Of a stretch of 56,592 nucleotides of DNA, positions 1-56,592 are shown piece after piece (positions within the stretch are counted from its first letter, which is position 1; the number at the start of each line of letters is the position of its first letter). The stretch lies in NCBI GenBank assembly GCA_905207515.1, contig CAJLLK010000002.1, positions 1-56,592 on the forward strand, written 5' to 3'. This DNA is from an uncultured Christensenella sp. (GTDB lineage Bacteria > Bacillota > Clostridia > Christensenellales > UBA1242). The translations under genes and the position numbers were made by a program. The notes under the pieces were generated by a model. That model worked only from the letters and a program-made list of their open reading frames with translations, made no database searches and was not told where the DNA came from.

Positions 1-3000
1 ATTTTCTATTGTTTCTTTGCGATATGTTTTTTGAGTGCCGGAATTTTCACTTTAAATCAAACACAGCGCATTGCAAAAGCTGAAGATGTTTCAAGCGTGG
101 AGATCGAAAACGACGACCTGCCCGTTTATTTTTCTGTTGAGGACCTTATTGATGACGGAAGCTCTGAAACCGCCGATCAACCAAACGCAAGCAGTTTGAT
201 TTCTGGCGACACCTTCATGTTTTTTGAAGAAGGCACAAACAAAAATTATCTCAGATTATCTCTTTTGATGAACGAAGACGGAAACACAACCGAAGATATT
301 TACAAATGGGTTTATTATCCTGACGAAACAAACCAAAGAGTTTTTTATTTCTACAGCATCTCTGCCGTAAGCTTGCATATCAATGGAGTTTCTCAAAACA
401 TCACCATGGGTGACTATGTGAGATCAAGCGAACTTTCTTTTCCAAACATGGAATCTTCAGTTTATTTGGAAGGCTTTGAAATGATTTTCAACAAAGATGG
501 TCAAAACGGGTCTGAAAGCAATGCCATTTCAATCATGGACGGAAACGAAGTCGTTGAAGGTGTTTACACTGTTTCACTTACATACACTCTCTACGCCTGC
601 ACCGACGGTGGTCAAACTTTGGAAGAACGCGAAATCACCGACATTGCCACTCCAACAATTGAATATAGCTTTTATGTGACCAGCCGTGATGATTATTTTC
701 TTGACGGCAGACCAGTTGTGAGCTACGACAACTTTGACCACAACATTCCACTTGCAAATCAAACCACAGCTTATTATCTCTATAGCAACTATTCTTCAAA
801 AGGCACAACCGCCGATGATGCTTACAACATCCCTTATGTCGAATATGACTACACACGTTTTGAAGCCGAAGTAACCAAAGACATCTCAGGAATTTCCACA
901 ACAACAAATTTGCTTTTTGACAAAGACAGTTTGAGTGGACTCAGCTCAGCCCCTGTTCTTATGCAAGGCGAAGAAATTGTTGAGTTCTCTTTAGACATCG
1001 AAAATCACATTTGCCGAGTTTATTTCATTGACGTTGGAGACTATACCATTTCACTGAATGCAATTCAACTTGTCGATTTCAACCTTGGCGACAGCGTTCA
1101 CGAGTGGAGAAAATATGTCCTGACCGCCATGACAAATCAAACAAAAGATATCAATGTGTTTATGTTTGGTTATCAAGCAAAATATTCAGATGTGGACGGC
1201 GAACTCGATGAAAACAACAACAATCCACTGAGCGAACTTAAAGAATACAACACAACCACTGGCAAATTTGAGAACAGTGCAGACATCACCAGCGAATTTT
1301 TAAATTCAGATCCTAGTTTTTCTCAAAACAATGCAGATGAGACGTTTGTTGTCAGAAATGTGTTGAACTACATAAACAACAACGACATTCAACCGCAAAA
1401 AACAAACCAAACACCAATCAACTTTTCTGCAAACGCCACACTCAACACCAGCAACAGCACAATCTATTCCACAACACGAGTTTCTGACGCCTACACTCCA
1501 TACAACAACGGCAACCTGCACGGTGCTCAACTTTATTCCACATCCTTCAATGGCAGAGCTAGTGGCACTGAAGGGACTTATCTTTACATAATTTCTTACA
1601 CTTACGACAATTATTACGACACAGAAGCCGAACCAAACAGAAGCAAGCGTTTCTATCAAGTGTTCTATTTTGAACTTTCTTACACCCTGCCGACAGTCAG
1701 CATAAAAACTGCACCAGAAGAAGAAACAATTGCACCAATTGTTGTTTCTGACAATTCCTTCGTTAATCAAAAAGTTGTTATTGATGATTTAACAAGTGGC
1801 ACACCTTTCAACAAAGATATCACAGTGCAAATTTATGCTTGGGATTATAACAACGACACTTGGCTGACTGGTTATGGTGGAAACAACGGAATAAGTTTGG
1901 ACGCAATTGAAAGCAAAACTTTGAATGAAGACGCACGATATACCATAAGACTTTATTACACAAGTGAAATCACCGCTTCCAACATTTTGTATGACACAAC
2001 AGAGCTGGCATATTTCAGAGGAATAACTTTCACAATTGACCGAAGTTCAATTTCAAATGTAGAAGCAAGAAATGTTACTCAAATCGTTGGCACAAACAAC
2101 TATCAAATCGGCTCAGCAATCTCTTCATTCTCAACAAATCAAAATATGATTGTTCAGTGGACTGAAAAGAACAGTGGTGCTCCAATTTCTGTGCATTACA
2201 GATATTTCAGTTTGAATGAAGCAAATTATTACAGCAGCGAAGCGACAAATGTTTCTAGCTTGATTTCAAGCATGTTGATGTCTCTTCAAACATCTTATTT
2301 GCCTGTGAATTATGTTTTGAACATGAGCACTGACAACAACATTTGGAGACCTTACAATGTAAGTCCAAATTTGCAAAATGGCACCATTGAATCTGAATAC
2401 GTCTTCACTGACCCAGGGCTTTATCTGTTTGATTTGCACGACGAAGCAGGAAATCACACTTATCAAGTTTTCATGATAGACAACACTGCACCTGTCTTTG
2501 CCATCCACGATGATATCGACGGTTATCAATTGACAAGCACTTCAATGTATGTGGCAAATGAATCTACGCTCTATTGGTCTCAAAACAAAGCCATTTATGT
2601 GGCAAACTTTGACACACTGCAATTCAACTCTTCTTACAACTCTGAAAATATTGACCAATATAAAGACCTTTTGGCTTCTTATGACTTATATAAAGATTAC
2701 AGCGGAAATGTCGCAACAGGAATTTTCAAAATTTTGTATGACACACTGTGGAACAACGACTTTTTGGAAATGATTTCATGTGCAGTTATGCCTGGAAGTC
2801 AAGTTTCAAATCTTATTCCAAGCTATCAAGGTTATTATGTCACAGTTCCTATTAACCCAGTTTCATATTACAGCGACGACTCGACTGGTTATCAAATGCA
2901 AAACAATGTTTTCAGCAGAGAGTTGTCGGTCGAAGGCGAATACACCTACAATGTTTTAATTCGCGACCTTTCCAACACACGTTTTGTTGTAGGCAGTGAA

Positions 3001-6000
3001 AGTGACCCGACCGCAATGGTGCACTACACAACCTACAGCAGTGCAAGACAGACCATCATTGTCAGTCACGACTCTTCTCATTTTGTTGTTCAATACACCG
3101 CCAACGATGGAAGCGTGGTAGATTTGTCTTCAAACATTTTTGTTGAAGGCGAAACCGAAGGAGAGCCGACAAGAACAACATATCTCAGCCCTTCAAAAAT
3201 GGAAAAACTTTTTAATTTGAGCTACACTCCAACCGTTACCGATGGCGAAATTGAAATTCAAATTGACACCGTGACCGTCACATACTATCCTTTTGAAGCA
3301 AAAACTCAAACAGTAAACGGTTTGACTTATCATTATATCGGCATTTCAGAAAACGGCACAACTGACACAGCTTACAGCTTTGAAGAACATGGATCCAGCA
3401 CCGAAGCAAGAACCTATCCGCTGAGACCTGACGCAAATAACTATACGACAGAAGGAAAATATGTCATAACTCGAACCTATTTAGTCAATGACCAATATGA
3501 CTATAACGAAAATGACTATTTTGAACGAACATTTGTGCTTTATGTGGACAGAAACGAAGTTATTTCTCCTGCAGTTTCCAGAACAGATGAAAACGGCACA
3601 CATTTGGAAAGTTTGGTCGGTGGTGACATCTTCATAGCCGCCTATGACAACGGAATTTACTCAGATTTGGTTGTCACATTCCCAAACAGTGAAGGAGCAA
3701 ATTCAGACGGCTCACACTTGCACAACGACGGAACGCCAAGAGTTGTTTTGACAACCAACATGCTTCCTGTGAATGTCTATGTTCCACAATATAAATACAC
3801 ATCTTATGTTCAAAAGATAAATGATGCCGACGGCTATCACTTTGAAGTGGTAAACACCCCGGACAATTATTATTTTGAAAACACTCAAATCAGAGAATAT
3901 GCATTGTTTGCCGAGATTTACAAAGACGGACAGGCTTCTTCAAATCTGATCGCTCGAACGTCAACCAATTTTGCCAATCCAACACTTGACACAATCACAA
4001 GCGAAAACGGCTTTTTGGATTTTTACACTTCAAATGGCGAAAAACTCACATATCTTTCTGAAGCTGGCACCTATTATGTGACAATCTATCAAGGAAGATT
4101 TGGCGACCAGAAAGGTGCAGGAAACGAAAACGATTTTGAGCAATCTATGACCTTCAGTTTTGTGATTGAAAGCACTGACCCAGACTTTTATGCTCAAACG
4201 ACAACCGGAACTGATTTGAAAACTGAAATTCTCAATGAGGGCGCACAAAATGAGTTGGAAGTTTATCACACAAATCAATCTAACATCAACTTGATTTGGG
4301 AAGCTGGCAGCAAATTCATGACCGAGATTGACATAGATGAAATCAGTTTTGCCACAAGTTCTGGAGCCAATTATGTTTACAAAGATTTCCCTGAAGCATT
4401 CGCCGGCGAACCAGTTTTAAACGACGGACTTTATATTGGTCAACTTGACCTGACCGCACTTGGAGTTTATCGAAACAACGCCTATGTTGATGTGACAATG
4501 AGATATAAAAACGACGACGGAACTTTCTATAACCCAGTGACAAAGCGAATTTTTGTTGACCTTTCAGCACCTAGTGCAAACATTCAAACCTTGGTTGGAA
4601 ATGCGTTGTCTGGCAACATAAGCGTGATGACAGAAAACGCTTTGAGAACCTATTACACCGCTCAAGAAGGTCAAATCGCGACATCACTCGACAACACAAG
4701 CTACAACATCAGCAACAATTCAGGCATTTTTGCTTATTATTCTTACACTGTGACGCCAGACTTCTTGAACACTTTGAAAGCAACCACTGGTGTCGACCGA
4801 ATTTATGTCAGAGAATTTGTTGACGAACTTGGAAATTCAACAAAATATAATCCAAACTACACACAAGAAACCGAAGTGTCTGATTTCATTGCCACAAGAT
4901 TTACAGATTTAAATACCTTCAACGCTTTCAACTTAAACAGTTATTACGAAATTGTTGAAACAGACCTTGCTGGGAACATGACAATCTACACAATCTTCGT
5001 CTCTGACCTGACTGATGAAAGCACAAGTTTGATTACCCTTTCAAATGGAAATGAGGCTGAAGATGTAAATTATACCATCGGAGATTACAACCAAGTTTTG
5101 TCATACACAAATGCCATTCACAACATCTATGCAACAACTGGATATCAAATTGAAAACATCAATTTCTTTGGTGACGAATGGGCACAGATACGTCTTTTGA
5201 CAAGAGATGCAAACGGAACTGAAAGTTCAAGAACATTGATGCTCACCCCTTGGGACAAAGAAAATGCTTATGCTTTTGTAGGTTCAAATTACACAACAAT
5301 TGCCATCAGCGACTTGATTGACGGCTCGACAAGTTCACGATATAAAAACATTTTGACAATCTACAATCGCATTTCTCGCAGTTCTGCAGATTTTTATATC
5401 AACATAAGAAACACAAGTTTTGATGCAAACTTAACAAACCAACAAAATCAAGAATATATTCAATTTTCTCAACCAAGTGATGCGGCAATTCAAGACACAC
5501 GTTACAGTTCAACCTATTTGACATACTTAAGAATTACCGCTCCAACAGAAGGCTTGTTGATTTACGAACAAGAAAACAAATTGGGCTATGCCAGCCTTTG
5601 GACACCAGACACAAGCAACAATGTTGTTGTGACCGCAAATGCAACAGCTGGAACAATCATGTTTGCAATAAATCCAGAGTTGAATTTTGAAGCCAACACC
5701 AGAATTGTCTATGAATATAGAGATAACTATGGCAGAGAATACACCGAAATTCATCTTTACAACGAAACAATCATTCCTCAAGAAGTGGAAGGTGGCGAAG
5801 ATTTATATTCTTATTATGACAACAGCGGAACATTGTTCTACATCACAAGAGACGAATTTAGATATAACTTCAACCCTGAAAAATATGCTGTTCACATCTA
5901 CGAACTTGCAGATAGCGAAGAGGACGAGAGAGGCTTGGAAGTTGCAAATCAAAACAACACTACAAACATTCAAAATCCAAGCACAAGAGCATATTTCAGT

Positions 6001-8253
6001 TCTGACAGCAGCCGTGGTTACACAACTCTGACAATTCACAACCTGCAAACTCAACCTTATAACAACAAATTTGTCATCTATGTATACGATGTCACAAATC
6101 AAGAAGGCGAAGAAGTTAAGAAAATTTACTTCCAGCTTTACAACCAATTGCCAATGGCAAACTATGGCGACCAAAACAACACCACTGGGCAATTCAAAAT
6201 CACTGATGCAAATTCAAGAAACATCACTGAAGATATTGTTCCGCAAGACGGCTCTGAAGCCAGCTCAGGTTATTTCTCAGAAGTAAGAATTTTGTTCGCT
6301 CTAAATGAAACAAACTTCATTCCAATCAAATATTCAATCAGCACAGACCAAATTGAGTGGACAGAAATAACTTCTGGCACCCAGCTTCGATGTCAATCGG
6401 ACGAAATGGAAACATATTATCTCAAGATTTGGTATGACGAAATTTATCTTCGAAACGAATATGGAAACACACAATATGTCTTTGGAAATGTTCCAGAAAG
6501 TCAAATTTATCAATTCAATCTGTCGTCACTCACTGCAACTTATTGGCTCGAAAACACTCTCGACGGCAGCATAATTGAAAGAAATGACACAGTTTACACA
6601 AATCCTAATGGAAGAGAATTTACAAATCATTATCTGGTGAATGTAAGTTATGAAAACAAAGATGTCATTCAAATCAAAACCAATGAAGAGCTTGGCATTC
6701 GCGCCATTCTTCAAACTCCAACAGCCTATGATGATGACACAGAGACTTCGGTTAAATCTGAATGGTGGAAAATCACAAACAGATACGATGAAACCGGTGC
6801 ACCTGTCGATTTGGAAGGCATTCCTGCTTTTGAAACTGACATCATCATCACATACATTCCAAACACCGATGACTTTGTGAAAACTTTCTACACTTACAAT
6901 TTAAACGGTGTGATAGACACTTCGGAAAACTTGTTAAATTTGACGTCCAAGAGTTTGGTGATAAATGAAAATTATGCCAGCCTAAACACAATCGAACTTC
7001 AGTGGTCAAAATATTATGGCATTCCACAAAATGAAATTCACATCACACTTGTCAAAGATGGAATCACACTTGACCCAACTGAATATACAAGAAGAGTTCA
7101 AAATCAAGATGGTTCGATTGACACTTACAACTACATCTATCTCACTCATTCAGGCAAATACACCATAACGCTTGAAGACTCTTCAGGAAATGTTCAGACT
7201 TTCAACAAAGGAAACGCAGGGCAATCAAATTCGTTGACATTTATCTTCTTGAAAGATGTTCCATTCACAATGACTTACACAAATCCACTCACGGGTCAGG
7301 AAGAAACTTCAACACCAATCAAACAGGCAGTTTACAACGGCAATGTGACAATCAGAATTGACCGTTCGACAAGAAATGAATTCTATGCGTTAAATGGCTA
7401 TCCTGTTATCAGCGCAAAGCGAAACGGCGAAGATTATGAAGTGAGAAATGTTGAAGACGCAACCTATGTGTTCACGGAACCTGGCTATTATGAAGTTTCA
7501 TTCACAGCGACGAGCAACCTGCCAAACGTCGGCACAATCAGACAGGAAACCTATCAATTTTCGATTATAGACCCGAATGAACACAGATATTCTTACATCT
7601 ACAACAGATATTCAAACTATTATGTTGAGCAAGTTTTGAAAGACGGCGTTGACATCACAGAAAACCTTACAAGAACGCTTGACGTTTCAACAATCACAAT
7701 CAATCAACATGAATATATGACACAGTTGCCATTGTCATATCTCGACGAAAAGACCGGCGCTGGAACATATATGATAACAATCAACTCCAACGACAGATTT
7801 TATAGAAACTCTTCAATCAAAACAACTTTCACCTACCAAGTTATCATTCAATCAGGCAACGCTCCACTGAGAATATCTTTACCAGAAGGTCAAGAGACCA
7901 CAAGCACCATAAATGTGACATTCAATCAAGCAAATGTCTATGAAGAAATGGGAAAATGCACAATCAGAATTGTTTCTTACAACGACCTTGACCAAATGGT
8001 GATTTATCGAAACAATGTTTACAACATCGATGAAACAAGCACTGGGCAAATTTCTGCTGATATCACAGACCGCGGAACATATTACATTCAAATTGTCACA
8101 AACAACGGTGAAAACGTGTTGTTCAGCTATAAGGTTGTGAAAAACAACCCAATGAACGCTGCATCAATCATTGCAATTGTGATTTCCGTTTTAGTTGCGA
8201 TTGTTGTGATAATCATCATTGTGAAATTGAGAAAACGTATTGCTGTCAAGTAA
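1..8253 (+). CDS. Giant cell-surface protein, 5'-partial (>=2750 aa), tail-anchored by a C-terminal TM helix
   Basis: Frame 1 is open from nt 1. It begins IFYCFFAICFLSAGIF, which looks like the hydrophobic core of a signal peptide, so the true start lies just upstream of the window. The ORF runs 8.2 kb without a stop in AT-rich DNA. Composition is acidic and N/T/S/Y-rich. Motifs typical of tandem Ig-like modules recur: D-x-AGN/SGN (nt 2431-2457, 4960-4980, 7171-7200) and DNTAP / DLSAP boundaries. The C-terminus is a TM helix AASIIAIVISVLVAIVVIIIIV (8158..8223) followed by the tail KLRKRIAVK. No LPXTG motif. Confidence 0.85.
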   Translation: MFYCFFAICFLSAGIFTLNQTQRIAKAEDVSSVEIENDDLPVYFSVEDLIDDGSSETADQPNASSLISGDTFMFFEEGTNKNYLRLSLLMNEDGNTTEDIYKWVYYPDETNQRVFYFYSISAVSLHINGVSQNITMGDYVRSSELSFPNMESSVYLEGFEMIFNKDGQNGSESNAISIMDGNEVVEGVYTVSLTYTLYACTDGGQTLEEREITDIATPTIEYSFYVTSRDDYFLDGRPVVSYDNFDHNIPLANQTTAYYLYSNYSSKGTTADDAYNIPYVEYDYTRFEAEVTKDISGISTTTNLLFDKDSLSGLSSAPVLMQGEEIVEFSLDIENHICRVYFIDVGDYTISLNAIQLVDFNLGDSVHEWRKYVLTAMTNQTKDINVFMFGYQAKYSDVDGELDENNNNPLSELKEYNTTTGKFENSADITSEFLNSDPSFSQNNADETFVVRNVLNYINNNDIQPQKTNQTPINFSANATLNTSNSTIYSTTRVSDAYTPYNNGNLHGAQLYSTSFNGRASGTEGTYLYIISYTYDNYYDTEAEPNRSKRFYQVFYFELSYTLPTVSIKTAPEEETIAPIVVSDNSFVNQKVVIDDLTSGTPFNKDITVQIYAWDYNNDTWLTGYGGNNGISLDAIESKTLNEDARYTIRLYYTSEITASNILYDTTELAYFRGITFTIDRSSISNVEARNVTQIVGTNNYQIGSAISSFSTNQNMIVQWTEKNSGAPISVHYRYFSLNEANYYSSEATNVSSLISSMLMSLQTSYLPVNYVLNMSTDNNIWRPYNVSPNLQNGTIESEYVFTDPGLYLFDLHDEAGNHTYQVFMIDNTAPVFAIHDDIDGYQLTSTSMYVANESTLYWSQNKAIYVANFDTLQFNSSYNSENIDQYKDLLASYDLYKDYSGNVATGIFKILYDTLWNNDFLEMISCAVMPGSQVSNLIPSYQGYYVTVPINPVSYYSDDSTGYQMQNNVFSRELSVEGEYTYNVLIRDLSNTRFVVGSESDPTAMVHYTTYSSARQTIIVSHDSSHFVVQYTANDGSVVDLSSNIFVEGETEGEPTRTTYLSPSKMEKLFNLSYTPTVTDGEIEIQIDTVTVTYYPFEAKTQTVNGLTYHYIGISENGTTDTAYSFEEHGSSTEARTYPLRPDANNYTTEGKYVITRTYLVNDQYDYNENDYFERTFVLYVDRNEVISPAVSRTDENGTHLESLVGGDIFIAAYDNGIYSDLVVTFPNSEGANSDGSHLHNDGTPRVVLTTNMLPVNVYVPQYKYTSYVQKINDADGYHFEVVNTPDNYYFENTQIREYALFAEIYKDGQASSNLIARTSTNFANPTLDTITSENGFLDFYTSNGEKLTYLSEAGTYYVTIYQGRFGDQKGAGNENDFEQSMTFSFVIESTDPDFYAQTTTGTDLKTEILNEGAQNELEVYHTNQSNINLIWEAGSKFMTEIDIDEISFATSSGANYVYKDFPEAFAGEPVLNDGLYIGQLDLTALGVYRNNAYVDVTMRYKNDDGTFYNPVTKRIFVDLSAPSANIQTLVGNALSGNISVMTENALRTYYTAQEGQIATSLDNTSYNISNNSGIFAYYSYTVTPDFLNTLKATTGVDRIYVREFVDELGNSTKYNPNYTQETEVSDFIATRFTDLNTFNAFNLNSYYEIVETDLAGNMTIYTIFVSDLTDESTSLITLSNGNEAEDVNYTIGDYNQVLSYTNAIHNIYATTGYQIENINFFGDEWAQIRLLTRDANGTESSRTLMLTPWDKENAYAFVGSNYTTIAISDLIDGSTSSRYKNILTIYNRISRSSADFYINIRNTSFDANLTNQQNQEYIQFSQPSDAAIQDTRYSSTYLTYLRITAPTEGLLIYEQENKLGYASLWTPDTSNNVVVTANATAGTIMFAINPELNFEANTRIVYEYRDNYGREYTEIHLYNETIIPQEVEGGEDLYSYYDNSGTLFYITRDEFRYNFNPEKYAVHIYELADSEEDERGLEVANQNNTTNIQNPSTRAYFSSDSSRGYTTLTIHNLQTQPYNNKFVIYVYDVTNQEGEEVKKIYFQLYNQLPMANYGDQNNTTGQFKITDANSRNITEDIVPQDGSEASSGYFSEVRILFALNETNFIPIKYSISTDQIEWTEITSGTQLRCQSDEMETYYLKIWYDEIYLRNEYGNTQYVFGNVPESQIYQFNLSSLTATYWLENTLDGSIIERNDTVYTNPNGREFTNHYLVNVSYENKDVIQIKTNEELGIRAILQTPTAYDDDTETSVKSEWWKITNRYDETGAPVDLEGIPAFETDIIITYIPNTDDFVKTFYTYNLNGVIDTSENLLNLTSKSLVINENYASLNTIELQWSKYYGIPQNEIHITLVKDGITLDPTEYTRRVQNQDGSIDTYNYIYLTHSGKYTITLEDSSGNVQTFNKGNAGQSNSLTFIFLKDVPFTMTYTNPLTGQEETSTPIKQAVYNGNVTIRIDRSTRNEFYALNGYPVISAKRNGEDYEVRNVEDATYVFTEPGYYEVSFTATSNLPNVGTIRQETYQFSIIDPNEHRYSYIYNRYSNYYVEQVLKDGVDITENLTRTLDVSTITINQHEYMTQLPLSYLDEKTGAGTYMITINSNDRFYRNSSIKTTFTYQVIIQSGNAPLRISLPEGQETTSTINVTFNQANVYEEMGKCTIRIVSYNDLDQMVIYRNNVYNIDETSTGQISADITDRGTYYIQIVTNNGENVLFSYKVVKNNPMNAASIIAIVISVLVAIVVIIIIVKLRKRIAVK

Positions 8254-8272
8254 CAAGCTGAAAATTAGCAAT

Positions 8273-8305
8273 AAAAAAAGACCTAAAATTTTAGGTCTTT
8301 TTTTT
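8273..8305. terminator. Bidirectional rho-independent terminator shared by the two convergent giant genes
   Basis: Perfect palindrome GACCTAAAATTTTAGGTC (8280..8297), flanked by an A7 run on one side and a T8 run on the other. Confidence 0.8.
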
Positions 8306-8309
8306 ATTT

Positions 8310-11300
8310 TTATTTCTTAAGTTCTTTGTCAAGCTTAACCTTTGAAACAATGAAGTAGATGATAACTCCGACAAGGACAAGAACAGAAATTACAATCAAA
8401 ATTGTTCCGATGATCTGATAAGTTCTTGTAGGGTCTGTCGATCTTGCAGTAACTTCAAAATCAAATGGATCGGCATCACTTACATTTCCAACAGCATCCT
8501 TGATTTCGATTGTCAATCTATAAGAACCAACTTCATCCAAAGTCACTGAATAGATCACACCGTCGGTTTCCATTTCGATTTCTTCGCCTGTTGAAGTGTT
8601 TGTCAAGGTAACAACATATTGTTCTCCAGCAGGAATTCCGCTGCCAACATCTGAAGCTGTGATCTTGCTTGTGTCTATTCTAAGTTGAGAACCTACAGTA
8701 TAAGAATCTTCCATAAAGTCATCTGGGAATGTCAATGTTGGTTTGATGTTGTCGCCCACAGCAATTGTATAAGTGCTTGTTGAAGAATTTCCGTTGTTGT
8801 CATAAACAGTGTATGTCACAGTGTAAGTTCCGTCCAAGATATTTCCATTGCTGGTTCTGAGTGTATAATCCCTATCTTCATTCAATCCGTTAAATGTTTG
8901 AGAACTTGAATCACCATTTGCCAAATTCCAAGACAAAACAACTCTAGAATCTGCAATATTCAAACCGCTTGCATCACTTCCTTGAATTGCATAGATTGTG
9001 ATTGTGCTGTTTGAGCCGTCTTCGTTTTCAGTTGAAATGTTTTCTGGATATTCATAAGCTGCAATTGTTGGTCCAACGTTGTCGTTTACAATAATTGTAT
9101 AAACATCGCTTGTCAAAACATATTCTCTAAGTTCGTCAAACCAAGTTGCAAGGTCTTCGATGCTCATGCCATTAAACAATGTTGTGTTATTAAGATCATC
9201 TACAGGTATATTTGAAGAGTCTAATAACTCAGCACTTCCATCTGTCTGCCTCAAGGTATAACTTTTCGCTGAGTCAGAACCAACAATTGAAAAGCCGCCA
9301 TCATTGTTGATTGTGACATTCATGTTTGTCGAGTTGTTAGAATTTGTGAACACAAAGAAGCCGCCGTCTTCATACTCACCAGTTACTGGATTGTAATCAC
9401 CCATTTCTTGATAAGTGAACATGTCTTTGTTATAAACTGTCATGTTTACTGTGTAATAAAGATCATATTCGCCAGTTTTTGTTGGTTTAAATGAACCTTG
9501 TTGCCCAAAAGATGTGCTATAATTTGTTGCTCTGCCATTTTCGTTTACGCCCATAACAACATAACCTACATCTTCATAATCATCTGGGTTTGCAACGTAT
9601 TTGTCATATGTCACACTGTTTGCAATTTGATAGCTAACTGATGGTGTTGGCAATTCAATTCCCACTTTTGGATCATAATTGCTGTCGCCGTCAAGCTCAA
9701 TTGTCTGACTTGTCAATGAAGTGCTGATAACTGGTGGTTGAATGATTGTTTTTCCAGTCACAGTATAGTTTGCAAATGCCACAACTGTTTTGTTTTTGCT
9801 GTCTTTTGCAACTATGCTTGCTTCATAATTTCCTGCCCATGCAGCCGTAAACTTTCCGCCGTAAACTGTGTAAGTTTTTGCAAAACTATCTCTATCTGCA
9901 CGGCTTTCATAAGAATAAACTTTAGTTTTTGTTGTTCCATTTACCAAGTAAACATTTACTTCAAAATCCATAAATTCAACTGCATCGTCTTTTACAGTCA
10001 AAGTTGGAAGTTCAATTTCATCGCCTTGTTCATATTCCATTTTAAATGAACCTTCGTCAGCATTTGAAATTGTGTTGAACACTGGTGGATTATTGTCATT
10101 TGTGTTTAAGATGTTGACAGTTTCACCATAAACATTGATATTTCCTTTATCATCATAGACATATGTGATGATTTGAAGTTTTACAGCAACTCTTTCGCTG
10201 TCAGCAACTTCGCTAAGGTCAATTGTGTAAGTTGATGCATCAACGTCAGTCAAATCAATGTAACCAGCGCCGTTTTGTGTGTAAAAATCTTCGTAAGTTG
10301 TTCTCAAATTCAACTGGTCATTTGCTGTTGCATTGCCAAGGTCTGTCCAAACTTCTTGCAAATTTTCAGTGGTTTTTGGATATCCGTCTTCGTCGTCAAC
10401 TTCAATATAATTGTTTGAGCTGTCAAGATAACGATACATCACTTTGACCAACATATTTGAATCATATGTGTCAGAAGCTGTTGGAGCGTCAAATGTGATG
10501 GTAGCTGTTGGCAAATAAGAATCTGCCAAAGTTGTAGGAAATCTCAATTCAGGCTTGTCATTATCTTGGAAAGAACCAATATACATTGGTCTTGAAACAT
10601 CAGATTCATTTCCTGCAGCGTCTCTTGCAATGTAGTGAATGTAATATTGTCCGCTGCCCATTCCGTCTGTGCCGGTTGAACCAAATGTTGAATCAACATC
10701 AAAATAAGCCAAACCTAAACCTGAAATTTGTTCTTCAGTTGCATTTTTAAGCCAATTGAGCATCTCATCAGCACTTGAAATTGTCACACCTTCGCCAAAG
10801 TTTAAAGTACTTCCAAACATTTCATAGATGCTTGCATAGTTTTTGTTGTCAACAGCAATCAAATAACCATGTCCATGCAACCATTCAAGCATTGCAGCAT
10901 CACTGCCAATGCTTCCAGCTTGTTTTCTGATGAGATAGTTATTTGCGAGCAAGTTTTCATAAGCTGCAGAAGAAGTTGTGCTTGCATAATTGAACACCAA
11001 ATTCCATTCGTCATAGTCATTGATTGTGAGTCTGACAGTTGTGTCGTCGGTCATAATTCTTCTGACAAGTTCAGCATCTTCAGCTGTTGAAACATTGTCA
11101 TCAATGCCAATAGCGTAAACGACTACTGAATTTGGAACAGAACGAGATGCAAGTTTGTAGGTTTCATTTTTGATTTCTTCGCCTTCGTCAAGTTCTACTG
11201 AAGCGTCATAGATGATTGGTGTTGGAGCTTGTTGGTCTTCAACATTTGTAAATTCATAGAAACCAATGCTTGAAGTTGCCGTGTTTTTATAGAAGTCTCT

Positions 11301-12581
11301 GATTTCATATTGGAAAGTGTAATATCCATCGTTGAGTGGAGTGAACACTGTTGGGTCAATCAAATATCCTTCAGCGTCAACAACATCAGCGCCATATTCG
11401 CTTTGAGTGATAACTTGATAGTTTCTATCCGATTGTGTAGCCTTATAATATACTCTCACACGATAATAAACATCAACTTCTTCGCTTGCTGGGTCAGTGT
11501 TTGTTGAAGTCACACCGATTGCACTTGGAAGTGTGCTTTCAATGCCAGTTTGTCCGTTGTCTGACCATTCTGTTGAAAGTTCCGGTCTTGCAAGAGCATA
11601 ATTTTCGTAATATCCATTTGTTCTGTCAGCTGTGTTTTCAGCATAAACAGTTGTTGTTTTTGTGACAGAAGAAATGAAATTTCCTTCTTCATAATAAGAA
11701 TATCTTATTGTATATTCGCCTGCACCAAAGTTTGGATCTGCAAAAACTGAACCATCAATGTAAAGTCCGTTGTCGCCAGGGCTTATTGTGACAGTTCTTC
11801 CGCTGCTTCCGCTTGTTGCAGAAACAACAATGCATTTGCCACTTTCAGTTTTTGTGGTTCCGTAAGTGATTTTGGTATCATCGATAAGTTCGCCGTCCTC
11901 GTCAGTCACATCAACCCTTGGCAAATCCAAATTTTGATATTTTCCTTCAGTTTTCTCAACCAGATTAAGGTCGATGATGCTTGGGATAAAGATTTCTTCA
12001 TTTTCTCTGAATGCAATTGAAGCAGAAGCAACTTGGCTTTCAACCTTCATTTCATATGTGTTTGAATAAACTTTATCGCTTGAATCAACTGTATATTGAT
12101 AAGAATAAGTGATTGTGTAAGTTCCAAGTCTGTCAGCAACAAAATAACCATAATAATTGCCGTATTCATCGTCGCTTTCAACGTATGCCACAACTTTGTT
12201 TGTCAAATCTTCTCCAGCTGCGTCTGAAGTTGTTTCTTCATATTCATAGCTGCTGTAAGAAACTTTGACTTCCGAAGAAACGATTGTGGCAGTGCCTGAG
12301 TTGTCATCAGTTACGGTATCTTCAGCTTCAAGTCTGCCGACAACGTATTCTTTGTTTCCACCAACAAAGGCGTTTGTGATTTTGTATTCTGCGCCTCTTG
12401 TGACAGTGGTTTCAACTTCTTGAACATTGTTTCCGATTGTCATATATGAATAATCAACATAGTGTTCCATAGAAGCAGCCAGTGCAAGAAATTGACCTAC
12501 TGGGAAAAACACAATTGCCAATGCAAAAGCCACAACCAGCACCATGCTTCTAAGAAAAAGTGATCGATTTTTTGTTTTCAT
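8310..12581 (-). CDS. Large cell-surface protein (1423 aa) of tandem Ig-like modules, tail-anchored
   Basis: ATG preceded by AGGAGATTTCA. Signal peptide MKTKNRSLFLRSMVLVVAFALAIVFFPVGQFLALA/AS. Module boundaries repeat (QDNDKPELRF, NDNNPPVF, IIQPPVI, DNVGPTI, DNIKPTL), as do A-x-D-x-x-GN strands (ARDAAGNES at nt ~10561-10635, IKDAVGNVS at nt 8461-8510). C-terminal TM helix IIGTILIVISVLVLVGVIIYFIV plus tail SKVKLDKELKK. Confidence 0.85.
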   Translation of the reverse strand: MKTKNRSLFLRSMVLVVAFALAIVFFPVGQFLALAASMEHYVDYSYMTIGNNVQEVETTVTRGAEYKITNAFVGGNKEYVVGRLEAEDTVTDDNSGTATIVSSEVKVSYSSYEYEETTSDAAGEDLTNKVVAYVESDDEYGNYYGYFVADRLGTYTITYSYQYTVDSSDKVYSNTYEMKVESQVASASIAFRENEEIFIPSIIDLNLVEKTEGKYQNLDLPRVDVTDEDGELIDDTKITYGTTKTESGKCIVVSATSGSSGRTVTISPGDNGLYIDGSVFADPNFGAGEYTIRYSYYEEGNFISSVTKTTTVYAENTADRTNGYYENYALARPELSTEWSDNGQTGIESTLPSAIGVTSTNTDPASEEVDVYYRVRVYYKATQSDRNYQVITQSEYGADVVDAEGYLIDPTVFTPLNDGYYTFQYEIRDFYKNTATSSIGFYEFTNVEDQQAPTPIIYDASVELDEGEEIKNETYKLASRSVPNSVVVYAIGIDDNVSTAEDAELVRRIMTDDTTVRLTINDYDEWNLVFNYASTTSSAAYENLLANNYLIRKQAGSIGSDAAMLEWLHGHGYLIAVDNKNYASIYEMFGSTLNFGEGVTISSADEMLNWLKNATEEQISGLGLAYFDVDSTFGSTGTDGMGSGQYYIHYIARDAAGNESDVSRPMYIGSFQDNDKPELRFPTTLADSYLPTATITFDAPTASDTYDSNMLVKVMYRYLDSSNNYIEVDDEDGYPKTTENLQEVWTDLGNATANDQLNLRTTYEDFYTQNGAGYIDLTDVDASTYTIDLSEVADSERVAVKLQIITYVYDDKGNINVYGETVNILNTNDNNPPVFNTISNADEGSFKMEYEQGDEIELPTLTVKDDAVEFMDFEVNVYLVNGTTKTKVYSYESRADRDSFAKTYTVYGGKFTAAWAGNYEASIVAKDSKNKTVVAFANYTVTGKTIIQPPVISTSLTSQTIELDGDSNYDPKVGIELPTPSVSYQIANSVTYDKYVANPDDYEDVGYVVMGVNENGRATNYSTSFGQQGSFKPTKTGEYDLYYTVNMTVYNKDMFTYQEMGDYNPVTGEYEDGGFFVFTNSNNSTNMNVTINNDGGFSIVGSDSAKSYTLRQTDGSAELLDSSNIPVDDLNNTTLFNGMSIEDLATWFDELREYVLTSDVYTIIVNDNVGPTIAAYEYPENISTENEDGSNSTITIYAIQGSDASGLNIADSRVVLSWNLANGDSSSQTFNGLNEDRDYTLRTSNGNILDGTYTVTYTVYDNNGNSSTSTYTIAVGDNIKPTLTFPDDFMEDSYTVGSQLRIDTSKITASDVGSGIPAGEQYVVTLTNTSTGEEIEMETDGVIYSVTLDEVGSYRLTIEIKDAVGNVSDADPFDFEVTARSTDPTRTYQIIGTILIVISVLVLVGVIIYFIVSKVKLDKELKK

Positions 12582-12643
12582 TGAAATCTCCTAAAATTTT
12601 AAGTAATCTTTTTGCCAAACCTTAAAGTTTGTTAACAAAGACT

Positions 12644-12672
12644 ATTTTATCTAAAATTCGCCAACAAGTCAA
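12644..12672 (-). promoter_or_regulatory. SigA-type promoter of the 1423-aa gene
   Basis: On the minus strand: TTGACT (12667..12672), 17-nt spacer, TAAAAT (12644..12649), about 60 nt upstream of the RBS. Confidence 0.6.
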
Positions 12673-12810
12673 TTAAAATGACATAATTGTTGCATTTTTA
12701 TCCATAGAAAAGTCAGCAAATTTTATTAATATTTTGCGGGTCGCTTTAATTCTTATGCGAGAATAAAAGCACTTTTATTGTCGAAAAAAATTGATATTTC
12801 TTTTCTATAA

Positions 12811-12841
12811 AATGACAAAAAGCAGGCGGGCAGCCTGCTTT
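12811..12841 (-). terminator. Rho-independent terminator of the rplKA operon
   Basis: Minus strand AGCAGGC-TGCCC-GCCTGCT followed by TTTTGTCATTTT, starting 10 nt after the rplA stop. Confidence 0.75.
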
Positions 12842-12849
12842 CACAACAA

Positions 12850-13533
12850 TTAGATATTGTATGTCACTTTAACGCCAGGGCCCATACTTGCTGCCAATGT
12901 TACGCCTTTGATATATTGTCCTTTTGCAGCAGCTGGTTTTGCTTTTACAATCGCATCCATAATGCTTGCAAAGTTTTCAACCAATTTTTCTTTTCCAAAG
13001 CTCTTCTTGCCGATGATAACGTGAATATTGTTGGTTTTGTCCAATCTATATTCAACTTTTCCGGCTTTGACATCTTTGATTGCTTTGGCAACATCGGTTG
13101 TCACAGTTCCGCTCTTTGGGTTTGGCATCAAGCCTTTTGGTCCCAAAATACGAGCAATTCTTCCAACAATGCCCATCATGTCTGGAGTTGTGATGGCAAC
13201 GTCAAAATCAAGCCATCCACCGTTGATTTTTGCGACAATTTCTTCAGCGCCAACATAATCTGCGCCAGCTTTTGTCGCTTCATCTGCTTTATCGCCACGA
13301 GCAATAACCAAAACTTTAACTTCCTTTCCTGTTCCGTTTGGAAGCACAACAACCCCACGAACTTGTTGGTCAGCGTTTCTTCCGTCAACGCCAAGTTTAA
13401 CGTGAAGTTCGATTGATTCGTCAAATTTTGCTGTCGCCGTTTTCAAAACGTTTTCAACAGCTTGGTCAACATCATATGACGCTGTTTTGTCATAGCTTTC
13501 AAGGCTTTTTACATATCTTTTACCTTTTTTCAT
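12850..13533 (-). CDS. rplA: 50S ribosomal protein L1
   Basis: 227 aa. Matches L1 along its length ([15 protein letters not shown]..., [15 protein letters not shown]). RBS GAGAGGTGAAAA precedes the ATG. Confidence 0.97.
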
Positions 13534-13544
13534 TTTTCACCTCT

Positions 13545-13970
13545 CTAGTCCACAACTTCAACGCCCATGCTTCTTGCTGCACCAGCAATCATAGACATTG
13601 CGCTTTCAACTGAAGCAGCATTAAGGTCAGCCATTTTAGTTTCGGCAATTTTTCTTATTTGCTCTTTAGTTATCTTTCCGACTTTTGTTTTGTTTGGTTT
13701 TGCAGAGCCCTTTTCAATTCCGATTGCTTTTTTGATAAGAACTGCTGCTGGTGGAGTTTTCAATTCAAATGTGAAACTTCTATCTTCATAGATAGTGATC
13801 ACAACTGGAATGATAAACCCAGCCTGAGAAGCTGTCTTCTCGTTGAATTCTTTTGTAAAGCCAGCAATGTTGATACCGTGAGGTCCAAGTGAAGAACCTA
13901 CTGGTGGTCCTGGAGTGGCTTTACCTGCTTCGAGTTGCAATTTTACAACTGCTTTTACTTTTTTTGCCAT
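13545..13970 (-). CDS. rplK: 50S ribosomal protein L11
   Basis: 141 aa. [35 protein letters not shown] is a canonical L11 N-terminus. RBS GGAGGAG. Confidence 0.97.
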
Positions 13971-13984
13971 TTTTCTCCTCCTAA

Positions 13985-14070
13985 TGTGGTAAATTTTGAG
14001 CCTTGGCTTGGCTCTCCCACAAAATTCCCCTTGTTTAAATTTGTTGTTTCTTCAGCCAAGGGCAAACTGA
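13985..14070 (-). promoter_or_regulatory. Possible structured rplK leader (candidate L1 autoregulatory site)
   Basis: The 200-nt nusG-rplK spacer contains, on the minus strand, CCTTGGCT...AGCCAAGG (8 bp). This encloses GUGGGAGAGCC and a local hairpin GAGCC-AAGCCAA-GGCTC. The GGGAG(A)GCC element resembles my memory of the L1-binding region of 23S rRNA; that similarity is recalled, not computed. Confidence 0.3.
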
Positions 14071-14172
14071 AAATCAAAGCAGTTTTTTGTCTTGCTTGGG
14101 ACAATATTTTCATGAAAAAGTGCAAAATTTTGCATTTTTTTCAAAAAAATAACGATTTTTTCAAAATTTTGG

Positions 14173-14712
14173 TCAATTTTGAGCGATTTTGTGAACTTGC
14201 CCAATTTCAAGTTCGACGTTGTTTTCTCTTCCAAACATCTCAACTGTGACAGTCACAACGCCAGCGTCTGGATTGACAGCGACAACTGTGCCCACCATTT
14301 TGTCAAGCGGTCCTTCCACAATTTCAACCTTGTCGCCAACTTCAAGGTCCGTCTCAACTTTGATTTTTTCCAGTCTAAGCTTCATAACTTCTTCGTCTGT
14401 CAAAGCCAAAGGTCGTCCTTTTGGACCAGCAAAGCCAGTGATGCCGCGAGTGTTTGTCACATGATGCCAAAGGTCATCGCCATAGATCATTTTGACCAAA
14501 ATGTAAGTCGGCATGCTTTTGCGAGTGACAAGTTTTTTCTTGCCGTTTTTTTCTTCAATAACATCTTCTTCAGGGATGACAATGTCAAAAATGCGGTCTT
14601 GCAAGTTGTATTTGTTTACAACAACTTCCAAGTTTTCTTTTGCGACATTTTCATACCCCGAAAAAGTGTGAAGCACATACCATTTTGGTTCTTTTGAATA
14701 AAAATATTCCAT
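14173..14712 (-). CDS. nusG: Transcription termination/antitermination factor NusG
   Basis: 179 aa. WYVLHTFSGYENVAKENL forms an NGN domain. C-terminal KOW motif GDKVEIVEGPLDKMVGTV. RBS AGGAG. Confidence 0.95.
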   Translation of the reverse strand: MEYFYSKEPKWYVLHTFSGYENVAKENLEVVVNKYNLQDRIFDIVIPEEDVIEEKNGKKKLVTRKSMPTYILVKMIYGDDLWHHVTNTRGITGFAGPKGRPLALTDEEVMKLRLEKIKVETDLEVGDKVEIVEGPLDKMVGTVVAVNPDAGVVTVTVEMFGRENNVELEIGQVHKIAQN

Positions 14713-14739
14713 AAAAAACTCCTATTTTAGTAAAGTCTA

Positions 14740-15093
14740 TCAAACAAGAAGGCCAACAAGCCAAGCAAGAAGAGTGTTGACGCCGTAAATAAAAAGCCCA
14801 AAAATCAAAACGAAAGCGATAACAATTCCGGTTTTCTTGACAACTTCTCCAAAACTTGGCCAAGTGACTTTTTTAAGTTCCGAAATGGTCTCTTTGGTTT
14901 TTTTGCCAATTCCGCCCTTCCTTTCTTTTTTCTGTTTGTTTTTCTTCTTGTCGTTTTTATCGTTTTTGTTATCTTTGGATTTTTTATCTTGCTTTTTGTC
15001 GTCTTTGGAAACAACGCCTTCAGAAATTTCTTTCTCAGCGTTCAATTCTTGCTCGGTCACATCTTTTTCCAGCTCTTTTTGCTTTTTAGACAT
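14740..15093 (-). CDS. secE: Preprotein translocase subunit SecE with a long K/D/E-rich N-terminal extension
   Basis: The C-terminal 55 aa (ELKKVTWPSFGEVVKKTGIVIAFVLIFGLFIYGVNTLL) form the canonical SecE TM segment. It sits between rpmG and nusG, as expected. RBS GGAGG. Confidence 0.9.
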   Translation of the reverse strand: MSKKQKELEKDVTEQELNAEKEISEGVVSKDDKKQDKKSKDNKNDKNDKKKNKQKKERKGGIGKKTKETISELKKVTWPSFGEVVKKTGIVIAFVLIFGLFIYGVNTLLAWLVGLLV

Positions 15094-15129
15094 ATATCCT
15101 CCAAATTTTAGATAATTTCTTGCTCAAAA

Positions 15130-15291
15130 CTATTTTGTTTCTTTATGTTTTGTTCTTTTATTGCATCGTGGGCAAAATTTGTTGATTTCAATTCTCTCAG
15201 CATTTGCAGAAGTATTCTTTTCAGTAGAATAGTTTCTTTCTTTGCATTCAGTGCATTCAAGAGTGATGATTTTACGTTTTGGTGCTGCCAT
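15130..15291 (-). CDS. rpmG: 50S ribosomal protein L33 (Zn-ribbon, four-Cys form)
   Basis: Too short for the ORF track, so hand-translated from the minus strand: [53 protein letters not shown] (53 aa). RBS AGGAGAG. Confidence 0.93.
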
Positions 15292-15341
15292 TTTTCTCTC
15301 CTAACAAAAAAACTAACACCCTTTACAGAAGTGTCAGTCTA

Positions 15342-15370
15342 AATATATCACATCAAGCTCAAATAGTCAA
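15342..15370 (-). promoter_or_regulatory. SigA-type promoter of rpmG-secE-nusG
   Basis: Minus strand TTGACT (15365..15370), 17-nt spacer, TATATT (15342..15347), with TG at the extended -10 position (gTGaTATATT). Confidence 0.65.
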
Positions 15371-15392
15371 GTGTTTTCGATAAAAAATAATT

Positions 15393-15668
15393 TTATTTCT
15401 CGGCTTCAACAATGGCATCGATATACATCACCGTTTCGTTGGCTTTGCATTTTGGAATCATGTTTTCAATTTTTGAAGGTTTGTTGTATTCCACTTCATA
15501 TTTCACCGCATAAGTGAAATAAACCTTGAGCAAATCTTTGGCATAAAGATATGCTTCTGACATGTTTTTTCCGTCAGTGTAGATGTTTAGGTCTGGGAAA
15601 ATGACCTGATAACTTCCATCTTCGTCTTTGATGAAAATGGCTGGATAGAGAAACTGAAATTTTTTCAT
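15393..15668 (-). CDS. HicB-like antitoxin-fold protein (UPF0150 N-terminal domain only)
   Basis: MKKFQFLYPAIFIKDEDGSYQVIFPDLNIYTDGKNMSEAYLYAKDLLKVYF matches the pattern of the HicB N-terminal domain. There is no C-terminal RHH/HTH domain. I chose the ATG at 15668 (GGAG 10 nt upstream) over the TTG at 15689. Confidence 0.7.
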   Translation of the reverse strand: MKKFQFLYPAIFIKDEDGSYQVIFPDLNIYTDGKNMSEAYLYAKDLLKVYFTYAVKYEVEYNKPSKIENMIPKCKANETVMYIDAIVEAEK

Positions 15669-15737
15669 AAAACAAGCTCCACAAAACAATATATATCAAT
15701 ATATTATCATAAACTTTTGAAAAATCAAAGTAAATTA

Positions 15738-15763
15738 ATAAAAAAACATCGCAAAAGCGATAT
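15738..15763 (-). terminator. Terminator after the 43-codon ORF
   Basis: Minus-strand RNA would fold as AUAUCGC-UUUU-GCGAUGU (7 bp including one G-U pair), followed by U7. Confidence 0.5.
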
Positions 15764-15768
15764 TTTTG

Positions 15769-15900
15769 TTATTTTGAAAGGTCAGTGCCCATTTCTTTGT
15801 CAAAACTCAAGCTGACAGTTTTTGCTGGCAACGATTTAAACTTGCCATCTGGAGTGATAAACTCCATTTTTGTTCCACCAATTTTAAATTCTTTATTCAT
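15769..15900 (-). CDS. Hypothetical 43-aa protein in its own transcription unit
   Basis: Hand-translated: MNKEFKIGGTKMEFITPDGKFKSLPAKTVSLSFDKEMGTDLSK. GGAGG lies 7 nt upstream of the ATG. It has its own promoter and terminator. No family recognised. Confidence 0.5.
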   Translation of the reverse strand: MNKEFKIGGTKMEFITPDGKFKSLPAKTVSLSFDKEMGTDLSK

Positions 15901-15937
15901 CACGCTACCTCCGTGTTTTTGTTATTTTTATGGTCAT

Positions 15938-15966
15938 ATCTTAGCACATTTTTTTTGATTTGTAAA
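15938..15966 (-). promoter_or_regulatory. SigA-type promoter of the 43-codon ORF
   Basis: Minus strand TTTACA (15961..15966), 17-nt spacer, TAAGAT (15938..15943), with an extended -10 TG (gTGcTAAGAT). Confidence 0.55.
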
Positions 15967-16042
15967 TACTTTTTTGAAAATTTCTTAAAATATTTTTTCA
16001 AGGCATTTTTCGGCGCAGAAAAATGATTTTAACTTTTTCTTT

Positions 16043-17821
16043 TTACATCTTTTCCACACTATCGATGCCAAGCGTCCAAAGCGCTTTTTCAAGACACTTT
16101 TTCACAAGCATACAAATTGAAAGCAAGCCAGTTTTTTTCTTCTCATCTTGCTCTGACAAAATTTTGTGATTATTGTAAAGCGTGGAGAATGCACTGGCAA
16201 GTTCAAAAGCTGAAAGGCAAAGTGCATTCATCGAATATGCATCATAACAGATTTGATACGAAGAATTAAGTTTCAAAAGTGCACGCAAAATGTTGCGTTC
16301 TTCTTCGCTTGAAACATCAAACGAAAACTTTTCGAGATTTGTTTTTGAAAGAATGGAGTTTATGCGCGCAATCGTATATTGAATGTATGGTCCAGTCTTT
16401 CCGTCAAACGACATAAACTTGTCAAGGTCAAAAACATAATCTTTGTCGACCGTGTTTGACAAATCTCCAAACTTCATGGCAGCAACGCCGATTTTTCGAG
16501 CAAGTTCGCTGTCACCCACAATGCCATTTGAAGAAAGTTTTTGCTCTGCCTTTTCAATCAAAAGTCCAACCACTTCTTTCAACCTTACAACGCCACCTTC
16601 ACGCGTTTTGAAAGGTTTGCCGTCTTTGCCGTTCATCGTTCCGAAAGCGACATGCGTCAACTTTTGGCTTTCAGGAGAAATGCCAGCAAGTTTGCAACAT
16701 CTGAAAACCTGTTTAAAATGCGTCGACTGTCGATTGTCAGTGACATAGACAATTTCGTCTGGAGAATAATCTTTGTTTCTCATCAAAATTGTGGCAATGT
16801 CAGTGGTGGCATACAGATCAGCACCGTTGCTTTTTCTGATAATCGCTGGCGGCATTGGGTTTTTGTAACGTTGTGGCTCGTCTTCGCTCTTCTTTGGAAT
16901 TGGAATGTGTTCGCCTTCACGAGCGACATCAACAACAAGCGCGCCGTCACTTTCTCTTGCCAACTTTTTGTCGACAAAAATTTGAATGGTTTGGTCTATA
17001 TATGCATAAGCGTCACTTTCGCCATAATAAAAATCAAAGGTCGTGTTGAGCAAATCATAATTCTTCTTGATTTCAACCACCGAAAGCGCTCTGATTTTCT
17101 GATAGATGTCAAAATAAGGTTGTTTTTGTTGTTGAATAGCAAGGGTGATTTCATCGGCCTGTTTTTTGAACTCTTCGTCCACATCTTTTCTTTTGCTTGC
17201 CTTAGGATATTCTTCATTCAAAACATCCAGTGTGACATTTTCAAGCTGCAACTTTGAAAGGTCGGCGTTTGGTGCAAAAAATTTGTCTAAAAAGCCGTCA
17301 AGTTTAAGTTGCAAAATCGTCAGACCCATTTGCAAGCCAAAATCGCCCAAGTGAACATCCGAAAGTGTTTTGTCGCCCATTGCCACGTGGAGACGTTTGA
17401 GTGCTTCTCCAACAATCGGCGAACGCAAATGCCCGACGTGCAATTCTTTTGCCACATTGGCTCCGCCATAATCAAAAAACACCAATCTTGGATTTTCAAC
17501 CTGTTCCACGCCCAAATTTTTGTCGTCAAGCACAGAGCCTGCATAACGATTTAAAATCTTGTCTTTGATTTTTATGTTCACAAAGCCCGGAAAGGCTGCC
17601 GAAAATTCATAGTTATCCGTATTGATGGAAGAAACAATTTCGTTTGCCACATCAATTGGCTTCATCCCCATTTTTTTTGCAATAAGCATGGCATAATTGG
17701 TTTGAAAATCACAAAGTTGTGGAAGATTTGAAAAAGAAACAACAATCTTGTCTCTATCTTCAAGATTGAGTTTTTCTGCTGCGTCAATTAAAAGTTCTGT
17801 AATTTCGTTTTTTATGTTCAT
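16043..17821 (-). CDS. argS: Arginine--tRNA ligase
   Basis: 592 aa. HIGH-type motif ELHVGHLRS, an ArgRS-like anticodon-binding C-terminus, and a terminal Met as in most ArgRS proteins. RBS GGAG. Confidence 0.93.
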   Translation of the reverse strand: MNIKNEITELLIDAAEKLNLEDRDKIVVSFSNLPQLCDFQTNYAMLIAKKMGMKPIDVANEIVSSINTDNYEFSAAFPGFVNIKIKDKILNRYAGSVLDDKNLGVEQVENPRLVFFDYGGANVAKELHVGHLRSPIVGEALKRLHVAMGDKTLSDVHLGDFGLQMGLTILQLKLDGFLDKFFAPNADLSKLQLENVTLDVLNEEYPKASKRKDVDEEFKKQADEITLAIQQQKQPYFDIYQKIRALSVVEIKKNYDLLNTTFDFYYGESDAYAYIDQTIQIFVDKKLARESDGALVVDVAREGEHIPIPKKSEDEPQRYKNPMPPAIIRKSNGADLYATTDIATILMRNKDYSPDEIVYVTDNRQSTHFKQVFRCCKLAGISPESQKLTHVAFGTMNGKDGKPFKTREGGVVRLKEVVGLLIEKAEQKLSSNGIVGDSELARKIGVAAMKFGDLSNTVDKDYVFDLDKFMSFDGKTGPYIQYTIARINSILSKTNLEKFSFDVSSEEERNILRALLKLNSSYQICYDAYSMNALCLSAFELASAFSTLYNNHKILSEQDEKKKTGLLSICMLVKKCLEKALWTLGIDSVEKM

Positions 17822-17884
17822 CTGAAGTCTCCACTTTCGTCTAAGTATAACAAACTAGCCACAAAAAATCAAATTCTTTTTTGT

Positions 17885-17912
17885 CCCAACAAAAAAGTGG
17901 CACATGCCACTT
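17885..17912 (-). terminator. Terminator of the pgk...recR operon
   Basis: Minus strand AAGTGGC-ATGT-GCCACTT followed by TTTTGTTGGG. The hairpin overlaps the recR stop codon. Confidence 0.7.
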
Positions 17913-18504
17913 AAATTTCTTTTCTGTCTGCCAGTGCTTTGCTGAGTGTCACTTCGTCAGCAAATTCGATGTCGCTGCCCATTGAAATGCCTTGCGCCAG
18001 CCTTGTCACTTTGACGCCCAGCGGCTTTAAAATTTTTGCAACATACATCGCCGTTGCATCGCCTTCAACGTCTGGATTTGTAGCCATGATAACTTCTTTG
18101 ACGTTGTCACTTTTCACACGTGAAAGAAGTTCTTTGATGCGAATGTCGTTTGGACCTTTGTTTTCAAGCGGATTTATCGCACCAAACAAAACATGAAAAG
18201 TTCCGTCAAAACTTTTTGATTTTTCAATTGAGATGATGTCTTTTGGCTCTTGAACCACACAGACCAACTGTCTGTTTCGCCTTCTGCAAATTGAGCAAAC
18301 ATCGTCAGAGCTATAATTTCCGCACACCGAACAAAATTTGATTTTGTCTTTGACTTCCACAATCGCTTTAGCAAAGTTTTCCGCTTTCGCTCTGTCGCTT
18401 TCAATCACGAAAAAAGCATAGCGCTGAGCGGTCTTTTTCCCAACGCCTGGCAACATTCTGAAATATTCTATCAATCTTTCAATAGGTTCGTCAAATTCAC
18501 TCAT
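17911..18504 (-). CDS. recR: Recombination protein RecR
   Basis: LPGVGKKTAQR helix-hairpin-helix, a C4 zinc finger (CSVCGNYSSDDVCSIC) and a Toprim domain. I prefer the ATG at 18504 (MSEFDEP). The ORF track's M at 18513 is a GTG that overlaps the ybaB stop. Confidence 0.93.
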   Translation of the reverse strand: MSEFDEPIERLIEYFRMLPGVGKKTAQRYAFFVIESDRAKAENFAKAIVEVKDKIKFCSVCGNYSSDDVCSICRRRNRQLVCVVQEPKDIISIEKSKSFDGTFHVLFGAINPLENKGPNDIRIKELLSRVKSDNVKEVIMATNPDVEGDATAMYVAKILKPLGVKVTRLAQGISMGSDIEFADEVTLSKALADRKEI

Positions 18505-18509
18505 AAAGG

Positions 18510-18824
18510 TCACATTCCCAAATTTGGCAATCTGTTTTTCTCGTCGTCAGAGATTTTTTTGAGACAGTCGTTGACCGCACTCACAACCAAATCTTCCAAC
18601 ATTTCCACATCGTCAGGGTCGACAACTTCTCTTTTGATTTTGACCGCTTTGACCGTTTTGTTCCCGAGCATGGTCACAGCGACCATTCCGCCGCCAACAG
18701 TGGAAGTATATTCCGTCGCGTCAATTTCGTCTCTGATTTTTTTCATATCTTCTTGCATCTTTTGAGCTTGGCGCATAAGTGCTTGCATATTTCCGCCGCC
18801 AAAGCCACCAAATCCGTATCCCAT
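18510..18824 (-). CDS. ybaB: Nucleoid-associated protein YbaB/EbfC
   Basis: 104 aa. MQALMRQAQKMQEDMKK...GGGMVAVTMLGNKTVKAVKI is typical of the family. It occupies the conserved dnaX-ybaB-recR position. RBS AAAGGAG. Confidence 0.92.
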   Translation of the reverse strand: MGYGFGGFGGGNMQALMRQAQKMQEDMKKIRDEIDATEYTSTVGGGMVAVTMLGNKTVKAVKIKREVVDPDDVEMLEDLVVSAVNDCLKKISDDEKNRLPNLGM

Positions 18825-18838
18825 AGTTTATCTCCTTT

Positions 18839-19186
18839 TCAATCTTCAATTTCCACTTTGTTTTTAAAGAAATTTTCTAGCTTTTTGATATCTTTGTTTG
18901 TCTTTTGCTCTCCGCTTTCAAACTTTTCTACCACAAATTGAAGTTCCAAACCCTGCCACCTTATGGCGTTTTCAATCTCTTTGCGGCCGTTTTCCAAAAC
19001 GTCAATCAGAAAGTCGTCGCTGGAACGAATGACAAGTTTTCCGTTTTCAATTTTTGCGTTTGTGATGTCTCCACACGCCACATGAAGCGCAACTTTTTTA
19101 TGTTCTTTCAGATAAAGCACAATTTTGCCCCAAACATTGTTTGGCGAGAGCTTTGAAACATCTTTTTCAATCTTCAGTTTTTTTTT
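18839..19186 (-). CDS. dnaX: dnaX C-terminal (tau-like) extension, readable only in the -1 frame relative to the dnaX body
   Basis: The -1 frame opens only 3 nt before the A9 run. It reads KKKLKIEKDVSKLSPNNVWGKIVLYLKEHKKVALHVACGDITNAKIENGKLVIRSSDDFLIDVLENGRKEIENAIRWQG..., which matches the pattern of the Bacillota DnaX C-terminal domain. There is no RBS or plausible independent start. Confidence 0.7.
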   Translation of the reverse strand, partial: KKKLKIEKDVSKLSPNNVWGKIVLYLKEHKKVALHVACGDITNAKIENGKLVIRSSDDFLIDVLENGRKEIENAIRWQGLELQFVVEKFESGEQKTNKDIKKLENFFKNKVEIED

Positions 19187-20277
19187 ACGTCAAAGCCGAG
19201 CATGGCAGTGAGGCAAGTGGTTTCCAAGAGCAGTCTCACAGAGAGTGTGTAGCGAAGTTCGCTTTCGGCACTTGAAAACACCTGCATATATCTTATCAAA
19301 GTTTTCTCGTCAAATTTGTCAGCCTGAGCTTTGTAACTTTCAAAAATTTCATCTGGCAAATTTAGAATTTCGTTGGCATTTTGGCAAGACTTGCAAACAA
19401 GCAAATTCCGCGCATGTTTTGAAAGGTCTTTTGCAAAAACAGCCAAATTTTTGCCTTCTTTTTCAATCTTGTCAATGTCTGCCAAGACCCCACCGACATC
19501 TTTGTCGAGCAGTTTGTCGAAAAAACTTAAGATAAGTTCGTGGTCGGTTGTTCCCAAAACGCTCAATGTTTTTTCTTTGTCAATTTTCCCTTGGCAGAAA
19601 GACGCAATGCTGTCAGCAATCGACAATGTGTCTCTCACACTGCCTTCGCCCGCAGCTGCAATGATTTTCAAGCTCTCTTCATCATAAGTTATGTTTTCTT
19701 TGTCAAAAACCTTTCGAAGTTGTTTGACCAAATCTTCCACCGAAACAAGTCTGAAATCAAAACGAACACATCTCGACAGAATTGTCTGTGGAAGCTTGTG
19801 AACTTCGGTTGTTGCCAAAATGAAAATAACGTAAGACGGTGGTTCTTCCAGCGTTTTCAAAAGGGCATTAAACGCGCTGTCAGTCAACATATGCACTTCG
19901 TCGATGATGTAGACCTTATATTTTGCGCCAACTGGCATAAACTTGACTTTTTCTCTGATTTGCCTGATGTCGTCCACCTTGTTGTTTGAAGCCGCGTCCA
20001 TTTCGATGATGTTTATGTCGTTTTCTTGTTCAAGTCGCTTGCAATTTTCGCATTCTCCACACGCCGAACCATGAACTGGATGCAGACAATTCACCGCTTT
20101 AGCAAAAATTTTTGCCACACTGGTCTTGCCCGTTCCACGAGAGCCAGTGAAAAGATATGCATGGCCGATTTGGTCATTCATAATCTGATTTTGAAGAGTT
20201 TTTGTGATGTGGTCCTGCCCAATGACTTCTTCAAAAGTTTTTGGCCTATATTTTCTGTAAAGCGCAACTCTGTTCAT
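19174..20277 (-). CDS. dnaX: DNA polymerase III subunit gamma/tau, 0-frame product (domains I-III, 367 aa)
   Basis: Walker A GSRGTGKTS, a Zn module CGECENC, the DEVHML box and the SRC motif. It ends ...GFDVKKN-TGA immediately after an A9 run. Confidence 0.93.
   Translation of the reverse strand: MNRVALYRKYRPKTFEEVIGQDHITKTLQNQIMNDQIGHAYLFTGSRGTGKTSVAKIFAKAVNCLHPVHGSACGECENCKRLEQENDINIIEMDAASNNKVDDIRQIREKVKFMPVGAKYKVYIIDEVHMLTDSAFNALLKTLEEPPSYVIFILATTEVHKLPQTILSRCVRFDFRLVSVEDLVKQLRKVFDKENITYDEESLKIIAAAGEGSVRDTLSIADSIASFCQGKIDKEKTLSVLGTTDHELILSFFDKLLDKDVGGVLADIDKIEKEGKNLAVFAKDLSKHARNLLVCKSCQNANEILNLPDEIFESYKAQADKFDEKTLIRYMQVFSSAESELRYTLSVRLLLETTCLTAMLGFDVKKN
19178..19186 (-). other. A9 homopolymer: candidate -1 recoding site in dnaX, or a homopolymer assembly error
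   Basis: Minus strand GAC GTA AAA AAA AAC TGA. The heptamer A AAA AAA sits in the 0 frame, with a stop one codon downstream. A weak hairpin TTGAAA-AAGATG-TTTCAA begins 9 nt after the heptamer. Confidence 0.6.
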
Positions 20278-20288
20278 TTATTCTCCAA

Positions 20289-21038
20289 TCAATAAGTTTC
20301 TCTGCAAATCACCGCAAAGCCGTCGACATCCAAACAAGCACCGCCGATGAGTGCACCGTTTAAACACTCACAAGACAAAATTCGTTTATAATTTCCTGTG
20401 TTGATGCTGCCACCATAGACAATCGTGATGTTTTTTCCAGCTTTTGCAGAATATAAATATTCTATTTTTTTTCTTATCATTTCAACCATTTTGGTTATGT
20501 CTTTGTTTGTGGCAACTTTTCCTGTTCCAATCGCCCAGATAGGTTCATAAGCAATCACAACGCCGTCAAGCTCGTTTTCATAGATACCCTTAAGGTCGTC
20601 GTCAAGTTGTTTTTTGACAAATGCTGCTGCCTGTTTGCTTTCTCTGGTCTGTAAACTTTCTCCAATGCACAAGATGACTTTAAGCCCATTTGCCAAAGCT
20701 GTTTTGATTTTTTTGTTTATAAGTCTGTCTGTCTCTTTAAATTTTGAGCGTCTCTCAGAGTGACCAACAATAACATAGCTCGCGCCCAAATCTTTTATCA
20801 TACTTGCGCTGATTTCGCCAGTGAACGCTCCCTTTTCTTCTTCAGAGATGTTTTGCGCGCCAAATTCAACATTGCTGCCACTCAAAAACTCTCTTGCAAC
20901 AGCCAAATGTGTGAAAGGTGGACAGATGACAATGTCGTTTTTGGAACCCTTAGTCTTGGTCGCAAGCGCCATTGCGTATGGTTTCAATTCGCTTGGCTTG
21001 GTGTTCATTTTGAAGTTTCCAATGATAAGTTTTTTCAT
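20289..21038 (-). CDS. tpiA: Triose-phosphate isomerase
   Basis: 249 aa. GNFKMN, VGHSERR and AYEPIWAIGTG motifs. Confidence 0.95.
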   Translation of the reverse strand: MKKLIIGNFKMNTKPSELKPYAMALATKTKGSKNDIVICPPFTHLAVAREFLSGSNVEFGAQNISEEEKGAFTGEISASMIKDLGASYVIVGHSERRSKFKETDRLINKKIKTALANGLKVILCIGESLQTRESKQAAAFVKKQLDDDLKGIYENELDGVVIAYEPIWAIGTGKVATNKDITKMVEMIRKKIEYLYSAKAGKNITIVYGGSINTGNYKRILSCECLNGALIGGACLDVDGFAVICRETY

Positions 21039-21056
21039 GTTTTCACTCCTTTAAAA

Positions 21057-22226
21057 TCACAAAGTGTCAATGACTTCAACTGCCGGCAAAGATTTTCCTT
21101 CCATAAGTTTCAAGCTTGCGCCACCGCCTGTGGACAAGTGGTTTATATATTTTGCAACTCCGCTGGACTTGACCGCACTTATGCTGTCTCCGCCACCAAC
21201 AACCGAATATGCTCCGCTTTTTGCCACTGCTTTAGCGATTTTCATTGTGCCTTTTTTGAAGCGCGGGTCTTCATATTTTCCAAGCGGACCATTCCAGATG
21301 ATTTGTTTTGCTTTCAAAATTTCTTCTTTAAAAAGATTTATAGTCTTTGGACCGATGTCAAGAGCAACCATTCCGCGTTCCAGCTCAGTTGTCTTTTTGG
21401 CTTTGTCTTTTTCTTTTATAAGTGCAACATGGTCGACTGGAAGCAAAATTTTGATGTTTTTTTCTTTTGCTCTCTGCAAGATTTGTTTTGCGTCGTCAAT
21501 TTTGTTTAAGGCAACAATCGAGTCGCCAATGTTGAAGCCCTGAGCCTGCAAAAATGTATAAGCCATTCCGCCGCCAATGATGATAGTGTCGGCTTTATCC
21601 ATAACATTTTCAATCAAATCAAGTTTGTCTTCCACTTTTGCTCCGCCGAAAATGGCAACAAAAGGATGTTCGGCATGTTTGAAAGCTTTTTCAAAAACTT
21701 GAAGTTCTTTTTCAATCAAAAATCCGATTGCACTTGGAAGTTTGAGAGCCACACCATAATTTGAAGCGTGTTTTCTGTGTGCAACGCCAAATGCGTCGTC
21801 AACATAGATGTCGGCAAGTTTTGCAAGTTGGTCGACAAATTTTGGGTCGTTTTTCTCTTCGCCTTCCATAAAACGAAGATTTTCCAAGACCAAAATGTCG
21901 CCATTTTTCATTTGAGAAACCGCTTTGTCAACCACAGGCCCAATCACTTTGTTGCAAAATTTGACGCGGTTTGGGAAATATTTCATAAGATAAACCGCAA
22001 CCGGAAAAAGCGAAAGATATTTGTCATAACCTTTTGGTCTGCCAAGATGAGAGCAGATGATAAGTTTTGCACCCTTTTTGGCGAGATATTCTATTGTCGG
22101 AAGTGATGCCACAATTCGGCTGCTGTCCATGATGTCACCAAAATTGTCAAGCGGAACATTGAAATCACAACGCAACAATATGCGTTTGCCTTCAATATTA
22201 TTCAAATCTCTTATTGTTCTTTTCAT
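21057..22226 (-). CDS. pgk: Phosphoglycerate kinase
   Basis: 389 aa. RCDFNVP, SHLGRPKG and GGGDS motifs. Confidence 0.95.
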   Translation of the reverse strand: MKRTIRDLNNIEGKRILLRCDFNVPLDNFGDIMDSSRIVASLPTIEYLAKKGAKLIICSHLGRPKGYDKYLSLFPVAVYLMKYFPNRVKFCNKVIGPVVDKAVSQMKNGDILVLENLRFMEGEEKNDPKFVDQLAKLADIYVDDAFGVAHRKHASNYGVALKLPSAIGFLIEKELQVFEKAFKHAEHPFVAIFGGAKVEDKLDLIENVMDKADTIIIGGGMAYTFLQAQGFNIGDSIVALNKIDDAKQILQRAKEKNIKILLPVDHVALIKEKDKAKKTTELERGMVALDIGPKTINLFKEEILKAKQIIWNGPLGKYEDPRFKKGTMKIAKAVAKSGAYSVVGGGDSISAVKSSGVAKYINHLSTGGGASLKLMEGKSLPAVEVIDTL

Positions 22227-22300
22227 AGGCTCCCCTTAAAGCTTTTTATGTGCTTTTGACAGATATAGTTTACAACATTTGAAGTTTATTTCAAAATAAA

Positions 22301-23233
22301 TTAACCAAATTCATCAAAAGCTTTTTTCAAGAGTTCAAGGCAAGCGTCAATGTCGTTGCAAGTGGCAAGAGAAAGTCTCAAGCTCGCTGAAATCGGCATT
22401 TGTCCAGCATACCACAAAAAGTGTTTTCGCATATAGAGTTTCAACCAATTTTCGTCGAAAAATTGTCGTAAAATTTCGACATGGCGCTTTACAACTTCAA
22501 ATTTGTCGATTTTTGTTTGTTTTCCTTTTAAAAAAGCGAAAATCCACGGTTTTCCAGTTGCGCCACGCCCAATCATAACTCCGTCCACGCCAGTTTTTTT
22601 CATTTCGTTAAGGCTTTTTTCATCCACCACATCGCCGTTTCCAACAACAGGAATGTGAAGTTTGGCTTTGACACTGGCAATGGCTTCATAGTCCGCATGT
22701 CCACTGTAACCTTGTGCCACAGTTCGAGCGTGAAAAGTGACAAAATCAGCACCGTTGTCTTCACACATGCGAGCAAAGTCCAAAAAATTTTCGCTTTTGC
22801 TCCCCTTTCTAAATTTCACTGAAACAGGTCTGCCTGTCGAATTTTTGCAGGCAGAAATGATTTTTCCAGCAAGCGATAAATTGTCCATATGCGCCGCACC
22901 TTCGCCATTTTTGACGATTTTTGGGGCTGGGCAACCCATGTTTATGTCAAACATGTCAAATTTTTCTAGCAGCGGAGATTGAACAGCCATTTGCATAAAT
23001 TCAGGCTCGTGACCAAAAATTTGCGCAATTTTCACCTTTTCTTCGTCGGTGGTCAATGTCATAAGTTTGGTTCTTGACGGATTGTGTTGCATTGCCCTTG
23101 CCGAAAGCATTTCGGTGACCGTGGCGTCGGCACCAAAAGAAGATGCGATTGCCCTGAAGCCCACATCGGTCACGCCCGCCATTGGCGCCAGAAGAAGCGG
23201 ATTTTCTGAAAAATCCAAATTTCCAATTTTCAT
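22301..23233 (-). CDS. dus: tRNA-dihydrouridine synthase
   Basis: LAPMAGVTDVGFR, a conserved Cys (NMGCPAPKI) and a TIM-barrel pattern. I prefer the start at MKIGNLDF (23233) over the longer ORF-track start at 23290. Confidence 0.9.
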   Translation of the reverse strand: MKIGNLDFSENPLLLAPMAGVTDVGFRAIASSFGADATVTEMLSARAMQHNPSRTKLMTLTTDEEKVKIAQIFGHEPEFMQMAVQSPLLEKFDMFDINMGCPAPKIVKNGEGAAHMDNLSLAGKIISACKNSTGRPVSVKFRKGSKSENFLDFARMCEDNGADFVTFHARTVAQGYSGHADYEAIASVKAKLHIPVVGNGDVVDEKSLNEMKKTGVDGVMIGRGATGKPWIFAFLKGKQTKIDKFEVVKRHVEILRQFFDENWLKLYMRKHFLWYAGQMPISASLRLSLATCNDIDACLELLKKAFDEFG

Positions 23234-23270
23234 ATCAGCATCATAGCACAAAAGAAACGCCAAAATCAAC

Positions 23271-23492
23271 CTATTCAAAAACTTCTTCAATTGGCTTTTT
23301 TAAAGCAAAGCAAATTCTTGTGATGTTTGCGATGATGATGTCATAACGCTTTTCAACATCTTCAAAATTTTCGTCGAGAATGATTTTAAGTTCCCTAGGC
23401 GGAATCATCAGCGACACACAAATCATTGTGAAAGCACGATGATCTATCTGTTTGTCGACATATTCTTGCAACAATTCTGTTTTGAAACGCAT
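23271..23492 (-). CDS. Hypothetical 73-aa protein, divergent from the XRE regulator
   Basis: ORF with a good promoter (see next feature) and a weak RBS (AAGGA). No family recognised. Confidence 0.45.
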   Translation of the reverse strand: MRFKTELLQEYVDKQIDHRAFTMICVSLMIPPRELKIILDENFEDVEKRYDIIIANITRICFALKKPIEEVFE

Positions 23493-23518
23493 ATTTTTAT
23501 TCCTTTTTGAATATTCTT

Positions 23519-23547
23519 ATAATATTAATCTTTTAAGGATATGTCAA
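23519..23547 (-). promoter_or_regulatory. SigA-type promoter of the 73-aa gene
   Basis: Minus strand TTGACA (23542..23547), 17-nt spacer, TATTAT (23519..23524). It is flanked by a 9-nt inverted repeat: ATATTCTTA (23511..23519) and TAAGAATAT (23563..23571). Confidence 0.5.
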
Positions 23548-23601
23548 GCAATTTTACTAGCTTAAGAATATAATTTTAGTAATATTGAAAAAGGAATTGT
23601 C

Positions 23602-23805
23602 ATGAACAAATTTGCAGAAAGACTGAAAGAATTGAGATTGGAAGCAAATCTTACACAAGACCAGCTCGCTGAAAAAACTCACATTGGTCAAGCCACAATT
23701 TCTAAATATGAAGCAAACGCTCAATCTCCAACGATAGACATGGTCATTGTGCTTTGCAAGTTTTTCAATGTTTCGGCGGACTATTTGATTGGTTTGGTTG
23801 ATTAA
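23602..23805 (+). CDS. XRE-family helix-turn-helix transcriptional regulator (67 aa)
   Basis: FAERLKELRLEANLTQDQLAEKTHIGQATISKYEANAQSPTIDMVIVLCKFFNVSADYLIG is a canonical Cro/C1 HTH_3 pattern. RBS AAAGGA. Confidence 0.88.
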   Translation: MNKFAERLKELRLEANLTQDQLAEKTHIGQATISKYEANAQSPTIDMVIVLCKFFNVSADYLIGLVD

Positions 23806-23831
23806 AAAACACAGGAAATCCTGTGTTTTTT
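23804..23831. terminator. Bidirectional terminator between the XRE gene and hup
   Basis: AAAAAACACAGG-AAAT-CCTGTGTTTTTT. It touches the stop codons of both genes. Confidence 0.75.
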
Positions 23832-24106
23832 TAGCCATTGACCGCATATTTGAAATTTCGATAGCCTTTGAAGTTTATCATCTTTTTAGGCTTGCAGATA
23901 TAATATCTTTTTGTCTGCGGATTTAAAAACTTTCGAGCTTTCTTTTCTTGCAACGAAAATTTTCCAAAGTTTCTCAAATTTACCGTTTCTCCTTTGGAAC
24001 ATACTTCCAAAACCATCGACTTAAATTCATTTAAAAAAAGTTCACACTTGGTTTTTGGCATGTTGGTTTTCTTTGCCATCAAGCTCACAAATTCGGCTTT
24101 GTTCAT
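23831..24106 (-). CDS. hup: HU-family DNA-binding protein
   Basis: 91 aa. MNKAEFVSLMAKKT..., an RNFGKF arm and NPQTK. RBS AAGGGGG. Confidence 0.88.
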   Translation of the reverse strand: MNKAEFVSLMAKKTNMPKTKCELFLNEFKSMVLEVCSKGETVNLRNFGKFSLQEKKARKFLNPQTKRYYICKPKKMINFKGYRNFKYAVNG

Positions 24107-24154
24107 TTTTTACCCCCTTAAGTTCTTATGGGCAACAATTTGAAAAAATAAACA

Positions 24155-25720
24155 TCATATTTTGAATTTAATCTGCGTTTTTGCCTGCGACTTGCGCGAA
24201 AACTTTATCCAAAACGGCACCGTCATCACAAAATAGACCAAAACACCAAGCAAAATTCCCAAAATTATGTTTGTCAGCAAGCCAAAATAATTGGAATTTA
24301 TGAAAGTGTAAACCGTCACAAACATCAGAAAGGTCGCAAAAATCATAACAAACAAATCAGAAAACGACAACCTGAACGAAACCACACTTTTCAGCTTTAA
24401 AAGCGCCAAAACGCTGATAACTGCTGCCAAGGCGATGTTTCCAAGCACCAGAGCGAAGATGTTTATCGACGGAACCGCAGAAAGGAAATATGAAATGCAC
24501 GCTTTGACAACTCCGCCAAGCGCTGTTATGGCAAGAATATATCTAAACTGTCCATTGGCTTGCAAAAGCATGGTCAAAAATTGCATGAGCGCCGTGAACA
24601 CAATCGAAAATCCGCCATACAAAATCAAACTGAATGCAGTGTCTAAAATTCCGCCAGACATGTCGTTGTATACCAACATAAACGCCTGTTTTGAAATGGC
24701 AACCACTCCAAAAGTGGTCGGCAAAATGAGAAATAGCAAAATTTTTAGGCCTTTCTCAATGACAAACTTACCACCAGTTCCGCGCGAAATGAGATAAGAA
24801 ATGTTTGGAAGCAGCGTTGTGCTGACAGCCATGGAAATTATCAGTGGAAAGTTTAAAAGCGCTCCCACAACCCCTGCCTGCAACCCGAAAAGTTTGGTCG
24901 CTAGACCGTTTGAAAGGCCTGCTTGCATCAACCTTGGAATGATAATCAAACCGTCAAAGGCATTGACAAGCGGCAAGATTGAAGCGGAAAGTGTTAATGG
25001 GAAATTCGCTTTGTCAAATTCTTTGCGAGCAAACTTTATCTCGCTCAAATTTTCCAACCTTTTTTGATTTTTATTTTTAGATAGAAACAGCAAAAACAAA
25101 AAGCCAAGCGAAACAACTTCACTTAAAGTTATCCCCAAAAACGCTCCAAAAACGCCTTCGGCAATGCCATTTTTGCCAAAATAAAAGGCAAACAAAAGCC
25201 CAAAAGCAAATTTGAAGACCTGTTCAATCACTTGGCTGATTGCGGTCGGCAGCATATTTTCATAGCCTTGAAAAAATCCGCGAAAGGCGCTCAAACCCGC
25301 TCCAAGCGGCAACATAAGCACAAACAAAAGATAGCTTTTGTTTTGCCCAATGCCCTGAAATGCCGAAATGTAAGGCATAAACAAAAAGAAAAGCGCACCA
25401 ATCAAAAAGCCAATTCCAACGGCAACAAAAATCGCGCGTCTAAGATAGGTGTTTATTTTGGGAAATTCACTTTTTGCTCTTGCCGCACTGATAAGCTTTG
25501 AAAGCGAATTTGTCACTCCGCCACTTGTCAAAACAAGCGCGAACGCATAAAGCGACATAATAAGTTGAAAAATTCCAATCCCTTCAATGCCTAGAAGATT
25601 TGTCAGCGGAAGTCTGAAAAGTGCACCCAAAAACTTGCATATGACGCCGCTTACAAGCAAAATGACCGCCCCCAAACTGAGTTTGTTTAAAATTTTAACT
25701 TTTTTCATAACCACCTGCAT
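24155..25720 (-). CDS. MOP-superfamily flippase (SpoVB/MurJ-like polysaccharide or lipid II flippase)
   Basis: About 14 predicted TM segments. The N-terminus LSLGAVILLVSGVICKFLGALFRLPLTNLLGIEGIGIFQL is typical of SpoVB/MurJ-type proteins. The start is ambiguous: ATG at 25720 or at 25708. Confidence 0.8.
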   Translation of the reverse strand: MQVVMKKVKILNKLSLGAVILLVSGVICKFLGALFRLPLTNLLGIEGIGIFQLIMSLYAFALVLTSGGVTNSLSKLISAARAKSEFPKINTYLRRAIFVAVGIGFLIGALFFLFMPYISAFQGIGQNKSYLLFVLMLPLGAGLSAFRGFFQGYENMLPTAISQVIEQVFKFAFGLLFAFYFGKNGIAEGVFGAFLGITLSEVVSLGFLFLLFLSKNKNQKRLENLSEIKFARKEFDKANFPLTLSASILPLVNAFDGLIIIPRLMQAGLSNGLATKLFGLQAGVVGALLNFPLIISMAVSTTLLPNISYLISRGTGGKFVIEKGLKILLFLILPTTFGVVAISKQAFMLVYNDMSGGILDTAFSLILYGGFSIVFTALMQFLTMLLQANGQFRYILAITALGGVVKACISYFLSAVPSINIFALVLGNIALAAVISVLALLKLKSVVSFRLSFSDLFVMIFATFLMFVTVYTFINSNYFGLLTNIILGILLGVLVYFVMTVPFWIKFSRKSQAKTQIKFKI

Positions 25721-25784
25721 ATAACTTTAGAGTTAGAATGAAAAAAATTTTTCAAAATATTCACAAAATTTTTAAAAAAGGGTA

Positions 25785-25813
25785 TTTACAAAGACCTCAA
25801 GGCATGTTATAAT
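25785..25813 (+). promoter_or_regulatory. SigA-type promoter with extended -10
   Basis: TTTACA (25785..25790), 17-nt spacer, TGtTATAAT (-10 hexamer at 25808..25813). RBS AAAGGGGA lies downstream. Confidence 0.65.
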
Positions 25814-25851
25814 AAAAATGAAAAATTTGTTTTGAAAAAGGGGATATTGTT

Positions 25852-26367
25852 ATGCTTAAAAGATTTGACAATCCACACGTTCTTGTCGTTCAAGATGATG
25901 ATCCAGTCAATGTCTATGACCCAATCAAGTTTGTCGACTTGCTCAACCAAGAAATCATTTCTTACAACGCCGAACATGTCAATTTGGGCAGCCCAGCTCA
26001 AGTTTACTTCAACGCCATGCAAGCTGATGACAAATGGATCGACAAATTTAAAGCCGCTCGTCTTGAAATGGCAAAACAAATCGAGGCTCGCATTCCAAGC
26101 GTTTTGAAAAGCAACAATTGCGAGGTTTGGCTTTTGGACGGCGCATATTTTTTGAACACATTCAAAAACAGCCAAAGCTTGCCACAAAAAAAATTTAACG
26201 CTATCATGAGATCGGATGCTGTCGCAATCATCAAAGCTATGGAATATTGCAATCAGAAAAACCTTAAAACCATGAAGAAAAATGGTTTTGACATGACAAG
26301 ATATAACGAACTTACTGAATACGCAAAAAGAAAAATGGCAGAAAACGAAAGAAATAGGAAATATTAA
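25852..26367 (+). CDS. Hypothetical protein (171 aa)
   Basis: It has a promoter, RBS and terminator. No family recognised. The antisense 193-aa ORF was rejected. Confidence 0.65.
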   Translation: MLKRFDNPHVLVVQDDDPVNVYDPIKFVDLLNQEIISYNAEHVNLGSPAQVYFNAMQADDKWIDKFKAARLEMAKQIEARIPSVLKSNNCEVWLLDGAYFLNTFKNSQSLPQKKFNAIMRSDAVAIIKAMEYCNQKNLKTMKKNGFDMTRYNELTEYAKRKMAENERNRKY

Positions 26368-26397
26368 AAAATAGTTGCAGTCTTGCAACTATTTTTT
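26366..26397. terminator. Bidirectional terminator
   Basis: AAAAAATAGTTGCA-GTCT-TGCAACTATTTTTT, between two convergent genes. Confidence 0.8.
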
Positions 26398-26403
26398 GTT
26401 TTT

Positions 26404-27702
26404 TTACATCTCTCGCTCTTTATCCACAATTCTTCCTTGACCACTTTCGCTTACAAACCCGCCAAAACCATTGTTTAAAACTTTTCCGTCGTTAGCCTCT
26501 GAAAAACCAGTTTTGACTTCAGGTTCTTTTTTGTCAAGCTTAAACTCGTCAAGATGAAACGGCTTTAAATTTTCTTTTGGTTGCGTTTTGGAAGTGGAAG
26601 CCTCAACTTTTGGCTGTTCAACAAACACAAAAGCACCACCACCGCCGCCGCCAGATTTCTTCTCTTTATCTTTTTTGCCTCCTGCCGGCTTAGCTTTTTT
26701 TGCAGAACTTTTAACGCTTGCCTTTGCGGCTTTCTTTGGTTTCGCTTTTGCTTCTTTTTTCTCCGCTTTTTCTAGAGCTTTGTTTGAAGTTTTCTCCTGA
26801 GCTTTTTTCTTAGCAAGTTCCGTAAGGTCAGGTGGAGCTTTGTCTTTTACTCTTTTCAAAGGCGTGAGAAAACTTGTCATAACAAGTCTTGCGTCTTTGT
26901 TTTTGCAAAGTTCGTCAAAAGCGTGATTTTTAATCATAACTCTATCGAGCAAAAACTTGAGTTTTGTGTAATTTTGATTTAAATTTGGGTCTTTTTCAAG
27001 TTGTTTTTCCAGCAACTGTTTATATTCATATTTTATCTTCTGACCAAGCTCGCCAAAATTGTCCAACAACGTCAACATCTTTGTCAAATAAAGCTGTGCC
27101 AAAATTTCAGTTAACTCTCGGCTGAAAAGCATTTCTTCTTCTTGCATGTGGAGATATTTGTAAATGTCATCAGTCATTTCATAGATGTTTTCTTCAAAAT
27201 AAACTCGCCACTTCTTGTAGACTTCTTCTCTAAACTGCGCCGAATAAACAGCCACAAGTTCGTCAAGTTTTGTGGTATGCTTGACATCTTCATCGGCTCG
27301 GTGTTCGACTTCAATCAAAAACAGCTGTGCTTTGGAATAGCCTTCTGAAATTTCAAATTCAATTTTAAAATTCAAAACAAATTCATTTAGGGTGGCAGAA
27401 ACATAGGCTGTTTCTTCCACTTTTTCTTCAAACTTTTTTGGAGCAAGCAAAAGCCCGTTTATCAACTTTTCATTGGAAAGCTTATAATTTCCGTCGGCGT
27501 CAAATTCTCCAAGCAAATTGTTTCTTTGTTTCGCTTGAAAAAACATAATTTCAAGATATTGCTGCTTGATTTGTTGCGCTTCCAAACTTTCAGGCGATTG
27601 AGATGGCTGGTCGCCCGAAGTTATGCCAAAGACAAGCTCATCTTTTGCTTTCTTCTTTCTCATAGAGACATTATACAATAGAATTTTTGGTTTTGCAACC
27701 AT
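26404..27702 (-). CDS. Hypothetical protein (432 aa, or 419 aa from the ATG at 27663) with a Lys/Ala-rich, histone-H1-like C-terminal region
   Basis: Helical, acidic N-terminal two thirds, followed by KKKAQEKTSNKALEKAEKKEAKAKPKKAAKASVKSSAKKAKPAGGKKDKEKKSGGGGGG. No family recognised. Confidence 0.7.
   Translation of the reverse strand: MVAKPKILLYNVSMRKKKAKDELVFGITSGDQPSQSPESLEAQQIKQQYLEIMFFQAKQRNNLLGEFDADGNYKLSNEKLINGLLLAPKKFEEKVEETAYVSATLNEFVLNFKIEFEISEGYSKAQLFLIEVEHRADEDVKHTTKLDELVAVYSAQFREEVYKKWRVYFEENIYEMTDDIYKYLHMQEEEMLFSRELTEILAQLYLTKMLTLLDNFGELGQKIKYEYKQLLEKQLEKDPNLNQNYTKLKFLLDRVMIKNHAFDELCKNKDARLVMTSFLTPLKRVKDKAPPDLTELAKKKAQEKTSNKALEKAEKKEAKAKPKKAAKASVKSSAKKAKPAGGKKDKEKKSGGGGGGAFVFVEQPKVEASTSKTQPKENLKPFHLDEFKLDKKEPEVKTGFSEANDGKVLNNGFGGFVSESGQGRIVDKEREM
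27670..27698 (-). promoter_or_regulatory. Consensus-like promoter inside the first 13 codons of the 432-aa ORF, positioned to give a leaderless start at ATG 27663
   Basis: Minus strand TTGCAA (27693..27698), 17-nt spacer, TATAAT (27670..27675), then 6 nt, then the ATG (27661..27663). Confidence 0.4.
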
Positions 27703-27732
27703 TTTATTCCATAATTTTTGTCCAAAACCGCC

Positions 27733-28041
27733 TTATTTCTTCAAAAAAGAGACACAAATTGGCTTTTCTTTAAGGTCATTCACAGTTATGCCGTTTGCGC
27801 AACACGTGCCGTTGTCGTTGAAAAGACACGGTGCATTGCAACCTATGTCAATCGTCGCACTGTCTCGCTGCGGTGCATATTTTGGCGGCTCATCTGAAAA
27901 CAACCATTTTGTTTTGTCAACTGGTTGCTTGCCATGTTCGTATTTGTTGCACTCGGCGTTCTTCTTGACCAAAATTTCTTTTGCCGTGCATGTGTAATCT
28001 TTGTTGTATAAACAACCCGTTTTTCTACATCGAATATCCAT
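27733..28041 (-). CDS. DUF1540-like cysteine-rich protein (two repeats)
   Basis: CRKTGCLYNKDYTCTAKEILV and CNAPCLFNDNGTCCANGITVN match my recollection of the DUF1540 Cys pattern. RBS GAGGAG. Confidence 0.7.
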   Translation of the reverse strand: MDIRCRKTGCLYNKDYTCTAKEILVKKNAECNKYEHGKQPVDKTKWLFSDEPPKYAPQRDSATIDIGCNAPCLFNDNGTCCANGITVNDLKEKPICVSFLKK

Positions 28042-28072
28042 ATTGCTCCTCTGACATTATTTTGTCCTTTTA

Positions 28073-28102
28073 TTGACAAAACAAACATAAATGTTGTAAA
28101 CT
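28073..28102 (+). promoter_or_regulatory. Promoter of rplI
   Basis: TTGACA (28073..28078), 18-nt spacer, TAAACT (28097..28102). RBS GAGG. Confidence 0.5.
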
Positions 28103-28123
28103 TAAAATATAAGCGAGGTAAAA

Positions 28124-28567
28124 ATGAAAGTAGTTTTGTTGAAAGATGTGAAAGGAACAGGCAAAAAAGGTGAAGTCAAAGAAGTGGCTGATGGTTTTGC
28201 AAAAAACTTTTTGCTTAAAAACAATTTTGCAAAAGTGGCAAACAACAGCGCGCTCAACGAAAACAAAATTCAAAAAGATGCTGAAAAATTTCACAAGGCT
28301 CAAGAAATTTCAGCTGCAAAAGAGCTGGCAAAAAAGATAAATGGTCAAACAATCAAACTTTCGATAAAATGTGGAAGCAACGGAAAAACTTTTGGCTCTG
28401 TGACGAGCAAAGAAATTTCTGAAGAGCTCCTGAAGAAAAACATCGACATCGACAAAAAGAAAATTGATTTGAAAGAGCCAATCAAAGCGGTCGGCACATA
28501 TGAAGTTGTCGCTCGAATTTATCCAGAAATTTCCGCCAAATTTTTTGTGGAAATAAATTCAATTTAA
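28124..28567 (+). CDS. rplI: 50S ribosomal protein L9
   Basis: 147 aa. [30 protein letters not shown] is a canonical L9 N-terminus. Confidence 0.95.
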
Positions 28568-28572
28568 TTGTC

Positions 28573-28670
28573 AAAAATTAAATAAAAAATAATTTAAAAT
28601 TGAAAAAATGTAAAAAAATTGTTTAAAAATTCAAAAAAAATTGAAAAAATCATGCAAAAATTAAAAAAAT
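28573..28670. repeat. Block of ten helically phased A-tracts (predicted intrinsically curved DNA)
   Basis: A4-A8 tracts start at 28573, 28585, 28596, 28603, 28612, 28625, 28633, 28644, 28657 and 28664. Mean spacing is about 10.1 bp. Confidence 0.6.
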
Positions 28671-28702
28671 CCGCTTCAAAAATGCGGATTTATTTTATTT
28701 TT
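28667..28702. terminator. Terminator downstream of rplI, also usable from the minus strand
   Basis: AAATCCGC-(9-nt loop)-GCGGATTT followed by ATTTTATTTTT. An A-run precedes it. Confidence 0.7.
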
Positions 28703-28867
28703 CTTTTTCAAAAAATTATATTTATTGTTTAAAAGTGTGGTCAAAGAACACGAGACTTGATTTACCAAATTTCTCAAATCTTCAATCTCTTCAACCGAAA
28801 GTCCTTTGGCAAGTTCCATGGCAATTGTGGTGGCAAGCAAAACCAATTCTTCATCTTTGCAACTCAT
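28676..28867 (-). CDS. Hypothetical small protein (63 aa)
   Basis: MSCKDEELVLLATTIAMELAKGLSVEEIEDLRNLVNQVSCSL is helical. There is no clear SD, and the 3' end runs into the terminator hairpin. Weak call. Confidence 0.35.
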   Translation of the reverse strand: MSCKDEELVLLATTIAMELAKGLSVEEIEDLRNLVNQVSCSLTTLLNNKYNFLKKKNKINPHF

Positions 28868-28902
28868 ATATTTTTATATTATATCAAAGCCAAAAATGTG
28901 AT

Positions 28903-29679
28903 TTAAGAAAGCTTTTTAAAAAGCTCAACAAATTCGTCCAGCGAAAGTGTTTCGGCTCGTTTTTTCAAAGTCTCTTCAGTCAAACATTCTTTCAGCTTTT
29001 CTTTGCTGAAAATTTTTGAAAGGTTGTTTAAAAGGGTTTTGCGTCTCATTGAAAAACAAGTTTTGACAAAAGCAGAAAATTTTGCAGCATCAATGTCGGC
29101 ATATTTCGGCTGAATTTTCACATTTAAAAGCGCCGAGTCCACATTTGGAACTGGATAAAACATCTGCCTGTTTATCATTCTTGTTATCTTCGGCGTGCCA
29201 TAAAAATTTGTCATGACCGTCAAGATGCCATAATCTTTTCCACCAACTTGTGCACAAATGCGCTCGGCGACTTCTTTTTGAACCATAATTGTCAAACTTT
29301 GGAGCTTTGTGCTTTCTTCCAAAAACTTGAAAATGATTGGAGTGGTGATGTAATATGGCAAATTTGCCACAACCTTGATTTTTTTTGAAAATTTGCTTTC
29401 GACTTTTTTCATGTCAGCTTTAAGAAAATCGTCAAACACAAATTCAACATTTTTTAAATTCAACGCAAGCAAACTTTCTTGCAAATCTTTGTCAATTTCA
29501 AACGAAACAACTTTTTTGCACCTTTGGCTCAACACTTGCGTCAAACTTCCAGCACCCGCACCCACTTCCAGCACTTCGTCATTTTCAGAAATCTCTGCGT
29601 CACTTGCAATGGCGTTCAACAAATTTTTGTCGCTGATAAAATTTTGCCCAAACTTTTTCTTAAAAACAAAATCACTCAT
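28903..29679 (-). CDS. rsmA: 16S rRNA (adenine1518/1519-N6)-dimethyltransferase
   Basis: KKKFGQNFISDKNLL and a SAM-binding motif VLEVGAGAGSLT. Confidence 0.93.
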   Translation of the reverse strand: MSDFVFKKKFGQNFISDKNLLNAIASDAEISENDEVLEVGAGAGSLTQVLSQRCKKVVSFEIDKDLQESLLALNLKNVEFVFDDFLKADMKKVESKFSKKIKVVANLPYYITTPIIFKFLEESTKLQSLTIMVQKEVAERICAQVGGKDYGILTVMTNFYGTPKITRMINRQMFYPVPNVDSALLNVKIQPKYADIDAAKFSAFVKTCFSMRRKTLLNNLSKIFSKEKLKECLTEETLKKRAETLSLDEFVELFKKLS

Positions 29680-30437
29680 ATTTTGAAAATCCTTTTTGCG
29701 TTTTCGGTGGTTTGAAAAGCGACTTCTTCCAAAGACAGCCCTTTTATGCTGGCAATCTTGTCAGCAACATAAATTATGTTTTTTGGCTCGTTGCGCTTGC
29801 CGCGAAATGGTTCTGGAGACATGTAAGGGCAATCAGTTTCAAGCAAAATTCTCTCAAGCGGCAAGTTTTTTATCACTTCCACAACATTTTTGGCATTTTT
29901 AAAAGTTGCTACGCCGCCAAACGAAAAACTAAAACCCAAATCCATCAAAATTTTGGCACTTTCAAAACTGCCCGCATAACAATGCATCAAACTTTCTTGT
30001 GTATGTCGATTTGATTTCAAAATGTCAATTGTGTCACCCATGGCGTCACGGCTGTGAACCACAATTGGTTTTTGTAAATTTTTGGCAAGTTTTATTTGCT
30101 CCACAAAAACTTGTTTTTGCAAACTTTTGTTGTCATCTATGAAATGATAATCCAAACCAATTTCTCCAATTGCCACAACTTTTTCGTTTTTTGCAAGTTT
30201 TTCGAGATTTTTTAGCGTTTTTTCATCCAATTCATCGACATTTTCTGGATGAAGCCCAACATTCGCAAAAATATTTGAGTGAGTTTTTGCAAGTTCCAAA
30301 GCGCTTTGGCTTGACGGCAAGTTAAAAGCAGAGCAAACAATTTTTTCAACATAATGTTCTTTTGCTCTTGTCAAAACAGCTTTCAAATCGTCAAATTTTT
30401 CATCGGTCAAATGTGCATGTGCATCTATAAGTTCCAT
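29676..30437 (-). CDS. tatD: TatD-family metal-dependent hydrolase
   Basis: LIDAHAHL, VAIGEIGLDY, HSRDA and ETDCPY motifs. Overlaps rsmA by 4 nt. Confidence 0.92.
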   Translation of the reverse strand: MELIDAHAHLTDEKFDDLKAVLTRAKEHYVEKIVCSAFNLPSSQSALELAKTHSNIFANVGLHPENVDELDEKTLKNLEKLAKNEKVVAIGEIGLDYHFIDDNKSLQKQVFVEQIKLAKNLQKPIVVHSRDAMGDTIDILKSNRHTQESLMHCYAGSFESAKILMDLGFSFSFGGVATFKNAKNVVEVIKNLPLERILLETDCPYMSPEPFRGKRNEPKNIIYVADKIASIKGLSLEEVAFQTTENAKRIFKI

Positions 30438-30541
30438 GCAAAAATTTTAGCAAACTGAAAAATTATTGTCAAGGAAAATTGAATTACACTTTTTTCTTCG
30501 AATTTACGTCTTTTTTCGAGTTTTTTCACATAAAATCTTAT

Positions 30542-31117
30542 ATGAATTTGTTTTGGCTGTTGATGATGCTGTCCAGCATTTTGGTTCTGCTCATAACAAA
30601 TCCCAGCGCGGTTTTGTCTGAAATGCTGGGAGCTTCTGCCAACGCTCTTGAACTCTGCATCGAACTTTGTGCTGTTTACGCGGTTTGGCTTGGCATTATG
30701 GAACTTGTGGACGCCAGCGGTTTGAGTGAAAAATTGGCAAAACTTTTAAGACCATTGATAAAAAAAATCTTCAAAGTTGACAATGCCGAAACGCAAAAAA
30801 TCATTGCACTCAATGTTTCAGCAAACATGCTCGGGCTGGGAAATGCTTCCACTCCAATGGGCATCAAAGCGATGCAAAAATTGGATGACGGCAGCGGAAA
30901 AGCAAATTTTGCCATGATAATGTTGGTCGTTTTAAATGCCACTTCCATTCAACTCTTGCCGACAACTGTCATTGGGCTTCGTGCCAGCGCCGGCTCTGAA
31001 AATCCGTCTGACATCATCATTCCAACACTTATTGCCACATTCTGCACAACGGTTTTAGGCATTTTTCTTGTGCATTTCATCGACAAAATCTTAAGAAAAA
31101 GGCGAGCGAAAAAATGA
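30542..31117 (+). CDS. spmA: Nucleoside-recognition-domain membrane protein SpmA
   Basis: MNLFWLLMMLSSILVLL...GASANALELCIELCAVYAVWLGIMEL matches the SpmA pattern. I prefer the ATG at 30542 over the TTG at 30479. No obvious SD. Confidence 0.8.
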   Translation: MNLFWLLMMLSSILVLLITNPSAVLSEMLGASANALELCIELCAVYAVWLGIMELVDASGLSEKLAKLLRPLIKKIFKVDNAETQKIIALNVSANMLGLGNASTPMGIKAMQKLDDGSGKANFAMIMLVVLNATSIQLLPTTVIGLRASAGSENPSDIIIPTLIATFCTTVLGIFLVHFIDKILRKRRAKK

Positions 31118-31620
31118 GCGTCTATATTTTGCCAATCATTTTTATTTTGGTTTTTGTTTACAGCATTTACAAGCGCATAAACACATATGACTGTTTTGTC
31201 AAAGGTGCAAAGGGCGCCATAAAACTTGTTGTGGACATTTTTCCTTTCATCGCGTCAATTTTGATTGCGGTGGCACTTTTGCGTGTCAGCGGCATAACCG
31301 ATTTTTTGGCTCAACTTCTGTCACCAATCTTCAACTTTTTGGGCATTCCAACCGAACTTTGCGAACTTGTTCTGCTTCGTCCTTTTACCGGAAGTGGAAG
31401 TTTTGGGCTTTTGGAAAACATTTTCACAACCTATGGCGCTGACAGCTACATTGCAAGGTGTGCGTGCGTCATCATGGGCTGCAGTGAAACAATTTTTTAT
31501 GTCGCAACAGTTTACATCTCTCAAACCAAAGTGAAAAGGCTATTCTATGCCATTCCTGTTGCACTTGTTTGTTCTTTGGTTGGAACAGTTCTCGCCTGTC
31601 TGCTCTGCAAAGTGATGTAA
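31114..31620 (+). CDS. spmB: Spore maturation protein B-like membrane protein
   Basis: 168 aa. Overlaps spmA by 4 nt. LRPFTGSGSFGLLENIF is typical of SpmB. Confidence 0.82.
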   Translation: MSVYILPIIFILVFVYSIYKRINTYDCFVKGAKGAIKLVVDIFPFIASILIAVALLRVSGITDFLAQLLSPIFNFLGIPTELCELVLLRPFTGSGSFGLLENIFTTYGADSYIARCACVIMGCSETIFYVATVYISQTKVKRLFYAIPVALVCSLVGTVLACLLCKVM

Positions 31621-31622
31621 AC

Positions 31623-31656
31623 AAAAAAACTCTGTCAAATCAAACAGAGTTTTTAA
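31623..31656. terminator. Bidirectional terminator
   Basis: AAAAACTCTGT-CAAATCAA-ACAGAGTTTTT. Confidence 0.8.
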
Positions 31657-31660
31657 TTTT

Positions 31661-31915
31661 TTAAAATTCATAATTGTCTATCAACTTTTCTCTCAGCTTT
31701 TTGTATTCTTCTTCAGAAATTATGTCAGCATCTTTCATTTCTTTAAGTTCTGACAAAATCTGCTGCAAAGATGGCTTTCCAATGTCTTTAGCTTTTTTGT
31801 TTGATTTGCCATCGCCTTCTGCAGCATTTATCAAAACTTTTTTGTTAAAACGCGAAGCATCTTGTGTTATGTTAAAAAGAATAATCATCGATGCAATGAT
31901 ATCCAAAGCCGACAC
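31661..31915 (-). CDS. SHOCT-domain small protein
   Basis: The C-terminus LSELKEMKDADIISEEEYKKLREKLI matches the SHOCT pattern. The N-terminus is hydrophobic. GTG start, no clear SD. Confidence 0.55.
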   Translation of the reverse strand: MSALDIIASMIILFNITQDASRFNKKVLINAAEGDGKSNKKAKDIGKPSLQQILSELKEMKDADIISEEEYKKLREKLIDNYEF

Positions 31916-31948
31916 ACTTCAAACTAAAAACAATAGCAATTTAAAGCA

Positions 31949-32671
31949 TTACAATTTTTTGCCAAAATTTTTTGTTTGGAGTGCTTCAAGATAATTTCCA
32001 TCGCGGTCGTTTGTGACAAGGTTTGGAAAAACTTTGACGCCGTCTTTTCCACCCTTGACCGCTTTTATGACCACAAGCTTGACTTCGCCTTTGCCGTTTT
32101 CTGTGAAAAACATCTCTTTGATTTTCAAGTTGTGAGCCTGGCAAGTTGAAATCAGCTCGCATGAGCGCTCGGCAGAAAAGCAACAATAAAAACTTCCACC
32201 AAACTTCAGCATTTTGTTTGCCGTTTTCACAAGCTCGAAAAGAGTTAAGTTTATTTCTTCTTTCGCTAGCTTTTTCACTTCGTTTTGAACAAATTTTGTT
32301 GGCTTGAAATAAGGCGGATTTGAAAAGACAACATCCACACTCTCGCAAGAAAAAAACTTTTCAAAATTTTTGACATCTTCGCAAATCAATTCAATTTTTT
32401 CGTTTAAATCATTAAAATTTAAGTTTTTTTTGCAAATTTCTTGCATTTTTTGTTGAATTTCAAATGCAAAAATTTTTTTGATTTTGTTTTTCGCTTGAAC
32501 AAGAAGGGAAACGCCCCCACAGCCGGCGCCGATTTCCACCGCCACATCACTTGGTTTGGTCTTGACAAAATTTGCCAAAATCACACTGTCAGAAGTGAAA
32601 GTGTAGAGCTCTTTGTTTTGAAAAATTTTCAAGCCATTGCAGCCCAAATCTTCAAGTCTGTCGTCTTGCAT
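31949..32671 (-). CDS. SAM-dependent N6-adenine methyltransferase (YabB / TrmN6-like)
   Basis: SAM motif VEIGAGCGG and catalytic FSNPPYF. It follows ricT, as in the Bacillus yaaT-yabA-yabB region. Confidence 0.8.
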   Translation of the reverse strand: MQDDRLEDLGCNGLKIFQNKELYTFTSDSVILANFVKTKPSDVAVEIGAGCGGVSLLVQAKNKIKKIFAFEIQQKMQEICKKNLNFNDLNEKIELICEDVKNFEKFFSCESVDVVFSNPPYFKPTKFVQNEVKKLAKEEINLTLFELVKTANKMLKFGGSFYCCFSAERSCELISTCQAHNLKIKEMFFTENGKGEVKLVVIKAVKGGKDGVKVFPNLVTNDRDGNYLEALQTKNFGKKL

Positions 32672-33492
32672 TATTTCTCTTCCTTTTTGAAAGTGATTTC
32701 GTCAAGTGGATAAATCTTGACTTCGGTGTCATCGCCATTTGCAAATTTGACTTCCACATTTCTCTCCAAAAGATGATTGAAAACAACTGTTCCTTTTCCG
32801 TCTTTTGTCGAAACAATTGCCCCGACCTTTGGCATGATTTTGAGCGCTTCTTGATAAACAGGGTTTTCATAGGCGATGCAACACATGAGTTTTCCACACA
32901 AGCCGCTGATGCTGGTTGGATTTAAAGAAAGATTTTGTGTTTTTGCCATTTTCATAGAAACATGGTCAAATTGCCCCATGTTTTGCACACAACAACAAAT
33001 TTTTCCGCAAGGACCAAAGCCACCCAACATTCTCACTTCGTCACGGCTGCCAATCTGGCGAAGTTCTACTCTTTTTTTGAGTGTTTCTGCCAACGTTTTG
33101 ACAAGCTCACGAAAATCCACTCTGTTTTCAGACGTGAAATTTATGATATATCTGCTGTTGTCATAGCTTGCCTCAACTTTGACAATTTTCATGTCAAGAT
33201 TGAAACTTTTGACGATTTCTTTGACTTTTGAATAAAGTTTTTCTGCCTGTTTGTCATATTCTTCAGCCTTTTCGACCACACTTTTTGAAGCGATTTGCAC
33301 AACGTTTTTCAGCGGCGAAACAAGTTTGCTCGCGTCGATAACTTCATTTTCTTTGATAATCACGCCCAAATCAAGCCCTTTTTCAGTTTCCACCAAAACA
33401 TAATCACCGCACTTAAGTTTCAATCCATTTGGCGAAAAAGAATATATATGATTGCCGTTTTTAAATTTGACACCAACAACTTCTACTTGCAT
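32671..33492 (-). CDS. ricT: PSP1-domain protein RicT/YaaT
   Basis: 273 aa. PSP1 pattern with a Cys cluster (GPCGKICCC ... GLCGKLMCC). It sits downstream of holB. Confidence 0.88.
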   Translation of the reverse strand: MQVEVVGVKFKNGNHIYSFSPNGLKLKCGDYVLVETEKGLDLGVIIKENEVIDASKLVSPLKNVVQIASKSVVEKAEEYDKQAEKLYSKVKEIVKSFNLDMKIVKVEASYDNSRYIINFTSENRVDFRELVKTLAETLKKRVELRQIGSRDEVRMLGGFGPCGKICCCVQNMGQFDHVSMKMAKTQNLSLNPTSISGLCGKLMCCIAYENPVYQEALKIMPKVGAIVSTKDGKGTVVFNHLLERNVEVKFANGDDTEVKIYPLDEITFKKEEK

Positions 33493-34439
33493 AAATATTT
33501 AACCTCCAGCATTTTTAACAAAAAATTGTCAATTGCAACCGTTAAATTTGCGTTAAATTCAATTTTTTCACGCAAATTTGAAATCAATTTTGAAATTTCG
33601 CACAGTGACTCTACTGAAAATTCAGGTTCCACATCTTTGAAATCGTTCACATAAGTTTTCAAAAGACACAAATTTTCGCTTTCACACTTAATCTTCAAGA
33701 TGTCTTCAATGCAAATTGACATGATTTCCAAAATCAAATCCAAATCGTTTTGAAAATCTAAAAATTTTTTTGAAAACAAAAGCACTTGCTTGCTGTTTTT
33801 CATTTCAGTAAACAAACTGACTGCAAAATTTGTGATTGTTTTGAGATTTTCGTTTCGAGCAAGTTCCAGCGTTTTGCCAGCATAACCGTTTCCAAGCACA
33901 ATCGCCAAGTCGTCTTGCGTCAGTTTAGAAAGCCCTTCTTTTGAAATTGGGCCGATTTTGATTTTGTCACACCTGCTTTTTATCGTAGGCAAAACTTTGT
34001 CCTCGTTGGCGGCACTTAAAAGAAAGTAAACATTTGCAGGCGGCTCTTCCAACACTTTCAAAAGTTTGTTTTGCGCTTCTTCAGTTGAGATGTCGATGTT
34101 TTTTATGATAAAAATTTTGTATGGCAAATTTACCGCTTTCACATAACTTTCTGAAACAATCTCGTTGGAATCTAAAACCAACAATTTTTCGTTGTTTTTT
34201 GGATAAATTTTGACATCCAAATCAACACCTTTTTCTATCTTTGTAAATTCTGCGCTCTTTTCATTGAACAGTTCAAAAATTTGATATTCTAACATAAGCG
34301 CTGTCAAAACCAATGTTTTGGCACTCGTCAACTTGTCTTCACAGAAAAACAAAACCGCATTAGGAAATTTGTTATCTCGTTTTTTTTGCAGAATATTGTG
34401 AAAAAAATCTTGATTTTTTATTATTTCAGTCAAATCCAT
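33483..34439 (-). CDS. holB: DNA polymerase III subunit delta'
   Basis: 318 aa. LLKVLEEPPANVYFLL and PTIKSRC motifs. There is no SD upstream of the ATG (see promoter feature). Confidence 0.85.
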   Translation of the reverse strand: MDLTEIIKNQDFFHNILQKKRDNKFPNAVLFFCEDKLTSAKTLVLTALMLEYQIFELFNEKSAEFTKIEKGVDLDVKIYPKNNEKLLVLDSNEIVSESYVKAVNLPYKIFIIKNIDISTEEAQNKLLKVLEEPPANVYFLLSAANEDKVLPTIKSRCDKIKIGPISKEGLSKLTQDDLAIVLGNGYAGKTLELARNENLKTITNFAVSLFTEMKNSKQVLLFSKKFLDFQNDLDLILEIMSICIEDILKIKCESENLCLLKTYVNDFKDVEPEFSVESLCEISKLISNLREKIEFNANLTVAIDNFLLKMLEVKYLCK

Positions 34440-34445
34440 AAAACA

Positions 34446-34474
34446 ATTTTATCACAACCAAACAAAAATTGCAA
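34446..34474 (-). promoter_or_regulatory. Consensus promoter placed to produce a leaderless holB mRNA
   Basis: Minus strand TTGCAA (34469..34474), 17-nt spacer, gTGaTAAAAT (-10 hexamer at 34446..34451), then TGTTTT (6 nt), then the ATG (34437..34439). Confidence 0.55.
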
Positions 34475-34480
34475 AATAAA

Positions 34481-34508
34481 TCAAAAAAAGCATCATTTCT
34501 GATGCTTA
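34481..34508 (-). terminator. Terminator of the ATPase gene, with the stop codon inside the hairpin
   Basis: Minus strand AAGCATCA-GAAA-TGATGCTT followed by TTTTTGATTTATTTTG. The TGA stop lies in the 3' arm. Confidence 0.8.
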
Positions 34509-37093
34509 ATTTTTTTCTCAATCAATTTGTAAAGTTCACCGATAAAAATTATTGAAACCGACAAGCCCAAAACCACAAGCCAACAATATATGTCCAAACT
34601 TTCAAGCTGCAGCAGTTTTCCAAAGCCTGTGAACGCCATCAGAAGAAGCATTCCAAAGCCGACCAACAGCGACATGTTGAAAAACTTGTTTTTGAATGGA
34701 TTGGTTTTGAAGCAACACTCTTTTGTTCTTGCTGTGAACATATAAAACAGTTGTATCAAGTTTAAGGTGTAAAACGCCATTGTGATTGCAATCGGCTCGC
34801 TATATAAGAAAAGCCCAAAGAAATAGGCGCCCATGGTCAACGCAGTTTGAACAGCCCCCAAAATCAAAATGCTCAAGCCAAAGCCATTTGAAAACAGCCC
34901 ATCTTTTTTCTTTCGTGGCTTTTCAAGCATAACTTTTTTTTCGGCTGGTTCCACGCCGAGTGCAATTGCAGGCAGTGAGTCAGTGATCAAATTTACAAAC
35001 AAAATTTGCACTGGAAGCAAAAATGTTATGCCCGGGAAGAGAATTGTAATAAAGAAAAGTGCCAAAATTTCCGCCATGTTTGCAGAAAAAAGATATTTTA
35101 TCGTCTTTTGAATGTTGGAATAAATCTTTCTGCCTTCTTCCACGGCAACAATGATTGTCGCAAAATTGTCGTCAGTGATGATGATGTCTGAAACATCTTT
35201 TGTGACATCCGTTCCGGTCTTTCCCATGCCAATGCCGATGTCCGCTTTCTTCAAACTTGGAGCATCATTGACGCCGTCACCTGTCATCGCCACATTGTGA
35301 CCGTTTTGTTTGAGAGCTTCCACAATGCGCGCCTTGTGCGTTGGATTGACCCGCGCAAAAACATTTTTGCTTTCCACAATTTTTGCAAATTCTTCATCTG
35401 AAAGCAAGTCGATTTCTTCGCCAGAAATGATTTGACTTTCATGTTTTGCAATGCCCACTTTTTTTGCAATGGCAAACGCTGTGTCTTTGTAATCTCCCGT
35501 GATCATAATCGGTCTCATGCCCGCTTTTTTGCATTTTTTGACAGCATCTTCAATTTCTGGTCTTGGTGGGTCTTGCAGTCCACACATTCCTAAAAAGACA
35601 AAATCTTCTTCAACTATTGAATTTGAGTCATTTTGTTTGCAAGCAAAGCTGATAACTCTTAAAGCATTGTCGCACATTTTTTTGTTTTGAGATAAGATTT
35701 GTGATTTTGTGATTTCGTCAAGCGGCATAGCTCCATGGTCTGTCAAATAGAACTTGCATTTTTTCAACACTCTGTCGAGCGCACCTTTCATGAAGCAAAT
35801 CTTTTTGCCGTCAACTTCATTCAATGTGCTCATCATCTTGCGCTGAGAATTGAAAGAAATTTCATCCAATCGTGCATATTTTTTGTCGCACTCAGTTTTG
35901 TTGGCGCCATTTGTTTCAGCAAAATTTAGAAGCGCCACTTCAGTTGACCCGCCGACATAACCCTTTTCACCCAAAACGGCATCGTTGCACAACACCATTG
36001 ATTTCAAAAAAAAGTCATATTCTGCACTGTTTTTCTTAAAAAAAGTGAATTCTTTTTCCACTTTCATCTTGTTTTGTGTGATTGTGCCAGTTTTGTCAGA
36101 ACAAATGATGTCGCAAGCGCCCAGCGTTTCAACTGCATGCATACGTTTGACAATCGCTTTTTGTTTGGAAAGCTTGGCAATGCCTAAACTCATGATGATT
36201 GTTATCACAGCTGGCATGCTCTCTGGAATTGCCGCAACCGAAATCGCCACAGCGGTCAAAAACGCTTGCAAAATTTCATTTGGATTGCAGATGACTTCTA
36301 AAACAAAAGTCACAGTTGCCATAAGCAAAATCAGATAAGTCAAAACCTTGCCGACTTCTTGAATGTTTTTTTGAAGCGGAGTGAGTTCTTTTTTCGTTTC
36401 TTTCAAACTTTCAGCAATTTTTCCGATTTCGCTTTCTTTTCCGATGGAAACGACAACGCCTTTGGCATGTCCATTTTCGACAATGCTGCTTGCGTAAGCC
36501 ATGTTTTTTCTGTCGGCAAGCGGAATATCTTTGTCATAGACCACATCAGCAAACTTTTCGACAGGTTCACTCTCTCCCGTCAGCGACGACTCGTTTATTT
36601 TGATGTTTGAAGTCTCAATAAGACGCAAATCAGCTGGAACAATGCTGCCAGCTTCCAAACAGACGATATCTCCAAGCACCAAATCAGTTGTTTTGATTTT
36701 ATAAACCTTTCCTTCTCGTAAAACGAGCGTCTCAGGCTGCGTCATGTTTTTCAAACTTTCAATCGCTTTTTCGCTCTTTCGCTCTTGAAAAACACCAAAA
36801 AGTGCGTTCATGACAACAATCCCAAGAATGATTGTGCCGTCAATGATTTCGCTGCTAGAATTTTCCACAACGCCGATGACAACTGAAATAATTCCAGAAA
36901 TCAGCAAAATCAAAACCATAAGCTCTTTGATTTGAGCAAAAAATTTGGAAATAAATGATTGTTTTTTGGCATTTTTTATCAAGAGCTTTTGGCTCTGTGG
37001 CAAGCGCGTTTCCACTTCAACAGTTGAAAGACCGTTGAAATCTGAATTGAAGTCTTGCAAACTCTCATTTATGGATTTTTTGTATTGTTCCAC
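34493..37093 (-). CDS. P-type Ca2+-transporting ATPase (P2-type, YloB/SERCA-like)
   Basis: 866 aa. TGES, DKTGTITQNKM, MITGDYKDTA and TGDGVNDAPSLKKADIGI motifs, with 10 TM segments. GTG start preceded by AGGAG. Confidence 0.9.
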   Translation of the reverse strand: MEQYKKSINESLQDFNSDFNGLSTVEVETRLPQSQKLLIKNAKKQSFISKFFAQIKELMVLILLISGIISVVIGVVENSSSEIIDGTIILGIVVMNALFGVFQERKSEKAIESLKNMTQPETLVLREGKVYKIKTTDLVLGDIVCLEAGSIVPADLRLIETSNIKINESSLTGESEPVEKFADVVYDKDIPLADRKNMAYASSIVENGHAKGVVVSIGKESEIGKIAESLKETKKELTPLQKNIQEVGKVLTYLILLMATVTFVLEVICNPNEILQAFLTAVAISVAAIPESMPAVITIIMSLGIAKLSKQKAIVKRMHAVETLGACDIICSDKTGTITQNKMKVEKEFTFFKKNSAEYDFFLKSMVLCNDAVLGEKGYVGGSTEVALLNFAETNGANKTECDKKYARLDEISFNSQRKMMSTLNEVDGKKICFMKGALDRVLKKCKFYLTDHGAMPLDEITKSQILSQNKKMCDNALRVISFACKQNDSNSIVEEDFVFLGMCGLQDPPRPEIEDAVKKCKKAGMRPIMITGDYKDTAFAIAKKVGIAKHESQIISGEEIDLLSDEEFAKIVESKNVFARVNPTHKARIVEALKQNGHNVAMTGDGVNDAPSLKKADIGIGMGKTGTDVTKDVSDIIITDDNFATIIVAVEEGRKIYSNIQKTIKYLFSANMAEILALFFITILFPGITFLLPVQILFVNLITDSLPAIALGVEPAEKKVMLEKPRKKKDGLFSNGFGLSILILGAVQTALTMGAYFFGLFLYSEPIAITMAFYTLNLIQLFYMFTARTKECCFKTNPFKNKFFNMSLLVGFGMLLLMAFTGFGKLLQLESLDIYCWLVVLGLSVSIIFIGELYKLIEKKIKHQK

Positions 37094-37156
37094 ATTTTAC
37101 TCCTGCCCTATCTTACGAACAGAAGTCGAGCGATTATTCCACTTCGACATTTTTTT

Positions 37157-37918
37157 CTACAAAACAAACGCCGACACAACAGCCGCAACAATCAAATAAA
37201 GTGAAAACCACTTCAAGCTTGATTTTTTAGTCAGTTTTATCATGACTTTTATGGCAAAAATGCCCACCAAAAATGCGGTTATAAACGAAACCGCCATAGC
37301 CAATGCGTCAATTTGAATGACAAGCGAACCTGTTGCAAGCTCAAAAATTTCCATAAGCATAGACAAAATTATGATTGGAATGCTCATCAAAAAAGAAAAT
37401 TTTGCCACTTCCGATTTGTTTTTCCCATTCAAAAGCCCAGCGCTGATTGTGGCTCCAGAGCGAGAAATCCCCGGAAAAACTGCCAGTCCTTGAGCTATTC
37501 CCATGAAAATCGCTGCCTTATAATCCAAATGTCCTTGCGGTTTTTTCTGAGATTTAAGTTCTGCAAAAAACAAAAGAAACGCTGTCACTCCAAAACACAC
37601 CGTCAAAAGCCCGCCAGCAAAACTTTGTTTGACAAGCGGCATCAAAATCAAAACAATGATGCAGGTCGGAATGGTCGCCACAACAAGCATCATGGTCTCT
37701 TTTGAAAACGGATGCCTTATCATCTGCCAAATGTCTCGATAAAACACCACAACGATTGAGAGCAGAGTTGCCACATGCAAAAGAATGCTTATAAACAAAC
37801 TTTCTTCCACGCCAAGAATTTTTGAAAACAACACCAGATGCCCAGAAGATGAAACTGGCAAAAATTCTGTCAACCCTTGAATAAGTCCCAAAAAAAATAA
37901 AGCAAGGATGTTTTGCAT
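37157..37918 (-). CDS. uppP: Undecaprenyl-diphosphate phosphatase
   Basis: 253 aa. GLTEFLPVSSSGHL and PGISRSG motifs. RBS AAGGAG. It lies 53 nt downstream of the giant gene, with no terminator between. Confidence 0.93.
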   Translation of the reverse strand: MQNILALFFLGLIQGLTEFLPVSSSGHLVLFSKILGVEESLFISILLHVATLLSIVVVFYRDIWQMIRHPFSKETMMLVVATIPTCIIVLILMPLVKQSFAGGLLTVCFGVTAFLLFFAELKSQKKPQGHLDYKAAIFMGIAQGLAVFPGISRSGATISAGLLNGKNKSEVAKFSFLMSIPIIILSMLMEIFELATGSLVIQIDALAMAVSFITAFLVGIFAIKVMIKLTKKSSLKWFSLYLIVAAVVSAFVL

Positions 37919-37971
37919 TTTTATCTCCTTGCTTTATTATATTGTTCTTTTTGGCAAAATATTTGGACAAA

Positions 37972-40900
37972 CTATTTTTTCGCCAATTCTTCGCGGCGTT
38001 TTTTCTTCTTTTTGTTTGTGTAAATAAGCACAATCAAAAGCACAATCACAACAATCAAAATTGCCACAATCAGATAGACATACCACAAGTTGTCAGTTGA
38101 ATTTGTAAACTGTGCGTAAGCGCCGATAACTCCAAACAGACCGTTATATGAAACCATGTCGTAAGTGTAGGCATTGTGCACTTCAAAAATTCTGTGTCCG
38201 TTGAAATTGAACCTGCCGTTGAAAGCATTTTCGGTTGTTCCGATTGGTGTCCAGAAAAAGTTTTGCAGGTCTATATCATTTGCAAGCACATAGTTGGCAT
38301 CTTTATAATAAGTGCCTGCACTGTTTCTTTCGCCTGAATTGACAAACTTCATCATCAATGTAAGGTCTTCCTGAGTGCTGATGATATAAGGGTTTCGTGA
38401 TGTTCCGCCGCCTTCCAATTCGGTCGTTTGAAGATTTTGTTCTTCCCAGAACTCTCTCTCATATTCAATCGACATCTGAACTGTGCCAACAATGTTTTGT
38501 TCTTCCAAGAAATCTCTTGGCAAAATCAAATTTCCACTTTCGTCCACAAATTGCAAGATGTTTTCAAAGGTGTTTCCATAATTTCTTAAAGTTATGCTTG
38601 AAATGGCATATCTCAAATTTGTGACAAGCTGAATTGTTATGTCAATTCCATAAGCACTTGTCACAACATTTGTTCGGTTGCCGTTGAAAACAACATAACC
38701 CGCAAGTTCTTCGTTGTTTCCGTCAAGCGCATTTGAAACAATTTGAGATTCTTCAAAGGCTTTTGAAACATAGATTGACAAAACTTCATCTTCAAAAGTT
38801 GGAATGATGTCCAAAGTTTGCCCAGCGCAGTCCGCCGAAACAATCATTTCGAAATAATAATAATTTGAAGAATATTCCACAAATGTGATGTCGTCGCGGT
38901 TCCAAGTCACGCCAAAGCCATAGTCAACAGACATGATAAATGTCACTCGGTCGCCGACTTTGATTGCTCCTGTCTGATTTGCATCGCCTGGTGTTTGAAG
39001 CACTGTTTTGATAAAGTCATCTCCACTGAAACTGCCCATGCGAAGAGTGTTGTACCTTCCGTTTCGCGAAACAATTTCAAGCGTCAAAATCTGACCGAAA
39101 GTTGGGTCATAATCTTCAAAGTTGAACACCGCCACTTGACCTTGAACATACATAACCAAATTTATGCTTGAGTTTGCTGTCAACGTCATTGAAGAGTTGA
39201 AGGTCACTTGACCTGTTGAAACATTTCGCCAATACAAAAATGTGTAGCCCTCAGCAGGATGTGCCTGAATTGTAAATTCTTTTGTCGTGTCAACATAGCC
39301 TTGACTTATCAGATCTGCCGCCTGATTGTCTTCGGTTTCTTGAATGATTGTGTAAGTTCCGTCACCGCCATTTACGCTGACGTCAACTTTGGCAAAATAT
39401 ACAATTCGAATGTTGCACTCTACAATTTGGTCAAACTCGTTTGTCGACCACGGCAAATTGTTGTTGTAAGCCACAACATCTGTCAGCCAAACGCCTTGAG
39501 CGGTTCTCTGGCTGATGACAAACTTATAGAATGTATAGCCATTAAATTCTGGAGCTACAAGCGTGACATTTGTGTTGAACGAAACTTCAATGTAAAGTGG
39601 TGCTGTGCCGTAGAACCAAGAATTTGTGTAATCCACACCAGTCACAACATCTTGAGCTGTGTAATTTGCGTTGATGTTTGGCTCAAAGCTGATGTTTATT
39701 CTGGTCTTCCAATATGACCAATAGATATAAAGTGAAATTGTGATTTCGCCAGTCTCTGGGTCGAGTGCGGCGTTTTCAGTCAGTTCATATCTTGAAGTCT
39801 GAGTGTTTAAAGCATAGCCGTTTTCTTGCCAAGCGTTGATCGCTCCACCTTCGGAGTTGATGTATTGCACTCCCGCACCATTTTGACTTGTGAAATAGCC
39901 CGCAAAATAGTGTTCTGCTTTTGGAATTACAACATTCAATCGTCCGTTTGCGTAAGAAATTCGGTCGTCCAAAATTTCAATGTTTGCGCTGTTGTTTTGT
40001 GAGAGATTTAAAAGCGAATCAAATTCAACGTTTTTGATGATAGCAAGCGTCGTGGCATCTTCCATAAGTTTGACATTATATTTTGTCGGTGTGACCACAA
40101 CTTGAATGGCGTTTGTTCCCAAATAGCCGCCCACACTGAATGTTATCATGGCTGTGTAGCCCGTGTTTAAAAGCGAAAGTGAATGATAGGTTATGTCGCC
40201 AACAATCAAATTGTTTTCGTCGATAATCGTCAAGGTCAACGGATCAATGTTGTAGCCCGCTCTGATGAACGCTGTCACTTCAAATTCGCTGTCGGTGTAA
40301 GCCGAAACCAAAACAGATGAATATTCTCGACCAGAAGTCCAAATTTTTCTGCTATTTTCTTCGGAAATATTGAAAGTGAAAGCCCCGCCGTCAACTATTG
40401 CACCATTGTTTGTAAATGAAATGTCAATCAGATTGAGTTGCGGTCTGAAAAGCACTTCAATTTCAAGCTCATCTTGCCCGCCGACAAAGCCGCTGATTTG
40501 ATAGATGGCATATTCGTTTGAAACTTCAACTTGCGTAAGCTCAACATCTGGGCGATTTGCCACAAGACTATAAAATCTATAGCCAGACTTTCGCGCTTCC
40601 ACTCTCAGATAGAAGCTGTCATTTGTGTAAGCCACAACTGTAAAGTTTTTGTTGCTCAAAAGCGCACCGCTTGCGAAAGAATTGTCAGAATAGTGCACTC
40701 TTGTGCCTTCAAGATAGCCAAATTGATTCACCGTTGAGCCATCTTGCGCCTGCATTTGCATCCAGCCGACGTCAACATCTTCTTCTCTGACACCGTCAAT
40801 GTCGATTTTGGTTTCGAAGTTTATCGAGATGTTGTAAGCTTCCACAATCATGAAAAGTGTGGAAGAATTTGGCATGCTAACCAAATCAGAACTTGAAATT

Positions 40901-43900
40901 CTGACATCAACTCTTTGTCCAGACATTGGATTTGTCTGCAAAACGACAACTTCATCGCCATTTCTATACCCATAGCCATAATATCTGAAGCCGTCTGGCA
41001 CCTGGAAAGTTATCGTTTTGCTTGCGCCAAAGTAAAGCTCAATTCCGCTGATTTCTGTATCTCCGTCAAAATAGTGCCCTGTGATTTCGCTGTAAATCGT
41101 TTGAACTCTGTCTGGTTCGCCATATTCATTTCCGACCGTATAATAATTCAGCGTGCCAAGTGAGATATTATATCTTGATTTTGAGAAAATGGCGTAAATT
41201 GTTGCGTCGTCTTCGACTGTGTAAGAATAATCTTGGCTGCTGTCAAAGATGCTTGAGCCATCAGTGCTCCAGCCCGCAAAGCTGTAAGTGCTTTCCATTT
41301 CATAATGCAAAGTCACTGTGCTTCCAAAGTTGGCTTCAACTTGGCTTCCACCACTCACTGTGGCGATGTTTTCTGGAACGTTGACCTGTTCTTGTGCTTC
41401 GTTGTAAGAAATCACTTCAACTCTAATCGTAAACTTCGCCAAAAGTGTTTGAAGAGTGAGCGAACTGTCAGCCGAAACATTTGAAATTGAAACAGTGTAT
41501 GTTCCATCACCGCCTAAAATTGAAACGGCCAAATTGTCGTCGTTTGTGAAGTTTGTTGTGTCAAGTTCATAGCCATGATTCATTGTGACAGTCACTTCAA
41601 GTGTCGAGCCTGTCGCCACAGAAAGTGTGGTCTCTTCCGAAATGTTTGGATAAGTTATTCCACCCGCTTCCAAACTGGAAATTCTGTCATAATGGTCAAA
41701 GCCAAGGCTGACGGTGTTTTGTCTTGCAGTTGATGTGAAAGTTATTAAAAGATCTTTGCTTATGCCTTCAATTTCAATCGCTGTCAAATAGCCGTCATCG
41801 TCCAAAATTTTGTTTATAGTCAAGCCTGTTTCGTCATTAAAAATGACATCGGATGAAATGTGATAGCCGTCTTGCGCTGTGACGTCAATTCTTATCTTTC
41901 TTCCTGTGGCAATTTCAAATGGATTGCCTAAAAGTTCGGTCTCTTCGCCGTTTGTGATGTCAAAAACAGAAAATTCTTTCAAATCGCCACTGATTGTCAC
42001 AGAATTTGTGTTTGCTTCAATCGGCAAAGTGAAGTCAACGTCTTCGCCAGGCATTGTCAAAGTCACTGAAACTGTTCCGTCGCCGTCGTCGTCAGAAACC
42101 GCGAAATAAGCTTCCCAGCCGTCAAGCGAAACTCTGTAACCAGCATTCGGAGCGACATCAAATGTGATGATCGTTCCAAAAAGTTGGTCGTCAGCTGTGT
42201 AAACGCCGTCTGAAGAGTTGAAAGTGATTGAAGCGTTTGAAATAGTGGCGTTTTGTGCCGTCAAACGCAGCCCAAAGCTTGCCAAATTCCATTTTGCGTA
42301 AATGTTTTGCTCTTCTGTTGAGTTCATGGTGGTGGTTCCAGAAACTTGAGTTCCCCAATCGTCGTTGTCAGAGCCGTCACTCGTCCACCAACCGTCAAAA
42401 TCATAGCCCGTGCGCGTTGGATTTTCTTCCCACCCAATCGCCTGAGCGAAGCTGCTGCCATAAGGAACATAAATCGTGGTCACTTTTTCTGCGTCATCTT
42501 CTTGATAGCCATAATACAAGTTCACGCGAATGCCCTGCGCTTCAAAGGTCGGCGTCAATGTCAAAGTGATTGAATTTCCGCTCAGCGAACCAAGCAAAGA
42601 CGAGATTGAGGTCGTGCCAAAATCTTCTTGAGAAACTGTTGTTGAACCAGACGAACCATTTTGCACTCGCCATTCTGCCAAAAACTCTGTCAAATTGTGT
42701 CCAGTTTTTGAAATGGCAAATTCTTCGCCGCTTAAAAGCAAATCAGCCAAGTTCATATAGTTTGTCTGCCAAACATAAGAACCGTTTTGATAGACAAAAT
42801 TTGTCGGAATCGTCAAATCGTCACTTGGCTCAACATTCATGACCACATCGACGTGTTGAACTTCAAATCTCGCGTAGATGACATAGTTTTGATTTAAATT
42901 TGAAATTGTCATTTGGTTTCCGTTGATTACAACCGAGCCAGATGTGGTGTAAATGCTTCCACTGCCGTCATAGAAGCCCAAGAAATAGCAGTGAGCGTTT
43001 GACTCCGCCTGCAAGGTTATTGTTGAGCCATAGTCAAACTGCCCAAGGAAAGCTTCAGTGATTTCTTGCGTTTCGTTGATTGTCACTTTGCCATATTCAG
43101 CTGGTTGATTGTTGTTGTCAACAATGTAAACCTGAATTGATTGTTGAAGTGTCGTCCAGTTTGGCGTGAACGTCACTTGAAGATTGTCGTTTTCTCTGAA
43201 ATAAAGCCCAAACAAGTTTTCTGTGTCGTCGTTTATGAGAGCGTTCAAAAGGTTGACGGTTCTCTCGTTGTTTCCGACTGTGATTGAATAAATTCCGTCT
43301 TGATAGGCGCTTTCAAAATTGATTGCTGCCTTTGCGTTTTCAAGGAAAAGATACTCGGCAGAGCCTTCGCTGACTGCAAAATCCATCGTCCAGTGAGAGA
43401 AGCTTTGACCGACCTGCTGCCCTGGCTTTGCCATCAAACTTGTCGGGAAGTTTCGCGTGGAGGTTGTTCCAGTTGAGTTTGAAGTCAAGTCAGACGAAAC
43501 AAACGGGAAGTTGAGCTGAGAAATCTGTGTCAAACCTGCTCTTTCGACGTTGGACTCCCAAACATCTGTGTCATAATCAAAGACAAGCTCGACATTTATC
43601 GCTTCGATAACACCATACATCCACGGCGAAATTGTGTAGTTTGCGCTGTCGTTTCCGCTCAAAGTGAAATCAACCTGAATTGACTGACCAAGTGTGGCTT
43701 GTGCGTAGTTTGCCGAAGCAACCGAAACATTGTCGCCACCAAGCGTTCCTGAAACGTTGAACAGAAGCTCGTTTTGTTCGTCAAAAATTGTCACGGCTTG
43801 GCTTGCGTCATAAGTTTTTGTGAAAACATCTCTCAAAGGAATGTCTTTTTGTGAAATTGTCAAAGCTTTTGCTGCCACATAAACTCTGGCTGCAGAATAA

Positions 43901-46900
43901 TCGTCAGCTTCAACATTGTTTACAACATATTTTGAAATGACAAAATCATTTGCTATGAAAGTCAAAGCCATTGAATATTCGCCCACTGGCAAATTCCCGC
44001 TTCCAGACATTGTGACGCCAGTTGTGTCAACATTGAGCTCGATGACCATTGATTGCGTGTAAGCATCCAAATTTATGCCAGTGTCTGAAATGTAGCTGAA
44101 TTCAAGATCAATCTCGTCGCCATAAGTGAAATTTTGAGATTGAATGTAAATTGTCAGCCCAGCGCGGTCGATTGCACCTGTGAGAGTAGTGTCTCCACCT
44201 TGCAACTGAAGATTTAAGTGATAGTTATCCACATTGTCTCCACGCAAAGTGGCTTGAAGTGTGTAGCCTGTTCCCGCATATCTAGCAATTTGATCATCTT
44301 CGGTCATAAAACTCAAATCCAAGCCCAAAATGTCTCCGTCCCCAACGCCTGTCAAAATTGCACTGGCATCTTCAAATGAGAATGTTGCATCTTGATTGTC
44401 AAACGTCTTTTTCAAAATGGCATTGCCGGTCGACTGGCTGATTTCCACCGTCAAATTGTCAAGCGTGCCTTCTTTGAAATAGATTTGTTTTGCGGTGATG
44501 TTCAAGATAAAGTTGTATGCTTGATTGAGTTTGCCAAGTCGAACTTCGTTTGTCGAAGATGAAGCATTGTTTGCGTAGATATAATAAGTTCCCACATCTC
44601 TTCCATAGTTCATGAAGAACACGTTTGCGGTCAGATTTTCGACTTGAATGTCAGATTTTGTGTATTTTTCTCCGTCGTAAGTGTAAGCGTTCAAAGCAAA
44701 GCTTCTTCGAGCGGTCGAATTGATCGAACTGGTCAAAACAAGCGAGTTTTGTCCATTTGCTGAAGAAACGCTGATTGTGTCATACAAGAAGCCGTCATAT
44801 TCAAACGAAATTGTCATGCCCTCGCTGTCTGTGGAAAGCTCATCTTTGTCGCTGGCAAGCATATAAAGAATGTCTTGCGCTTTGATAATTCTGAAGAACC
44901 CAGCTGGGCTGTTGTCAGTCACACTGACTGAATAATTTGTGTCAGTTGTCGTGCCAGACAGCACTTGATAATAACCCACTTCACTGCCAGTTTCTCTTGT
45001 CAGAGTAAGCGAAATTTCTTCATAGAGCGGCGTGGTGTAATTATAATCAAATGTGTTTGAAAGTGCATCTTCCGAACCATGTTCAACAGCAAAAATGCCA
45101 TCTTCGCTGAAAACAATGTTCAAATTGTAAGCCAAAACTTCGATATCAGTTGCATCAAAATTTAAGTTGAAATTTGCAGAAATTGAATTTTCTTCGTCAA
45201 GCGAAACCGAATAGCTTCCAGCATACAGATAAGAATTTCCTGAAAATTCAAGCTCTGTGCCGTCCGCTTTTGCAATGCTGAACGCAATCACATATTGCGT
45301 CTGATAAATTGTTGTGCTTGAAGAAATCTCAAACGGAAGAGCCAAATCGTTTCTGATTTCGCCATAAACAAACTCGGTTTTGGTCAAAGTTATTGTGGCA
45401 TCTGCCTTGCTGATTGAACCAGTCGAAGGAGCGTTGGTCAAGCGATAATTTCCGCTGTCTGCGCCCTGCAAGAAGAGCGAAACTGCAATATCTTCGCCCG
45501 CATTTAAACTTTCGTATCTTGCCAAAACTGAAACATTGTCGCCGTCAATCATTCCAGAAAGGTTTGTGATGACTTGCGTCGACGAGCCGTCGTAAGTTTT
45601 TGTGACCGCAAAATTTTGCAAGTTAATTTCAACGGCGTTTATGACAAAATTGTAAGTTTCATAGAAAACAACATTGGCATATTCACTTCCTGAAAGTGTG
45701 GCATTCAACGACAATCTGTAAGTGCCAGCATTTTCCATTGTGCCTGCCGTGCTTGTGAAGAAAATTGATGTGAAAGTCAAACCGCTTGCATCGACACTTT
45801 CTTCGCCAGTGTCAGTTCTTCGATAAAAACTGAATGTGCTTGACAAAGTTGTTTGCATTGAAGAATTTGAAATTGTCAAGCCGTCTTTTGTCGCACTGAA
45901 AACAAATTCTTGAGAGTTGTAATTCTGCGTCAAAATGCTCGTGTCATCAATTCTTACATATAAAATTTCGTTTGAAGCCGTCACTTCAAAAGCACGAGAG
46001 TTTTCAGCCAAAGTGACAGTCACACTGTCGCTAAGGAATGAATTCTCTTTAAGCGTAAGTTCATAGAAGCCAGCCGATGCCTGCGTGCCTGATATCAAAC
46101 CTGTTGGAACAAATTCCAAAACAATCTGGTCGCCAGTGTTTGGAACTGTAAGCGTTTCAGAATAACTTTCTGCAACCGTGTCGCTCTCTGAAATGACAAT
46201 ATAGCCTTGCGACAGTGTTTTTGTGATGTTGAGAGGTGTCACAGAAAACTCTGGCAAAACCAATGTCATGTCAAAATCTTGGAAGGAGCTTTCAGCAACA
46301 AACTTATAGTCTCCAACATAGAGATAGCCATTGCTGTTTGAAGAAACATCTGCACCAGCAGCAGTTTGAAGCGAATACTCAATCGAATAATAGCCATTGA
46401 AAAGCAGCGACGAAACATCTCTTCCGCCCGACATCACTTGCGTTGTTGAAATCAGGTTTTGGAAGTTGTTTATCGAAACATTTCCATAAACATAGCTTGC
46501 AGCCCCAAGCGAAACAGTGTAAGTCGCCGAAAGTTTTGTGATTGTTCCAGTTGCGTTGGTGGACGAAAGTTGATAATTTGAAAGTATCACGCTTTCGTCT
46601 GTCGCGCGCAGAGAAAGTCCAACGCTGATGTTTTCGCCAGCGTGAATGCTCGCAAATGTGGCTTGAACATAGACGCCATTGAAACTTTCTAAATCAATTT
46701 CTTGACCGTCTAAGTCATAATAAACCGTTGCCGAGCCGTCAAATTCTTTTTCGAAAGTGAAAGCAGAAACATCGACCGTTCTTCTTTCGATTTCAAAGCT
46801 GAAACCTTGTTCAAATTCAATCTGTTGGAAATAAGCGTTGTTTGGATTGAAGATTTGATAGGTGTAAACCGCACAATTTGTCGCTGTTTGATATGGTGTC

Positions 46901-49900
46901 GACAAATTGACAAAGTTTGTCGAAGCAGAGTTAAGCATGGATATAATAAGATCGTAAGCTTCTCCAGTCGTAAGATATTTGTTGTTTAAAACGTCATACA
47001 AATTGAGCGTCAACGATTGATAGGTTTCTGTGCCGTTCAAAATTTGCAAAACGCCATTTGACAAACTTAACGTATAGCCATTTTCGTCATAAGGTGCTTT
47101 GAGCGCATTTGGCAAGATTTCTGATGTTGCGTAAGAAAGCCTCAGAGTTCCGCCTTTTGTGATTTCAAAAGTGCCGACAGCAGTTGAACTTCCAGCTTCG
47201 GTCAACTGACCATTTTCATAGACCGTCACGTTGCCAAAAGTGAATGTGTAATTTGTTTTGATGTCGCCGACAATTTCGTTGAAATAGATGTCATATTCTC
47301 CGATGTCTTCACCTGCTTCTCTCGTGAAGCTGAGCTGAACGTATTCGTTTGAAAGATAAGATGTTCTGTTCAAGCTAGGTTCATCTGCATTGAAAGTCTT
47401 TTCAGCTGAAATTGGAGAAAGTTCGACTACCGCCGGATTGACAGTGTATGTGAAACTTAAGCTTGAAAGTGAAGATGCGTCATAATATTCGCTGTCAAAA
47501 GAGAGTGTGATTGTGTAAATTCCTGCGTTTCTCATCTGATCGACAACCTGCTCGCCAAGTTTGATTTCTTTTGAAAACATCGCACTATCCAAGAAGAGTG
47601 ATTGCTCCACTTCTTCGCCAAAATCACCTGTGTCTCTGTCAAAACTTTGGAATGTTATCGTGAGCCCCGGATTTTTTGCTGAAGCACTGTATTCACTTTG
47701 CGTTTCATCAAACACAACTTCTAAAACTTTTGTTCTTTCAAAACTCAGTTCAAATTCAACTTCAACAGAGCTTTCTGACTGTGCTGTGTCGTCCAAAGAT
47801 GAAAAGAATTTTGACTTAAGCTGTGCCGTGATAACAAGTTTATATGTGCCAGATTCGGCATATCTGCCGTTGCCTGCAAGAGTCAAAGTTGAACCAGTCA
47901 AAAGTGGTTCGTCTTCAAAATACCACTGATAAGTGTAGTTATAAACTTGGTCATTGAAGTTTGTGATTGTGTAAATTGAACTTGCCGCCATTTCTTCAAA
48001 AGTCAGCGCCGCCATTCTGATTGGTTGAGATACATCAACGTTGGCAGTTCCTTCAATGCTCATGGCAGCCCAGCGTGCCGTGAGATAAATTGGGAGATGC
48101 GGATTGTTCACATTGAGCCCTCTAAATGTTCCGCCAGCAAACAAATCTCGATAGTCAATTGAAGAACCTGTTTGAGTGGCTGCCGTCAAGCTGGAAAGCT
48201 CAAGTCCATCCACTGATGGAACAATAAGTTCGTCAACCGTGCTTGTGCCAAGTTTTAAAAGCAGCTGCGTCACTGTGCCAATCGCATAATCTTCTGGCAA
48301 ATTATAGTCATAATGAACCGGAACAAGGTCCGTCCACACTGCGTTGTAGTCAATCTCAGTCACACCTGTGGTCGACTGAACAATCTCGTCGCCTTTGTCA
48401 GAAGTTATTGTCAAGGTGTCGTCCTGATAAGAAAAACTGAACGTCACACTTGTGTTGTCTTCCAAATTGTCGCTTACAGTGTAAACATCTTCAGCTGACC
48501 ACTGCGAGAAAGTTATATATTCTGAAAGGTCACGCTCAGAAATGCTGACCGTGAGCTCTTTCACAAGGCTTGTGACAAAAATTGAAACTTGATTTTTGTT
48601 GTTGGCTCTGATTTCGAAAAGATTTATTGTGCCGCCAGAGCTTCCTTCAATCGTGTAAAGTTTTTCTTCCAAATTTTCAGTGATTTCATAAGTGCTTCCA
48701 TCTTCAGTTTGATAGACCACTCTTGTGATGTTGAGCAAACTTTCTGCCATTGTCTCGTCAACATCGCCAAATTCGGCATTATTGTTTTCGTTTAACGTCA
48801 AATATTTGGCAAAGAAGTTTAAGTTGACAAGTCCGTCAGTTTTTAAGATTGTAAAAGTTTCATTTTCGTCCAAAACCAATTTAAATCGGTTTGTGACATA
48901 TTGATAGCTTGCCGAACCGTCTTCATAGACAGTCTGGCTGACAATTCGAACATTATCAAAATAGAGATTGTTTGTTTCGTCAAAGAAAGTGTAAGTCGTG
49001 TCAGACGTTTGACTGCCGATTGAAGATGTGACAAGATTTGCGTTGGCATAAAGATTTTCGCCAATCTTATAGAACGTTTCAGAGTCATATTCAATTGTGT
49101 CAGAAATGCCTTCAAACCAATCTATTGAAACGTGGTCAAACGAGCCGTCTTCAAAATAAGATTGGTCTGCACCAGTGTTTTCAATTTCAAGCACTTGTGG
49201 AAGCAAATAGACATATCCTGCATTCAAATAAGCATTTTCGCCGTCTTGCAAAACATTGTAGTTTGCCAAGCCATTTTCTTCGTCTATATTTTGCAGATAC
49301 ATTCTCAGCTGATACAAGCCATTTGGTTGAAGCGGAGATGTTGAATAGACAATCAAGCTTTCAATTTCAATTTCAGAAACCGAGTTTTCGTTTGCCGTCA
49401 AGTCAAAATTGTAAGCCGCTTTGTCAACTTCAAGATTGAACCTTGTTTGATGGTCATAGAAAGCAAAATAAGTCAAGTTTTCAAGCAAAGCAGTCACACT
49501 TTCAGAATTTTCCATCAAATAATCGCCATAGTTTTGATAAGTCCAAGTGCGATATGTGTTGTGTTCTTCGCCCGTGCTTGCCGTCAAAAGCAAATAATAT
49601 TTGACCATAACAAATTCATAGATTTCTTCGTCAGTTGCACTGGTTGCAGTGCTGTCTTGAGTTTTTATATAACTTGCAAAGCCTGAAAGCGTGTTAAGAC
49701 TGTCAGCCGCCGCCCACTGACTGCTGGTCAAGAATGGCTGAATAATTCGTTTGGCATTTGAGAGCATCCGAGCTGTGTCGTCAATTTCAAAATCAAGTTC
49801 ACTTTGGTCAACCACAATGCCAAATTGATAGTTTTGAGAAGAAACCGTTCCTAAATTGAGATAAGTCGCATTGTCTTGGATTTGAATTGTCAGCGTAACA

Positions 49901-52900
49901 TAAAACTCTCCGGCATTTTCCACTTGGAAAGAAAGATTGTCGCTATTCGTCATCGCTGTGCTTGAAGTCAAAGTCAAAACAACGCTTGAATTCATCTCTG
50001 TCGGCAAGGTTATTGAAAGCGAATTGTCTGCGACTGAGATTTCATAGCCTGTTGCCGTAAAATTTTCTGAAGTGAAATATTGTGCCAAATAAACCGTCTG
50101 TGGCTGCCCATTGTAAGTGAGATTTTCCAGCATGTTTGAAACAAAACTCAGTGAAACAGCGGCTGGGTCAAAGGCCCACCTTGAATAAATCGTCAGTGCA
50201 GGCGTGCCTGCCAAATTGCAAGTTTGAAGATATTCTGAAAAAACAGTTTCGTCTGTCACTTCAATTTGAGAGTTTCCTGAAACAATATAGAAGCCGTCAA
50301 AAATGTAGCCCTCTCTTTCTAGCGAAATTTCGCTCAAAGCGACCGTTTCTTCGCCGTCAAGAAGGTTTGCAAAAGTGGAATTATATTTGATTTGATAAGT
50401 TTTTTCAGTTTCTTCGATGTTTGCGCTGTTGAAGATTATTTGTATATCAAAAGTGCCGTTTTCCCACATTGCGTGAAGATTTGTGTCGCTTGCAGAAACA
50501 TAATTTCCATTTTCGTCAAACAAATCACTTCCTTCGACCAGCGAGCCGTCACTTTCAAAGATTTTTTCGTAGGTTTCATCTGCCAGCAAAATTCCCCAGC
50601 CCGCCAAATCGTAGCCTGTTCGCGAAATGCTCTGAGCTGTTGGAACATTGCCAACATAGTTGTTGTTGTCAAATTCGGTTCTGACAACCACATAATTCGT
50701 GTCGGTCACACTTGAACTGAACGTGCCGCCGTTGTTTCGGAAAATCAAGTTGAAAGAGCTTGCTCTCCAAAGTCTATAAAGATGCAACTCGTTGTTTAAA
50801 GACGTTCCAAAGTAAGCAATGTTTAAATTGAGTGTCGAAGCGGCAAAACCTCCGAAGTTGACAATGTTCCAAGTCTGACCATAGATGTCGCCCAAAATGT
50901 AGCCCGTTCTGGAAGCAAAATAGTCATTCACAACAATTTGGTTCACTGGTTCTGCGCCATCAATTTCGATGTCTCCACCAAAGCCACTTGTCAAGCTTAT
51001 TGAACTTCCAAAATAGATGCCAGAAAATTTGACTGTGCTGTCTGTTGTTTCTTCTCCAGTTGCACTGAAAACATGCCCATTTTTTTGGTCACCATAGATG
51101 TTTGTTTCGTCACCCGTTCCTGAATGGAAATATACATCTATCTTCTTTTGTCTTATGATTGGCATCAGATAATAAGTTTGTCCGTCATCTGTTTGCCCAG
51201 CCTTGATTTTTTCGTGAAGCGCATCAAATAAATCTATATTTGTATCTTCTACATATATATTTTCATTATAAATATCTTTGATATATTCTCCAGTCGCGTC
51301 AACAAGTGCATAGCCAGCCACATAATAGCCATTTGCGTTTGTGCCAGACATCTCAAAATTCAAGTTTGAAAGCGCGCTGTCTGTCACGCTTGCCGAATTG
51401 TAATAATAATTCACATACGACTCGCCATTTGTTGTGGCGTTTCCGTTTATAGAAAAGTCAAGAGAAAGATTTGTTGCAAAATAGCGATTGTCTTGTCCAC
51501 TTCCGTCTTCATTCAAAAGCAAAACTTGGTCATAAACAAAAACACGAGTTTGTTTACGCTCATAAACAGCATAAATTGTCACCAAAAATCTGTTGTCGCC
51601 AGTTTTGCCCAAGTTTGACAAGTCTTGAACATCGCTCAATGTTCCGAGCTGATTGTTGAGCGCAGAATAAGTCGTTTGATAATCTTGATTTGCGTTTAAA
51701 TAAGTTCCGACTGTCTTTTCTTCGCTGAAAATATCATTTTCTATTGTTTTATAATGTTCAATAACATAATAACCGCCAAAAACATAGCCATTATCTTCGC
51801 CCAAACTTGTCGAAAGCGAGACGCTGTCGCCATATTTCAAATTGTTTTGAGTGATTGCTTGACTGCCATTGACTGCTACGCCGTTGACTGAAAAATTGAT
51901 GTTGCTGCTTGAGTCATCTGAGAACGCCGTGCTGCCTTGCTCATCAACAAAAGCCGTTTTGAATTGAAGAGAATAGTTGACGTCAACAACTTTGATTTTG
52001 ACAGTGTAATGCCCAGGTTTAAGCCCATTTGGTTGCGTTGCTTCTGTGAAAGGAAGCGTCACCAAAAAGGTATCGTTTTGACAGATATCCAAAGGCAAAC
52101 CAAACCCTTCAAGCGTTTGACCTTTTTGATAAACTGTCACTGTCGGCATTGTTGTTGTGGCGCTTTGGCTGTTTTGGAAATAACTTCCACTGTTCAAGTT
52201 GTTGAAATCTGTTTCATAAGCTGAATTTGCAGATGTTGTTTCATCGCTTGATGGGTCGTCAACATTTGTGTTTGAAAATTCCACTTCAACATCGATGTCG
52301 CCCGTGCCGACAGCAAAACTTTCGCCCGTTCTTGTCGGCAAAGCGATTGAACTGCCAAATGCGGCCTTATAAAAATCACTTGCTTCGACCAAAAATTGAA
52401 CTTCGCCGTTTTCGTTAACCGAAATTGAATGGCTGTTTATGTAGATGTTTGGTTCATTTTCAGAATTTAACAAAGTTTCAAAGCCGTTTCCAGTTTCATC
52501 CAAGCCATCAGTGTAAAATTCAAAATCGAAATATGCCATTGTGTAAAAAGTTTGCAGAACAAAATTTCCTGTTTTCTCGGACAAATCATTGAAAACATAG
52601 AGAAGTTTTGTTGGCTTTTCGCTGACTGTTTCCGTGTTGTCGGTCGCACTTTTCAAGATTGTCGGTTGGTCGCCTGTGTAATAATTGTTGAACATCAATG
52701 TGTCTTCGTTTGTGGAAGCCAAAACTGCAAAGTCAGTGAGCACATAATAGTTGAAAACAAATTCGCCGTTTCTTCCCGACTGATAAGAAACCAACATTTC
52801 AGTGTAAGTTATCTCGTCAATCGAAACAAAATCAGCTTGATAGAGAGTTGTCTCTCCAGTTGTCGAGTTATGCTCATAACCATAATAAACATTGTTTTCT

Positions 52901-55900
52901 TGGCCTATTGAATATCTAAAAATCATCTTTGTCACATCATTTTCAGTCACAAAGAAATCTTGCCAGTCTGTGCCGGAATTTATTTCGGTGTCATAATCTG
53001 CGTCACTTGTTATCAACAAGTTGTGTGCAAAATCGAAACCGATATAATCTTTGTCGCTCAAGCTGTCAAAAATTTGGAAACTGCTTGTAGTGTTGTTCCA
53101 AATATGAACCGACGCAAAATCTTCGCTTAAAACTGGCGCAAATGCCCAGTTGACATTTTCACTTATGGTTGTTGTCCAATTGAGATTTTGTCTGACCACG
53201 CTTGCCGAAATCTGATAAACTCCGTCAATCGGATTGAGATTGTAAAAACGAATGTTGCTCAAATCTGACAGTGCAACATTTGACAGTCCACTGCTTGTTG
53301 TGACATCGCCAAAGTTGACATCGACATTTGTTCCTTCAAAACTCAATGCCCCACTCGTGATAAACCCAGTCTGCAATTCCAGCGAAACAGAAATCCAATG
53401 CTGCAGACTGTCGCTAAGTCTTGTGTCAAAACCAAGATTAAGAAGAATGTTCTCTCCTGAAACTTCCAAAACATCGCCAAGAGAATATCCATCTCCATTT
53501 GCATCGTCGATGTCATAAACATTTGTTTCTTCGCTGTTTGCGCCAAAATGTTTTGTTATCGAAATCGCTTTTACTGCCGAAGACAAATCAAAATTACTTG
53601 CAAACTCAGTCGCTCCTTCGCCTTTGGAGAGCTCAATTCTGATTGCTTTGCCCGCCGTTTCAACGCCTTGCCACTTTGCATAATAAGTCGCTGAAGCAGA
53701 AGCAGTTGTTCCGTCTGAAATTATCTCAATGTTTGGCAAATCGCCATTTATGCGAAAGCCGCTTGTTTCGTCAATCGTCTGCCCGTCAACAAAATTTTCA
53801 TTTTCATAGCCATAATAAATGCCTGCCAACTCAAAATCGCCGTCTCTGAGAGGAGTTCCGTCTATGCTTGGACAATTGAAAGCAGTTTCATATTGGCTGA
53901 CAAAAGTGTCGTAGCCCATTTCATAAACTGCAAAGACTTCGCCCGAATTTTCGTTCAAATAAACCGTTCCCGGCTCTGCACTTTCAAACGAAGTGACTGT
54001 CGTATATTTGCTGCTGTCAATCGAGCTGGCAAAATTGTCTTTTTCATACTGGTTGTAAACCACATAAACTCTCACGTCAAGTTCTTGCCACACTGCATAA
54101 AGATTGTGTCTTGAAGTAGAAAGCAAATTTGTCAAGTTTGAGTTTGTTAGTGTCTCGTCGCTGAAAATTGCATTTGTGCTTGTGCCGTCAAATCTATAGC
54201 CCAAAAGATAGAAACCTTCTCGAATGACAACATCACTGTTTCCAAGCTCCGTCGAAAGCCCTGGCAAAAGTGTTTGCCCAAAAGTTGTGTCGATGATTGT
54301 GTTTGAAGTGTCAATCGGAAGAAGCAGCTTGTTTTGATCGTCAATCATAACACTGTAAGTTGAATATAAACTCCTTTCTTTGCTAAAGAAAGTTCCGCTT
54401 CTGCCATCGACAGTGAGCAAGTTTCCAATTGTGACATTGCCTGTCGGCAAATTCAAAGCAACAGGCTCGCCAGACGAGTCAAGATTGTCTTGACCATAAA
54501 CAACAAAAAGCTGCCCAGACACATTTCCAACCGCGTCCAAATCTTCATTGCTGTTGTCGACACAATTGACCAAATAAACATTTCCATTTGCCAAGCCAAC
54601 AAACGAAGCTCTCTCCGTTGTTCCGGCATTGATGAAGTTAAATTCTCCAAGTGTCAGATTTTTGATAACAGCGTTTTGTGCAACTCCAAAAAACGCGTGA
54701 TATGAAAATTGGTCTTGAAGCGAACAAGAAATGCCAGAAATTGTGTAGCCATTCCCGTCAAAAATGCCGGTGAAAGGCAGTGCTGCCGTGCCGATAGGCT
54801 GCCATGTTCTGCCGCCGAGGTCAATGTCGTTTTGAAGTGAAAAATGTTTGTAAGAGCCACCTTGCAACGTCTCATTGTCTCCATAAATCAGGCTTGAATA
54901 ATTGAAAGAAAGCCAACCCAAATCGCCCGCTGTTTGAATTAAGTATGGATTGTTGACCGAGCCGTCGCCTTTGAGCGGAATATCTTCGCTGTAGTCAGTG
55001 TCGTTGTTTGAATTGCCGTAATCATAGACCACTTTGAGATAAGGGAAGCCACCATTTACGCTTGGACTGATTTGCCAAGCACTGTCAGAAAACGTCCATG
55101 TTCCAGAAGCCCAAATATCTTCATCCAAATAAAAGTCTTTTGTCATTGCAAGCGCTGTCAAGTTTTGCATTGCTGTTGTTCCAGAACTTGCAGAATTTGT
55201 GTAATTTGCGTCATAAAAAACATTTGAAATTTCTGTCGGTGTCGAGCCATTGAAAACAGTGGCGCGAGCAGTTCCGCTCACAGAAACGACGCCAACGCTC
55301 AAAAGATTTTGCAGAGCAAACTCACTGAGACTGCTCGGCGAAATATGTCCAACAATTCCGCCAACATAATCTCCTGATTGCAAAGAAGCAGAGGTGTAGC
55401 TTACATCGCCAGAATTGTAAGAAGTTGAGATTTGAACGTAATCATTTCCAGCCAGTCCCACAAGCCCGCCTAAAATGCCAGCATTTGAAGCTATGCTTCC
55501 AGAGTTGTAGGAGTTTGTCACTCGAAAGTTTCTGTTGACATACATTCCGCTCTCTTGACCTTCGGTATAGCCAGCCAAGCCACCGACAACCGCATTAGAA
55601 AAAGATGTTGCCGTCAAATTGCCTTCGTTGAAAGAATAAGTTATTCCTGCACTCTTTGCATAACCTGCAACCCCACCAATTTGAACATCTGTAGAATTTG
55701 TGGAAGCACCTGAAAGCGTGATATCAACATCCGAACGCGAATAAGAAACACTGGCGTTTTCAAGTTTTCCAACCAAACCACCAATTGTGCCTGTTTGTGA
55801 AGCATTTGAAGAATAAGAAATGTCGACATCTCCACTTGCCGAACAACTTTGAAGATATGTCGCATTGTAAGCTGCATCAGAGCCTGTTCCGGAGTTATAC

Positions 55901-56469
55901 AAATATCCGACAATCGAACCAACATTGGTCTCGCTTTCGCCTGCAACATCAATATCCACATTTCGCAAATGAAGATTCGTCACCTTTCCGCTGTCTGCAA
56001 GCGCTCCAAAAAAACCAACCGCTCTGTTGTCAAAGGAAATCATGCCAGAATCGTTAAAAGTTTCACTGCTGTCAATTCTCAAATTGTATATGTAATGCCC
56101 ATTGCCGTCAAAGGTTCCTTGAAAGCCTTGAAGGGTGTTGCCATTATATCCGCCAATCGGAAGCCAGTTGTGCCCAGCAAGGTCAATGTCATTTTCCAAT
56201 CTGATTATCATGTTGCTAAAGTTTCGATAACCGCTCGAATTGTTGACCTGATAAGCAAAATAAGAGAGCCCCTTTGCACTGAAAATAGAAATGGTGTTTC
56301 CGCCAGCAACGTAATAATCACTGTCTGTCACACTCGTAGCATATTCTCCATCCCAAACGCTGGCACCAATGCTTGAGGCGTTTGTTTGAAAGCCGCCAAA
56401 AAAGCCAAGCGTTCCACAAAGGCTAAACACGAAAATCATCAAACTGTAAAATATAGATTTTCTTTTCAT
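37972..56469 (-). CDS. Giant (about 6165 aa) modular, tail-anchored cell-surface adhesin-like protein
   Basis: 18.5-kb ORF with no stop codon. ATG at 56469 is preceded by GGGAGATTTTAC. Signal peptide MKRKSIFYSLMIFVFSLCGTLGFFGGFQTNA/SS. The protein contains GLUG-type repeats, three head modules, InlB-B / Listeria-Bacteroides-type repeats (for example nt 50460-50750 and 42285-42535, ...PTRTGYDFDGWW...IYAKW), MBG (YDG/YG) modules, a C-terminal TM helix and a K/R tail. No LPXTG motif. Confidence 0.9.
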   Translation of the reverse strand: MKRKSIFYSLMIFVFSLCGTLGFFGGFQTNASSIGASVWDGEYATSVTDSDYYVAGGNTISIFSAKGLSYFAYQVNNSSGYRNFSNMIIRLENDIDLAGHNWLPIGGYNGNTLQGFQGTFDGNGHYIYNLRIDSSETFNDSGMISFDNRAVGFFGALADSGKVTNLHLRNVDIDVAGESETNVGSIVGYLYNSGTGSDAAYNATYLQSCSASGDVDISYSSNASQTGTIGGLVGKLENASVSYSRSDVDITLSGASTNSTDVQIGGVAGYAKSAGITYSFNEGNLTATSFSNAVVGGLAGYTEGQESGMYVNRNFRVTNSYNSGSIASNAGILGGLVGLAGNDYVQISTSYNSGDVSYTSASLQSGDYVGGIVGHISPSSLSEFALQNLLSVGVVSVSGTARATVFNGSTPTEISNVFYDANYTNSASSGTTAMQNLTALAMTKDFYLDEDIWASGTWTFSDSAWQISPSVNGGFPYLKVVYDYGNSNNDTDYSEDIPLKGDGSVNNPYLIQTAGDLGWLSFNYSSLIYGDNETLQGGSYKHFSLQNDIDLGGRTWQPIGTAALPFTGIFDGNGYTISGISCSLQDQFSYHAFFGVAQNAVIKNLTLGEFNFINAGTTERASFVGLANGNVYLVNCVDNSNEDLDAVGNVSGQLFVVYGQDNLDSSGEPVALNLPTGNVTIGNLLTVDGRSGTFFSKERSLYSTYSVMIDDQNKLLLPIDTSNTIIDTTFGQTLLPGLSTELGNSDVVIREGFYLLGYRFDGTSTNAIFSDETLTNSNLTNLLSTSRHNLYAVWQELDVRVYVVYNQYEKDNFASSIDSSKYTTVTSFESAEPGTVYLNENSGEVFAVYEMGYDTFVSQYETAFNCPSIDGTPLRDGDFELAGIYYGYENENFVDGQTIDETSGFRINGDLPNIEIISDGTTASASATYYAKWQGVETAGKAIRIELSKGEGATEFASNFDLSSAVKAISITKHFGANSEETNVYDIDDANGDGYSLGDVLEVSGENILLNLGFDTRLSDSLQHWISVSLELQTGFITSGALSFEGTNVDVNFGDVTTSSGLSNVALSDLSNIRFYNLNPIDGVYQISASVVRQNLNWTTTISENVNWAFAPVLSEDFASVHIWNNTTSSFQIFDSLSDKDYIGFDFAHNLLITSDADYDTEINSGTDWQDFFVTENDVTKMIFRYSIGQENNVYYGYEHNSTTGETTLYQADFVSIDEITYTEMLVSYQSGRNGEFVFNYYVLTDFAVLASTNEDTLMFNNYYTGDQPTILKSATDNTETVSEKPTKLLYVFNDLSEKTGNFVLQTFYTMAYFDFEFYTDGLDETGNGFETLLNSENEPNIYINSHSISVNENGEVQFLVEASDFYKAAFGSSIALPTRTGESFAVGTGDIDVEVEFSNTNVDDPSSDETTSANSAYETDFNNLNSGSYFQNSQSATTTMPTVTVYQKGQTLEGFGLPLDICQNDTFLVTLPFTEATQPNGLKPGHYTVKIKVVDVNYSLQFKTAFVDEQGSTAFSDDSSSNINFSVNGVAVNGSQAITQNNLKYGDSVSLSTSLGEDNGYVFGGYYVIEHYKTIENDIFSEEKTVGTYLNANQDYQTTYSALNNQLGTLSDVQDLSNLGKTGDNRFLVTIYAVYERKQTRVFVYDQVLLLNEDGSGQDNRYFATNLSLDFSINGNATTNGESYVNYYYNSASVTDSALSNLNFEMSGTNANGYYVAGYALVDATGEYIKDIYNENIYVEDTNIDLFDALHEKIKAGQTDDGQTYYLMPIIRQKKIDVYFHSGTGDETNIYGDQKNGHVFSATGEETTDSTVKFSGIYFGSSISLTSGFGGDIEIDGAEPVNQIVVNDYFASRTGYILGDIYGQTWNIVNFGGFAASTLNLNIAYFGTSLNNELHLYRLWRASSFNLIFRNNGGTFSSSVTDTNYVVVRTEFDNNNYVGNVPTAQSISRTGYDLAGWGILLADETYEKIFESDGSLVEGSDLFDENGNYVSASDTNLHAMWENGTFDIQIIFNSANIEETEKTYQIKYNSTFANLLDGEETVALSEISLEREGYIFDGFYIVSGNSQIEVTDETVFSEYLQTCNLAGTPALTIYSRWAFDPAAVSLSFVSNMLENLTYNGQPQTVYLAQYFTSENFTATGYEISVADNSLSITLPTEMNSSVVLTLTSSTAMTNSDNLSFQVENAGEFYVTLTIQIQDNATYLNLGTVSSQNYQFGIVVDQSELDFEIDDTARMLSNAKRIIQPFLTSSQWAAADSLNTLSGFASYIKTQDSTATSATDEEIYEFVMVKYYLLLTASTGEEHNTYRTWTYQNYGDYLMENSESVTALLENLTYFAFYDHQTRFNLEVDKAAYNFDLTANENSVSEIEIESLIVYSTSPLQPNGLYQLRMYLQNIDEENGLANYNVLQDGENAYLNAGYVYLLPQVLEIENTGADQSYFEDGSFDHVSIDWFEGISDTIEYDSETFYKIGENLYANANLVTSSIGSQTSDTTYTFFDETNNLYFDNVRIVSQTVYEDGSASYQYVTNRFKLVLDENETFTILKTDGLVNLNFFAKYLTLNENNNAEFGDVDETMAESLLNITRVVYQTEDGSTYEITENLEEKLYTIEGSSGGTINLFEIRANNKNQVSIFVTSLVKELTVSISERDLSEYITFSQWSAEDVYTVSDNLEDNTSVTFSFSYQDDTLTITSDKGDEIVQSTTGVTEIDYNAVWTDLVPVHYDYNLPEDYAIGTVTQLLLKLGTSTVDELIVPSVDGLELSSLTAATQTGSSIDYRDLFAGGTFRGLNVNNPHLPIYLTARWAAMSIEGTANVDVSQPIRMAALTFEEMAASSIYTITNFNDQVYNYTYQWYFEDEPLLTGSTLTLAGNGRYAESGTYKLVITAQLKSKFFSSLDDTAQSESSVEVEFELSFERTKVLEVVFDETQSEYSASAKNPGLTITFQSFDRDTGDFGEEVEQSLFLDSAMFSKEIKLGEQVVDQMRNAGIYTITLSFDSEYYDASSLSSLSFTYTVNPAVVELSPISAEKTFNADEPSLNRTSYLSNEYVQLSFTREAGEDIGEYDIYFNEIVGDIKTNYTFTFGNVTVYENGQLTEAGSSTAVGTFEITKGGTLRLSYATSEILPNALKAPYDENGYTLSLSNGVLQILNGTETYQSLTLNLYDVLNNKYLTTGEAYDLIISMLNSASTNFVNLSTPYQTATNCAVYTYQIFNPNNAYFQQIEFEQGFSFEIERRTVDVSAFTFEKEFDGSATVYYDLDGQEIDLESFNGVYVQATFASIHAGENISVGLSLRATDESVILSNYQLSSTNATGTITKLSATYTVSLGAASYVYGNVSINNFQNLISTTQVMSGGRDVSSLLFNGYYSIEYSLQTAAGADVSSNSNGYLYVGDYKFVAESSFQDFDMTLVLPEFSVTPLNITKTLSQGYIVISESDTVAESYSETLTVPNTGDQIVLEFVPTGLISGTQASAGFYELTLKENSFLSDSVTVTLAENSRAFEVTASNEILYVRIDDTSILTQNYNSQEFVFSATKDGLTISNSSMQTTLSSTFSFYRRTDTGEESVDASGLTFTSIFFTSTAGTMENAGTYRLSLNATLSGSEYANVVFYETYNFVINAVEINLQNFAVTKTYDGSSTQVITNLSGMIDGDNVSVLARYESLNAGEDIAVSLFLQGADSGNYRLTNAPSTGSISKADATITLTKTEFVYGEIRNDLALPFEISSSTTIYQTQYVIAFSIAKADGTELEFSGNSYLYAGSYSVSLDEENSISANFNLNFDATDIEVLAYNLNIVFSEDGIFAVEHGSEDALSNTFDYNYTTPLYEEISLTLTRETGSEVGYYQVLSGTTTDTNYSVSVTDNSPAGFFRIIKAQDILYMLASDKDELSTDSEGMTISFEYDGFLYDTISVSSANGQNSLVLTSSINSTARRSFALNAYTYDGEKYTKSDIQVENLTANVFFMNYGRDVGTYYIYANNASSSTNEVRLGKLNQAYNFILNITAKQIYFKEGTLDNLTVEISQSTGNAILKKTFDNQDATFSFEDASAILTGVGDGDILGLDLSFMTEDDQIARYAGTGYTLQATLRGDNVDNYHLNLQLQGGDTTLTGAIDRAGLTIYIQSQNFTYGDEIDLEFSYISDTGINLDAYTQSMVIELNVDTTGVTMSGSGNLPVGEYSMALTFIANDFVISKYVVNNVEADDYSAARVYVAAKALTISQKDIPLRDVFTKTYDASQAVTIFDEQNELLFNVSGTLGGDNVSVASANYAQATLGQSIQVDFTLSGNDSANYTISPWMYGVIEAINVELVFDYDTDVWESNVERAGLTQISQLNFPFVSSDLTSNSTGTTSTRNFPTSLMAKPGQQVGQSFSHWTMDFAVSEGSAEYLFLENAKAAINFESAYQDGIYSITVGNNERTVNLLNALINDDTENLFGLYFRENDNLQVTFTPNWTTLQQSIQVYIVDNNNQPAEYGKVTINETQEITEAFLGQFDYGSTITLQAESNAHCYFLGFYDGSGSIYTTSGSVVINGNQMTISNLNQNYVIYARFEVQHVDVVMNVEPSDDLTIPTNFVYQNGSYVWQTNYMNLADLLLSGEEFAISKTGHNLTEFLAEWRVQNGSSGSTTVSQEDFGTTSISSLLGSLSGNSITLTLTPTFEAQGIRVNLYYGYQEDDAEKVTTIYVPYGSSFAQAIGWEENPTRTGYDFDGWWTSDGSDNDDWGTQVSGTTTMNSTEEQNIYAKWNLASFGLRLTAQNATISNASITFNSSDGVYTADDQLFGTIITFDVAPNAGYRVSLDGWEAYFAVSDDDGDGTVSVTLTMPGEDVDFTLPIEANTNSVTISGDLKEFSVFDITNGEETELLGNPFEIATGRKIRIDVTAQDGYHISSDVIFNDETGLTINKILDDDGYLTAIEIEGISKDLLITFTSTARQNTVSLGFDHYDRISSLEAGGITYPNISEETTLSVATGSTLEVTVTMNHGYELDTTNFTNDDNLAVSILGGDGTYTVSISNVSADSSLTLQTLLAKFTIRVEVISYNEAQEQVNVPENIATVSGGSQVEANFGSTVTLHYEMESTYSFAGWSTDGSSIFDSSQDYSYTVEDDATIYAIFSKSRYNISLGTLNYYTVGNEYGEPDRVQTIYSEITGHYFDGDTEISGIELYFGASKTITFQVPDGFRYYGYGYRNGDEVVVLQTNPMSGQRVDVRISSSDLVSMPNSSTLFMIVEAYNISINFETKIDIDGVREEDVDVGWMQMQAQDGSTVNQFGYLEGTRVHYSDNSFASGALLSNKNFTVVAYTNDSFYLRVEARKSGYRFYSLVANRPDVELTQVEVSNEYAIYQISGFVGGQDELEIEVLFRPQLNLIDISFTNNGAIVDGGAFTFNISEENSRKIWTSGREYSSVLVSAYTDSEFEVTAFIRAGYNIDPLTLTIIDENNLIVGDITYHSLSLLNTGYTAMITFSVGGYLGTNAIQVVVTPTKYNVKLMEDATTLAIIKNVEFDSLLNLSQNNSANIEILDDRISYANGRLNVVIPKAEHYFAGYFTSQNGAGVQYINSEGGAINAWQENGYALNTQTSRYELTENAALDPETGEITISLYIYWSYWKTRINISFEPNINANYTAQDVVTGVDYTNSWFYGTAPLYIEVSFNTNVTLVAPEFNGYTFYKFVISQRTAQGVWLTDVVAYNNNLPWSTNEFDQIVECNIRIVYFAKVDVSVNGGDGTYTIIQETEDNQAADLISQGYVDTTKEFTIQAHPAEGYTFLYWRNVSTGQVTFNSSMTLTANSSINLVMYVQGQVAVFNFEDYDPTFGQILTLEIVSRNGRYNTLRMGSFSGDDFIKTVLQTPGDANQTGAIKVGDRVTFIMSVDYGFGVTWNRDDITFVEYSSNYYYFEMIVSADCAGQTLDIIPTFEDEVLSIYVSKAFEESQIVSNALDGNNEELAGYVVFNGNRTNVVTSAYGIDITIQLVTNLRYAISSITLRNYGNTFENILQFVDESGNLILPRDFLEEQNIVGTVQMSIEYEREFWEEQNLQTTELEGGGTSRNPYIISTQEDLTLMMKFVNSGERNSAGTYYKDANYVLANDIDLQNFFWTPIGTTENAFNGRFNFNGHRIFEVHNAYTYDMVSYNGLFGVIGAYAQFTNSTDNLWYVYLIVAILIVVIVLLIVLIYTNKKKKKRREELAKK
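38017..38088 (-). other. C-terminal TM anchor of the giant protein
   Basis: LWYVYLIVAILIVVIVLLIVLIYT, followed by the cytoplasmic tail NKKKKKRREELAKK (37975..38016). Confidence 0.8.
38089..38412 (-). other. Head module copy 3, directly adjacent to the membrane anchor
   Basis: GGGTSRNPYIISTQEDLTLMMKF...YVLANDIDLQNFFWTPIGTTENAFNGRFNFNGHRIFEV...GLFGVIG. Checked against nt 38371-38420. Confidence 0.7.
43600..46775 (-). repeat. Array of at least four MBG-type (YDG / YG) modules
   Basis: EKEFDGSATV...SNYQLSSTNATGTITK (~46535-46775). TKTYDGSSTQV...GADSGNYRLT (~45400-45615). KKTFDNQDATF...DNVDNYHLNL (~44195-44420). TKTYDASQAV...NDSANYTISP (~43600-43835). These alternate with ...(V/T)YG(N/E/D)... 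segments. Boundaries are approximate. Confidence 0.6.
54712..54969 (-). other. Head module copy 2
   Basis: NNPYLIQTAGDLGWLSF...FSLQNDIDLGGRTWQPIGTAALPFTGIFDGNGYTISGI. Checked against nt 54901-54960. Confidence 0.7.
55327..56025 (-). repeat. GLUG-motif repeat region (parallel beta-helix-like)
   Basis: G-G-(L/I/V)-(V/A)-G recurs every 30-40 aa: VGFFGAL, GSIVGYL, GGLVGKL, GGVAGYA, GGLAGYT, GGLVGLA, GGIVGHI. The region ends with the typical W..SPSVNGGFPYL. Confidence 0.7.
56077..56334 (-). other. Head module copy 1
   Basis: ...IIRLENDIDLAGHNWLPIGGYNGNTLQGFQGTFDGNGHYIYNLRI. Confidence 0.7.
56377..56469 (-). other. Sec signal peptide of the giant protein
   Basis: Basic n-region MKRKS, a 22-aa hydrophobic core, and a T-N-A/SS cleavage-like site. 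FSLC is not a canonical lipobox. Confidence 0.7.
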
Positions 56470-56552
56470 GTAAAATCTCCCATTTTGAAATTGAAGACCT
56501 TTTCTTTGCAAGATAATAAAAGCCGAAAAATCGCAGAAAATTTCTTATAACA

Positions 56553-56581
56553 ATTATACAAGAAATACGTTTTTTTAGCAA
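56553..56581 (-). promoter_or_regulatory. SigA-type promoter of the giant gene
   Basis: Minus strand TTGCTA (56576..56581), 17-nt spacer, TATAAT (56553..56558). The predicted 5' UTR is about 75 nt. Confidence 0.6.
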
Positions 56582-56592
56582 ATAAATCTTTG

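Follow-up and report, generated by a model that had tools for sequence, protein, structure and literature searches.

A giant gene beside uppP in gut Clostridia probably encodes a type I membrane-anchored surface fibre

The 18.5-kb open reading frame (ORF) on the minus strand of the window (the whole stretch of DNA analysed, an entire short-read-style contig of 56,592 bp with giant genes at both ends) is probably a native gene of an uncultured species of human-gut Clostridia, inherited vertically and encoding a giant surface fibre with a type I membrane anchor, a reading to which we give a probability of roughly 60%. On the best reading of the sequence, the fibre may serve as an adhesin or a spacer, and its role would most likely be to attach the cell to mucus, glycan-rich particles, immunoglobulin or other cells within the gut, or to hold it at a distance from them. 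The gene, its putative expression signals and the neighbouring gene were located as follows.

37972..56469, minus strand: reading frame of the giant protein from the first ATG, 6165 codons followed by a stop (ORF list, translation)
56477..56481, minus strand: ribosome-binding site GGGAG, 7 nt ahead of the ATG (read from the sequence)
56553..56581, minus strand: promoter-like site TTGCTA-17 nt-TATAAT, 10/12 matches in a consensus scan (pattern match)
37157..37918, minus strand: uppP (BacA), same strand, 53 nt downstream of the giant gene (Pfam BacA, E=5e-64)

The ORF list contained a single uninterrupted ORF at 37972..56511 on the minus strand, which comprises 6179 aa when counted from TTG, and translation from the first ATG (56469) gave no internal stop in 6165 codons. 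A stop-free run of 6179 codons at 41% GC has a computed chance probability of ~e^-390, and the frame is therefore not a chance ORF. The promoter-like site is located ~84 nt 5' of the ATG. The original prediction, made from the DNA letters, of one uninterrupted ORF at 37972-56469 preceded by a promoter and a ribosome-binding site was thus recovered in all three parts. The gene follows the native codon usage (RSCU correlation with 21 housekeeping genes, r=0.94), and its GC3 was 0.407 as compared with 0.400 in those genes; a recent horizontal transfer was rejected on this ground and on that of the kept synteny described below. No DNA repeats longer than 40 nt were found in the giant gene, and Rfam and tRNA scans of the whole window detected no RNA genes. 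We conclude that the giant ORF is a genuine single gene and not an assembly artefact.

The genes downstream of the giant ORF are uppP and those for a P-type Ca-ATPase, holB, PSP1, a methyltransferase, TatD and KsgA, and no mobile-element genes were found around the giant gene, in agreement with the housekeeping neighbourhood that had been described. No terminator-like site was found in the gap between the giant gene and uppP, and the two may be co-transcribed. In nine related genomes, too, a giant ORF immediately precedes uppP. In these nine metagenome-assembled genomes (MAGs) of gut Clostridia, the 10 kb on the upstream side of uppP are taken up by one open frame, which aligns colinearly with aa ~2860-6132 (30-40% identity), the lengths differing by ~1%. 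A metagenome locus, L022, with the housekeeping genes typA, dnaB, gltX and a trpS/tyrS-like gene upstream, follows aa 1-4030 in colinear order, with 34% identity, and has a matching signal peptide. The two sets overlap by ~1170 aa and together are colinear with the giant protein from end to end; the check for conservation in related genomes that had been proposed therefore turned up colinear orthologues, and the chimeric or collapsed ORF that would have contradicted the original prediction was not seen over the whole length. Further orthologues were found as the fragments P0001-P0009. Full-length orthologues were not returned by the protein databases searched, and a genome scan with 8-mer patterns from aa 2600-3600 found no relative. 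By sequence comparison, the gene has kept its chromosomal position in ten or more related species, and the lineage carrying it was found in MAGs from human, rabbit and deer gut. In a profile of the nine orthologues, conservation was highest near the membrane, at aa 5500-5700 (50-57%) and aa 6001-6165. Four conspecific assemblies were 99.85-99.9% identical across the C-terminal 2.8-5 kb, with mostly synonymous differences, and ended inside the giant gene at window positions 40788, 41817, 42866 and 43006. These contig breaks fall at clustered strain SNPs, for example those at 42955-42988 beside the end of assembly L005 at 43006.

The topology signals of the giant protein are as follows.

56377..56469, minus strand: Sec signal peptide, aa 1-31, with MKRK, a long hydrophobic region and T-N-A then S (from the sequence; cleavage predicted)
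38020..38088, minus strand: C-terminal transmembrane helix, aa 6128-6150, LWYVYLIVAILIVVIVLLIVLIY, 23 hydrophobic residues (from the sequence)
37975..38019, minus strand: short cytoplasmic tail, aa 6151-6165, TNKKKKKRREELAKK (alignment of 16 C-termini)

The N-terminus reads MKRKSIFYSLMIFVFSLCGTLGFFGGFQTNA and is predicted to be cut before SS; the T-x-A/V-x-A cleavage motif is kept in orthologues, and signal-peptide N-termini with a T/V-x-A motif are also present in L022, P0008 and P0009. At the other end, the W-Y-V-Y-L start and the hydrophobic length of the transmembrane helix are conserved in 15 orthologous C-termini, and a basic cluster followed by an R-E-E/K-L-A/S-K motif is conserved in the tail among all 16 aligned C-termini. 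LPXTG, SPKTG, NPQTN and LAXTG motifs were absent from the last 70 residues, both here and in the 15 orthologous C-termini, and the sole LPFTG of the giant protein (aa 564) is situated within a head module. The lack of such a C-terminal sorting motif rules out a sortase-anchored LPXTG (MSCRAMM-type) adhesin. The Sec signal peptide and the missing LPXTG had both been predicted, and both were seen in the orthologues as well. The protein had also been called a tail-anchored surface protein. The C-terminal transmembrane helix and the K/R tail were borne out and a surface location was supported, but the term was not; a strictly tail-anchored protein has no N-terminal signal, one C-terminal transmembrane segment and the bulk of its chain in the cytoplasm, which is ruled out by the signal peptide and by the extracellular module types in the bulk of the protein. 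Because of the cleavable N-terminal signal peptide, the giant protein is predicted to be a type I single-pass membrane protein. A lipoprotein attached via the conserved Cys18 was rejected, as position -1 is L or F and does not form a canonical lipobox. We likewise rejected a toxin-delivery, polymorphic-toxin or contact-dependent-inhibition giant, since the protein ends in a membrane anchor that is conserved and uppP is the next gene.

The ectodomain carries three beta-helix head modules.

55030..56334, minus strand: first GLUG right-handed beta-helix, aa 46-480 (Pfam Glug, AlphaFold2, Foldseek)
54490..54978, minus strand: second, shorter head/beta-helix module, aa 498-660 (self-BLAST, hhalign; AlphaFold2 confident to ~aa 660)
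38095..38430, minus strand: third, truncated head module, aa 6014-6125, directly ahead of the membrane helix (self-BLAST, HMM, hhalign)

The first module consists of a cap/head (NPY..DL..DIDL..W.PIG..F.G.FDGNGH.I), rungs of the form (V/I)GG(L/I)VG and a C-terminal cap (TKDFY...W...GFPYL). Pfam Glug matched at aa 227-251, and Glug scores were 22.6-29.8 bits against a gathering cut-off of 20.5. Over aa 501-600 the second module and L022 share 56% identity, and the third module, which matches aa 498-597 with E between 1e-10 and 1e-13, is present in 9/9 orthologues. With a profile of the tip, 1633 homologues were retrieved (E<=1e-5), and the majority of these carry the annotation PF07581 or PF05342. 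AlphaFold2 with a 24-sequence alignment modelled aa 30-660 as a right-handed parallel beta-helix, with a pLDDT mostly of 80-95. When this model was searched with Foldseek, 3n6z, together with 6xja, 7uvl and 7uvk (all three IgA1 protease NTD2), gave the top matches at probability 1.0, with a TM-score of 0.56 on the target for 3n6z; tailspikes, the PfbA adhesin and Ag43 matched more weakly. HExxH, H[ED]xxH and HxxEH motifs were absent from all 6165 residues, Pfam and NCBIfam gave no match to Peptidase_M26_C or any other catalytic family, and the NCBIfam ZmpA score was 17.7 bits against a cut-off of 3000. The lack of a zinc-binding motif and of an M26 catalytic region rules out an M26 IgA1-specific metalloprotease (ZmpA/IgA1P).

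Between the second and third head modules, the ectodomain was divided into three regions.

47530..54489, minus strand: ectodomain stretch without family, aa 661-2980 (Pfam, NCBIfam, PDB, phmmer, hhalign)
43570..47529, minus strand: MBG/YDG super-repeat region, aa 2981-4300 (Pfam MBG_2 and YDG, iterated HMMs, hhalign)
38431..43569, minus strand: membrane-proximal stalk, aa 4301-6013, with Flg_new/Flg_new_2 (InlB B-repeat) modules (Pfam, TIGR02543, hhalign)

The MBG/YDG region is built from modules that recur every ~385 aa, four of the YDG type and two to four of the MBG type. YDG (PF18657; score 54.3 bits against a cut-off of 25) was placed by Pfam at aa 3621-3679 and 4213-4281 and by iterated HMMs at 3235-3319, 3618-3695, 4017-4109 and 4215-4297, and four copies were found in each of the nine orthologues. 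The MBG_2 (PF18676) matches at 3022-3080 and 3810-3853 scored 17-20 bits, below the cut-off of 25; their placement is the same in L022 and, by iterated HMM, in 9/9 orthologues. In the membrane-proximal stalk, hhalign detected repeats of ~96 aa at aa 4770-5072. Flg_new was borderline at aa 4667-4726 (26.7 bits, cut-off 27), and Flg_new_2 was found at about aa 4753-4813, 5034-5097 and 5724-5767 (33.6 bits, cut-off 23.6), with TIGR02543 reaching 28.3 bits against a cut-off of 20.95. Depending on the threshold, two to six copies of the Listeria-Bacteroides/InlB B-repeat (PF09479, PF18998, TIGR02543) were thus counted. The three predicted module types, GLUG, InlB-B/Flg_new and MBG/YDG, were accordingly all present, though sparse: Glug, MBG_2, YDG, Flg_new and Flg_new_2 together cover ~8% of the giant protein by Pfam, which is far from the full coverage by characterised adhesin families that would have spoken against the original prediction.

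The stretch at aa 661-2980 gave no match to Pfam or NCBIfam, either here or in L022, with the exception of weak Flg_new-like motifs at 757-805, 1931-2012 and 2006-2098. PDB relatives were found neither with the single sequence nor with an orthologue profile, and when aa 640-1839 were compared exhaustively with 1.84 billion proteins by phmmer, one orthologue fragment was the only match. A word-indexed search with aa 601-2100 and a comparison of tile profiles of the region with 127 retrieved proteins were both without match, and a self-scan with hhalign found no internal repeats. The region can nevertheless be aligned colinearly with L022, with identities of 20-46% in segments of 100 aa. AlphaFold2 run on the single sequence of aa 1700-2899 gave a mean pLDDT of 33.6. 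A stretch in which no family could be recognised had been noted at roughly nt 46800-54700. This held, but the part without family is larger than had been thought, as it comprises nt 47530-54489 plus most of aa 4300-6000, which likewise had no family match. A non-structural domain could be hidden within aa 661-2980, although these searches gave no homologue beyond the orthologues and no sign of a new mechanism was seen.

In the arrangement that we propose, the precursor would be exported via Sec and its signal peptide cut after T-N-A, while the C-terminal helix and the basic tail would serve as the stop-transfer anchor and keep 15 residues cytoplasmic, as expected on sequence grounds and under the positive-inside rule. 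With its ~6100 residues and a net charge of -522, the ectodomain is strongly and uniformly acidic, and would extend through the wall and past it as a string of modules, most of them beta-rich; ~60 modules of ~4 nm each would give a fibre with a length of the order of 200 nm. The GLUG beta-helix and the second, shorter one would then lie at the far end and most likely form a ligand-binding tip. The surface-protein modules in the stalk (Flg_new, Flg_new_2, MBG_2 and YDG) favour the surface-fibre reading. It counts against this reading that the best-conserved part is membrane-proximal rather than at the tip, and that a truncated beta-helix head is placed beside the membrane. For typical adhesins, the number of repeats and even the presence of the gene vary from strain to strain, whereas the present gene belongs to the syntenic core, has a fixed length and encodes a largely non-repetitive stalk; a structural role in the envelope would suit these properties no less well than adhesion. 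Listeria-Bacteroides repeats are counted as adhesion factors in gut-associated microbes (PMC7883539).

Several parts of this architecture have precedents. In Staphylococcus aureus, Ebh relies for its anchoring on a secretion signal together with transmembrane and cytoplasmic domains, and Ebh and Embp, like the protein described here, are giant (~1 MDa) Gram-positive proteins that carry a secretion signal and, in place of LPXTG, a C-terminal transmembrane segment followed by a cytoplasmic tail (PMC6548404); they are also chromosomal, and their length counts for function. All elements of an Ebh-like type I giant (secretion signal, ectodomain, transmembrane helix, basic tail) were found in the giant protein without homology to Ebh. 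In contrast to its beta-rich, largely non-repetitive chain with a beta-helix tip, Ebh and Embp consist of many near-identical alpha-helical repeats (in Embp, F- and FG-repeats that form alpha-helical bundles; PMC7587433); no sequence similarity to them was found, and the cytoplasmic tail of the giant protein has just 15 residues. The window's two further large ORFs likewise end in an anchor of the transmembrane-helix type. Since Ebh and both of these ORFs are anchored alike, the anchoring mode does not mark undescribed biology, contrary to what had been suggested; nor does the size, as bacterial proteins above 5000 aa fall into two main classes, of which surface proteins are one (PMC11573180).

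At the tip, aa 46-660 are homologous to more than 1600 GLUG/Peptidase_M26_N proteins (PF07581, PF05342), with which they share the motifs NPY.I..DL, DIDL, W.PIG and F.G.FDGNGH.I and the GG(L/I)VG rungs, and the predicted fold matches those of IgA1 metalloprotease NTD2 (6xja, 7uvl and 7uvk) and of BACOVA_03286 (PDB 3n6z). However, the homologues listed have at most ~2400 aa and share the tip alone, and the giant protein is without their M26 catalytic region. Other GLUG-headed giants (L023-L027) have only the head modules in common with it. Surface proteins with Listeria-Bacteroides (Flg_new/InlB B-repeat), MBG and YDG modules contain the same module types as the stalk, but here these occupy the small Pfam-covered share given above and are 21-35% identical to each other, and most of the stalk matches none of them. 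The extracellular Giant1-5 proteins of Apilactobacillus kunkeei have 3000-8000 aa, an N-terminal beta-solenoid, a long stalk and clustered genes (PMC12863079). They resemble the present case in belonging to a small-genome, host-associated Firmicute and in combining a beta-solenoid and an elongated stalk with several giant genes nearby. Unlike the giant protein, they have no predicted transmembrane segment and are thought to be attached via a C-terminal SH3b-like domain; no sequence relationship to them was detected. Comparison of the three large ORFs of the window found no similarity among them, so that these giants are mutually unrelated.

Three other explanations were weighed against the surface fibre. 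It is extremely unlikely that the 18.5-kb frame reflects faulty assembly, a chimera or a pseudogene in decay, put together from several genes or from repeats that had collapsed. Such an origin would be in keeping with a window that is a whole short-read-style contig having giant genes at both ends, and with the breaks of four other same-species assemblies within the gene, none of the same-species assemblies retrieved spanning it whole; those breaks, however, coincide with clustered strain SNPs, no DNA repeat above 40 nt is available to collapse, and 6165 codons without a stop, native codon usage, mostly synonymous within-species differences and end-to-end colinearity with independent assemblies (L022 over aa 1-4030, nine MAGs over aa 2860-6132) all oppose it. 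We also consider it improbable that the protein is a surface-tethered enzyme in which the tip or a domain in aa 661-2980 is catalytic, for instance as an IgA/mucin protease or a polysaccharide lyase/hydrolase. The resemblance of the tip fold to IgA1 metalloprotease NTD2, the PF05342 (Peptidase_M26_N) domain carried by many tip homologues, the weak NCBIfam ZmpA match, the weaker matches to PL6 alginate lyases, tailspikes and pectin-active beta-helices and the ~2300 residues without assigned fold are consistent with an enzyme. Yet HExxH/HxxEH motifs are absent throughout, Pfam and NCBIfam gave neither Peptidase_M26_C nor another catalytic family, and the lyase and tailspike matches had TM-scores of just 0.1-0.2. 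In IgA1 proteases, moreover, the beta-helix serves as a gating scaffold and the catalytic domain is separate (PMC9637739).

An Ebh-like envelope scaffold or steric shield, which would set spacing or integrity or mask surface molecules and for which length would be the functional property, is a doubtful but real possibility. The enzyme encoded by uppP recycles the envelope lipid carrier, and a core-genome gene in fixed synteny beside uppP, with no terminator between the two, is what a scaffold would lead one to expect. The same applies to the length conserved within ~1%, the domain-by-domain orthology across species at 30-40% identity, the peak of conservation near the membrane and the uniformly acidic ectodomain (net charge -522). 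On the other hand, a distal GLUG beta-helix with Flg_new and MBG modules is typical of binding proteins, the position beside uppP is the sole link to wall synthesis, and neither a PDB nor a family match pointed to Ebh. We therefore prefer the surface fibre with an adhesin or spacer role. It is unlikely, though conceivable, that aa 661-2980 hold unseen folds or an activity instead of plain Ig-like spacers, which, with the fixed length, the synteny and the truncated beta-helix, would define a new class of length-calibrated envelope fibre confined to a single uncultured lineage of gut Clostridia.

Families like this one are largely invisible to routine annotation, because short-read assemblies break within this gene and the protein databases searched returned no full-length orthologues. 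The lineage spends 18.5 kb on this gene, its three membrane-anchored giants occupy 55% of the contig, and the gene is kept across species; the giant protein is for these reasons likely to be a major determinant of how the cells meet mucus, IgA, particles and neighbouring cells. If aa 661-2980 prove to be a plain stalk, the protein would be one more giant adhesin-like fibre; if they hold new folds or a new activity, they would be a source of new domain families.

The ORF listing of the window placed a minus-strand frame of 6179 codons at 37972..56511, and translation from its first ATG, at 56469, gave a giant protein of 6165 residues with zero internal stops, in exact agreement with the single uninterrupted ORF (37972-56469) of the original prediction. 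The computed chance of 6179 stop-free codons at 41% GC is ~e^-390. A promoter-like site and a ribosome-binding site, as claimed for the gene, were present, and the signal peptide and the C-terminal TM helix with K/R tail were seen in the sequence, as follows.

56581-56553, minus strand: promoter-like site, TTGCTA-17-TATAAT (pattern match)
7 nt 5' of the ATG, minus strand: ribosome-binding site, GGGAG (sequence)
Protein N-terminus: MKRK, a long hydrophobic segment and T-N-A|S (sequence)
aa 6128-6150: 23-residue hydrophobic helix, then TNKKKKKRREELAKK (sequence)

A C-terminal motif search found no sortase motif near the C-terminus, in keeping with the claimed absence of LPXTG. A Cys at aa 18 (C-G-T-L; window 56416-56418) lies within the hydrophobic core of the signal peptide and is kept in the orthologue of metagenome locus L022 and in two database fragments, P0008 and P0009, the last having Thr for Gly19; a canonical lipobox does not fit, since L or F occupies position -1. 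The genes downstream are uppP, a P-type Ca-ATPase gene and holB, as predicted, then PSP1/yaaT, a methyltransferase gene, tatD and ksgA, and farther on pgk, tpi, dnaX and argS. The dnaX gene (19174-20277, minus strand) encodes only 367 aa, comprising clamp-loader domains I-III without the tau extension, a length common to all related contigs. Also amid housekeeping genes, 26404-27702 (minus strand) encodes a 432-aa protein without Pfam match, whose C-terminal half is K/E/A-rich and of low complexity; an equal-length gene occupies this position in the conspecific contigs L005 and L007, where it runs off the locus end.

Repeat collapse of the giant gene is implausible, since a DNA repeat search found neither tandem repeats nor dispersed repeats >40 nt within it; the internal protein repeats show a mutual identity of only 21-35%. 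Codon usage followed that of 21 housekeeping genes of the window (RSCU r=0.94; GC3 0.407 vs 0.400). The window is one complete contig of 56,592 bp from a human-gut assembly, and each of four other same-species assemblies (99.85-99.9% identity) breaks within the giant gene, at window positions 40788-43006. In a comparison of window 38000-43006 with these contigs (L005-L008), strain differences were 4-10 times denser in the giant gene (2.0-3.9 per kb) than in flanking genes (0.4-0.6 per kb). They were mostly synonymous and clustered at 40627-40674, 40721-40741 and 42955-42988, a pattern suggestive of recombination tracts between strains, and we read the contig breaks as stemming from strain heterogeneity, not repeats. 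Short-read assemblies of the organism appear to fragment at giant genes. The window itself starts inside one giant gene and ends ~120 nt upstream of another.

Species-representative genomes were scanned with uppP, giving 13 loci in 'Clostridia bacterium' MAGs of gut origin (hosts human, water deer and rabbit). Nine of these have a single open frame that fills the entire 10 kb upstream of uppP and runs off the locus; it is colinear with giant aa ~2860-6132 at 30-40% identity, differs in length by ~1% and shares the giant's TM helix and basic tail. In metagenomes, a scan that started from the N-terminal module yielded L022, a locus on a 258-kb contig with an ORF (start, MKRKSIFFTLFVLIFGFCGTL) colinear with giant aa 1-4030 at 34% identity and preceded by typA, dnaB, gltX and a trpS/tyrS-like gene. 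The two orthologue sets overlap by ~1170 residues, and the full architecture is therefore confirmed by independent assemblies. This match and the lack of repeats speak against repeat-driven misassembly, and an artefact is weakly supported or excluded. Conservation in related genomes was likewise borne out by L022 and the nine MAGs; judged from these sequences, the giant gene belongs to the core genome of the lineage, with conserved synteny and vertical inheritance. Neither protein database returned the full-length orthologues encoded in L009-L018 (loci of related gut Clostridia) and L022, and the longest database protein among the matches listed had 2375 aa. Thus, 'no match' for the giant means none among shorter proteins and fragments, a caveat shared by negative database results on giant proteins from these collections.

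Pfam searches with the whole protein and with ten tiles (E<=1) found the predicted GLUG, InlB-B/Listeria-Bacteroides and MBG/YDG families, which cover only ~8% of the length in either mode; NCBIfam added solely the Listeria-Bacteroides repeat. Repeats were mapped by iterated HMMs and an hhalign tile-versus-whole scan, both on orthologue alignments.

aa 227-251: Glug (Pfam)
aa 3022-3080, 3810-3853: MBG_2 (Pfam)
aa 3621-3679, 4213-4281: YDG (Pfam)
aa 4667-4726: Flg_new (Pfam)
aa ~4753-4813, 5034-5097, 5724-5767: Flg_new_2 (Pfam)
aa 46-146, 498-597, 6014-6125: three beta-helix 'head' modules (HMM/hhalign)
aa 206-374: GLUG rungs (HMM/hhalign)
aa 2981-4300: ~385-aa super-repeat of 4 YDG and 2-4 MBG modules (HMM/hhalign)
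aa 4770-5072: ~96-aa repeats (HMM/hhalign)
aa 757-805, 1931-2012, 2006-2098: weak Flg_new-like units, among a few such units (HMM/hhalign)

The third head (window 38095-38430) is truncated, abuts the membrane helix and is kept in every orthologue; a partial beta-helix so close to the membrane is not accounted for by any GLUG protein layout known to us.

At E<=1e-5, searching with a profile of aa 1-1300 gave 1633 proteins from many phyla, all aligning to aa ~40-650 and most carrying PF07581 (Glug) and PF05342 (Peptidase_M26_N). AlphaFold2 modeled the tip (aa 30-660; 24-row alignment) confidently, with pLDDT 80-95 in most 10-residue blocks, as a GLUG right-handed beta-helix. Foldseek matched this model with probability 1.0 to 3n6z (BACOVA_03286, 'putative IgA1 protease') and to the beta-helix NTD2 of the IgA1 metalloproteases of S. 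pneumoniae and G. haemolysans, and more weakly to lyases, tailspikes, PfbA and Ag43. Since the IgA1 protease beta-helix is a gating scaffold and not the catalytic part (PMC9637739), and since the giant has no HExxH motif throughout its length and no catalytic family in Pfam or NCBIfam, a binding module is the best reading of the tip. The giant as an enzyme, or as a toxin-delivery protein, is likewise weakly supported or excluded. Human-gut and other metagenome contigs (L023-L027) carry further giant ORFs, at least 2975-3915 aa long, that start with a GLUG head like that of the giant; in one, L024, another head follows near aa 480-630. Past the heads, no similarity to the giant was detected. 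A giant protein headed by GLUG seems to be a design that recurs among gut bacteria.

The claim of a long family-less stretch held for aa ~661-2980, which had no Pfam or NCBIfam match in the giant or the L022 orthologue and no PDB relative by sequence or profile. An hhalign self-scan found no internal repetition apart from the weak Flg_new-like units, and the stretch matched neither of the window's other two giant ORFs, nor other gut-metagenome GLUG-headed giants, which have only heads in common with the protein. An exhaustive phmmer search through 1.84 billion representative proteins, with aa 640-1839 as the query, returned a sole match, P0007, an N-terminal orthologue fragment colinear with aa 272-761. 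Since the region is kept, in colinear order, in L022 (20-46% identity per 100 residues), it is under constraint. AlphaFold2 from single sequence gave a mean pLDDT of 33.6 for aa 1700-2899, with no more than a hint of a helical insert near aa 2230-2330. We consider it rather unlikely that the region holds something new.

The topology signals imply that the giant would be exported by Sec, cleaved at its signal peptide and held by a type I anchor leaving a 15-residue tail in the cytoplasm; 'tail-anchored', the earlier label, is thus a misnomer. The TM-helix start W-Y-V-Y-L and the tail motif R-E-E/K-L-A/S-K are conserved in 16 C-termini, and the ectodomain is acidic throughout (net charge -522). 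The protein may form a fiber of the order of 200 nm with the beta-helix at its distal end, acting as an adhesin or spacer. The fixed length across orthologues, the domain-by-domain orthology and the conservation peaks in the membrane-proximal segments aa 5500-5700 and 6001-6165 all speak against a classic variable adhesin and for an Ebh-like structural role, which is the main rival reading.

Neither size nor anchoring, both offered as signs of undescribed biology, sets the giant apart. Bacterial proteins >5000 aa are known, NRPS/PKS being their first main class and surface proteins the second (PMC11573180), and Ebh shares the signal peptide and C-terminal TM/cytoplasmic anchor (PMC6548404). 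A parallel is offered by the A. kunkeei giants, which have an N-terminal beta-solenoid but, unlike the giant here, no TM anchor (PMC12863079). Both other large ORFs of the window are anchored in the manner of the 6165-residue giant, and TM anchoring is therefore a habit of the organism, not peculiar to this gene. One (1-8253, plus strand, at least 2740 aa, no Pfam match) is open to contig base 1, hence N-terminally truncated, and ends in a TM helix and a KLRKRIAVK tail. The other (8310-12581, minus strand, 1423 aa) has a signal peptide, weak Big_13 and HYR matches, and a C-terminal TM helix with a K-rich tail. Together, the three large ORFs make up 55% of the contig, and no similarity was found among them. 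Nowhere did the analysis turn up evidence of a new mechanism in the giant. Taken together, the giant and its orthologues make up an undescribed family of a known kind of protein, and what is unusual in it is a fixed-length, syntenic core gene whose stalk is largely non-repetitive and without a recognizable family.
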